64,000 nucleotides of DNA from Ylistrum balloti (GCF_031769215.1 NW_026782401.1:992001-1056000), one strand, 5' to 3'; positions 1 through 64,000 are shown, counted from the first letter of the stretch. Program-made: numbers and translations. Notes: a model not told the origin generated them from the sequence alone.

Positions 1-2093
1 CAAAGTTTTCTTAGAAATACGTATCGGAATAATTTGATATCTTGTATGGAGACACAAATAAAATTCATCATGGAATGATTTATATTTGGTTCCTGACGTA
101 TTCTGCTAAACCGATATTTTTCACATGAAATTTATGTCAGCTTGGTATAATCTCACTTTCAAATTTCATAATGTATGTTAGATTACCACACGATTGCATT
201 TGAAAAAAATAAATGTAATGGAAAGACGGGCTTCTTTTTTATAGTGTATATCAATATATCATTTATGTGTCATGTCGGAGGGTTGAGCAAGGGAAGTGTG
301 AAGTGATTACCAATCTTAATATTTGCATATTATTAACGTTATTAGACCAAACACTAGCATGCATTATTTCGAGTTTACCTCTCCCTTTCAGAAAGTACTA
401 AAAACACAGGATTAAGTTTCGGTACATTTAGGTAACGAGATAAGAGTTAAATGTGAAATTAGATATCCAGCAAATATTATTTTGTGTCGTTTATATAGAT
501 GTTTGAAGTAAATTATCAGTAACACAAATTACCAAAGCAATTAGGTAAAGAAAGCGTTTAAGGGGTGCCATTTAAGAATGTCGACCTCTATTTACTCAAA
601 TTTCAAAATGGTCTTTAAACATTTTATTTTAACATTTGGACATTGCAAAGAAAAACAAATACGGGATAACCACAAGAGAATCCATATTTGCATCCTTATT
701 CCTCATCCTCTAATATTTCACATAAACCGTGTTTTTATGATGATGTTATTATCAGTTAGGTATATTAATGAATCAAAACAGATTTATTTCACCATGCATG
801 CGGATAAATTAGCATTTCACGCATAGACACACATCTGCCAATATTATGGAACAGACCAAATTGTAATATTAAGTATTTATTAATTAAACAAACAACATTG
901 CAATGCTTTAAAAACGTTAACAGTAATTATGTTATTACAATAATTCCCTGACTCATAATTTGAATTTTATTTTAAAAAAAACATGTTTGGTTACAACAAG
1001 AACAATTGTGATATTTAAGTTTGTTATAAATCAACCATACATTTTTATAACATAGCTTGTGTCAATAGCGTAACAGAGATTTTTCTGACTTCTTGTTTGT
1101 TTTTCCAGCTGTTTTTTTTTTCGTTATTTTCTTTTTTCTTCATTTGCTGCTGTCAAGTCCTGTCTCATTCTCTCTGTGTTGATAGCTTCATAACTATTGC
1201 AGTCGTATCTTCTGGCGGCATAAGAAAATTTCTTTCACTTATCTTTTACTTCTATCCCACTGACATCTCCGGTCTTATTACATTCCTTTATGTAGAAATA
1301 TTAATTCAAATTACTTTCCTAAAGAATTTTCTGCTAACAACAATTTTCTTTTGCTATCATATTTCATGTAATAGAATACGGAATTATATATCAAGTTAAA
1401 TAAATGTTACGTAAGGGCACAATGCAAAATGAGATATTTCTATGTAGTAGAACAACGTTAAACTACATTACTCTCTGTCATCAGATGTTCCAAAGTGTTC
1501 AAAAGTTATTTATAAAATAAGATGTAGAATACTTTATATAATTTATCTGCAAAAGCTTTTCCCACTCGTTTGTAAACAAATATACGTTCAAATTGGCCAA
1601 TTTTGTCATGATATGTAGATAATGATGAGATATTCAATATCTACACCACACACTGCTAACACACTGACCATCTGATCGTAATGTGAAATAACTATATAAC
1701 TATTTGTAATGAGATTCCATTTACATATGATATCATAACATTGACATTTGTCTACCATATCTTCGTTTAGAATTTGACATTAATATATTTACGTATTGAC
1801 ATATGTCACCTTTTATTTCTCGTATTAATTATAATGGGAATACAGACATATTTTTCTCAAATTTACGTATGCATGAAATACATATTCGTTGTTTTTGTTT
1901 TAGCTAGATTAAAGAAAATGATTTTAATTGTACGGAATGTTATTTATGTCATTTTCATATGCTATTTCTGATGGCAGGTTACAATAAAAGACTTGCTTTG
2001 TAATACTCTCGGAGGACATGTTTCTAGTTTGTGATGTTGGAGCTGTAGTGCGTTTGTTCTAGTTTATTGACAGCCTTGTGCCAATGCTTTTTC

Positions 2094-2135
2094 GACTTTT
2101 GGGAGTTGTTATTTGACTTTTGGGAGTTGTGATTT
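2094..2135. repeat. 21-bp tandem duplication
   Basis: gacttttgggagttgttattt followed by gacttttgggagttgtgattt (one mismatch). Confidence 0.9.
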
Positions 2136-4744
2136 AGTCGTGAGTTTTTAAGGTGGAGAAGTGGGGGAATGATATATGTTCCCATAACACTTTTCTGTTT
2201 GTTTTGGAAAAGAGTGAATGATGGGGAATATCTAATAAAATGTGTTCCTTGTCATTTCGTCGTCTTGAAATACAGCAAAAGACCTAAAAAAATGTAATTT
2301 AAAGTAATATTTATAGTTAACTTCGCACTATGCAAAAGGCTATTTCTATTAATGTACTAATGAATGGAATAAATAGATAGTAAGATAGTACGGTGTTCTA
2401 AAATCAACGATGATTGTTCCGTATTCCATTTTAAACACTGTTTGATACAGGATATACTACATTTTGTTTATAGGTCAGCACATATCTGTATTTAAAGATA
2501 CAAAGATATATTGTATGCATAATCTTAATAAATGTTATCCTCCAATGAGATAGCACCAATCGAGAGTTCTCTATTTCTGTTTTTGTTTTAGTTTGGCTTT
2601 TTTTTCATTCTTTATCTTTTTTTCCCCTTTTTCTTTTCCGCAATAATATTGCAATGCATTCACTTCTATTTGATGTTATTTTTACACATTGGTTATATAA
2701 AATATGGAGAATATCTTTGATAAAAATATAACAATAATATGACATTAATATTTACTTGAATTATGGAAATTGTTACGGCATCAAACTCGTTAGAAAAATA
2801 AACTTTGTTTTTATTTTATTTTTTATTATTTCAAATGAATAAATCGATTGATTGACTGAGTGCTTGAAATATTGATTATTGACTTATGCAAGACAAATTA
2901 AATATCAAACACTGGCGATTATAACAAAACACAATGCTGTAACATTCTGCTTTTTGAATAGTACAAGATGATCAAGTGATCATTCCAAAAGACATGTTGT
3001 AAATGGCTATTAACCCTGGTATTTTTTAAAAGTCCCTATGACCTTGATACAAAGATTCTGATATGGTCTGAAATCGTTGACTGGAGCTCTCGATGTTACC
3101 GCCCTGTGGATGGTAAATGTTTCTTCATCTGTGTCGGCTCTAGCTACCTCTATCTTCACTTCAAAGAGGTTCAACCAATCGCCTGCTGATAAAATATGTT
3201 TTCTTTGAATATCGGATTGTGGAAGTTGGCACAGAAAAGACATTTTTCTTCATAATCTGTCGTCAAGGTGCTTCGAGTGTGACAATGATGAGTTACCCGA
3301 TTCATTTAATGGATAAAGCACACACGTGGGGGAGGTAGATTGGTGAATGTGAGCACGTGTACTTACACACTGCTGTGAAATCCTCATGGTTCCTTTAAGA
3401 AAATGAATACATAACCTCGGGTGTGAGACACTATATTAAGAATTGTATACTGATTAAACGGCTTTATACTCTATATATCCTAATCTTTATTTCATTTGCT
3501 GGTTTGCTTTCTCTCATGGTATTGGTAGCACTTGATGTTGCTTATGATAATGTTTGTTTGAAGTTTACTTAATACATGTTATAGCTACGCTAGATTTGGC
3601 TTTATATATCGTATTTTATTTCATCGATGAATGTTAATAGTCTATAACAGTGTACCATTCTAAAATAAATATATCTAGAATAGACCTAATCTACCACTTA
3701 ACATTTTCTATGTTTTTTACCGATCTTATCCAAATTATTATTTGATTAATGCAAAATCTATCTACTTGTTCCGAAATATATTCTTATCATTATTTATTAT
3801 TATTATTTTTTATTAAGAGAAAAAAAAAAATGAGAAAAATCATATTTGAATACCCAGTCAATCATTCTCAGAAATACAGTATGTAGTCTATGAATCGTTT
3901 GTGTGATTCTTTTTGTGTGTATATGTTTATGGGACATTTGTGTTTTACAAAATCGGTTAAGAAGATTTTGCAAACACAACATACTAAACCTCAGTCAGGC
4001 TACACCGGACTTTTCCATTATATTTCTGCTCGTTATAACATTTAAAAACATACAGCCTCTCAAACTATTTCCAACTTTACCAAATAGTCGGCAATGTTTA
4101 AAAATTCTAAGAAAAATATAACCAGTAGACAAGTATTGAATAGTGAAATGTAAAATTACAAAAACTTAATTCATATTTCATGGCATAGATAAGATATCCA
4201 TATATTTATTACCAATAAATATGTAATAGAAATAACGATATATATTCTGCTATATCCAATCAGAGCTCGTGAACAAAAACAATATATCATATCCAAAGTG
4301 GGCTATTACATATAACGTTGTTTAGATATATGTCGATATCTACATTCTAATAAATATTCATATAATAATATGAACTGTAAATATGAACGGAGGATAATGA
4401 TAAATAAATTATAAACACGATAGAGATATATTTTGACATATAACATTAAAGGTTTTTATGTTTACTTTTTAAATTTCTTAGAAGATATCTGTGTCAATTA
4501 ATCTCTTGATACGGGTAATCTAAAAAGTCTAACACAAAATATATGTAGCATTATCAAACATCGGTATTCGATTCCTTAGCAAACAATTATCACATACAGT
4601 AAAAATGTTCAATATAGCACATTAATTCAAAATTTGGCAATGATTATCAGTAAAAAATCTGTTAGTAACAGTGTGTAATTAATTAACTTGAACAAGGATA
4701 AAAACAATGTTTTAAATTCTTTTCTTGTTCTTAAGTCTTTGTTC

Positions 4745-5043
4745 TGTGCTTTTAATGTCTCTTGACACATTTCGGTCGGATCTGTAATAGATTTTAACGC
4801 TGTTTGATAGCGCCCCGATCCAAGGAGGAAAAGGGTGCAAATGGATAAGAGTTTTACGAGGTGAAAAATGGTGTGTATTTCTGTCAAAATATCCTTCTAT
4901 TGGGAGTTACTAATTGTTTTCAACTAAAAGTCAGGAAGCATAGCCAGTTGTCGTCAGTTGGTCGACCCGGGAGCGAAATCAGAACCGTGCCTCCTAACGT
5001 CCCGCAATGTCTTGCTATGTTCAACCATGCTCGGCATCCAGCC
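4745..5043 (-). mobile_element. Probable decayed tRNA-derived SINE
   Basis: The minus strand starts GGCTGGATGCCGAGCATGG (A-box-like), followed about 45 nt later by GGTTCTGATTTC (B-box-like). It is GC-rich relative to its flanks and ends in a tail gtcaagagacattaaaagcaca. Both boxes are degenerate. Confidence 0.4.
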
Positions 5044-8000
5044 GATTGGTAATAAATACGGGAAAACACAGATTACTTATGACGTGAAGTAATTTTAGAG
5101 TATACTGCAATAACGGGCAAGTACTAAACTCGTACACGACTATTTAGAAAAAACACCAAGGAATGATAATTGAAAAAGTCGTGTAGCGTATTACGGCATA
5201 ATCTGTGATAGGGCTATGTAATGCACAATGAATGTATGTATGTTCAGAAAATATGTACCATTTCAGATATGGCATCATTGAGTGCTACCAGATAATATGG
5301 TAGGATTTGAAAAACGTATCTCAAGTACCTTTGATAAAACCGTGTCTAGAATCTGTTTTGATTACTCTTTAAAATAAATACCTTATGTATATATTGTCAA
5401 ATCAAGTGTGCGAATTGCCTCAATGATTATTGCAATGTACATTATCACTGCAATGGCACACATTTATCTGAAATAAGACGAAACGAAATTTTGAAATATT
5501 TCTCTATTTGTACAAAAATTTCAAGAAACACAATGTAGCTATTTCTGAATTATGTCGTGGCCCTTACTGAAGGAATTAATATGTTACTTCGTGGGATTAT
5601 ATACTTATAAGCATTTTTTCTACAAAAACATAAATTCGCGAGCTTATACTTAAATTCATCCCGTTGCTATTGAAGTAAGCACCGTTTTAATTCAAACTCA
5701 ATGGAACCTACGCATTATCTATAATTAAACAAAGAATCATTTGTGAAATTTGAATACTGAATCCTAAATAACTACTCTGGGTTCCGAGTTACCGACAAGT
5801 AGTGCCAGGGACGCCCATGCGAGATATCAAGCAAACACATTTAAAAAAAATATATAAAACTGAAAAAATAACACTGTAACATTAATAAATATGAAATTGA
5901 AACTTACCAGGCACACCCAATATGTATATATATCTTGGTAGATAATTCTCTGGAAAATAGGACATTTACATACAATTTGCTGTTTAATATTTTTTCTTAA
6001 TAAACAATATCATGGCTTGCGATAAACTGCACGTGAATTCAGTTATAATTTATAAAGTGTTTAATATTTTAAATAAATGATATAGAATTACTATAAATTA
6101 ATGTGAAAATTTACATTATAATTCCAGTACAGTGGTGTGAGTAATGGGCTATTGTTACTGTATCTGTTAACTCGTTCTCTGTTTGAAGTTGGGCGATGCT
6201 TTTTTCTGTCTAAAGTTACCACAATTCGGGATACATACATGTTTGTTTCAATTTATAACTCTACGAAGAATGGTTAGGCACAAATCATATTTACTTATTA
6301 AAATCCTCCTCTGAACAAACCTATAATAATCAACAAGTTGATAGTGGCAATACATAAATATTACTAAACACATTATATAGCCAAATCCTAAAATAACGAG
6401 GAAAAACAGAAAGGATGTGGCAGGAACAGAAATATTTACATACTGTTGATTTTATCGATGTTCTTTATCATTAAGATTCGCTTTTTAATCATGGTATACT
6501 TTTGGATTATGATAAATTATCTGAAGTTGATGTTGTCTACTAATGGTAAAAAACTTATCGCGATTAACTCGGTTTACACTAGTTTTGATTAAAACAGTAT
6601 AATTTTGAGAAGAGTTCTTCATATTTTTAACATTTTGCTTTAACGCTAAGTATTTCACATTTTCGTATATTGATTTCATGGGTAATGGAATATAGTTTGT
6701 TTCTTATGTTTATGATTTCCAAACATCGAAATTGGTCGTTTTAATTTTGAAATGATATTGATACAATAGTTTGGACCGTTCCATGCCTCATAAATGACAG
6801 ATGGCTATAAATAACACTTATGTTTTTTTATGTTTTTGTTTTCGTTTTTTACATTTTGATGTAAAATTTAAGACCAAGAGTACGTTCAGTTGTCTAGATC
6901 TATTGTAGTCTTCGTCCTTTTCACGGTAAAATCTGTTCAATTGTGTGACATCAGATATGCAGTCCATCATTTAGTGGCGAGTGACCGACGGAACGGAACA
7001 GAGGACTGCGGACAGAATACATTAGTGACCAGAAGATGAAAGCTTGCCCACATAAGTTAATCACGAGAAGAAACAGTGGTCAAGCAACTAATTTCCTCCA
7101 CATGTGAGGTCACAGCGCGTGCGGCCAGTGTCCAATGGCAATTAAAGTCAGGTGGGGTGATTTACGCCTCCAACATTGAAGAGCTCTTCCTGTAGAGAAC
7201 GCGAATACAATCAAAATAATGCCCTGGATTCGAACTCATCTTGAAAATTACATTCGGTAAGACAGGAAGAGAGGGATGGGTCACTTTCCCAATATCTGCA
7301 CAAGTTAATTGGCTTTTCCGATTAATTAGATAATGGTCCACCGGTCAAGCAATTGACTGGACAATGGAATCTAAGGACATTATAGGCGTTGGTGCAGTTG
7401 GAATTTAATACCGACACTATGATTGTCAGATTGGGTCACGTGCTGAGATTCTAATGACTAACTGTATGACCAAAGAATGTATCAATAAAATTTTAAGGAT
7501 ATCTACTAAAGCTAGCAGAGGTTGAAATAGTTATTTATTTGTTTACGAAACCGATATGTTGTGAAAGAAAGAGAACTTCTTTTTCATACAACAACTAAAG
7601 GCCCTACGATGCAAGGGAGATAAATTGCGTTTTATACTACTGGAACAAGAGTAGTCTCCCATGTACCATACTAAAAATGATTTGTGTAAGTTATCTAAAT
7701 ATACACTACTCAAATTACAATTAATATGATGATATATAGTACATTTCTATAGCTTTATTCTACAAGGAAAGCGAGGCGAAGAGTGACATATGCTAGCACA
7801 CTATATCTTGTGAAAGCTGATTGTAAAGGGTCGCTTTTTGTGCAGATTACTTTGAAAACCTAACATGATTTATATCTGTCAGCAGAAAACTTAATGGAAA
7901 CATAAATTATATTTTCACCGAATTGTAACAACTGACCAGTAGATATACGCCGAGAAACTTCATCACGGATGGTCAGATATATTATTTGATTAGAATATGA

Positions 8001-10605
8001 ACGCGGAGTGGTGTATTTGCCGAAGCTCAGCCCTTTGATCCACGGCGGCGTGACCTTAGAGCGGTATAAATCAGATCGTATATAAAGATAGAAACACCTG
8101 CGAACATTCACCATACCATGTATTTGTCATTCCTGAGTATCGTATTTTTTAAAGAAATATAATATATCTACACATTCATATTATTATCTACGAGTACGTA
8201 TCATCTCTCTGCTTTCAGTAATGGGCGTAATTTTAAATTCCGTATTCACTTCTCACTTGATGAACGTGGCTCAAAATTCAAATGCTAGTCTTCCGTTTTA
8301 AATCTAAATGTGTACATTTATAATCTCGGTTGCTAAATGTTTTATCAACTCAGAGAATAAAGAGGCTGTTCATTATATACCTTATGTGTATATATATCTA
8401 AGCGTATCTATATAGGTTGTTATTTGTATTCGACTACTAGGCATAGTAAAGGATGTAAACAGATGTTTTGTGAATAATCCTTGCCATTATATTACATTAG
8501 TTATTACATGAGACTCATTACAAAGTGAGAAAGTAAAGAGATGTAATTCATGAGGCAAACAAACTACAAAGGCACTCTTACTACTGTGTCAAGGGGGATA
8601 ACTGCGTTAAAACAATAAAGATGGTAACTTGAGTGCCGCACAACCAGATGGTTTGTAGCGTCCGGATTTGTCAATGTTTTAAAAATCGTTTCAAAATGGT
8701 AGAAAGAGAAAAAATGAAAACAACTGGGAAATAATGGGAAATTATCATTAGCCTGCACGTCTGATTAGTCATAAAAGTGTTGTTTGTTGTAGATACCGGA
8801 TGTGTACGTAATTATACCACAAAATGAATAATCGATAACGTGAACATCAAATAAACAAAACAGCACGAACCTTCATAATAAATATGTGATTTCTTCTTAA
8901 AATGAACATATCGTGGGCGTTTTGCATTGTAACTGGCTTCTAGATTTTAAATGAAATTATCTTGGAATGTTATAACAAATTGTAATGACATTGGGGTTCA
9001 GCTAGGTGTACCGATACTATTGTATCAGTCGGAAGTCGTGTAGGTATCTATAGTGTCATTTCTAACAAGAAAGCTTGCCTACTCGCATATAGAGTTAAAG
9101 ATACAAATGTTCCAGAAAAAAAATCCTACTAAAAATAAAACTACACAAAATTAATAATAAAAAACAATATTTTGTAATTTTGCCTTTCTTTATACTCAGG
9201 GTACTTCAAAATCACTAACAGTTGTTATATCTATAAACGAATTAATGCTGTTTTAAATAGATTTGTGGATGTGTTCACTGACACTAGATGCGTGTCGTAC
9301 GTCAAGTTTGATGTTAAATCGGAATGACGTCAGCCATTACTTGTCTTCAGTCCCAATTGCAACAGAGCAAAGGTTGATCATGTCTTGAGGGCAATATTAA
9401 TTAATACCCTGTTCGAATCATCATGAAGTTTTAACGAAGTGAACTTTAAAGTTCTTGATATCTCATTGGCCAAATAATGACTGAATCTACTTTTCAGTAT
9501 ATTATCCGCAAATCCTATGAGAAACAATGTGATGGAGATATCCCAATGTTTTACGTCACTTCCTGTCAGACGCCGTAACATTCTTTGTATTTTTCTTACG
9601 AAATGACATTTGAAATGATAAAAGTTATCTACTTCATTTCATTAACGACGATCACAGACTTCTAATTAGGCTAATGTAATTTCTATGACAAGGTAATTGA
9701 CAGAACTTTTTAACTTTTCAGTTGGAATCTTGATATTGATTTAATCACATATTCGCCTCGACAAAAACACATAATTGATAGTTATTGATTAATTTCAATG
9801 CAATTATGTAATATCATTTTTACATCTGTCAATTTGATCTACTTAAATGATGTTTTAAAAATGAATATCATTAGCAATAAGCATGTAATTGTTTACGACA
9901 TAATTTATTTTCTTGAGTTATTTTTTGTTCCGTTATTTGACAGATTTGACGCGTGGTATTAACTGGTTCAATGCGTGGAAGAAACCTAATTGTTCCGTAA
10001 TGCGAAGTACCATTATACCTAAATCATGGTACACGTCGCACTTGGGAACCGGCGTGTGAATAGCTATATAAATGCATGTCAACATTTCAAACCTAAAAAA
10101 GAATCAAAGAAATCGTACTTCCTAATTGTAAATACCTGTCAACGTCCGTCAACCTTACGTCAACAGCGATTTCTAACATAACATAGAAAATCAATATCTG
10201 TGCTTCACCACAAGGTCCGACGAGCACCAAGATTCGCCAGCTTAAAGCAAATGAAACATTTTGAAAAAACTCTAAATTGTAAAATGATTCATATTCAGAA
10301 ATGTGAATAATCACTTAAATCACAAACATATGCGTAAAATAATCAGATTCCTCCAATCTATTTTGAAGAAACTTAACCCATAAGTTGGCACGTGGTTGAA
10401 TGTTAAGCTAAATAAGCATGCTAACACAATGTTCTGAGAGAGAATATTGTCATGCATGCATGTGGGTTATTACAAAACGAGTGATAAAGGGGTCTTATAC
10501 CCAATTTAACGTATGTGGTAATCATTACGCTTGTGAATAGCTCTCCTGACCGATTTATTTACAAGGTTGTTATTTATGGTTTGTAAATACTCACTTTGAC
10601 AGACA

Positions 10606-10619
10606 GGGTCATAAGGTCA
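10606..10619 (+). promoter_or_regulatory. Perfect DR2 nuclear-receptor element (GGGTCA-TA-AGGTCA)
   Basis: Exact match to RGGTCA-N2-RGGTCA in a motif-rich island. Function untested. Confidence 0.45.
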
Positions 10620-11370
10620 AAAGTTATGCCTTACAACGTAATCACATATTGCGTGATGTTAATTGTTGGTAAGGTGTTCGATGTCCGATATGAATGAGAT
10701 CTGAAGGTGGGTGACGTTCTAATTCACGAGAAATGCGTGATGATTTTTATTATCTTGTACGGGTTCCAAATTTTATTGAAAAGCTTGTCGACAGCCTTGG
10801 CAGATTATATTGACTAGCTGTCGAATAAGGTCAGATGACTTCAAAACGCATTTTGTAAACTTGAGTACCTTTCATGTCAACAGATTCGAACTTTGGAAGA
10901 ATAATGAGCGCCTGATAAGGCTGTCCGTGATTTACTGTATTATATGGATGATGTATCCAAGATAAGTAAGTTGTTTATACACATACTACGATATTAACAG
11001 TACATTTAGTCTTAATTTGTATATTTTGGAGGATGAAAATATATCTTTTGTTTGTTTTCAGTGATTAGGAAACTTTGAGTGTGATGCAGTTTGATAACTT
11101 ACTGAAGACATAAGTTAACAAGTGGAAAAACGAACCTTAAAAATTTCCATCCCCAATAGCCGTTAAATGTTTCATAGTCTCATATAGCAACAACATCGCA
11201 GGACCCCAGTAATACCAATAACTTTCGTCTATTTCAGGGACATTAACACTAACTAATTATACTTTGGCTATGTACCTTACGTCGTGAAGCCATTACGTGA
11301 CATCTCCATACATGTCTATCGACACTTTCTTTACTGCGATTTATTTTCTATCCACTTCCCAATACGCTTT

Positions 11371-11497
11371 GTTATCAAGTGTGACTTGAACCGTGAACAA
11401 CGACCAGAAACACTGTGTTATCAAGTGTGACTTGAACCGTGAACAACGACCAGAAACACTGTGTTAGCAAGTGTGAACCGTGAACAACGACCAGAAA
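11371..11497. repeat. 46-bp minisatellite, about 2.8 copies
   Basis: Unit gttatcaagtgtgacttgaaccgtgaacaacgaccagaaacactgt starts at 11371 and 11417. The third copy at 11463 has a 5-bp deletion and a T>G change. Confidence 0.95.
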
Positions 11498-11707
11498 ACA
11501 ATCAAAACATTGACTGTCATAAGTTATCTGTTTATTGCTAGTTCAGATGGCTCTTAAATACCAAAGGAAAGATAATTCACAAACAGTTTGATCTAATATT
11601 TACCTACAGGTTAAGAGACAATAGTAACAAGTTACGCCTGAGGAAGGGGGACAGCCTTCTGGTTAAGACTATCTTGGGTCTTCCTTACAAAGAGTTCATA
11701 TTTCTAT

Positions 11708-11752
11708 AACTAGCCCCGATATCTTCACGGGCGTGTTCCCGTGTTTAACTAG
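11708..11752 (+). mobile_element. Helitron/HINE-like terminus (GC hairpin followed by CTAG)
   Basis: Hairpin CACGGG-cgtgtt-CCCGTG (11726-11743) is followed 5 nt later by CTAG (11749-11752), with AACTAG on both sides. It lies about 230 bp downstream of the 46-bp array. Confidence 0.4.
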
Positions 11753-11979
11753 GAAAACGATTTGCATGATATTTCCTTAGATTCAGTGACGGACAATGTA
11801 ATGAACACTTTATGTAGCGTATCAAAACAACTGCATAATGTCATTGATTGTACCATTCATTTCCTGTGCCGATGACGTGATACAAAATGCTTTAAAGCCA
11901 AATTGTGGAAATGAACAGATGTAGACCGAGTAACATTAATTGTCGAGATTCAGTTTTTAAAAGTTTAGCGCGAAGCTCA

Positions 11980-12690
11980 GTTTAAAAATCAAATGCTGTG
12001 TACTCGATCAAAACTCCACTAGAAAATACCAACATATTACCATGATCGCAACCGTAACACGAAGTCAATATAACAGGGGAAAAAAGTACATGGAGGCTCA
12101 TAAAAAAGAGAATAAGACAAGGTGTCCCGGAAGAGAAAGCGCTTTCTGCTTCATCGACAACATTTGCCATGTCAAACTTGGTTAACCAAAGAAGGAAATG
12201 TCACGTATTCATATGAGGAAAAAGGTATACAACAACGGACCCAATAGCCAAATTAATGAGCATCAAACGTGACCAGCATAGCTCAAAGAAATAACGTATC
12301 ACTCAGTGAGATCACTATGACGACCTTTAAACTTACCCATAATTTTCACAAGTCTGCATCATTTGAATCATTATGTTACGAGTTTGTCCGTCAGTTGTCG
12401 ACTTCTTGCACGAAAATCATGATAATGGGAACAGTCCCTTAGATATCGAATCAACTACAACATGTAGACATCATTGGTTTGGGATGCAAGGATTTTTGTT
12501 ATCCAGAAATGGAAAACTGGAAATAGGGAAACGGAAAGAATCTCGCTCATTATACAGCTTGTTGGAAAGCTGTCCATATCGGTTCCATTGTAGGAAAAGA
12601 CCGAGATAAGTGTCTAATGTAGAAGGGCCTGTTGTGATTTTGCTTTCCAATTCTGATGGGTATATACGATTGACCTTGTTAATAAATCTC
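11980..12690 (-). mobile_element. Penelope-like retroelement relic: RT C-terminus plus 3' trailer (probably Naiad-type)
   Basis: Minus-strand translation of 12690 to 12302 gives RFINKVNRIYPSELESKITT...YLGLFLQWNRYGQLSNKLYNERDSFRFPISSFPFL, then after a frameshift DVYML*LIRYLRDCSHYHDFRARSRQLTDKLV...GKFKGRHSDL. This matches the PLE RT end pattern IYP.ELEIK...YLDL...KLYDKRD.F.F.I..FP...YGVYISQLIRY.RAC...KFYGRH.DL. No GIY-YIG domain follows the RT. Confidence 0.85.
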
Positions 12691-13379
12691 TTGCTTTAAT
12701 TTTTCACGAAATACCAAACGCTTCAGTACAGTTCACATCCCTATATTTGATCCGAAATATATGTCTGTTTGTTATTCAAATCAATAATTCAGTCTGCTGT
12801 TAACAAAGTATTTTTTAACAGAGAAAAAAAAAATCAAAGTTCAAATACTGAAAAAGCAAGTGAAATGATGGCGCAATGAAATCAATGTTGTCTGATTTTA
12901 AGAATGTTTGTAAATATCACAAAAAACAAACTACAATAGATACAGTATATTGGTATATTCTTGTGGTTGTTATGCTTATTTAATTATCTCCATACTAATA
13001 CAACACGCTAATTTTTGTGATCATTAATCCTTGTTTTGTCTATCGTAAAAAAAGCAAACAAAACACGTATATATAGTGTTTACCTTGAATTTTTCATGAA
13101 TGTAATTCGGGGCAACGAATACCAGCCGAGAGTATTTCTGAAATCAATTACCACTAAATACAATGCGCGTTGGTTTCGACATTTTTAGCTATATATTTCA
13201 GTAATAAATCTCTAACTGACTTTAGCAAGGCGTAAAACATGTCTGAATGGCGGATTTATAGCTTGGTTGTAATTTACACCTCAACTATGTGGAACTCCTG
13301 TCACGTGATATTCTGACATGCCTATTTGATTTATGTTTGAAGCGGATATCCGGTACGGGTCATGGATGAAGGAGAGATT

Positions 13380-13560
13380 GAAATAATCAAGGAAAAAATT
13401 CTCTCAAATTACGGTAAAAAACCTCAAAATTTCTGTGTTCTGATAGGTGAAGAGGGGTACCGAGTGCACTTATTTAATTCCAGTGCAGGTTATTCTGTTA
13501 GAAGTGCAAGTATGTCAGCGGTGTGCTATTTATAACGAGATAAGAGAAGTCTTGGAAATA
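13380..13560. repeat. Diverged dispersed repeat, homologous to 27200-27390
   Basis: agataagagaagtcttgg (13538-13555) vs agataggagaagtcttgg (27360-27377). Also acggtaaaaaacctcaa vs cgcggtagaaacctcag, and aagtatgtcag vs aagtttgtcag, in the same order. Confidence 0.55.
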
Positions 13561-14114
13561 TATGTGAAACAGGTTGTTAAACCGATTTGTACGTACTATT
13601 AAGCGTATCTAAGTAAAGTCTTCAATTTTGTTAGCAATTTAATTTTTCAAAAATCCTCTGCTACACAGAAATGTGACATTTGTGTACCAGAATTTTCTTC
13701 CTAGCAACAAATGCGAAACATGTATGATCGCTTCGATATGATGTACGGGAAAAACTAAGTATTTAAAGTAATAAAGCCATCTGACACATATATGTATGTT
13801 TATAACACTTCAGGTTACATAACAAACCTATTATCTTACACTCTACATAGATTTAATTCTTTTGTATTGAAATGAAGTGGCTTTATATTTGATTTTAATG
13901 CATGCTAAAACAACACAAAAGTACTGACAACGCAAGTCATAATTCAAGACCAGATTTGACGAAATGAGGGCAATATATATTTAACGCTGAAAAGCTCGAT
14001 CGGATTAGCGTAAGACTAGAAAGCCAAGAGTTCCGAGTCCTAACGGATTCATTCAAAGTAATAGTAACTCCTGTTACATATGTGACGATGATGACCCCAG
14101 ATGTGAAGGAATGA

Positions 14115-14195
14115 TAAACGATTTCTGTTCCATCGACGATACGCTCCATATAAAGCTCGGTCAATCCAAGTAAATAATATATGTTCTCGAATGTG
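14115..14195 (-). mobile_element. Diverged copy of the PLE 3' trailer
   Basis: Shares the ttctg(t/c)t(t/c)cat(c/t)gac(g/a)a motif with 12145-12160 and 26146-26165. GGTCAATCCAAGTAA is identical at 14159-14173 and 26185-26199. Confidence 0.65.
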
Positions 14196-17100
14196 AACAC
14201 TAATAACAGTAATGGACGATTCTAGATTACTTCTAAGTTAAATCTTACGAAGAAATAGAACATTTCCGTATTCAGACCGAAGAAAAACCTCAGAAGGAAA
14301 AAAACAGACATGACCAATCGCCAAAGACAAATTAATAAATTGTTTTTTGGTTTTGTTTTGTTTTGTTTTAATTTTCTTATATTACTTATTGTGGATGTGC
14401 CATCGACGGTTTATTTATGTAAAGATAAACGGATCTAAAGAAAACGCAACGAAATATTTTCAACATTTATCCAATACATTAACTTCAAACCAAAAACCAA
14501 CAACATCAATTCCTGAAATAAAAATGGTTATAACAAATGACTTGGTTTTAAAATAAGCTTAGACAGGGTAAATTTCAATATCATCTATATACCCAAAATC
14601 ACAAAAAATCTAAATATTCGCAGAGTATAACTTAAAAGTATGTTATTGATTATTTGTGTGTTCGATTGAGAAAAACGGGGTGATATGATGATTTATGAAA
14701 CACTTTGAGGATATCGGTAATTCATAGTTATGCATGGAATTCTAAAAAAAAAAAAAAAAATGGTGCAATAAATCATGTTTGTCTTTTGTGATCAGTAAGT
14801 GTCACATTCGGTAGTCATTTCAATGTATATTCAAATGTCATTAGTTTTGAGTAACATAGAAAACTGCTGTTGCTGTCCAGTAGAAGGTCGGGTTCGACTG
14901 ATCAAAATCTTAACAATTCTAAGGTCATTATCTCTTTAGATAGTTATTCCCTAAATAAACAAGTCTGGACACGGTTCACTTGAAAGATGAGCAGCCTCTT
15001 TCCGTGGAATTTTCAATAGACAAATTACCGTGAACAGTTTTTAAGTTAGGGGGTTAAGTAAGGTTTCGAAATAGTTCAAGTTGGCTTCATTTGTATAGAT
15101 ATGTCATATAATTGTTCTCTGTTACAATCGAGGCAGGTGTTTCTAATTACACCATAGTCTATCCCATTCTAAATCGGTTGTATACAATTCTAGGCAATGA
15201 AAGAAACACATTCAGAACGAAAAATACACCACTGTTACAAACAAAGATAGTCAGCTATCAAACGAATATAAATATGTGACCTACCCTCGATGTGACAGTG
15301 AACATTTGTTACTTTCGTGCAGTTTCTCGCACGCGCATTCTGCACGTGTCCCGTACACGTTACTCTTTATTTCAGGAGATCTATCATCAACAACAGCTGT
15401 TATTTTTGCCTCACCTTCACTCCGAAACATCACATGACCGTGAGACAAATATCCTCATTCTTGGTGCCACTTGCATGAGGTCAAACTTTTGTTTTGCTGC
15501 AGTCACTATTTATCAAAAATGTGATATGTATCTACATGTATATATCAGTCAGAAGACAAAAACGATAGATAGTCACCATGTTCTTCAAAGGAAAAACTAC
15601 ATGAAACCCTGAACGAGGAAACTCGCGAAAAAAACACGCACAATATACCAGTATACTCTTAAACAAATTTGAGGGTTATAACAGTATGACTCTCTATACA
15701 GTTATCGACATGATTTATGCCAAAGGTAGATATAAAAGAACTCCATTCTTATCTGTTCTTTATCTATTTACGTTTATGAGCTGCCTTATGACATTGTGGA
15801 GTAGTTGCCGTCTTTATAGTGATATTACCCTGTGGTTTACTGTCGGAGACACCAGACAGAACACCTGGTGACATTATGCTGGCGATCTTTAAAGACTCTA
15901 GCATGTATTGGACAAGGGATAAAACACAAAGTGTTTCTCACAGGACAAATTTAAAGTTAAAAGTCAAAAGTGAGGCGGCGTCATAGAAAGCTCGAATTGT
16001 ACTCTTATCAATGTTGCGCTTGTAATCGTTGGCATAACAAGTCTTCATAACGCGTTAATTAGTCTGAATTTAGAGAATTTTTTGTTGTACATTTAATACT
16101 TCAACAACAGTTTTCCAGTTTAACTTAGACTATAAATGGACATTCTGAAAATCATTCAATGTCTAAAAAACTTGATGATTGTACAATACGGGTATGGCCG
16201 TGTGTCATTTAGAATCCAACGCATTACATGCAATACATACAATCTGATTCACATGTTCATTCGTCAGAAGTCTAGAACATGAATGTGGTCATAATTTCTT
16301 TTTCTACATGTTTGTTATGACAAAGTATGAATGGATACATACACGTGGTGATTCGTTTTGTACCCTAATGACACATATATCTATTCTTAAAAGTTATTTG
16401 AGTCGGTTTATGATATGAGGTTGTCCTGCCAACGTTAATATGACACAATGCTTGCAATTATCAACGGAATAATAGTTGTCACAAAAAGAGAACATATTTC
16501 ATTAGAAACACAACCAAAGTTCTACAAGTCTACGCTAAATTTTTCGACTTCGTGTAAACATGACTGATGGCCTTTAAATCGATTGTCCATTCATTCATTG
16601 TGATATCAAATATTCGGATTCCCTATTTGTACCAATATGACGGTCATTCATAGATGAAGAAGGAAAACAATGACCAAACGTAAGTCATGGAGGACTTATG
16701 TATGCCTTTTGATATTAGACTATCGTGCAGTAAGTATGAGTTAAAACAGAAGATCGACCATCACTTTCCAGAACGTTCATAAGACTTCGACATTTCGTAA
16801 CAACCAATGCAAATGCGGATCAGAACAATACAAAATATTCAAGTACTATTGCATTACCGCACGGGAAAAACATACTAAGTAAGAGGAAATTAAAACTTGT
16901 ATCGAAGTCTCATGATCAAGTATGTATTGAGTGAAATACGTTTAAAGCTGGACTCGTTACAAAGAACAAGTGTAATGGGGTTTTTATTCTTGCGAGTATA
17001 CAAAAAAGTTTTTAAAGCATTTTGGTCTCCTCGTACAAAAGTAAAGTGAGAATACAGAGGTAAAGAGGCCAAACCATATCTCTTTAGAAACATTATGTGC

Positions 17101-20100
17101 ATTGATTGAGGAGTTCAGGAAAGGAAATGGAAACTTGGAAAGTGTCAAAATATACTCAGTGTCACCATTACTGACTGTAATTCTTACAACAGAGCATTAC
17201 TTTTCCGATCAGAAATGGATTCCCCGATGTTATGGGGGATCGGATAGCCCAATATGGTCTAATGTATTCCATTCCAAGATCGAAGAATGCGACTAAAAGT
17301 GGGGCCCCTGCAGAATTCATATTTCCTACAAAGGGAACAGTAAATTAAGAAACCAATATAGACCTGCTCCCATCGAAACATTTAAGACTTTGAACTTCTC
17401 ATTTTCTCCTGTCTTCTATGGCTTTCCTTGCTTGGTTTTCCATACCTCGTTTCCATCTAGAAAATCCGCTCACATATCACCCTAACTGTTGGGAGACTGT
17501 TATATCCCCGAAAAAATAGACCCCCGTCGGATAATACTGTTAATTAATTCAAATAACGTAATTAATGATACATCTGAAACATAAATTTCTGTAAAGCGTT
17601 GGTTTTATTTCCAGAGTTGTCGCCCTTTTACGTTATTAATTTTGATAGGAAACATTCTAATGACAAGTCATTGCAGGTAGCGTGGTAAGTATTCGCAATA
17701 TAATATGGACAGTAAGAGATGTCTATGTTTTCTCTCGGACGTCTATCTACCTCTTTGCGATGTGCACTTGTCCGATATAGATCGTATACGTGTCCACCAC
17801 AAAATCGTTACATGTCGATCTATACTCCACCGACACGATTGTTAAGTCAGCTGTCCGAGTAATGTCATCGTACCTTGTTATGTTGCCCCGTCACCGTGAC
17901 AAAGCTTTATAGCAGTTCAGTATTATGACTCTTTGATGGACTTAGATAACGTCTGCTGTTGAAGAGTGTAAACTCCCATCCCCACAACTCACCCACGCCC
18001 CCTCCTCCACCAAGAAAAATGGATATATATAGGCCGCAGACACTTGAAAAAGTTCAACAAAAATGATTTTGGTTCATGATGGTAACCATTTATTGCATCT
18101 ACGACCACAACCGCCCCGTCATGTAAATACACATGTTAGTCATTTCAAACAGGCATTGTCGCTTTCTTAAATGAGAATATAAACAAAAGGGTTGGAATCT
18201 CGATATCCTAGATGTTCGTTTGATAATTGGTATTAAGTAGTTGTCCTATGTTACAACATTGTAACGTCATCACTTAAGGCAGCAATGCTTTATTCTATTT
18301 TACAGATGTTCCTGAACCAGAGTGCATGAAGTACAATCACGCCAGACACGAAATACATATAAGAATGTCCAATATATCATAAATATTCAATTACCAAGTC
18401 ATTAATATGATAGGAATGTCTCTCCCGACTTCCTTGACCTGGTTCTGTCAGAGTGGAAAACAGGCTTTATCGACTGGAAGTTATTAATTCATTATTGACA
18501 CCAGTGTATTTCTCACAGTACATCAATGATTTTGATAAATATTTTACTCTGATTGATAACGTTTATTGTAAAATATGTTAATTTCAATTTTTATTATAAA
18601 GTTATGTAAAATATCCTAACGATGTCAAAAATCTATTAAAAGTTATTCCACGAAGTGTTGTGAGAATTTATCTATATGGAACACGACACAATTCCACATT
18701 TGCTGTGGATATCATGTGTGCGACGGGTCTCCCGCATAATGTTTAGGCGGGTGGTCACCGGCTTATACAATGATTATTCGCTTCAATTATATATCTCTCT
18801 TAATTATATGTATCTGGTAGATAAGCCAAGGAAACTAACAAACACAATTTCTATTCGAGTATTATTAAAGAAGTCATCTTGTCGATTAATGAAATAGACA
18901 AAATACGTCATAGCGTTGAAGAAAAAACTCATTCAAAAGTCGATTGATTCCTCTCATCGCATAAGAAAAGTAAGTCATACATTTGTTCACACGAAAACAA
19001 TCTACAACATATTTTGTACAAATGCTCAACACAAATCATGTTCATGTATTGATGCACAATCGGATAAGATATACGACAGCTTAAAAACGTCTCCAAAATA
19101 CCTAAATCTCGACCAACAAGAATAAAAGTTCTGTCTTATCAAATAAAGACAAGGACCAAGTAAATAATTCTTCAACACATATGAAGTAGAAACGTCTGAT
19201 GTTGATATACATCAGAACAGAACAAAACACTGGAAAATAGCAGCATTACCATAGCGGCAACACACTAGAAATATTTTTGGATGGAATATCAATAAAGACG
19301 GCGTGCCTTTGGTGACCGTTATTGTTCCGCTGTTTCCCTTGTTCTAACTTTGTGCCTCGGCATACCTTGTATTTTTTCTTTTGTTCTTTTGTCGAAGCTT
19401 CATCGAAATTGTTTTAATCAAGATAATGTTTGACATGTCGGTATTATTCGGTTTATTTGGCTACTAAATTGACGTCATGATAATCTTACGGGAGTAATGG
19501 TATTCATAGTCAGACAACTATCACTTCTGCAAGGTAGTTTAATATCAAGAAATTGTCTGACAAATGTAAATGCGCCAATGCGGATAACTTTTTTGCCAAC
19601 TATATGTTCATACTGCTTCAACATGCGCATTCGAATAACGGAAACGTATTCAGCGGTGCTCTATTATTTTTTTTAATTACATTTTTGTGAGGAATTTGAC
19701 GTGTTGTATTGATCGGAAGAGAGTCATGTGTGACAATTCCTCAAAAACAGCCTAGCTTTGGAGGACACAGTGAATGACCATAGCACAAACACCACAGAAA
19801 AACAACGACATTGTTTTAAATTAACAAATGAATGACTTCTATGTGTTAGTGAAAGCCTAATCACCACAGCGTCCAGTATCCAGGATGATTTCCCTGGTCT
19901 ATAAAACTCAATAATCTTAAAAAAGAAAAAGTTAGCAAATCTGCAATTATCCTTCCTCCAGGGAGATTCTAAACAATTACAAAATTGACATGAAATATTG
20001 GATGTGTCAAGCCAATGGTTTCTTTTGAACGGTTTCACGTCAGAACTTAAACCAGGGCTGACCGTGGAACGAGCCTAGGGACTAGGAGAGTTTTGCTGGC

Positions 20101-21465
20101 GCCACAATCGCTCCTGTTTTATATAAAAAAGATAATTAGTCGATTTTCTTCATTAAGAGTTTTCATGGTATTTTTTTTCTAGACTGACGTGGTCATTCCG
20201 GATTGAATTCTTGAGTGATCATCGTTATATTCATTAGTTTACTCGTTAACCTTTGCAAATAATAATTCCAATATCATAACGTTATAACACGAGCAGTTTA
20301 TTCCGTATTGAGCAAAACCGAAGGTAAATACATTTATACTTACACTTTAATGTCTGTTAGTGTCCAAGCTTTTCCTGACGAAGACTATGGATCAATGGTT
20401 TTCTTATGTAAATGCTTCCATCTAAATTGTACTCTGCAAAGGAAGATGGATTGTCAAACCTAATATATTGCATTTCTATGGGTTTTTTACTGAATGTTGC
20501 TAATGCTAGATTTGATATGAAAAATGTGTATAATTGATTGGTAAATTGGTAAAATTATCCCTTATAGAGTAATATGTTGTTGATCCATAGATTTACTGTA
20601 TTTTGTAAGTATTGTTTTAGTTTTGTTTGTTGTATCACTTAAATAACATAATTATGATGCTTTATTACATTATGCTGTATATTTCGGAATGATAGTGATA
20701 TAAATAGTTTTCCTAATTATGTCGTCACATAATCGATCAATGTACCAAGAAATTTAGCAATGATACCAGACACGTCCGATGATATTGTCTTTCATTATAA
20801 CTGCTTTCTTGTTTTGTTCAAGTCTTTCTTTTTTATTTGTACGCAAAGGTCTCATACCAGTCTTCCTGCCTACGTCCGTAACCAAAGCAGAGGTAGCGAT
20901 AACTTATTTGGAAAAGTGCAAGCCTTCGCAAGTGAAAACCTTGGTTCTGTGGTTCGAGCTCCCTCCCAGTTGCAGTTTATGTTTCTCAGCAAGCTGAAAA
21001 ACGGACCGTCATTCCTGTTTGGCGGTTTGTTTGGGCAAGGCACTTTATCCCCATTGGTCTGGATGGCATGCAACGAGCCTCCATTGTGTTGTTCAGTGGA
21101 TGAGGTAGACAACAGCTGATGCAAGTAAATCCAGTCTCAAAATGACCCTTGATGTTCATGGAATGATAGTCCAATCAAACAAATATACAAACTGATTTTA
21201 GGCAGGGACATTGGAAGGTACCAATATCGTTATCGTATGCTACAAAATCAAAATATTCCAGTCAACGGTAACTCTGGTAAAACATAATAGAGTAAACCAA
21301 TACATGTACAAGAAAGCACGAGACAAATCAATCCCCCTTAAAATGTTCTGTATCCGTTGTCATAGAAACCATGTTCCGTCACAAGTAGGAGTGCTGATTG
21401 TGAGCCTTGTAATGAAGGAGTTAAGCAGGGATATCCTTTTTTAGATCTACTATTCCATAACTATT

Positions 21466-22090
21466 TAAGGCTGTGTACTAGAAAACTAGTTTCATTTGGT
21501 CAGTTTATGTAGAAGACGTGGCACTCTAAAGTAAACAAGGCAAGTAGCTTTTGCAAAAATGGACAAAGTCGCTGAAAGAGCAGTGATTTAATATTTGCAT
21601 AAGAAAAGTCTAGCACCTAAGGGTATCCATACTGATATGGTAGCAACACTAGGGAATGATACCTCTTCATATACATATACAGTGAAAGTGTAGATGGCGG
21701 AATTGAAGCGTGGCAATCATGTGGATGACGTTTGTCCTGGAAAGATTGTCACTGTTGCATCCATAGAAATGGCAAATAATTTCATGATATTGTCATGGCT
21801 GACAGGCGAGTTACAAAGAGAAATATAGCCAGCAGATTTGGGATTTCCCAGTAAAGAGTACATTCCTTTCTTAAGGAAGATTTTGCAATAAGCAAGCTCT
21901 CAGTCAGTTGAGTATTAAGACCTCAGGCAATCGATCAGAAGCACACCGGGTGCACTTTGTCGCGTACTAATCTGAACCGTTTAGAGGCAGATCCTGCTAA
22001 CTTTCTGCAGAGGTTTGGGACTATTGATGAAACATGGGTCCATTATTTCACCCAAGAGGTCAAACAACAGTCTAAGCAATGGAAGCTGTA
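21466..22090 (+). mobile_element. Mariner (Tc1/mariner) DNA transposon relic, 5' part of transposase pseudogene
   Basis: Manual translation from ATG 21559 gives MDKVAERAVI*YLHKKSLAPKGIHTDMVATLGNDTSSYTYTVKV*MAELKRG, then after a frameshift HDIVMADRRVTKRNIASRFGISQ*RVHSFLKEDFAISKLSVS*VLR...EADPANFLQRFGTIDETWVHYFTQEVKQQSKQWK. This shows the mariner HTH domains, a decayed WVPR linker and the first catalytic D (IDETW). It carries several stops and is truncated before the remaining catalytic residues. A possible left TIR remnant lies near 21466-21490. Confidence 0.92.
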
Positions 22091-25000
22091 ACGTTGAACG
22101 ATCAGTCGACAGCTCAGAGATCAAAGGACGATATGTTATACAATATTTACAAGTTTATTTACCAATGTTATATACATTTATATGCATATGAAAGAAATTC
22201 AAAATTATGTACACACTCTCACAATCACACTCTCATGCATTCAAAGCTAAATGTCATTTTCCACGTAGGCTGGTATCACAGCTGTCATGTGGTGCACAAC
22301 ACATCTACTTGATTGCACTTAAGGCCTTTACCAAGTCATATCTATACATTTCACGTCCGATGATCATGGAGCAATACAAAAGTAGCAAACATATCCTTCG
22401 CAGAAAGGGACAGCACTGATGTGCTGGAATGCGACCTCTGGTTCAGTAGATGACCTGAGGACCGCCACCTCACTGGCGATTGTCAGTATTATACTGAGCT
22501 ATCGTCTGTACATCTTGTGGACTGATCCAATGTATCATTGTCTCTTCCACTTCTCTCACCAACCCGTTCATGGAAATTGCATCTCAGGTATGTATGCGCC
22601 TGCTTCCGGAAGGATTCTAACCGTGAGTGACATACTCGACCATTTTGATTTGCCTCTTTTTCGTGTAGTCTCGTTTCTACTCACGCACGCTCTCGAACAC
22701 GAACATTTACCTTTATTAACGCGGGAACATTTAAAACCGATTTGCCCATAGGTGATTGTTAGAACAATGTACACTTCATAGTTATTACATATATAACAAA
22801 CTAACATATACAATAGTCCTGAATTCATATGCGATTGTGACAGAAGCACCCTGGTCCGTCTCCGCGAAAGAAGGCAAAGACTGTTCCATCAGCAGGAAAG
22901 GTTATATGTAATAAATTAATCACCGAAAAAAAGCTTTCTGCAGACGACTTTTCTAGTGTTCGTTATAGATCGACGAGGACGGATGTATTATATTTTAAGG
23001 TTTGGGTTTTTATCAAAGTTATGAAATTTTAAAATTTGAAACTCAAGTTGGTCAAAAAGCAAATTCTATTGAACGATGACTATTAGTTTGCCATATAATA
23101 AACGCTTTATATTTATCAGTTTCACAAACATGACATTTATGTCTCTTTCATGGGATAAAACATGTATCTATGTAATGAATACACCATTTTAGCACAGTGG
23201 ACAAGTTGAAAAATTATCGTTGTACTCGAAGAAATTAAAAGACAAAGTACATGCAACTTACCAAGAAAACGGTACAACGGTAAGGTTATCTGTTTACTAG
23301 TTCATCATTCTGGCAGAATCTTACGCCTTAGGTGCGAGTCAGTCGGTTATGGGCAATGCAGGCATTAGTCTTACAATCACACAAGATAATTCAGCATCAA
23401 AACTATGTGGCCAAGAGGAGTTTGTTAGGCAATTAGTTCTGTAATTGGAGTCAAGATCACTGGGTTTATCTGCTGTGGTGAAAACATTGCCCCTTACAGT
23501 TTTCGTGGATGTTTTATGAGAGAGATAAGGAGGCATTACTGATGTCATTTTACTAGTTAGCTACATCTGACATATCACATCCTCGTAAACTGACACATTC
23601 GCATTCCAGTATAAAGTTTAACGATATTGACCAGTAAATGTTTATAGTTATTAACATCGTCTTATGAATATAATAATTATAAGGTACTTCTTTTATGAAG
23701 CATTCAGTAATTGACCCCGTAAATGTACTTTGTATTCTGTCATGAAAACTTCACATCCTATTTGTATGTTCGGTATTTCAAGAATAGTTATTATTCGGTA
23801 GTAACCGGTAGAAGTGATTGATTTTAATAAGCATATAACGAAGTCACGTGTCTCTTAATCGAGTTTGTCAACTTCGCAAAGTTGCAAAGATTTATTGCCT
23901 AATAATGAAGATGTATGGTAGCATTCACGCGGGTTTACTGCGTGTGTAGGAATATAAAAGGACTTGGGAAAGAATTGGTTCAGATAATACCAATGACATT
24001 CGTTTCTAACAAGAACATTTGCTGTTGTTTGTTTTTGTTTTTTGTAATTATTTAAGAATATGAAGTGCTTTTTAGGAGAAAATCATTCAGTATTTTACCT
24101 ACATTCAAAGCTTCATGCAGGTCTTGATTCATCGGATAAATATAGGTTTCTTGTCAGAATGATGGGTGTCTCATCGTCGTGCTTGCATGCCACTAAATGT
24201 CAAGTGAGATGATTAAATGTAAACCGAAAAGGTGGAAAATTGACATTGTATGATTATTATATACATAGATACATATGCATCGATATTCAGGAAATTTATT
24301 CCTCCTGAACTAGCTTAATCTGGAATAAACGCGAGACATTAGCCAAGTGAAATTAAAAAAATAAACAATGTAAGGCTCGCAGACCTTTTGCGCCTTTTGA
24401 TCCAATTCATTCTAGTAACATTGGGTAATATAATTAAACATATAAAAGGAAACTTCCTTTTAAATTCCTCAAAATTATTATTGTTTTTAAGTAGATATAC
24501 TTTATGACGTAAAATCTTATATATTTTAAAAACTATTTCAGAATAAAAGAATGTTTGGCTCATTTGTGTGAACAGATTTGTTCTAAGAAAAGTGATTATT
24601 CATTATATGAAAAGAAACTACTTCTATAAAAACAATCATAATCAGTGCGCCATTTCACCAAAATGCGATCAATAATTTTGAGAGTTCAATCGCAAATGCC
24701 TCTCCGTCATTGAATGTTGCTTGGTCTCCTCTTTTTCGTCAGCATTTCTACATCCTTCATTGATCCTTCCTCGGTTTAATCAGAATCAGCCTACCAGCAT
24801 ATTTTCAAACCCCATATGAACAGTGTTTATTTAATGACTTTGATAGTCGAAACAATAAAATACCACTTCTTTGGTAGTTTGATATCAAACATGAAGAAGT
24901 TGATATTGGGGAGCAATTCAAAACATATCAAAATAGTACTCATTGACACTGCAAATAGAATAAAAGCAATTACTGTACTATTATTTACGTGAAGAGGCGG

Positions 25001-26104
25001 TTATTGGAACAGCGTGTACGCAACGCGCAAATAACTATCATACGCGGCAATCGAACATTGGAAATGGTTTTTCACAACACAGACATATAAAAATGACGAC
25101 TGACACATTTTTGTACGTCAGCACTTTTAAAATGTTAACGGTGACAGAAGTACGTCGTATGAAACCCAAATAAGTTTTTACATGTGGTCTCAGGTGATTT
25201 AGTTTCGTATTCATAGCACAGAGTTAATGCTCCAACTTGAGTTATTCCTTCAAAAATCTCACCTAAGTACCCAACGGCAATTTTCAACGGGAAAACAAAA
25301 GATAGCAAAAACACAAGATATACTATACTTTCGCTTTTGTTGCCTATACTAAGGGTATTGTAATTACTTCGATGTGGTGGTCTTTAAAAGTCATTTTAGT
25401 ATTTTATCCACATCTTGTGCAAGCAATGAAATTCAAATAATGGTTTAATTGTTTAATACGTCTATAAATTGATCTGGTTTCACACTGATAATTCGTGAGG
25501 AGAGAGTACAATGGACCTGGAATATCAAATTAAGGAATTACTTATACAGATGTTATTTATTTTATCATTTATATAGTTTTATAAAGTGTTTAATTGTCTT
25601 CACAACGACACACAAATTTGAACATTTACCGTGTTGCACTAAAGATCAGAACACCTATTTTTCATTCATCCTTCATGCTAGAGACTTACAGAATGCAATG
25701 ACTATCTAATGTGTTTTCAACCTTGATTAAATTATTACCAGTTAAGATAAAGATTACAAATACGTTACTATTTACAATAGTGAAATGTTTCCAAAGTAGT
25801 TCGTTTTTTCTAGGTTAATGTATAATAGAGTATAAAATGCAGTAGCTCAAAGACAACGCCGGCACAAAATTCGAGATTATTGAAAGAATTAAAAGAGAAA
25901 TCGTACAATGATTTATCATTATACATAATCTGAAACTATTCAATCATACCAGACATATCCTTATTTTTCTGTAAATCCATGTTAAGGCCCGTTATCATAT
26001 AAAATTTTCACAATAAATTTATAAACACATTTCATTTGGCCAATTTTGACTCACAAACAAAAAGTAAATAACCATATGTAAACATCACTAAACAATTTAG
26101 AAAA

Positions 26105-26260
26105 AGTACAAAGAGAATAAGACCAGGTGTTCCGAAATAGTACACGTCTTCTGCTTCATTGACGACACCAGCTATGTAAATCATGGTCAATCCAAGTAAG
26201 TAATGTCACATTTCGCAAATGAGAACTATGTATATTGAAACTAAAGGCAAACTTACGAGC
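26105..26260 (-). mobile_element. Diverged copy of the PLE 3' trailer
   Basis: gaataagaccaggtgttccgaaa...ttctgcttcattgacgacac...aatgtcac aligns with gaataagacaaggtgtcccggaa...ttctgcttcatcgacaacat...aatgtcac at about 12110-12205. Confidence 0.75.
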
Positions 26261-27199
26261 ATAAAACACACATTATATGCCCAGCTTCATATCATTCTAA
26301 GACATGAACTGTTTCTCAATGACATCTCAAAAATAGTATATATAAATATGTATTTTCATATATGAAATGAGTATTTTTTCAGTATAGTTATCAGGAATGA
26401 AATTCGTTTAGGTACTCATACTTCGAAATGATATACAAATATATTATTTGACACATTTATGTTGTAAATATTGTTTCTGCCGTATTGCTATGTCACATTC
26501 TTGCATGTTATATATGTAGCATAAAAAGACTGGAGCACACAGCAATGGCTGAAACTGACAAGTGAAAGTTTCGAGTTGAGTTTTGAACAATCTGTGAATG
26601 AAAGACGTGTTTGGTTATGATTTACTTGTACACAACAGCCTATAAAGAAGACAAGAATGTACTGTTGCCTAAACCTATTCAATAAATAAAACATACATGA
26701 CTCCGAGAACAAAACATCTGATCGTCTGTTAAGAGAATGAACTTAAATCATAGTGTAAGGGAAGCCGACTTTATCAGAGAGAGTTTGAAGCAGTGGGCAG
26801 CCAAGTCACATGGACACGATTAGTTAGCTTTGCACTGTAATAAACTATTGTTATTTGAGAATTTTCATGTGTGTCTAAACATGTTATACCATCTGTGATA
26901 TTTAGATCGAGAATACCAGTAATATGTCTGTCATCTTTAATGAGAACTCAAAGTACAAATCGAATATTGCATTTCGTCAAACACCTTCGATGTTGACTAA
27001 ACATTCCGTATCAGTGGATGCCTACAAGCACAATACTGTCGTTGCCAGCACCAGAAACAATGGATGGCCATGAAAGATATCCTATTCGAGCGGACATCTT
27101 TCAAAACAGCTCTCTGGAGAATAGGACAAACGGATGAGAAGTAGAATTGTAGTTGAAGCACTAACCTTCGCGAGGTAATTCAAGATACCAATAAATAAC

Positions 27200-27390
27200 A
27201 AGTTGGCGGGAGAATTTTTTCTCCAGATACGTAAGATATAGGCTATGCATGGAGACAATACGCGGTAGAAACCTCAGGATGTAATGCGGATATGTCGTGA
27301 AGGTATTTCAAACGACATGTTTACGGCTGTTAAGTTTGTCAGACTGTTGTACGCTGGTAGATAGGAGAAGTCTTGGGTTCCAAGATATCA
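27200..27390. repeat. Diverged dispersed repeat, homologous to 13380-13560
   Basis: Same collinear motif matches as its partner copy. Confidence 0.55.
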
Positions 27391-29228
27391 TATTGTAGAT
27401 GATATTGTGGAGAGTGTAAATAATTCTTACTATTACATACGTGTCCATTTACTGGTATCCAAATAAAACAAACAGTTACAATGGTATATAAACTTATTAT
27501 ATTTTAAATCACTGTTCAATGAGAATTGAGCGTTAATAAGCATTTGCATTTTCTGACAATACAAACACGCAAGAAACTTTTTTTTTCTGCACAATTCTGT
27601 TCAAATTGCAAATTCATTTTCGCCATATTTTTCCATTGTCAAGTCTTCCCTATGATAATGGAGTGTTGTGAGGTCTCCAACTACAAAATATCCATAATAA
27701 CCCGATGTTATGTGTTTCTATATATATTGTTTAAGTTCTCATTGGTGTATGGATAGTAAAGGACTACTACTGCATTATCAAAGGTTTGAATACAGTCACC
27801 AAATATACATGTATGTGCTGTATTAAGTGAGCACTTGTTTTTGGAGCAGGGCGTAAACTGTTTGGTTGTATGCCTATTTTTTCAGCTATTGTTCACCTCA
27901 TTTGGAAAACGTGATATTCGTTTCTAAATGGACCAAAATTTACATGACGGAGAACATAGATGAAGCAGAAGACTTTATCTTTTCCGAAACTATTGGTTTA
28001 ATTAGCTCTGAACGTTTTGGGAGTCTGTGTAAATCTGTCTTTTATTAATATTTTGCAATAGTGTTTGGATTGAGCTTGTCATCCTTTCTATTTTGTGGTT
28101 TATTTTGTTTTGTATTCTTTCAAACGTATCTAATTGATTTTACAATGGTTCTTTATGAATATATTAAAAAGCCGAATGGCAGGTATTTGTTGATACCAAC
28201 AACATACTATTTATATACGATGTCCTGACATGCATACAATGTACATATACCAGACGCTGATCTAAATGGGTGCTGAATCTGTTGAAAATTAAAGACTTTC
28301 AGTTAGTAAAGGGATATGTCGATGGGAAACATCTTTTAGTTTGTCTTGTGAGCGAAGTTTCTGAATCTAATATGTATTGCTCTTTTTTCTGTTGTTTTTG
28401 TTTTGTTTTTGTTTTTTTAATAAGTTCATTTCCTTATTCAATAACGAAATGTCAAACAGCTCCAGTTAATATTCTTTTATTAATATCCAGGTTTTATCTT
28501 CTTATGTCATCAGCTAATTGCCAATATTTTGCACATATATGTAGTTACATATCGGATCGACTTTCACAGAAAATGACAGACTATGACCTCTAACTGGATG
28601 ATATCGAGATATTCACATAATACCTGTATCATTATTACACCTTTTAGCATATTTTCACACATAATGTTATTCATTTAGTTTAGTAAGTGATATCGACGGT
28701 AAGGTCCAATGTTCATACTGAATCCTTACAAACAAATTTTCGTTGAATGCATATTCCTTGAATAGATATATGATCAATAACGCCGTAACGACAGTATGGA
28801 CAAGTGAATCGTCAAATTTTCGAGACAATCCATCCCTTTACCAAGAAACAAAATATTTCGCACGTTATATCACGTACACAGAACATGACACAAAGACAAA
28901 GTAATAAACTGTAGACGAAATCATCATCCGGTGATTACTTGTTACTCGTAGATCATAATTTATACTTTTTGTCTTTTTTATTTCTATTTTCTCGTAGAAA
29001 TACATGCAAAATGTGTTAATGTGTTACTTTTTTAGGTTTCACATTCTTTGGAAAATATTGTTCACGTTTAAAGTCAACATTTCATTTCTTACAGTGGTAC
29101 GAGTGTGTGGAAGCCCAAAACTACAAGGCGATGGTTTAGTCAGCTGCGCCATGTCAAGATTTTCTGGCCTGTCATCCGCCGATGTAAAAAGTTGTGCGAT
29201 TGGTCTTTCTGGTACCGCTCGTGCGAAT

Positions 29229-29244
29229 TGACCTCAGTTGACCT
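29229..29244 (-). promoter_or_regulatory. Perfect DR4 nuclear-receptor element (AGGTCA-ACTG-AGGTCA)
   Basis: The plus strand reads TGACCT-CAGT-TGACCT, inside a GC/CpG-rich island. Function untested. Confidence 0.45.
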
Positions 29245-30054
29245 GCATAAACAAACAGTTCCGGAATAAACACAATTATATGACTATTTTTTGCTTTGCT
29301 GGCCAATAACGTGGGCACTTTAGAGAAAGTCATTTTAGTACGTTGCATATTTTACATATCCTCCCAGCATGATACTTGGACTCCAAAAAAAGCAGGTAAG
29401 GTGTTATTATGTTAAAATTTATTTCTATGATACACAACTGATGATTATAAGGATACATTATTTAAACTTTAACTTTCAAATCTGTGCAATGTATGCTGCT
29501 TTCAAGTCAAGATTAACTGATATTGTTTCCATACGTGGTTGAGTATCTGAAGTAATCCTTACCGATACAACACACGCTTGTACACTTGGTGTTTGATGAT
29601 ACACAGTGATTTACTATGTTATTCTAGGCGAGAAGATACTCGTAAAATTTGCTTTTATTACCGTTTTATTACATGCTTAGTCATAAAGTAGCAATAGATG
29701 TTACACTGCAGCCTTTCACTTTTGAACAGTGTAAATTACAGCTCGAAACATCACCAATGATTTTGTATACATGTTGCGTTATGCATACGGAACAACATAC
29801 AATATCGAATGAATCCATACATTATTTAAGCCAATAGAATAACACAAGTTACACAGACCTCAGCGCATAACATACCGACGTGTGTGCTGAGACCTAAACT
29901 GTGTACTGTTGGTTATTAGTTTATTCCGATGGGTATGAATGATCGATGGAAACGCATGTATTCTGTCTTTATGTCAATACTTCAAGCAAGGAAACAAATT
30001 GGAAAATTGTGTTATCTTTTTTGATAATGATAAACTCATTACCATTTTCATTAA

Positions 30055-30244
30055 NNNNNNNNNNNNNNNNNNNNNNNNNNNNNNNNNNNNNNNNNNNNNN
30101 NNNNNNNNNNNNNNNNNNNNNNNNNNNNNNNNNNNNNNNNNNNNNNNNNNNNNNNNNNNNNNNNNNNNNNNNNNNNNNNNNNNNNNNNNNNNNNNNNNNN
30201 NNNNNNNNNNNNNNNNNNNNNNNNNNNNNNNNNNNNNNNNNNNN
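30055..30244. other. Assembly gap (190 N)
   Basis: Run of N. Confidence 1.
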
Positions 30245-33200
30245 GATCGTATTCTTTTCGACAAACATAACTTCTTCGGAATGCACACACTCAAAATATA
30301 TTTTCCTATCTATAATCACGCATTTAACATCTTATTTCATAAAATAGATATAATTATGTATATATCTATCTTCGATGTTTAGACAAATAATGACGATTCG
30401 GATCTCATCTGAACGGTGTATTAAGAATGTAAGACAAATTGATATCCAGAAATGCCGAAGGAAATTTAAAGAAAAAGAATGTTATGTTTATTCAAGTCGA
30501 ATGTCGAAAATATATACAGATAAAATTGTTTCCGGTGTTAGAAGCTATTTATTAATCAAATGTATATGTGAAATAGATAATGATAATTTATCAATGGCAA
30601 TGTGCGCAAGCGTAATTTGGAAATAAATGTAATCAGTTATATCAAGGGAAAAAATCAATTGTTAATTGAACAGGTAAGTTTTATTGATGTGCTCTTGAAA
30701 TTAACAAAGGAAGGTACTTCAATTCATAATGAAATATGTTCGGTTTCAAAATCAAAGAATCCCTTTACAATATCGTTATTTTGTCAATAAAATCTTTTTT
30801 TTTTTTTCAAAATAGGTAAAATCTGAGTATAACGTAAAAGGTAATATTCTTTTCTTGATTTATGTTTCCGTTTAATTTCTATTTCTTAGGAAATGTCAAG
30901 CTCAACTATTTCATTGCTTCTTGCCTTACGGTCCATCGGTATATACAATTTACAGAATAGTGTATATGAATAAATAGACAAGAAAATGATATCCTAAAAT
31001 TTTAAATGATACATTTGTTTCAATGGATGTGCATCATCAATATATTTCGCCACATAACGCGATTATTTAACGTTTTTTACTATTAAATTGAATTGTTCAC
31101 AAACATTTCTTTTCTCAGAAGTAAGTTCCAGTGTACTGCGTACATTGTAATTAAGAAATAAAGTCAATTTCTTCTAGCAAACATACTAAACTAGCAACCA
31201 TGTTTATGGATATGATTTGTATTATTCACATCAATGGTGGGTTTATACATTATATAGCGGCAAATGGAGAGGAATGTGTTTTATTTTGTTTCTAATTGTA
31301 ATAAACATTCACAGATACAAATCTGGATAGTGATGTTTTAATATGCATAAGTATTTAAACGTTGAAAATATGAAAAACGATTTTCAGAATGTTAAGACAG
31401 TCCGTTTTATATAAAAACTAATGCAACTTTTGAACTTCCTGTTAATTCAATTTGAGGGTTTTACATAAGATATCCATGTGATGTTGGTTTTACATTTCAC
31501 AGGTAAATATTTTATATGGACGTCCAAAGATACAGCTGTAGTATATATTTTTTGCTAACCGATATACATGTATTAAATTCATTAAAATACTTTTCTTTAA
31601 AATGATAAATAATTTCGGAATTTTCAAGTGAATATCCTATGACATTATATGATAAAATTCTTTAAAAAAAATTGCAATACATATAAATTATCAATCTATG
31701 CCAGGGCTGAATATTGATTTATATTAGATGTATATAAATTACATAAGTAAAATATGAAAACAACAAATTCAGACCCGAAGCATGATTCGTATTGAAATAC
31801 GAATATATGAGTACCCGAAAACGCGAATTACAACGTGGATTATTTTCGTCCAAAGTAACCAAATACAGGTTAGTTTATATTATAAACTACAAGCTTATCT
31901 TCATCTAATTTTTCGGGGTCGGCTTATTTTGATGGTATGCAAATATACAAAGAAATATGGCCATTGAAACAAATAAAAAGATAAAAGAAATAAATATGTG
32001 GCAAAAATAATTGCGATAGTGTGCAGTTTAGATGTATACCTAATACCTTCTTACATCTGACAATGTCATGACTTTAAGACTTTTTTTCATTATTTCCTAT
32101 TTTTTTCGAATTTTTGCTGCAGTTATAATTTCTTAACCTGTAAATCTTTATTCGGTGTGATTATACTTATCTGTCAGTTGCCATCATGAAAGGTTAAATT
32201 TGTCATCATATATTCACACAATATGAAGAGCAAGTAAACATAATTATAAACAAGGTAAATAACTTAATTAAGAATATTATTAATTACATGTTTAATTACT
32301 CCATTTCGCACATACTTATGTCTCGTAGATCGTTGCAACGCCAGAAATATTTAGAATGAAGTGATATTACCTGCAAACAGTTATCTTGAATTTAATAAGA
32401 GCACGAGCTGATGTTTATGTCCTGTTTACGCAAGGATAGCTTGCATATTGTCCGTATCTTCAATGTATGAATTCATTATATCTGTCACTTACTTAGCTGT
32501 GTAACAAACGATGCTTGGTGTTGTGTATCAAGTTACGAAAGACACAGATTCCTTTCAGGATGGCAGGACCTCGTAATCATTGCAAATGCCAACTAACAAA
32601 CATTTATTGCTTATGTTATAGAATACAACTCGTTTAATCTAGACTTTTAACAACAGACTGTCTTACAGTATGATAAATCTGATACATAATTACAGTGGAC
32701 TGGAATATCAGTTTTACCATTTCGTTTTTAATAAGAAAGGCAGTTTGTTACAATGTGGCAGAATTAGACACGTTGCATGGGGCAGGGTTCGCAATAGACG
32801 ACAAAGGTATTTTGTCATACTTATTTTATTAGAGGCAAACTATTTAATACCGTGTATACGGCGAATGTCTTTTGTCATGCCCTATTTTAGCAAATTAAAA
32901 ATAAAAAATTACAAAACTTGCATATACCGACTTAGATGTATAATTTATCGCAATATTTAACATATATTTTGAGTGTAGAAGCAGAAGTGAATATCATTTT
33001 TCAATACATTTAATATCATACACTGTACAGCGAAATGATATACTAAAGCTCAACCCTTCATTGATGCCGGGGATAAAGATGTTGAAACCTAGGAAGATCT
33101 GAGGAATACCAAACTTGGTCGAAATACATGTACTAGTCTAGTAATGAAAATACATTTAGCTCAATGATGAATAGTTTCAAAAGAAAGTCAAGTATACAGG

Positions 33201-34583
33201 TATATTATGATAGTATCATATTCTGAGACAAACCTGACATATTTCATTTTGCTGAGCACACTTACCATGTACATCTATATGCACATTTCGGAGGTTAATC
33301 ACATTGACGTTCAGGTTGTAATTTTGCTTACATCTTTTGCTAGTTATTCCAATTTCAAAGGAGATATCCAAGAATAATTAATCAAGTAACTGACCAAGTG
33401 AATGTTAAGTACAAAAATATTTTGTTGTGTCAGCTTCAAAATCCAATCTTTAGTCCATTCTACTAACTTGTTATTACAAAACCATAGACAACTTTACGGA
33501 TTGGCCTTGTTAATAAAGGTTGTATGTTTGTTGTTACAACGAAAAGCGTTTTACTTCATGCCTTTAATATGATTATGGGATTCAGAAAACAATCGACAAG
33601 TTGATTGACAATGAAAGAAATTGTGAAGCCTAGGAGACGGCCAAGGAAAATCCAAAATCTAGACTGGGAGGTGCAGCATCATTAAATAAATTGCAGTTTC
33701 AAGTATATGTGCATATTCTGCACCTTGCCAGTATTTGAACGAATCAAAATGTGGCATGCAACTGATTGATCGAGAGAGGAACAAGGGTAGTATATTGTCA
33801 GTAAACACTTAATTTAAAACTGTGACTAAATGGAAATTTAGTTTTATAAATTTATGGCTTAAATAATGATAATGATTATGCTAACCGTAATTATGATGTT
33901 CTGCCCGTGAGACTTGTCTCTTTTTCTTTAGATGCGAGATTTTTTCAGTTGTGCAAATTTGCGATGAACTGATGTTTCTACATGGCTATTATTGACTCAA
34001 TTTCACTGTATGATTCAATTTACTTCATTCTTTGCATGTTATACTATTTCTAGTTCTAAATCTGTTTTGAAAGTTGCTTATCATATGTATTGCTATCATA
34101 CAAGCCGTTAAACTAGACATTAATCAACGTTTTATCATAACATTATCACACTTTCTCCGACATGGCACGAGACTATCATGGCTTCTTTTATCATAGTCTT
34201 TTTCTCAGAATTTTTGATGACATGTGCTTTGTCGTTAAGTGATAAACATAGTCCGTAAAGATATCAGTATATACATGATACCCAGGAAACTTTTTCCAAA
34301 AAACAATCCTGCAAGATTCATGGGCAAAATGCAATCTTGTAGTTAAAAGTGAATCCATCAACAAACTGACTGAAATTATGCTTTAAAATAGAGACACTTA
34401 CACTTTTTCTAAGTTATATTAATATTAAGCATAAAAAATCAGTATGTTGTAGGTGATTGCAGTTTGTCAAATGGCAGTAATGGTCACTGCAATTGTGATA
34501 TATGTTTGTTGTAAATGTGCAGTTGTATCGCAAAGGTTTCTAAATATATTGAAAAGAAACTAGACGATAACTGACTCCCTGTC

Positions 34584-34948
34584 GAATATCCTATGAACAT
34601 TTATCCTGCCACTGGCGCTGCCATTGTCAGAATACACCTACTACATATATGTTTGCTGTATTCGGCAGTGACGGAAAACAGATGTATTTTAGCACGTGCA
34701 TTGATTCTACAGAATTTCTGTCTGATTTACTTAGACGTTTCATTTAGAAATATAAATCCCTGGTTTTAAGCGATTTTATTTATTATTACAAAATATAGCC
34801 ATTAGCGCGGACTAATAATTATTTTGACGTGCGTTATCAGGCATAATTCAGCGTAACATCAAGGTTAGGTAAACAAAGAGTAAATAGCCCTAACAAACAG
34901 TTGAAGTTCAATAGTCCGAATTTTCAGTAAGTATTGCAGGATAAATAG
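34584..34948. mobile_element. MITE-like non-autonomous element, copy 1
   Basis: Direct repeat of 36446-36853. An 11-bp (sub)terminal inverted repeat runs ATTTATCCTGC ... GCAGGATAAAT. No ORF. Confidence 0.75.
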
Positions 34949-36445
34949 AATACATGGTTAGTGCCAGAAAACTAATTCGCATTTTTACTTGGGACAGAAA
35001 AACGAACGTGGTTAGCATTTGCCTGTTTTATATTGTAAGTCACTGACCATAAAGTTTCCATGTTTTTCCAGAGAATGACACAACATGAGTATATTCCATA
35101 GGAATTAAAATTAAAAACCAAAATCTTGTGTGATCTTCTGTGTCGTATTTTCATCACTCTTGTACTCAATATGGGGTGAGCACATCACTATAAGCTCCTA
35201 CATAAATTTGTTTGTAGCTTGTATTTAAAGGAACAAAGGATGGGTTTTTTCCCCTATGTAGACTATCCCAAACATATTCCTGAATCTATTATAGAAAGCA
35301 CAATAGACACAAACGTGAAAAGCACGTTTTAATACAAATTTAGAATAAAATACAATAGAGCCAAACAATGAATTTAACTGAATAAGAAAGCTGTTTCGTC
35401 GTTTTGGAACTCGTCATTGATGCTAATGGCCTAGAGTTTTGAAGTCTAGGAAGCGACAGAGGAAAAAAAGATGGAAGGAAAAGTCATAATCCAAACGATT
35501 GCAGTAGCCCTATTATTAAATAACTTCATTGTTTTCATCTATCAGTTTTGAACACGGTCATTTACAGGTGTATGTTCTGATCAGTGCCACTATTTACATG
35601 CGATGAAACGTGGCATGCAGTTTACGGCAAACCTCGAGGACTAAAGTTCACTTGAATTTAAATAACACAACGCTTGTTTACAAAAAATCATTTTAGCTAG
35701 TTGGCAAGTACGCTTGTCGTTTTTTAAGCAAACTAAAAATGAATAATTTCTTGAAATATTTTTAGCGTGACCATGTGGTATTTACAATTGATTCGTACAC
35801 TAAATGGCTACAAGTCATTAGTAATATGCCACTAAATTTCCGGAAAGCAACAACTGCACAAACAAATAGTATAAATATTGCTTGTATTGAAATAAGTATG
35901 GTTTTTTTCTTCCGATTTATTTGCAAATGAACAGAAATTTCTGCGGAGTTCAGTGTAGTGAATGGAAAACAGCGTTCTCATTGGTCAAAACCAAACCCAA
36001 TAACATTGTGACGATTTGACTGGTTACTAGCTCCTAAGTGTTTTGTAAAGAATTGCTCTTCATAATACGTTCATTTAGCTTATCTCCCCTAGTCTGAGAC
36101 TTACAGTTAGACATATCGTAAAGATAAATAATATTGTAAAGCTGAATTTCTTCTATAATTTTAATATTCAAGAGACGGGGCCAGTCTAGGTGAAGATGTA
36201 AGGGTGAAATGAGGATATAGATTATTTATTTTATTGGTAGTAATGTACTTTCACTTCTATTTAACGTTCTGAACGGGTCATATTATTGGTCGTTTGATGA
36301 CAAATTTTTGGACTGGTCTAATTAACTAAGGATAATGCCTTCGAAATTAGGATGTTCTACTTCTTTGAGCAATATAAAGAATTAAAATGTCCAATTTTCG
36401 TTAGTATGCCTTGTGGTATCATTGGATTAGCTCCATTTTCATTTT

Positions 36446-36853
36446 GAATATCCTATGGAAATGTATCCTGCCACTGGCGCTGCCATTGTCAGAATACACC
36501 TACTACATATATGTTTGCTGTATTCGGCAGTGACGGAAAACAGATGTATTTTAGCACGTGCATTGATTCTACAGAATTTCTGTTAGATTTATTTAACCGT
36601 TTTATTTTAAAAATATAAATCCCTGGTTTTAAGCGATTTTATTTATTATTACAAAAATATAGCCATTTTCAAAAATTCCTGAAATTGCTTTTAATATCCA
36701 TTAAAGTGTAAAACTATATTTCATCGCGGACTAATTTTTTTGACGTGCGTTATCAGGCATAATTCAGCGTAACATCAACGTCAGGAAAAAGAAGGGTAAA
36801 ACACCCTGAAGCTCAAAAGTCTGAATTTTCAATAAGTATTGCAGGATAAATAG
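36446..36853. mobile_element. MITE-like non-autonomous element, copy 2
   Basis: 120 bp (36464-36583) are identical to 34602-34721, with further identical blocks downstream. It carries an extra ~55-bp internal segment and ends in GCAGGATAAATAG. Confidence 0.75.
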
Positions 36854-39259
36854 TATGCCTTGTGGTTTCATTTTATTATATCGATTCTAATTTTATAAAC
36901 GTGAGATTATTTTGATTTACCCAGATTCGCCTGTTAAAGAAGTAGACACTTATGTACCTATGTTCCAACAGCTTTCTTGTTAATTTCCTATTTGTAACTT
37001 TTGTTCTATGTATGTTTTATACATTTTGAGTCTTGGTTACAACCTTCTTATCATTGTGTTGTGGATTGACGAGATTGCCTTTATTCGTGAGAGCTGAGTT
37101 GTTTTGATATAAATTAGACAACTATTATGAAAATAATACATTCATCAAAATTGACAACACAGTATTTTCTGTCATCAGCATCACTGAGTATATGCTTTAT
37201 ATATATAATGTAAAGGTATATGAAGTTACATCGGAGAGTAACGGCAAATACCGTCCGACTTCGCGTTCAATATTAATTCTTACTGCTGTTATTAGTGGTA
37301 CTTGTTCTTCCTCTTGTAAAATGACGAGCTAGTGTATCCCCCGTCCTCATTGCGACATTGATTTCGGTAATTTTTCTTTAATAATATCATTAGTTGTGCC
37401 ACATTAAGGATGCTCTTCTCTGATGTTTGACCGGAAGTAGGGCATAATTTAATATAACGTTAATATTTGTACTTACAAGCTGAACAGATTGGAAAAGTTT
37501 TGCTGTATATGACGGTTTGAACAATTTTCGTTTACTTACCACATTTATGAATGAGCAGTTGTCGGCGTAATTTTTATGAATAGCACCAACAATGTCAGCA
37601 GTAATTCTCTTGAAATCTTACACGAATTGTCTTTACATTTTACTGATTTCAAATCCCTGCATTCTTCTTTGGTGGGCTTCTTTCGCTCATTTTTAGGAGC
37701 TGACAACAAACATTAAAGCTTGGTGATGGAAAAATGGCTATTTGGATGGAAATTAAAAATAAAAGAGCACAGACTGCCTCTTTTTAAATCATTACAGATG
37801 TCCCCTACAAGTTCCTTTATCCAAATATAAGATCTTAAAAGTTAAATACAAGACGATTGTTAAGTCCAGGATTGACGTTATTTGTTCAAATTTTCATTTG
37901 TTGGTTACTTTGTAGATTTCAACTCATTGAATCAAACGAAAACATGGCATTTTCACCTTATTCTTACTTTACCTTACTATTATCCTTAAATTAAAACAGA
38001 AAATTTGTTTAAAGGAATGCCTATTATTGAAGAGAACAATTATGGCTGATGTGAGAAAATTAGTTATTTCCATCAAACATATTCCGAGGCCTATATCAGA
38101 AAAAAGAGAGTACAGCAACACATTGATTCTTTTGCTTTTAAATCATTTTCTTTATCTAACCATCCAAAAATCATCACGAGAACAACAGTTTAAAACTGAA
38201 AGAGGTTACATACTTACCGTCGAAGAAAAGACGGTTTTAAAAGAGCCGCGTTTATATATTGATGAAAATAAACTATTTACTGTCAGTTATGTCCTCTGAG
38301 ACTTCCAAATCCTGATTTGGTGGAGCACCATGTGGGTATACCAGTCTGGATGTCTGTTTCAATGTTGACGGTCTTAAAAACAGTGAATTCCGATTATGTC
38401 ACTTAGATGTGAATTAATTTGCATTTACTATTTTAAAACAGTGAACAGGTGTTCGTCAATTCAAATAATGCTCCGATGATTTTATAACATCCTATCTAAC
38501 GCAGATCAAAGCATTAATGGCTTTCGCGTGTATTCCAATGGAATGCATTTGTGTACCAAATGTACAGGAGAACAACATTAGTGTCCATTCTACGTGCTTA
38601 CGACAATAACAATGAACAAATACATAATTTCATCGGTAATTGAAATTGAAAATGTATCATGAAAGCGTTATCCAGACTATGCAAAATCGTTATATTCAGC
38701 ATGTAGAGCCTTTGTTGTGTCCGAGGATCAAATTTGATCATAGAATATATCATGAAACATTACGGATAAGAATGTTTCCTAATTGGCGAGTATGTAAAAT
38801 ATCTCTAAAATGAATCACAATAGATTAGTTCACAGAGTACATGATTCTAGACTATATTAAAGTTTAAACATATCGGCATATATATAAGATTTCCAATATG
38901 TTACAAATAGATGCATTTATCTATATTTTACTTCTGATACTGGAAATGATTTCTGTTAAGCGTCGGCTTGACGCTTGTTTGAAAGTAAACGATATTGATA
39001 TTGTAAGACATATTTAATATCAGGTTAATGAACATCTCATAGATGCTTAAACTTTTTTTTATTTCAGCTAACCAGTACTTAAATTTATGATCTGAGTGTG
39101 GTCTTTTGTATATTCTATCGAAAGTGCTTACCAAGTAGAACGGTAATTACACTTCGGATTCACTTTTTCATTCTCTTAATAACAAAATACCATTTTATAC
39201 AACATTCATGGATTTTTTGTATTATCTGGTAATGTTGTTTGGCACTTCAGAATGTGTTT

Positions 39260-39408
39260 NNNNNNNNNNNNNNNNNNNNNNNNNNNNNNNNNNNNNNNNN
39301 NNNNNNNNNNNNNNNNNNNNNNNNNNNNNNNNNNNNNNNNNNNNNNNNNNNNNNNNNNNNNNNNNNNNNNNNNNNNNNNNNNNNNNNNNNNNNNNNNNNN
39401 NNNNNNNN
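39260..39408. other. Assembly gap (149 N)
   Basis: Run of N. Confidence 1.
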
Positions 39409-42400
39409 ATAGCCAAATGAATGGTTTACCTACCTCGTTACCATTTTCGCGTACTTTCGTTACGTTTTTACTTACAATTCCCCTTTTGACGTACTTCCTA
39501 CATATAACTCATATCTTTTCAGAGAACACATCTCTTTACACCGTATTTCTTTTGTCGTTCTGACATTACGTTCGTATTGGTGTAAACACCATTCCTCTGT
39601 CTGTTCGAACCGATTTATAATCATCCGCTACTTCTCTCAGTTCAAAATGTCAGTCATTGAATGGATGGCAGCTAAAGAGTATTGACATATGCATCATATA
39701 TATCATACGATATCTTATTTAACATTATGTTCCATACACATTTACATCTGTATAAAGCACACCGACAAACTAGGATCTCGGTATCAATGAAAGAGCTTTA
39801 ATAGGTGTTTTGCAACAAAGAGTCGCTATAATAAATGGGTGTGGGAGTTAAGTTTGCAGTGATTTACTTGTTGAAGCAGTTCTAAAAGTTGGCCCTTTTA
39901 CAGCAGATAATATTGTTTTCGTTAGTTATTTCTACTCCTAGGGATCCATGTGACATCTGTGTCATTCCTTGTAGCTTTGTTTTTGTTCCTTTTTTAAAAC
40001 GTGTACGTGGTGATGACATTACATATTAATATTAAAACGTCTGTTTCACTTTGGAGTTCAAAACATAAAACTTCTGTCAGTAACAAATAAACACATTCAA
40101 TCCGTGACTGATTGTACAATTTTGCACCAGAAACATTTTTACCCAGTGTCGATGTTACCTTGTGTAACTGTTTATGGATAAACCGTGTAGAAACCTATCT
40201 GAAACAGATGCATTTGATACAACAACCCATTAACAATAAGTAATAACACACACATCAAAAGACTTAATACATATAAGGTTAGAGTTAATTAAACGGCTCT
40301 GTCAAGATGTCAAGTTTGTCAAATTCCAAAATATGTTACGTTCACAAAGAGAGAGCTGGGGCAGCGACTACGCAACAACAATAATCGCTTATGTAGCAGT
40401 CATCCTAAATATCGTGTTGTAATAAACATACGACGAGCAAAATAGTAATCACTAAAAGTCTACAAAAATGCATAAATGTTAGGAAACCGGTAATTTGCAA
40501 TTATCACAAATATATAAATATTCTAGTCTAACAGTTTGTGATCTTTAAATTCATTCATATAAAAGCTAGAAGATGGATCATCCGTAAACATATCTAGAAA
40601 CAGCTCGTTGTATCAGTTATCAGGTTGGAATATTCAAAGTAAACCCAGGGACGCAAAAGTGACCGCATTGACTTCTATAACCTAATGATGACCTGTACCT
40701 GATGACCTTTAACTTCAGTCCGGACATGTTTGACCACCTCGTTGAAATCACACCTATGGTGTCCATTAGCATATATACACACAAATGGGTCTTAATCTCC
40801 GCCTCAGTGATAGCATCTATATCCTCAGTTTAGTTTTCTTCCTATGTTCATATTTGCTGAATCACTTTCCTACAGGGGCCGGACACATCAAAGTGACCAC
40901 AGTCTGACCGCTGGTCACTCAGGGATATATTTGATGGACGTATATCGCTTCGATCTGACCATAGAAGGCCAGCCAGTTCACTCTTAGAGTACATTTCCGT
41001 CGCCCTGAATGCATTGCTATTATTTACATTTGACATAGCTAAGATTTTAACCATTAATGATTGCATAGTTAAGTATTTGTTTTCAAAAAACTGATCACCT
41101 ATAATATCATACGCTATTTATAACTTACTCAATTTTCTGATTCCTTAGAGTGAACTTGATGTCTACAATAACATTAACTCTGCAACACTTTCTCAAATTC
41201 TCATATATTATGGTTCTCTGTCGTGTTTGTGTAGATTTTCCTGTCATATACGGACAACACATATCTATATAATGAACAATATTCCTTATATTCCAATTGT
41301 TGTACTTCATATACCACTAAATTTACATTGTAAAACGTTATTGTATGTTTAGAAACTATATGCTGAAACAGCTACATTACACACAATACCAAACAAATAC
41401 AAACAATACCGGTTTGAAGAGTTTGAAGATATTTTCCCCAAGGATGGTTTACCTGATTATCTTCTAGTTTGCACATTATGTTTGTCGGCACGTAACCTTT
41501 ATGGACATATGCCACACAAGTGCTATTTCGTTTAGTCCAATTTTTCAAAAGTTACAAAAAAAACACCACCTTTACTACGAGCTTTTGCTGCTTTGCAAAA
41601 ATACGTAACAAGAGTGCAATAAGTCCAATAAACAACAACTACAAGATTGCTTGACCTGTTTCTAACACAATGATAGATACACTAAGGCGATGAACTGATC
41701 TGTCCTCTGCCCAGGGTTGTTATGGCATGGCCTGTATTGAAATGCCCGCTAATTAGAATGCACAAATGATAATTCAGAAGTATGTGGAAATAGTGTAAAA
41801 ACGAACAACAAACTGATATATTTCGATTTAATAATGATTATTACCAAAACTAATCATTCCCTTCCCTTTCTACCTCCAGCCAATCAAAATGCGTTTAGAG
41901 TTAATTACAAGTGTTTTCTTTTTTTTCTTTACGCAACAGTTGCAATGATTAAATGATGGTTTGAGAGCTGGATAACACCTACCCATTGTAGGTATATGTA
42001 TATTTTGCTATAATTTAGTAATACAAATGTCTATGTTAAAGTTACTTTTTACTGTGAAACTAAATAATTGAAATTCATATATAAATGCAAAACGATAAGA
42101 TCAGTGTATAGGACTGTATATATCCCCGTATCCTTAATTGACATGTTATTTCATTGTTTTCTGTGGATGTATTTAGTTACACAAAGTGAATCAATTTCAA
42201 CATACTTCATATTTACGAATAAACTTGATTGTTGTTTAACAGAAAGAGCTTTAGAACATAGAACACTAACAAAGACAAATAATTCTTTCCGGGGTAGAAT
42301 CATTATTCATCTCTGTCAGTCAATCAGACATATAACAACAAACAATAAGGTAATTTAAAAAGTCATATTTGTAATATTAGCTAGAATTAAAGTAATGCTA

Positions 42401-45400
42401 AGTCTTTATTTTGTGTTGAGTGGGGTGAGCTAATTCTTATCGAAAATAGTTATTTTTTCTTCTGAGTCTACGGGCTCCAATAACCATTTTACAGTGTTAT
42501 TGTTTTGTTTTGTGTTTTTTGTTTGTTTTCATTATTGTTTTTCGTTTACTTGTCTTTTTTCATATGTACGTATTATTTGCCTTTTCCAGTTTCGTTCATT
42601 AGATCGAAGTCAATTCCGATATTTCCTTAATACACATATCAGGTTATATTGTTGTAGTATGTATGTATTTTAATCTAACTGAACCTGTCTATGCAATAAA
42701 TGAGATGTTTAGGCTGACTGCAATCAGAACTTAATTATACAGGTATACATTCCAAGCATACGATTTGCTTGTCTGCTTATACATGAACCCCAACGGTGGC
42801 ACATGATGACGTCTGTATCAGTTGAAGGACAAATCACCCACAGAGATGCCGGAGTTGTCCCCCTTCTAATATTGATCTGATATCAGATAAGGCAATCTCC
42901 TAACTAAACACTCTCTAAGATTAAACATTCAAATAAACCTCAATTTGACAAATATACGGTAATATTCTCCTATCAGCTATTGGTGTAGACGTTGAACGAT
43001 AAAGCTTTGGAATTTATCAAGAAATTATTGGTAGATATTAAGTTTTCCGGATGAATCACCATTAATGTCAATCTATATCAAATATATAGGTTCACATTTC
43101 CTAACTATGCCTACAAGAAACCACACAGGTCAGGCAAGTTACGAAGTGTCTAGACAATGTATTTGTCTTAATAGAACGCCCCGTATCTTCCCCTGGATAC
43201 CACCCAGAACGCAGAGTAAAAAACGCTTGTTTCAAATGGATCATTTCCATCCATGCTCCAACAAGTCGCCTTCTTACATAACTTCCCCCCAGTCGTCTGG
43301 TCGTCTTCATTGTGTTGTACCAAAAAGCGTGTTCTTGTTTGCATGTAGGTTTTTTTTTTAATTCACATTTATCAAAATCTCCTTCTTTAATGTCACATTA
43401 AACTGTAATTTTAAAACAGGATCAACTAACCCCTCACAAGTATACTTGATTCTGATTTCTATTTTTTAATACATATATAAGAATTATAGGAAAATAACTC
43501 AGTATCCGTAATCGATTGCTCTATTTCAATATCAAATGTCTCGCTTTCGACTATCATTGTGGGTGTGTGTCAGAGCTTTAGGTTTCTGTTTTTTTGTGTA
43601 AAGCAGATAGATCGTATGTAAATAGGTCGCTAACCATCCCTTTTCAACGTGTTGGTAGGAAATGTGATACCAGTCAGTCTGAAACATGTTTCCTTTTTTG
43701 TTAAATGTACTCACACCATTTCTTCTTCAATTATATTTTCAAGTTACGATTTATGATATATCATTTTTTTCCTTTTGATTTATGAGTAAGATGCTGATGA
43801 CGATCAACGCATCTTAACAAGCATTAAACAAAAATAATGACTGGAAAAATGCCAACGTTTTTACTGAATTTTAGATAACGAAGAAAAAAGATACCACTAA
43901 ATAGGCAAATTGATTGGAAGGCCAAAATCTAACCAGAGACATTGATCAAAATAACTGGAGAACTGTTCCTTACCCAGTATATTTACTACATATGTAATCA
44001 GAATGCATTTCATAGCTCGAAAAATCAATATTTTGATACAAGAAAAAAATAGCATTAAGGCAGATTATTGACGTATGACCCTAATTTTCCTTCATACATT
44101 TCAATTGCTGTGTTACATGAAACTTCATGTTTTCAGAGAAAATACTCAAATATTCCAACTGAATATACAATGATATGATTAAGTATCCGAAAAGAGGGAG
44201 GATTGCAGTTAGTGTTATATATGGAAATAAGATTTCAGTGTACATGTTTTATCTGATTCACCATACATGAAAGAGATATCATCTTCCGAAATCTATCTTT
44301 ATATTTGTATTTTCACAATTCAGTGCCTTTATCTGTATATTCATCATGTACAAGCATATGTCCGTGAGCCGTAGATACACACTGTGTATTGCGATAAGGT
44401 TATGATACTGTGCTAATTGGGGTATTTTGAGGATATGTTTTCTATTTATAAATAAATCAAAAGAAATATAAAGGATTTACTGTATGTTAATAAATAAGAC
44501 CACGAAAACGAAACTAACAAACCATAACAATTAAAACCACCGACAAAATTTGAACATCAACCAAAGTAAAATAAGGCAGAGTTATTTTTAGTAAGAATGA
44601 AATGAGACGAAACATGAAAAAAAAAATTAAAAACCAAAAAAAATCTATAAAATGAAAGTATTCAAAACAACATGTGTCTATGGTGAAACGAGACAAAACT
44701 ATCATTTGCCTTTTATATTACACAAAACAATTGTCAGTATGAAACCATAATGATTGTAGATCAAACGATGTACACATTTAAAGCCAGAGCAAACAGACTA
44801 TAGCCATGTCTATATGTGCGATGATACAAGACAAAATATTTGTATCTATTCAATTAAAATAGATCAAACGAAATATATACACATTTAAACTAGAACAAAT
44901 AAAATAAAAATATGATCCACAAAACAACGACACAAGCCTAACTTTTTTGCGAGATACCAGACCAAAATGCCTTAATTTGTAATGAAATTTATATCATTAT
45001 GAAAGTGCACACAAATAAATTAGTTTAAAAAACACTATGGACTGTGAAATGTAGCAAAATAAACGGATACTGTTTACATTGATTAATTATTGGTCTGATC
45101 ACGGGACATTTGTATCAAATCGAGTTCACTGCGATACTACACGTAAGGAAATCTCTCAGGGACGTGATATTTTATATACATACGCTTTGAAACGGCATAA
45201 TATGGAACGTGGTAATGTTAGTTAAGCATTGCCATACCACGAGAGAAAATAATATATTTCAGTAATGTATTTGTATAATTATTTATTGTTGTTGTAAATA
45301 TTTCTGTGTAATTGAAAGTAAATGCCAATAAAACGAAGCAAGAAAATGAGAAATATTCATAAGCAAAGCAACGCTTATAAGTGTTTCATCTACCACGAAC

Positions 45401-46180
45401 CATTCAATGAATTGATTGGCTTGATAGATTGATTTCAGCTGGTTCCATACTTAATCATAGAGTATGTGCCAGCTGCAGTTTGATCATGCCAAGCACACAT
45501 CTCTTAGAATTTCCCATCAATTCATGGATGGAATGGGAAGGTATCCCTGAAAGCCAGCCATCTTAAAGGTGAATTCCTTCCTTCCTACAAAGGCTTTCCA
45601 GGAATCGTGGTTTTACTTCAGGATAAACCATAACCCAGCAGGTGCTAGTAGACATGTTAAGTGGAACCATCAGTGCACATCGCTCTCCTATCCTCCCTAG
45701 CAGTATACCGTTGTAGAGGTTAAATAACAGAAACCTCGACTATATGAAAAGGCATGTCATTCCCATCAAGGGTTCTGAGGAACATTTTTAAATGACCATA
45801 CAATCGGCCTCTTCACATGTGTAAAAACTTGGCAATTAGCAAATATATTTCTTATTATTAACTATCAAGAATTATATACGCCGTTTTCGATAATACAAAA
45901 AATGGTTACTCAGTAAATACTGATGGCATTAATTAAAGGTGGGGAAGCTATACACCGCACGTTTTAAAATCAGTTTTCAGCATTATATATAATACAAAAT
46001 AAACTCGTTTCCTCCATAATTATTTTTATTCAATGTGTAAACAAGAAATATTCCTACAAAACTACAAATTTAAATACGAAACGATGTACATAAATTTATT
46101 TCATCTTATCTAATGAGCAAAGCTTTAGTTTACAAAAAGTATACAATCTACGATGGATTTCCATCTGCATCAAGATAATG

Positions 46181-46280
46181 TGACATACATAACGTCTATA
46201 TATTATGTAGGTAACAATTCAATAATTTATATATGAATATGACATACATTACGTCTATATATTATTTAGATATCAAATTC
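46181..46280. repeat. Degenerate tandem duplication, period 59 bp
   Basis: tgacatacataacgtctatatattatgtag at 46181 vs tgacatacattacgtctatatattatttag at 46240. Confidence 0.85.
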
Positions 46281-48154
46281 ATCTCTAAAATGTACCAGAC
46301 GTTTTAGGTAGTGCATGATTATGCAAGATTTAATATGATTAAGGAAGGTCAATGGTGATGCTTTGAAGTAAAAATAATTTGCAAAAGGAAACGGGAACTA
46401 CGGCTTTTGATTGAAGATCACATTTGATAGATCATTTTCTTGATAATATATTTAAACCATTGAAAAAATGTAAAATAAAAAGATAAAAATAACAAATCAT
46501 ACATAAAAATATTGTGTCAAGGTAAGTGTTTCTATTTCAATTTTTAAATCATATTTACCAGACAGCAAACGTTCATAATTTAATGTCAAAGATGTAATGA
46601 TTTTGAAATATATTTATGTTAATATTTGATGGTAGTTAAAATTAAGTGAACAAAAAATAATGTTATGACTTATAAAAGACTATTTATAAAATTAATAAAT
46701 TGTTTCCTTTAAACAATCGCGATTTTCAGAGATATTTAAAAACTTAAAAGCAAAGGTAACTGTGAAGAGAAAGAGTTATAAAATCTCAAAAAATAGAAAC
46801 CACAATAATACAAATATAGGAATCATGAGGAAGGTAACATAGATTTATAAATATTAATGATATTGTTTTGGTCAACGTATATTTTGTTAGGAAATTCACA
46901 GCCACTGACATTCTTATACAGAAGCTGGCTTAAACTATTTGATTTAAGCATAGTATTGCCATAATAATCAGTAGTAGGATTTTTCACAAGTTATTACAAC
47001 ATGATTTTCCTTTCGCTAAACAAAATAAAATCTGCTGAATTTGACAAGATAAAGAGGTCGTGAATCAAATCAGATAATTACATTGATCTCCAAAATAAAA
47101 AAAAGTTCATTGATTGTAATATAAAATTCATTGCTACTGAAATTGTGAGTATTTTGTATTTACATGCAGATTTTCATTTCCACCATTAAGTAAGTCTACA
47201 AACAAGGCTACATTTTCAAAATTAAAAAATGTCTCTGCTGTTTTTGATTAGGACAATCAAAATGCTGTTCAGAAAAAGATTTCTTGATACACATCCTTCT
47301 CTATGTAAATAATAAAATAAACAAAGAAATAAAAACTACTGATTAAACTTACTAAATATCTATGTAAATTTGTTGTGTTTGGGAGACATTCCTGTGACTG
47401 GGGCGGTAAATGGGACCACCTGTACTCACGACGTAATCGATCTAAGTTCGTATTCTTGCCTAAATCGCTATCTTTGTGTAGTATCCAATACCTGGAGTGG
47501 TTCGTCTATTGACACGTCCGTCAGGCCACAACCGACCGATTTGTCTCCCATTCCACACGGCACGCCGATGAAGTAATCCTTCTAACTCCTATTATCCGTC
47601 CGTTTACTCGCTTTCTTGTGACTGTCCGTGTGTCCTTTAGATGCTCAACTGCCAAAGAAAGGACGAAATAAAGGTCATTTTAAATATTTCAGTAAACAAA
47701 GACTGCTTATCCCTTCTCCGCTTTCTCCAACAAGATCTACTTAGAGTCTTTGTATGTTGTCGACTGGTCTCCGTGGTTTGGCTAGGCTTCACCCAAAGTA
47801 CAGATGCTAAACGAAACTCGTAAACATATCACATCCAGGCATATATCGGACCTAAATGGGCATTAAGCGTTTGATATCACTGTGCTATTGTTGTTTTATA
47901 GTCCCTTTGCCCATTTCGCATCTCTTTTTATCTAACAGGTAGAAATAGGCAGAATAAAAGACCGATGAATACCTGGACACTTCGTGCAACATACCCAAGC
48001 GCCAAATCGGTGGGACATCCATAATTATACTTCAAATTATTGTTTTTAAATGAGTAATAACTTTCACTGCCTCTTTTCATCTTTGGCAGATCCCAAGGAG
48101 CTCAGAATTTAAAGGATGCGTTTGACCCTTTGGCCTCCTGATCGTAAAGTACGT

Positions 48155-48330
48155 GTCTGAATCTTGATATTCTATTATTGAAATTCAATTTTCCTTTTTG
48201 CAAATATTGGATGTTCAATATGCCGCGAAGTAAGGCGTGTATACCTGGTTGATAATATCTGAATCTGGATATGTTATTACAGAAATTAAATCCTCCCTTT
48301 AAAAAAAAACAAATTGGATGTTCGATATGA
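48155..48330. repeat. Degenerate tandem duplication, period about 102-107 bp
   Basis: ctgaatct(t/g)gatat at 48157 and 48259; attggatgttc(a/g)atatg at 48206 and 48313. This explains the internal repeat seen in the 48102..48377 minus ORF. Confidence 0.75.
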
Positions 48331-48539
48331 ATAATAAAATAAATGGTAAAAATAATAGGAAAAAGGGGGTTTAGCATAGCACTTTATCTACTATTAACTG
48401 CAGTTCGTTTAATAGAGGATAATAATTGACATTGAATAAGAAATTTTAACTTTTTCAAATTTTGAATTTTATTTGCGGGATATTTATTTCTATGGAGGAA
48501 CCTGAATGGATGTTTTTTGTTTCATTATTATTATTAATA

Positions 48540-48556
48540 TTTTTTTTTGTTTTTTT

Positions 48557-48607
<51 letters not shown>
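48540..48607. repeat. Long poly(T) tract (50 uninterrupted T at 48558-48607)
   Basis: Seen directly. Could be a minus-strand retroposon poly(A) tail. Confidence 0.95.
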
Positions 48608-48610
<3 letters not shown>

Positions 48611-49941
48611 TTGTTAACTCTCATTGTATATTATCTTAATCGAATTAGATGACTACGATTGCCTCACATATTCTGGAATCTGATATATCACAGTTTACGA
48701 TTTATTCCTTATTTCTAATCTTTAACTATACGTAAATAAGGTTAATCGTCTGAAACAAATACCTCGCTTTGTGGTAAGTAGTAATCCAATCACATTTAGT
48801 AAAATTACAGAATATACAATAGGCATCAAGACATTTGTGAATCGTATAAAAATATTGATGTATAGATAAAATAATATATAGTATTTTATGTATAACGTAT
48901 CGCCATCTCCGTAATGCTATGTTAGAACTGAAAATTCATTGGGAAGACACTAGAATGAGTATGAAAATATTTTAGTTTTATCTTCCTTCTTACAAGCGAA
49001 CAAGCCACAATAAAATGATATAAACCATTGAGAGTATGTTTAACAGAAACGTGTGTCTAAATTGGAAAAGTCATATTTTGATAGAACTAGACTCAAGGTG
49101 TCAAGTATCTGAATGTTCGATAGATACATTTAGAAGGGTACAGGCATAAATGTGACTTTGCAATAAAGTCTCCAATACACATATACAACATGACTTGCAT
49201 ATTCTCATCTTATCTTTACAGAGCGCATCGTTGCCTGTAATAATTATTTTAACAGGAAGTGGTTTTAAAGTTTACAAAATCCTTCAAACAATTGCTTTCA
49301 ATGAATTTGTGATTAAACCAGTGATCATAAATAATACTCATGTCTTCTCCAGACACTAAAATAGTTCAGGTGTATTCAGTAATATTACAAAGTTTTACAT
49401 TATTTACATTGTCCATTCAATATTTCACCTTTTGAAACAAAATCTTTGTCCCAGATTGTTCATGCCTGTTTTAAATAATGATCTTTGAGTTTAGAAATGT
49501 AAAAAAAAAAAAAAAAGGAATGATTTACTATGAGCTTTCCAACAAAAATCACTAATCTAATTTTCGTGTTCAGATCCATGAAAAAATATCCTGGAAAGGA
49601 ATTACACATTTGATTACACATAGGAAAGGAACTTAACTTATTACTCGCTCATTGAATAAATGTGGTAAAATGTACTGATAAAATATCAATATATATACTT
49701 GTATTTCTATCTAATATTATTATTTATTTTGGTTTCTTTATCTAATCTCTTCGTTACTAAAATGACAATGCCTTGCCTTTCCTACCAATTTTAATATCAT
49801 CGATATGATATACAACAGCATAATTTACTATTTCGCTAAAACGGTACGCGTAAATATCCGAAATCGTCTTAAGATAAACATGGTTTACATCAGCCTGCCT
49901 ATATCAAGGCTTTCAATGTTTTAGACACTGTTCGTCTTGCA

Positions 49942-49957
49942 TGACCTGTATTGACCG
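49942..49957 (-). promoter_or_regulatory. Near-perfect DR4 element (CGGTCA-ATAC-AGGTCA)
   Basis: The plus strand reads TGACCT-GTAT-TGACCG, one mismatch from consensus. Confidence 0.35.
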
Positions 49958-50759
49958 GTAGTTCGTAGTGAAAAAAACTCACAACATATGTCCAAATTAA
50001 TTGGAACAGCGTGAGACTGGCCTGTTCTCTGGGATGGTCCGAGAATCTCCCTTTCAGATATAAAAGGCCAGATCTCATTGGGGGAAGATTTGTTTTATCT
50101 TTTTCGTGAAATAGAAGTCTTGGTGTTTGGCATACACAATGATCTTTATAGTATGATGACGGAGATGGATCCTACAAATGTTATTTTGCAATATCATTTT
50201 GGACATAGATGGATCTGATGTGTTGTTTCAAGTGAGTACTAGTGGCAGATCTTTAGTGATTTATTAAACTAAATAAGATGTAACATATATGTTCTAGCAG
50301 CACATTTTCTAATGATATGACATTGATTTTCTCTGTCATAGTGTTTGGATGTAAATAGTAAATGTATATATGCTTCCTAATTGTATTGTGGGTAAGCCTG
50401 TGTAAAATACAATATCTTCAAAATAAATTCTATGTTTAGGTTTTAAATACATTTTAGACATATGACTTGACAGAAATTTGCCTTTAAACTATTTTTGATT
50501 CAATTTGAAAAGGAATTAAAGGAAAATTAATTCATAAATACACATTGGAAGCCAATGTTAATACACATGATGATGTATTACTAACACATCATAAAATGGG
50601 TGTTAGTGATCATTTGGCCTCAAGCTGTGATAAATACAAACATAAACGTCAGCAATTGAAAATTTTGACAATGTCTCCCATTATACGACATACACATCAA
50701 AGACCGGTTTACAATATCATACGAAAATATATTAATTTCAAATCAGATCTTCCAATAAT

Positions 50760-51110
50760 GCTCCGTATGGTTGATGACGGAGCACTCGACCCGCCCCACT
50801 AGGGTTCTAACCTGTGGACAGCATGTGCTCGGTAACATGAACCACTCACCATTTTGTCCGAACCATCGACATGTCAGGCCGACGCCATCTTGCAACGCAA
50901 AATTCACAAGGCAATTCTTCACGAACAGTCAGTTTCGCGGTCGAAAAGGAACATAAATTATCCTATTTTGACATTTAATATCTAGTTCTCTGAACGCCAG
51001 CCATCGGTCAGTCAATGGTAGTTGGCCTATCTGCCGTAGAAGACACCAGTTTCCGTCAGAATATTTATTGGCATGTGGTTAAGCCGACCGGTGCCCGTCA
51101 CTCTGAAATA
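50760..51110 (+). promoter_or_regulatory. CpG-rich promoter-like island (GC box plus YY1 site)
   Basis: CCCGCCCC at 50790-50797 and GACGCCATCTTG at 50881-50892 (near the YY1 consensus GCCGCCATNTTG). CpG density is high against an AT-rich background. Confidence 0.4.
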
Positions 51111-52386
51111 CTTGAACGTATTTTCATAATCAACATACATGATAGTTTCTAAACATGACTACCGTTTTTCATTTATGAAGCATGAAAGAGGACAAAATTA
51201 ATTTACGACGTGGTTTCCTCCTCCCCCACCGTCTGTAATTGATATAAGATCGTTCAAAACTATAAAAAACAGTTTGGATTTTGTTTATATTTAAGTATAG
51301 CTGTGTTAATAATTCTTCTTTGTGAAATATCTAAAAACTTAAAGCGCCAGGGGACCTATGATGAATTAAAACTCACAGGATCCTTGTTACAGCAGCATAA
51401 AAATGCCAACAACTGATGATTCATTAGCATTTTAAAACCTTAGAATTACCTTGTAATCTGGCAAAACATAAACCATTAAATATGGACAATTACTTATTTT
51501 TTTGAGATTGTGAGAGAAAAGGAAGCGAAATCCCTTTCTAATTTGGCTATGGTATTTGCAACAGGAGATATATCCCAATTTGTACCAGTTTTCTGACCTT
51601 CTAAGAACAAATAATGTACTCAGTATAATGTATTTTGATATGCAAAAAGTGCAGCATGGTTATGAGAATAATTTGAATTTATTTTCTATTTTTTGTCTAC
51701 TATGTATTAGCCAATTGGGTGAATTCCTTAAAGCAAAACTTACTTCCGAGTTTTAGTGAAATCTGAAATCAGTTTTCAGAAATAGATGATCACATTTAAT
51801 GGAAAATCATTCAATGAAAACATGAATAATACAATATAACACGTGCATTACCTTACAAAAACTGTTTGTCGCTCAAGTCTTTCCAAATACTTCACACACT
51901 TTTTTCTGTCAATAAGTGAACAGATGCAAGCAGAAGTCGTCTCCATAGATGATAAAAAACGAAAAAAAAAACCAAACCAAAACAAAAACATAGGCGTTTA
52001 CACATGATAGGGACTATTACTTCATTACATTTAACTTTTGATCACTTCAATACCATGTTAGTTAATAAAACATATTTTAAACAGGCGGAATAACTTTTTA
52101 CCTTTTTTAATTGTCAATAAAAGACCACTTGATTCTATTCGTATTCGCTTTATTGTTTGTTTGTTATTCATTTTTTTAACGAGAGGATAAAAATACACAA
52201 TGTGTGAACTAATGCAATTACATATGAATCAATTATATTAACCTCCCAGTCACCACTCAATAATATTTACAGGACGTTATAAACAAGTTGGCATGAAATA
52301 TAAGTCTTGGTAAATAGGTAAAAAATAGTTATATAATGCACTAAAAAAATCATACACCCACGTGAAAATTTAATCGTTATAAAAAC

Positions 52387-52470
52387 ATCATGGTGGGTAC
52401 CTCAGAATAAAAAATCATGGTTAGTACCTCAGAATAAAAAATCATGGTGGGTACCTCAGAATAAAAAATC
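52387..52470. repeat. 27-bp minisatellite, 3 copies
   Basis: atcatggtgggtacctcagaataaaaa at 52387, 52414 (variant ggttagtacc) and 52441. Confidence 0.95.
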
Positions 52471-55400
52471 GAAACAAATCCAATTAAGATCATAATCACG
52501 TTTAGAAAATATTTTCTGTAGTTTACATCATTATTTGTTGTTGTTTATTTTGGTTTCTTTAACCAAAAATGGTTTCTTTTTTCATGTGAGTATGCTAATG
52601 TCAAATGATATATTTTCAAACATTTAAAGAATTTCTATCGTTGTTGATAATGCCTTCAACAGTGGAAGACTCAAAAGATCCAAAAGAAAGTACACTGGAT
52701 TGATGCAAACTGCTGAACAATAAAAAGACAACTATTGCTAACTAGTTCCAATTCAGAAGTACTGCAAACATAAAGGATAAAACAGTTTACTTGATATTAT
52801 ATCAAATTACTTGGAAATATACTATTAATTATCGACAGTAGCGTTAGGGTGATGGTCAACCTATAGTTCAGGATGGTTGGTAATATCTATAGCATTGTGA
52901 ATTTATTGAGGGTCATTATTTGAATTTACTCCCGTGAGTGTCATGAAGTTTAATAGAGTGATTAAAACTCTAGTTTTATTTCTTAAATGATGTACGAGCA
53001 GATTCAGATTGTGAATTCAACATTGCTTAGGTAGGTAGGTAGATAAGGATATAAGATATATTAGGAGTTTGATGTCATATATAACGCTTTCAGATATATC
53101 AACCAACAATGTAGTATATTACAATAACTGCTGCAAATTGGTTTCCTTAACACTTTTATTATATCAAGAACAATGTTATAAGATAAAGTATTTTTTCTTC
53201 AGAAAATGAATTTATAAGTAGAACCTACATCTATCTGAAGGTCTAAATGTTGTATAGATATAAAAGTCTAAAATTCAAAGAAAAACTGTTTCAATTTGTT
53301 TAAAAACATTATAATGTAGTACATTGGAACGAGTTCTTTCACACGTGCCAATTACTGAGTATTAGCCTTCCCTTTATCACCTCTTGATAGGTCCAGTACG
53401 TATCGTAAATTTGTCATAATATCTACATTATTGTATATAACATTTGAAATGTTTGAATGCATATTTTTTTCTTTCCCTAAATTCTACAGTTATCAATGAT
53501 CATTAATTCTTAATTGATATCACAATGTTTTGTTTCGCTACATAAATATTCAACTTTTTATGGATCTTTTGATGATTTTTAAAAGTGGCTTGTAAACCAA
53601 AAATATATTTTTACTTATGAAATCCAAAATGTGTAATTCATTCATAGCACTCTATTATAGCTTTCGTGTATTAGGAGGATTCACCTGGGTCGGGTATTCT
53701 TTATACCTATTGAAGTTTGTCTATGAAGCTAAACCAGATAATGGCGCCTTTTACGTGAACAGTTTCATATCACTGCATATATCTCGTCTTAATATATAAA
53801 AAGATGATATCTAATTAAACATAGACATTCCAGGCTTTAGTCTGACCTTGTCGTCTTTATATACAATGTTTTATATCCTGTGTCTGGTGATATCTAGCGG
53901 TTGTCTCCTTCAACATCATTGATTACCACTGTACAATTAGATTGACCACATTTTGTAGTTCATGTTATGTAACCTCCCGTTTTAGTCAGACACTGTTTAA
54001 AAAGACATAAATTATTGCATTTTGAAACAACATTACTTTGATGATAAACGTTTGTTTATGACTGGTGTTACATATAGTAACATTTATGAAGAAAAAAACA
54101 ATAAATTAACAATGAATATACTGTTTCCATGCAAAAACAAAAGGTCAGAATGCATTTACATGTCACAAATCATGACGATTGACAAAGGTAGTTTTTATAA
54201 ATTATAAATTAGACTCAACTGATGAAAAGAGTTGGCCTTTTTTATTCAACTTTTAAAGGTATGTGTCTGTTTAAGTTTAACTAGTACACCACCATGGATA
54301 CCGAAGTCCAAAAGCATCGGTGCATGCTTTTGCATGCACACTTGTTGCTGCGATGAAGGGGAGGAAACTGTGATATGGAAATATGCCATTGTAATTTTTT
54401 TTCTATTTTTTCCATTCTTTTTTTTTCATAATGATGCAGGATAGCTCTTCTTCGAAACATTTTTGTTTTGTTATATGGCAGTATTTTGCGAATCCTTACA
54501 ATTTTGTTTTATCTTTAAGAATTATAGTTTTAGATTTTGATTTGTTATATCAATCAGCAATTAATATTGATAATTTCATTAATGAGAAGTATTCTGGAAT
54601 ACCACCTTAATCACATACCTTGTATTTCATAATTGATACTCAGGTATTCCCAATAACTGTTTGATATTTCAAAAACAATTCCTTTTAATGTCAACAATGA
54701 TATATGATTCATTGCATGAATTCCATTATATTTACACCAATGCAAAACAATTTCCTTTTTGATTTGAAAGGTAATATCAGTAGTTAACACTGAATTTAAA
54801 TGTGTGTCAAAACGACAGCAGCACTGCATTTGTGATTAAGTCATTCACATTGTCATGAATGCATACCTTAATGTCAAATATGACATTTCTTTTGGAATAA
54901 TTCATTTGTCACTAAAGGAAACATCAAGCATTGTTGTTAATTTATTTATAGTAATCCGTCATTTTTCTAAACTAATTTAATTATTTTTATTACAATGTGT
55001 TGTTAGTTTGTTCTTATTCATTTTAATCGTGCCATTTATTGCATCGCTGTGCTATTCATATGCTCATTGTACGTAATATTAGTCATAACAAGTGTTATCT
55101 TCTTAAAGTTTTGCATAGTTGGCGTCATATAATATGTTGCCCGACATCCTATCTCTTTATGAAGGAATTATCAATTTGTCAAACTGATGTTCTAAATCAT
55201 TATCATCCTATTGTGCATATAGAAAAGTCTCAGTGAGCAATGTACTACTTTCAAGTTTCTCGTCAATATCATCACGTTTAAGGTATTTTTTAACCTATGA
55301 TACCAGTACATGTCGTATGTCAAACCAAGGGACCTTGGTATTTATAGAAAAAAGAGAAGATCTGTCTGGTTATACAATGATTTATCATTTTCTTCACCAG

Positions 55401-57361
55401 AGAGTTCCGTCATAAAGCGTATGATTCAAGACATTGGAAATGCAAGGTATTGTCGTTGCTGTCAGATGTAGTCCTTACAAAGTCCCGTATTAACTTTTCC
55501 TAATCATAGACTACTGTTTAAAGTATAGAAGTCTTGGTTTAGATAGATGTGGGATATATATAATGAATTGTCATGTATAGCATTGACTAGTCAAGCATAT
55601 TTATATACCCTTGTACAGCTTTAACAATGGTTTGTTTTCGTAGTCAAACATAGTCATAATGTTCGTACAGAAAGCATTTTTGAATAAATGAAAAACCCAT
55701 ATATCTCTTTTGTCAGATACCATATATTAATTCATCGTGTAACCACACATCAATAACTCCTGACACCATGTTAGGTGTATTTGAATGAATTATCATAACA
55801 CATTTATCATTTAACTGTAGTTATAAATATAGATATAATCATGTAGTAATTTATCATTGTTCCTTACTCAGTTCCTGTGCAACAACCAAAGGTTTTCAGA
55901 CACCTTTGTCAATAATAAAAAGTAATTCACATTTTAATATGTTTAATAGCTTTTTCCGGTAAATTCTGTCATATCATAATGTATATTTAAGAAAATCTAC
56001 ATCTAAGAAATTGCACTTCTTAAAAATAATTTCAATAGCAGATTTTTTTCTGCTCATTCTATCTTGTTAAGATATAAAGTATTTGCTTTCCGACATCTCA
56101 ATGAAGCAACATATTTGTAAACGAGAATATTCACTTATGCCAAGACAGTGATATGTGTACGATGGTTGGAACGTAATTACAATACTTACGTCACGATGAT
56201 GATAAAACATTGAAAAATATTTCTGATACTTATCTTATTTGTTTTACATCAATTACAAACATTTACCTATAAAAAGAATGAACTCTATATCTATATGTAG
56301 AGATCAATGGATACCAAAACTATCATAATTGTTAATTGAATTTTGTTTTTCCGTGCCTAACCAAAAATTTAAGTGGTTTCTGAATAGTATAGTTTGGCAC
56401 GTGGGAAAACTCATATATCATGTAAAGCACATACTAAGAGTAAACGAATGATAAAAGTCATTGGATTATCAATATGGTTGGTCATGCAGTTATACTTTCA
56501 ACATATATTTCTATCACTATTATATATGTCATTTGCATTGTTTCTATATCATTCATATTGTATCACAAATGAGTTGCCCCTTTAACAAGGAAATATATTG
56601 CTGTACCCTGGATTTATACAAGTCCTCAAGTCGGTTTCCTTTTTCATGTGTAGGAATGTTAAGATTGTGTAAGGGTATTGAATGCACTCAAAATGTTGCA
56701 ATTACAATGTTTAAAATTGCCTCTTCTTTTTTCTATATATATTTAGAACATCTGTAAAGTACATATGGACTACAGCCAACAACATATACCATTTTTTACA
56801 TGGAATGTAGGTTAAAACCGCATATGAAAATCGATATTTAAATTTGAAATTCCATACTCCGATATTAACTGACCTTCTTTGTTAATCTAACACACAGATC
56901 TTACTAAAAGTGCAAAAAAATTAAAAGATTGTGATTTGTATAAGAGGAAATTTAGTTATCTTTTGGCAAATTCAGCGTTTCTTATCTTTTTGATCAAATC
57001 TCTTCAGCTGATACAACGTTAGATAAGGTTTTTAATGTTCTGATTTGATTTCCTGAAAAAGAATCTTGTGATACCAATCAGCATGTGTCAGTAAGAAGAC
57101 AGCATGCCTCGAATGCACTCAATTAAACAAACCACCCATAATTAAGTTGTTTACCGAGCTAACAATATCATCTAACAAATAAAATATCTGGAAAAAATCA
57201 TAATTATTTCATTTTTAACCAAATAATGCGCCAGTAGGAAATTAATATACAGCAAGAGTTCCAATAGATTTTGTACTGTTTAAATATCTAGCATAACTGT
57301 AGATTTAGGATCCGTGGTTTACTTTACTTATTTATAATCATACAATTTCACTCTTTCAGAT

Positions 57362-57425
57362 ATGCTAACGGAGGCAGACAATTTACGACTTGTTCACTGT
57401 TGAAATGAATCCAAGAAGTCTTTGA
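57362..57425 (+). promoter_or_regulatory. Two upstream ORFs in the Antp 5' leader
   Basis: ATG 57362 to TGA 57403 encodes MLTEADNLRLVHC. ATG 57405 to TGA 57425 encodes MNPRSL, in the same frame as the main ORF. Both stop before the main ATG at 57465. They only matter if this region is in the mRNA. Confidence 0.5.
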
Positions 57426-57464
57426 TCTTACGTGCTGTACAGGCAGAGAGTTTTTTTTAGTAAG

Positions 57465-57987
57465 ATGTATAGGAAAGTCAACTCTTATTTGCCGAACTCG
57501 ATTCCGTCCTACTTTAGAACAGGAAACACGTGCGATGCCGGAAGTGGTAACGCATGCGAAGTTCGGCATTCAGATAGTCTACATGATAACCCAGGGTATT
57601 ATCATCAACATTACGTTTCATACAGTTCTACTATGGACGTTGCTCCCCCTGGAGGCAGAACGCCATATATGCATCCCCATATATTTAGTGCAAATAGCCA
57701 TAGAGTGCCATCCATAGTGAAAGAGTTTCAGAAAGATTTGTCTAATACTAACATTAGCACCTCTCACAATTGTGTTACTAAAGACGATCCTGATAAATTC
57801 CCTCTTACATCCATTAGAGAACTTAGCGTATTCCCAAGAACGGTTTCTATGTCAGCCGATGTTGGTAGTCCGACAGAGGATTCGCTGGACAACCTGACAG
57901 AGAAGAAATCGACAAGCGGTGATGAAAGCCAAGACAGCGACTATAGTCCTAGTAAACCCTTCTACCCTTGGATGAAAAGTCAATTTG
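57465..57987 (+). CDS. Antp: Antp/Hox7-class Hox protein, coding exon 1 (N-terminus to hexapeptide)
   Basis: First true ATG in the 57432..58025 ORF is at 57465 (MYRKVNSYLPNSIPSYF, containing SSYF-like motifs). The exon ends in the hexapeptide region KPFYPWMKSQF-G, which resembles Drosophila Antp LYPWMRSQFG. A phase-1 donor tttg|GTCAGT follows at 57987/57988. The exact start codon is less certain than the rest. Confidence 0.92.
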
Positions 57988-59517
<1,530 letters not shown>

Positions 59518-60820
59518 CCTATATGAAAACCTTGGTAACGTGGCTATATCATGTGATACTGGATGTTTAAACCTAGGTCACGTGCGAAACACTATGCAGG
59601 ACTAAAGGATATTCTAACGGACACGGACGTTTTATGTAAGCATATAATATATATATTAGCTGGTTACTATGGAAATCGGAATATTATCACTGATTTTGTT
59701 TTCAAATGAATAGCAACAATGAACATGAAAAATGTGAAAGTGAAATTAAATGAGATATATCTAAACCAAGTGGATTGTAATTCTTTGGAAGATGATAGAT
59801 AGATTCACAGGTAAATCAGCCAAGTGTGTTGATTAGAATTAATTGCATAATATAGCAGTCCTCCATGACAGTGGTGACGTTAATCTTTATCACAAAATAA
59901 TTTTAGAATATCAAAAATTACCATTATGTTCAAGCACTTAAAACATGGGTTATTATCATATGTAAATAAAGGTAAGTGTGATCAGTGGACGCTAATTATA
60001 TTATGTATTAATTATTAGGAATGTTCTGTTAATTAGTATGGAGTTATCAATTCTAACAAGCATTTCAAGGGGTTTTTTTCTGAAACGGCGGTTTCTATGT
60101 GAAAAACGCTGGCTAACTAAATTAAAGCCATGTTTGTATAGAGTTAATGCGATATAGTGTTTAACAGCACTAATTCAACTCTGTGTAATTGATACGTGTA
60201 GGTAGTTTGACTACTCAAGGAAGGTTTTAATATTTTTTCTACTAAGGAATCTTAACAATATCGACAATTTGTTTATGAAGTTTAATTGAAGAATTTCGGT
60301 AAATGTAAATGGATTCAGGCAACACAAACACTTGTAGTAGCGTACATTTGTAAAATTAATATGAAACAGATATAATCGGGGTGTATATTACTTCATCGTC
60401 AAAATATTTATACATATGTACGTATTGTACAAAAATCGACCGACTGTCAATACCATATTTATACAAGTAGAAATGGTATAGTTGTGTAGATATGTAAACT
60501 ATATTCGTAAAAGCATATATCATAATGACGACGAAATATCGGATAATTCACTCTGCCTACTTTAAATTCGTTTCATATAATATACATTTTATATATACAA
60601 TTTACAAAAGAAAATTCTATATTTTGTCTTGTCCTCTGTTGATAGCAGTCTTTCTACTCCGTTCTAAAAACGGGCTTTGTGATTTGATTGTTGGCGCTTG
60701 TACTGCTAATCATGAAACAATTCTATGCAAATAAAAATAAATATCAAAATATGTATTTGGTTATTTTTTATTATTATTATTATTTAACTTGTTTAGATAT
60801 TGGCTTGAGCAATAAATAAA
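59518..60820 (+). other. Antp: Probable Antp 3' UTR with candidate poly(A) signals
   Basis: AATAAA occurs at 59965, 60730, 60736, 60811 and 60815, the last four clustered. The true end cannot be determined, and an N gap follows at 60871. Confidence 0.45.
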
Positions 60821-60870
60821 CCGCATCACACATTCGCTTATTATGTATATAATTATTTTTATAACATACT

Positions 60871-61050
60871 NNNNNNNNNNNNNNNNNNNNNNNNNNNNNN
60901 NNNNNNNNNNNNNNNNNNNNNNNNNNNNNNNNNNNNNNNNNNNNNNNNNNNNNNNNNNNNNNNNNNNNNNNNNNNNNNNNNNNNNNNNNNNNNNNNNNNN
61001 NNNNNNNNNNNNNNNNNNNNNNNNNNNNNNNNNNNNNNNNNNNNNNNNNN
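60871..61050. other. Assembly gap (180 N)
   Basis: Run of N. Confidence 1.
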
Positions 61051-64000
61051 TTGTTTCGTATGTGAAAGGTTCTCTTTCTTTTAAGACGTCAAGATTTCGA
61101 TTCTGATTGATAAACGGATTCAATATAATGGCAAATGGGAAAAATGAATAATTGATTTAAATTTCTCTTCCTTATCTACTTTTATGGCAATAACAAATGT
61201 ATCCGATTTATAATACATTGTGTCGTAAAGAATGAGGTTAGTCATACATTTGCCACGGGCAACGAAGCGATAGAAATGTAAAAATGATGAGATGGAATTA
61301 TCACACAATCTAACATACGATATATCGTTTTAATAAACTGTCTATAATACAATTGTTACTTTATAAGTTATGCCAAAGAATATTATCATATATTTGTGTA
61401 ACAGAGTAAAAACCAAAACATAATTTTCAACTGTCCAAAAACGCATTAAAATGTGAAAACTATCGAAAAATTCAGTGAAATATATTCATGTGAGATCGAA
61501 AAGAAATGGATTTGACAATATGACAGTTAAACTATGCATCACTTAATAAAATGTGTATGATATCTGAATCCTTTTGGTAGAGTTTACCTTTCTGAGTGTA
61601 TTCTATAGCCATGTTGCGTCTTATTCATGTTGTTTTACATGATAAGATACTAAAAAGTTTCAAATTATCACACATCAAACAGAAATTTAGATAATTTATT
61701 GTAACCATGCTTTTATTTGTAGATATTGCAATATCACAAGCTAGTAAACAAATCCAAATAATACAAAAGCCGATTAAAGCAATATAACATTTTTTCAAGA
61801 ACTAGGTCCATAATTTTTGGTAATGTGGTCCATAGCTTTGCTTCATTTTATTACATGTTTATTAGTCTCATTATGTATGTACCTATATTAATATTTTAAT
61901 ACCGTACGTATGTAAATTAGTGTGTAAAAGCAAAGTAGATATTGAAAGCTATTTGATAATAATAACCACCATTTATTTAAAATGAAATTATATATATTGT
62001 GAAATAAATTATTCTATATATTATTCAACGTTCTATTATGGAATATGTGTTATTGTATATTCATATAAATAAATTATCAAAGACATACTTGCATATATAC
62101 ATATTTCCTTATAAATATGTCTTTTGTTAAAATTTTGCCCTAGTTTGGAGTTTGAATTCAGATTTTGTTGACATGTTGGTATTTTTTATGTTGTGGTTAA
62201 ACTCATCCTTATTTTTCCTTTCTAAAACCATAAATAGTTAAGAACATTTTGTCTTTATTTTTGTTCTTATCATCACAATTATCCTCAAAAACAATTCTAT
62301 GATACAGGTAATGAATGGCTTTCTAAATATTATTTATCAGTATCTAATCAATCATATAAATGTGTTTTTTACTTTAAAGATTTATGGACTCTAAAATACT
62401 CCACGCGCACGTCTTGGGTTTACGCTGTCACGTGTGTTGTGAGTGTTGCATGTGCTGTTTGTTTTTTCTTGAATAGTTTTGTTTTCATCAACAAACTAAA
62501 CGTCTCCTATCCCTTTCAAAGAAAATGTTAGTGAGGAGAGAATCTCCAGTCGACAGCATCTAAATCTGGTATCGAATACTTTGTTAATGGAGCTTTGGAG
62601 ATCAACATTCGTTTCGAATGGTAAAATCTAATTAATCTCCATGAAAATGTATGTGTGTGCGTCTGTCCTTTGCTAGCCCCCGTCTGTGTTACTGAACTAT
62701 TTTTACCTACTGTGAGATCAAACTTTATCTTCAGCCACTTCCAAACAATAAATCTCAATTTAGACTCATTATGCATCTGGCTATACCACAAACGCGCCTT
62801 GTTCTGAAATACTCACACAAATCGTTTATGTCAAGCTGTCTCTATCCTGTAGTAACATATCTGCTTCAGAGTGGGTTATGTAACATCGGAATCAGAAAAG
62901 ACTTCAATTAAAAACCAATTAATGTAAAGGATATTCACTTATGATTTGCCGTTTTCTGATGATTAGTTTCTGGTTTGGTATGCATTTTCAATGTCTTTCA
63001 TTAAGGGTGCAGTATACCTCTCGTCGCTTGATAATCATAGTTCATAGTTATGGTAAATCATACATAATTATTTAATGAAAACCATCACTCAAACAAGACA
63101 TTGCTATTTATATTCATATTTTCCAATTCATCAAATAGCTTTGACATGGCCAACTTTCAATAGTTTTATCTACTTTCATCTTACCGTTCCATTCCATAAG
63201 GACAGCAAAACCTGTAATATCAAAATAATTTTCAATGTAGAGGATTTATTTTTATGTCAGTATATCTCGCTCTTTTACATCTGAATTGGTAACATTTTTT
63301 CTACTATCATCTTTAATTACAGCTTATTGGTAGTGAATAATTTGTTTAAGTTAAATGCAATGAAATTTGGAACACTTTCCCGTAGCCCTAACTGTTTTTT
63401 TTTCAAATTTTTGAGTTTGATAATTTAAATGTCATTTGATAAAATGTTATTTTTAATTTGTGTATCGGCAAATTCAATTATTTGTTTTATATGGTAAAAG
63501 TGATATTCTGATTGATGGTTGTATTATGCTTTAAAAACTAGTCAATTACCGTATTTGTGCTATTATCAAACTGAATGTTGTCTATATACCTCAAGGCAAT
63601 AGGCTGTTAAATGGTCAAAATTAATAACGACATTAGTCCGGATCAAAAGATTCAATTTATGTTGTTTAAATAATGGAAAACACCCAATGTGTTAGTAAGT
63701 CTCCAAGTGTTAAGTAATGGTTTTTGAACGAACATTTTCTCCTATTTACGTGTGAAGATATTAATCAGAGTAAATTTGTTCGATTTTATTTTTGAAATAA
63801 GTCACTTAAGATTTCTCGATATATTTAGAGTAATTAAAACTGTTATGAAGGCAATTTCTAGAAGGACAATTAGAAGAAACATGCAATTGCTCTTTGGAAT
63901 ATTCAGGAAAATTGTCGACATTTTATCTTTAGAAAATAAATTACAGACTTTTATCTTTTGTCTACCTTCTACGTTTCATCTTTGGAATGATCATAACTAT

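What the first reader, a model, noticed from the sequence alone, without database searches (positions are those of the whole stretch)
6980..49957. Possible nuclear-receptor (hormone/retinoid) control system upstream of an invertebrate Antp gene
Seen: a perfect DR2 (10606), a perfect DR4 (29229), a 1-mismatch DR4 (49942) and two dense GGTCA/TGACC half-site clusters (6980-7440, 40660-40961), mostly in GC-richer islands. My rough estimate at about 33% GC gives about 0.05 perfect RGGTCA direct repeats (DR0-DR5, both strands) per 64 kb; two are present. Established: chordate Hox clusters are driven by RAR/RXR through DR2/DR5 elements, DR4 is the TR/RXR, LXR and EcR-type spacing, and molluscs have RXR, RAR and TR orthologues. 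Inference: this could be a ligand-responsive regulatory landscape for a lophotrochozoan central Hox gene, for example at metamorphosis. I know of no description of this, but I cannot search the literature. Caveat: TGACCT-rich motifs also occur in mollusc repeats.
Basis: partly seen in the sequence, partly recalled or inferred. Interest (0 to 1): 0.7.

Follow-up and report, generated by a model that had tools for sequence, protein, structure and literature searches.

The report
Receptor half-site clusters upstream of scallop Antp
The gene-free stretch in front of a scallop-like Antp Hox gene is unusually rich in GGTCA motifs, the core binding site of nuclear hormone receptors; some lie in single-copy or conserved DNA, so they are good candidate switches, but neither receptor binding nor hormone control is shown.

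Summary

They exceed chance. Two perfect repeats stand against 0.06 expected. Each cluster holds 8 cores against 0.5-0.8 expected locally. In an unbiased scan of all 512 5-mers, GGTCA is the top non-homopolymer motif.

Cluster 1 and the DR2 are single copy. The gene is an Antp/Hox7 orthologue, closest to Argopecten irradians.

Only the proximal 10 kb could be aligned with Argopecten. Both one-mismatch repeats there lie in conserved non-coding blocks and keep their spacing. The DR4-like site keeps 12 of 12 half-site bases.

Conservation of the two perfect repeats and of both clusters could not be tested. Four other organisms do share a few exact 31-mers within 28700-29700.

Perfect repeats occur near Antp in 4 of 5 other molluscs, but in 0 of 4 in a pre-registered replication.

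Published work argues against retinoic-acid control of Hox genes in spiralians and against a vertebrate-type spacing code for oyster TR.

Verdict: these are probably cis-regulatory modules carrying nuclear-receptor-type sites. Ligand control is speculative.

The parts
6982..7471 (.). Half-site cluster 1: 8 GGTCA/TGACC cores in 490 bp of a GC-richer island (GC 0.44), mixed with AATTA/ATTAA homeodomain-type cores
   Evidence: 8 observed against 0.79 expected locally, and GGTCA is the commonest 5-mer in the island; single copy (one contig per run, depth 10-17), and no variant falls in a core.
10606..10619 (+). Perfect DR2, GGGTCA-TA-AGGTCA
   Evidence: single copy, lying inside a stretch of about 1 kb (10294-11299) with no listed variant; not in a tandem repeat or a within-window repeat.
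29229..29244 (-). Perfect DR4, AGGTCA-ACTG-AGGTCA, in a GC-richer island. Two forkhead-type ATAAACA sites follow directly (29248-29275), with a CCAAT near 29303.
   Evidence: GC of the surrounding 200 bp is 0.43, the 96th percentile of the window; runs of four other organisms hold about 5% of the sampled 31-mers of 28700-29700, but the shared piece was not localised.
40660..40960 (-). Half-site cluster 2: 8 cores in 300 bp, 7 of them in one orientation. It includes a DR8 that arose from a 14-bp local duplication and a DR5 of cores.
   Evidence: 8 observed against 0.47 expected locally, the strongest non-homopolymer 5-mer cluster in the window; the open frames here have no Pfam domain. Copy number was not tested.
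48123..48136 (-). One-mismatch DR2 (AGGCCA-AA-GGGTCA) at the edge of a conserved block. Argopecten has AGGTCA-AA-TGGTCA at the orthologous place.
   Evidence: the spacing and one half-site are conserved, and the mismatch sits at a different position in the two species.
49942..49957 (-). One-mismatch DR4 (CGGTCA-ATAC-AGGTCA) inside a conserved non-coding block
   Evidence: all 12 half-site bases and the spacing are identical in Argopecten irradians, with one change in the spacer. A conserved AATTAATTGG lies about 50 bp away.
47630..48191 (.). Conserved non-coding block (86% identity to Argopecten)
49888..50051 (.). Conserved non-coding block (74-82% identity) holding the DR4-like element
50476..51516 (.). 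Largest conserved non-coding block (about 1 kb, 81% identity). It could be a promoter, a 5'UTR exon or an enhancer; this was not resolved.
55620..56008 (.). Conserved non-coding block (84% identity)
57465..57987 (+). Antp exon 1: ATG at 57465, YPWM hexapeptide, GT donor at 57988
   Evidence: 80% amino-acid identity to Argopecten irradians antennapedia-like.
59282..59517 (+). Antp exon 2: homeodomain and stop codon. The spliced product is 252 aa.
   Evidence: PF00046, E = 3e-23; 97% identity to Argopecten Antp-like, 89% to Lottia goshimai Antp, 86% to chiton Hox7.
30055..30244 (.). Assembly gap inside the finding's span (not filled)
39260..39408 (.). Assembly gap inside the finding's span (not filled)

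Best explanation
The 57 kb in front of this pectinid-type Antp/Hox7 gene is a gene-free regulatory landscape. By the usual cluster order it would be the Lox4-Antp spacer, but Lox4 is not in the window, so that is inference.

The landscape holds several single-copy, GC-richer cis-regulatory modules. Their most distinctive shared content is the nuclear-receptor core half-site GGTCA. It appears as direct repeats (a perfect DR2 and DR4, and conserved one-mismatch DR2- and DR4-like sites) and as two dense homotypic clusters. These often sit next to homeodomain-type (AATTA) or forkhead-type (ATAAACA) sites.

The most likely mechanism is that one or more nuclear receptors bind these modules and modulate transcription of Antp or a neighbouring Hox gene, together with Hox/Pbx and Fox inputs. 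Candidates are RXR homo- or heterodimers, or orphan receptors that tolerate many spacings, such as COUP-TF.

Shown: the motif excess, single-copy status (cluster 1 and the DR2), conservation of the two proximal DR-like sites, and the identity of the gene.

Inferred: that the modules are enhancers or silencers, that a nuclear receptor is the binding factor, and which gene is the target. Ligand dependence is neither shown nor implied.
For: - Perfect repeats: 2 observed against 0.063 expected, P = 0.001. This is within the top 1% of equally abundant motifs in the real sequence.
- Clusters: 8 cores each against 0.5-0.8 expected locally. GGTCA ranks 2-3 of 512 5-mers for clustering and is the top non-homopolymer 5-mer on the combined score.
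- Copy number: cluster 1 and the DR2 are single copy. A neighbouring repeat at 12100-12499 shows depth 5000-12000 and serves as an internal control. No self or tandem repeats lie at any site.
- Conservation against Argopecten irradians: the background is saturated (51% identity). Even so, GGTCA cores are fully conserved in 5 of 13 cases against 11-12% for all 5-mers. Both DR-like sites keep their place and spacing, which only 0.42% of GC-matched motifs match.
- Other species: a perfect DR0-5 occurs in 4 of 9 other mollusc Antp loci, which only 0.68% of equally abundant motifs achieve. The Potamilus DR2 lies in a block conserved with Sinanodonta, next to TAATTAA.
- Literature: mollusc RAR/RXR and RXR/RXR bind canonical direct repeats (bioRxiv 10.1101/2025.03.09.642214; 10.64898/2025.12.01.691671). 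Oyster TR binds DR0-DR5 (PMC4692385).
Against: - There are no binding, chromatin or expression data.
- Conservation of the two perfect repeats and of both clusters could not be tested.
- The pre-registered replication of cross-species recurrence failed: 0 of 4 loci.
- The spacing and position of the repeats differ between species (DR0, 2, 3, 5, mostly 3' of the gene), so there is no single conserved element type.
- Only 5 of 16 cluster cores have the purine expected at half-site position 1, and 6 of 16 read GGTCACT. This may point to another or a longer motif.
- The DR2-like site at 48123 lies in the less conserved edge of its block.
- No non-Hox control loci from these genomes were available, so a genome-wide excess of such repeats cannot be excluded.
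Confidence: 0.45

Rival explanations
1. The islands are cis-regulatory modules, but the GGTCA/TGACC core belongs to a factor other than a nuclear receptor, or to a longer composite motif such as AGTGACC. The direct repeats would then be by-products of a high local density of that motif.
For: Only 5 of 16 cluster cores have a purine at position 1, and 6 of 16 extend to GGTCACT. In the shifted-motif tests, KGTCAA and WTGACC score as well as or better than RGGTCA. Spacing varies between species.
Against: All six half-sites of the three strongest repeats fit NGGTCA, and five of them fit RGGTCA. Spacings of 2 and 4 are classical. I know of no other animal factor family with a GGTCA core that binds direct repeats (from my own knowledge, not tested).
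Confidence: 0.22
2. The reader's specific reading, which is a sub-case of the best explanation: the elements are ligand-responsive hormone or retinoid response elements (RAR/RXR on the DR2; TR, EcR or LXR with RXR on the DR4) that switch Antp, for example at metamorphosis.
For: There is a perfect DR2 and a perfect DR4 and a conserved DR4-like site. Molluscs have RXR, RAR and TR, and RXR is ligand-sensitive and needed for organogenesis (bioRxiv 10.64898/2025.12.01.691671). An RAR antagonist lowers hox1, lox5, lox4 and post2 in oyster (bioRxiv 10.1101/2025.03.09.642214).
Against: Retinoic acid does not induce Hox genes in oyster, and Antp is not among the genes affected (same preprint). Platynereis RAR does not regulate Hox genes (PMC5821490). 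The mollusc RARs examined do not bind retinoic acid. Oyster TR is not activated by T3 or T4 and prefers DR3 and DR2 over DR4 (PMC4692385).
Confidence: 0.12
3. Chance plus composition: GC-richer islands raise the GGTCA count, and the reader picked, out of many known motifs, the one that happened to stand out.
For: The motif was chosen post hoc. One-mismatch repeats are no more frequent than expected. The replication in four further species gave 0 of 4. The 34-bp Mytilus match beside the DR4 is at noise level.
Against: The local-composition expectation is 0.5-0.8 against 8 observed. Empirical ranks among all 5-mers and 6-mers are in the top 0.3-1% in three tests on six different places. The combined Fisher statistic is 48 on 6 degrees of freedom, second only to poly-A.
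Confidence: 0.13
4. Some of the elements, namely those whose copy number was not tested (the DR4 island and cluster 2), derive from a dispersed mollusc repeat that carries TGACC motifs.
For: A high-copy repeat does exist in the window at 12100-12499. The 5% of 31-mers shared with other organisms around the DR4 could in principle come from a shared repeat.
Against: No within-window copies exist, there is no hit to non-syntenic places in nine other loci, and the frames carry no transposon protein domain. Cluster 1 and the DR2 are proven single copy. The known repeat family was detectable by self-comparison (12105 against 26110), whereas these elements were not.
Confidence: 0.06

Closest known systems
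Chordate Hox retinoic-acid response elements (DR2/DR5 RAREs bound by RAR/RXR, e.g. at Hoxa1, Hoxb1, Hoxb4, Hoxd4)
   Same: Direct repeats of RGGTCA lie in conserved non-coding blocks of a Hox cluster, next to homeodomain (auto- or cross-regulatory) sites. A DR2 is present.
   Different: No DR5 was found. There is no sequence homology or positional correspondence to chordate RAREs. This is a central Hox gene in a bivalve. Mollusc RAR does not bind retinoic acid, and retinoic acid does not induce spiralian Hox genes in the published tests. Binding was not tested here.
Thyroid-hormone / EcR-type DR4 response elements
   Same: One perfect DR4 and one conserved one-mismatch DR4. The second half-site of the DR2 has a TAAGGTCA-type 5' extension, which from memory is the preferred TR octamer; this was not checked.
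   Different: Oyster TR binds DR0-DR5 with DR4 among the weakest and is not activated by T3 or T4 (PMC4692385). No autoregulated receptor gene is nearby.
Homotypic binding-site clusters in developmental enhancers, and orphan receptors such as COUP-TF, Svp or HNF4 that accept many spacings
   Same: Two clusters of 8 cores in 300-490 bp with mixed spacing and orientation sit in a gene desert next to a developmental regulator, alongside homeodomain and forkhead cores.
   Different: The bound factor is unknown. Position 1 of the half-sites shows no purine preference.

Membership tests
Nuclear-receptor direct-repeat response element | Two RGGTCA half-sites in the same orientation, separated by 0-5 bp | tested here: met
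   Perfect DR2 at 10606 and perfect DR4 at 29229. There are four further sites with one mismatch.
Nuclear-receptor direct-repeat response element | More frequent than composition and real-sequence background allow | tested here: met
   P = 0.001 against the Markov null and the top 1% of equally abundant motifs. No genome-wide background was available.
Nuclear-receptor direct-repeat response element | Half-sites and spacing conserved in related species | tested here: inconclusive
   Met for the DR4-like site at 49942 (12 of 12 bases and the spacing) and partly for the DR2-like site at 48123. The perfect DR2, the perfect DR4 and both clusters could not be aligned with any other species.
Nuclear-receptor direct-repeat response element | Bound by a nuclear-receptor DNA-binding domain, with transcription depending on the sites or on a ligand | not testable with these tools
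   Needs EMSA, DAP-seq, CUT&Tag and reporter assays.
Chordate-type Hox RARE | Retinoic-acid-dependent activation of the Hox gene through RAR/RXR on a DR2 or DR5 | not testable with these tools
   Published data argue against it in spiralians (PMC5821490; bioRxiv 10.1101/2025.03.09.642214). Only a DR2 is present here.
Antp / Hox7 gene | YPWM hexapeptide, Antp-type linker and homeodomain, no UbdA peptide, and best matches to Antp/Hox7 orthologues | tested here: met
   No tree against Lox5, Lox4 or Lox2 was built.
Dispersed repeat / transposon-derived sequence | Many copies in the genome | tested here: not met
   Cluster 1 and the DR2 lie on one contig at single-copy depth, while 12100-12499 shows more than 100 contigs. 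The DR4 island and cluster 2 were not tested with reads, but they have no self-matches.

The most novel reading that the evidence does not exclude
A nuclear-receptor input (RXR with a partner, possibly ligand-sensitive) acts directly on a central Hox gene in a bivalve through conserved direct-repeat elements. In that case a receptor-Hox link either predates chordates or arose independently in molluscs, for instance to couple Antp to settlement and metamorphosis.
Probability: 0.12. Interest if true: 0.8.

Novelty: new member of a known kind. Interest (0 to 1): 0.45.

Why it matters
The current view, based on Platynereis and oyster data, is that direct nuclear-receptor (retinoid) control of Hox genes arose at the base of chordates.

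This window supplies concrete candidate elements in a mollusc Hox landscape: a perfect DR2, a perfect DR4, two half-site clusters and two conserved DR-like sites. They are short and single copy where tested, and two lie in conserved blocks. They could go straight into EMSA or DAP-seq, ATAC or CUT&Tag, and reporter tests.

A positive result would change the history of Hox regulation. A negative one would show that even strong motif statistics in a Hox desert can mislead.

I found no description of such elements in a spiralian Hox cluster in the searchable literature.

Tried and rejected
1. Fetching orthologous distal sequence by searching spurious ORFs that overlap the sites. The word search with the 77-aa frame beside the DR4 found nothing. 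Exact look-up of 10 ORFs over all sites found none in the collection, not even from the window's own species. I therefore did not spend the costly representative search on this trick.

2. Two exact-pattern scans of metagenome contigs, one for the DR4 with its flank and one for the adjacent forkhead-like piece. Both gave 0 hits.

3. Deep conservation. The Antp loci of Mytilus, Potamilus, Haliotis and Patella share only the homeobox exon with the window. The 34-bp Mytilus match beside the DR4 (E = 0.03) is at noise level, and the DR4 itself is absent there. A 64-bp AT-rich match to Patella is non-syntenic and compositional.

4. A tRNA-derived SINE in cluster 1, suggested by a GGATTCGAAC-like string. 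ARAGORN and Rfam found nothing.

5. Coding potential of the islands. No Pfam domain was found.

6. Population variation as a test of constraint. The four runs carry the same haplotype differences, so the variant-free stretches around the DR2 (1006 bp) and cluster 1 (690 bp) are not significant on their own.

7. Cross-species recurrence. The first batch gave 4 of 5. The pre-registered second batch gave 0 of 4.

8. GC content as a predictor of conserved blocks. It is only moderate (AUC 0.77), so it cannot stand in for an alignment.
Full report
**The gene**

The window holds one clear gene. It is a two-exon Hox gene on the + strand.
- Exon 1 runs 57465-57987, with a YPWM hexapeptide and a G|GTCAGT donor.
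- Exon 2 runs 59282-59517 and encodes the homeodomain (PF00046, E = 3e-23).
- The spliced product is 252 aa.

Exon 1 is 80% identical to 'homeotic protein antennapedia-like' of Argopecten irradians. The homeodomain exon is 97% identical to that protein, 89% to Lottia goshimai Antp and 86% to a chiton Hox7. It has the Antp-type linker and no UbdA peptide.

So the window comes from a scallop-like bivalve that is not Argopecten itself, and the gene is Antp/Hox7. The 57 kb upstream has no other convincing ORF, no tRNA and no Rfam family. Its identity as the Lox4-Antp spacer is inferred from the usual cluster order; Lox4 is not in the window.

**The observation**

The statistics hold up under several tests.

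- With a Markov model fitted to each 1-kb block, 0.063 perfect RGGTCA DR0-5 are expected and two are found (P = 0.001). Allowing inverted and everted arrangements as well gives P = 0.0065.
- The shuffles ignore real-sequence structure, so I also asked how other motifs behave in the real window. Of 1697 degenerate hexamers of similar abundance, 0.94% have two or more perfect direct repeats. Several of those are frame-shifted versions of the same TGACC motif.
- Each cluster has 8 cores against 0.79 and 0.47 expected from local composition. GGTCA is the single commonest 5-mer in both islands.
- Among all 512 5-mers, GGTCA ranks 2nd (300 bp) and 3rd (490 bp) for local clustering, behind only A/T runs. 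It is the only complex word with two separate clusters of 8.
- Combining repeat spacing, clustering and conservation, GGTCA is the top non-homopolymer word.
- One-mismatch repeats, taken alone, are not more numerous than chance allows.

**Assembly gaps**

No element touches a gap. The nearest distances are 811 bp (DR4 to the gap at 30055) and 1252 bp (the gap ending at 39408 to cluster 2). The flanks of the gaps do not overlap. Continuity across them could not be tested, so distances are approximate. The gaps were not filled.

**Repeats**

No site lies in a tandem repeat or has another copy in the window.

I laid Logan contigs of four runs of the window's species on 6500-12499. One contig per run, at depth 10-17, covers cluster 1 and the DR2. 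The stretch 12100-12499 attracts more than 100 contigs at summed depth 5000-12000. That is a built-in positive control, and it shows that cluster 1 and the DR2 are single copy.

They have no self-matches, no matches to non-syntenic places in nine other loci and no transposon protein domains.

**Conservation**

Only the 10 kb next to the gene could be compared, using the Argopecten irradians locus L001.

- The background is saturated at 51% identity in a global alignment. Discrete blocks of 74-86% identity stand out at 47630-48191, 49888-50051, 50476-51516, 52871-53004 and 55620-56008.
All 12 half-site bases and the 4-bp spacing are identical in Argopecten, with one change in the spacer. A conserved AATTAATTGG lies about 50 bp away.
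The mismatch is in a different half-site there, and the site lies in the less conserved edge of its block.
- As a control, I asked for every degenerate hexamer how many of its DR-like sites are kept at the orthologous place with the same spacing. RGGTCA scores 2 of 2. Only 0.42% of GC-matched motifs reach two.
- GGTCA cores as such are fully conserved in 5 of 13 cases, against 11-12% for all 5-mers.

For the distal elements I found no route to orthologous DNA. One hint exists. Runs of four other organisms, from six other studies, hold about 5% of the sampled 31-mers of 28700-29700. This points to a short ultraconserved or shared piece somewhere in the kilobase around the perfect DR4, but I could not localise it.

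Beyond scallops nothing non-coding aligns.

**Recurrence in other molluscs**

In the ±10 kb around Antp, a perfect RGGTCA DR0-5 occurs in Argopecten (DR3), Mytilus (DR0), Potamilus (DR2) and Haliotis (DR5), but not in Patella. About 0.02-0.04 is expected per locus.

I wrote down a prediction before fetching four more species. It failed: Liolophura, Gigantopelta, Lymnaea and Sinanodonta have none.

Over all nine loci, 0.68% of equally abundant motifs have repeats in four or more species. The Potamilus DR2 lies in a block conserved with Sinanodonta, next to TAATTAA, but Sinanodonta has two changes in it.

The recurrence is therefore suggestive, not universal. The elements differ in spacing and position, and no non-Hox control loci were available.

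**What binds?**

GGTCA is the nuclear-receptor core, and the three best repeats have classical spacings. Two features weaken the fit.
- In the clusters only 5 of 16 cores have the purine at position 1.
- Six of 16 read GGTCACT.

Another factor or a longer motif is therefore a serious rival.

The literature lowers the specific hormone reading.
- Platynereis RAR does not regulate Hox genes (PMC5821490).
- In oyster, retinoic acid does not induce Hox genes. An RAR antagonist lowers hox1, lox5, lox4 and post2, but Antp is not listed (bioRxiv 10.1101/2025.03.09.642214).
- The mollusc RARs examined do not bind retinoic acid, though RAR/RXR and RXR/RXR do bind canonical repeats (bioRxiv 10.64898/2025.12.01.691671).
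- Oyster TR binds DR0-DR5, with DR4 near the bottom, and is not activated by T3 or T4 (PMC4692385).

Orphan receptors or RXR dimers that tolerate varied spacing fit the mixed architecture better than a vertebrate-style spacing code. This is inference.

**Verdict**

These are probably cis-regulatory modules of the Antp landscape with nuclear-receptor-type sites (confidence about 0.45). Ligand control is a minority possibility (about 0.12).

I found no published description of such elements in a spiralian Hox cluster.

Noticed in passing
window 12100-12499 (related fragment at 26110-26209): A high-copy dispersed repeat: more than 100 Logan contigs per run match it, with summed depth 5000-12000 against about 15 for the flanks. 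A copy with 76% identity lies at 26110-26209.
   Followed up: partly
window 11370-11497: A 46-bp tandem repeat of 2.9 copies. All four runs of the species carry one copy fewer (they skip 46 bp). There is also a 13-bp insertion polymorphism behind 11915.
   Followed up: no
window 28700-29700: Runs of four other coded organisms (C-F, six other studies) hold about 5% of the sampled 31-mers. This could be a short ultraconserved or shared piece near the DR4 / forkhead-site island. It was not localised.
   Followed up: partly
window 50476-51516: The largest conserved non-coding block: about 1 kb at 81% identity to Argopecten, 6-7 kb upstream of the Antp ATG. It may be a promoter, a 5'UTR exon or a large enhancer.
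   Followed up: no
window 58720-59281, 60680-60801 and 62557-63186: Further blocks conserved with Argopecten: about 560 bp of the intron just before exon 2 (85% identity) and two blocks 3' of the gene (74%).
   Followed up: no
window 47401-57464: The 5-mers most over-conserved against Argopecten are ATAAA, GGACA, AATTA and CAAAG. Three of these are homeodomain/Cdx-like and TCF-like cores, and GGTCA comes next. This is the composition expected of developmental enhancers.
   Followed up: partly
window 34584-34951 and 36446-36856: A local segmental duplication of about 400 bp at 78% identity.
   Followed up: no
window 10416-10470: A run of CATGC/GCATGC words (CATGCATGCATG). It is among the more clustered 5-mers, about 150 bp upstream of the DR2.
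   Followed up: no
L005 15568-15878 (Potamilus) and L011 15292-15587 (Sinanodonta): A unionid conserved block 2.4 kb 3' of Antp joins TAATTAA to a DR2. The DR2 is perfect in Potamilus and has two changes in Sinanodonta. This echoes the homeodomain-site plus half-site pairing seen in the scallop blocks.
   Followed up: partly
window 48540-48607: A run of 68 T just after the conserved block at 47630-48191. Argopecten also has a long homopolymer run in its upstream region, at L001 about 4540-4600.
   Followed up: no
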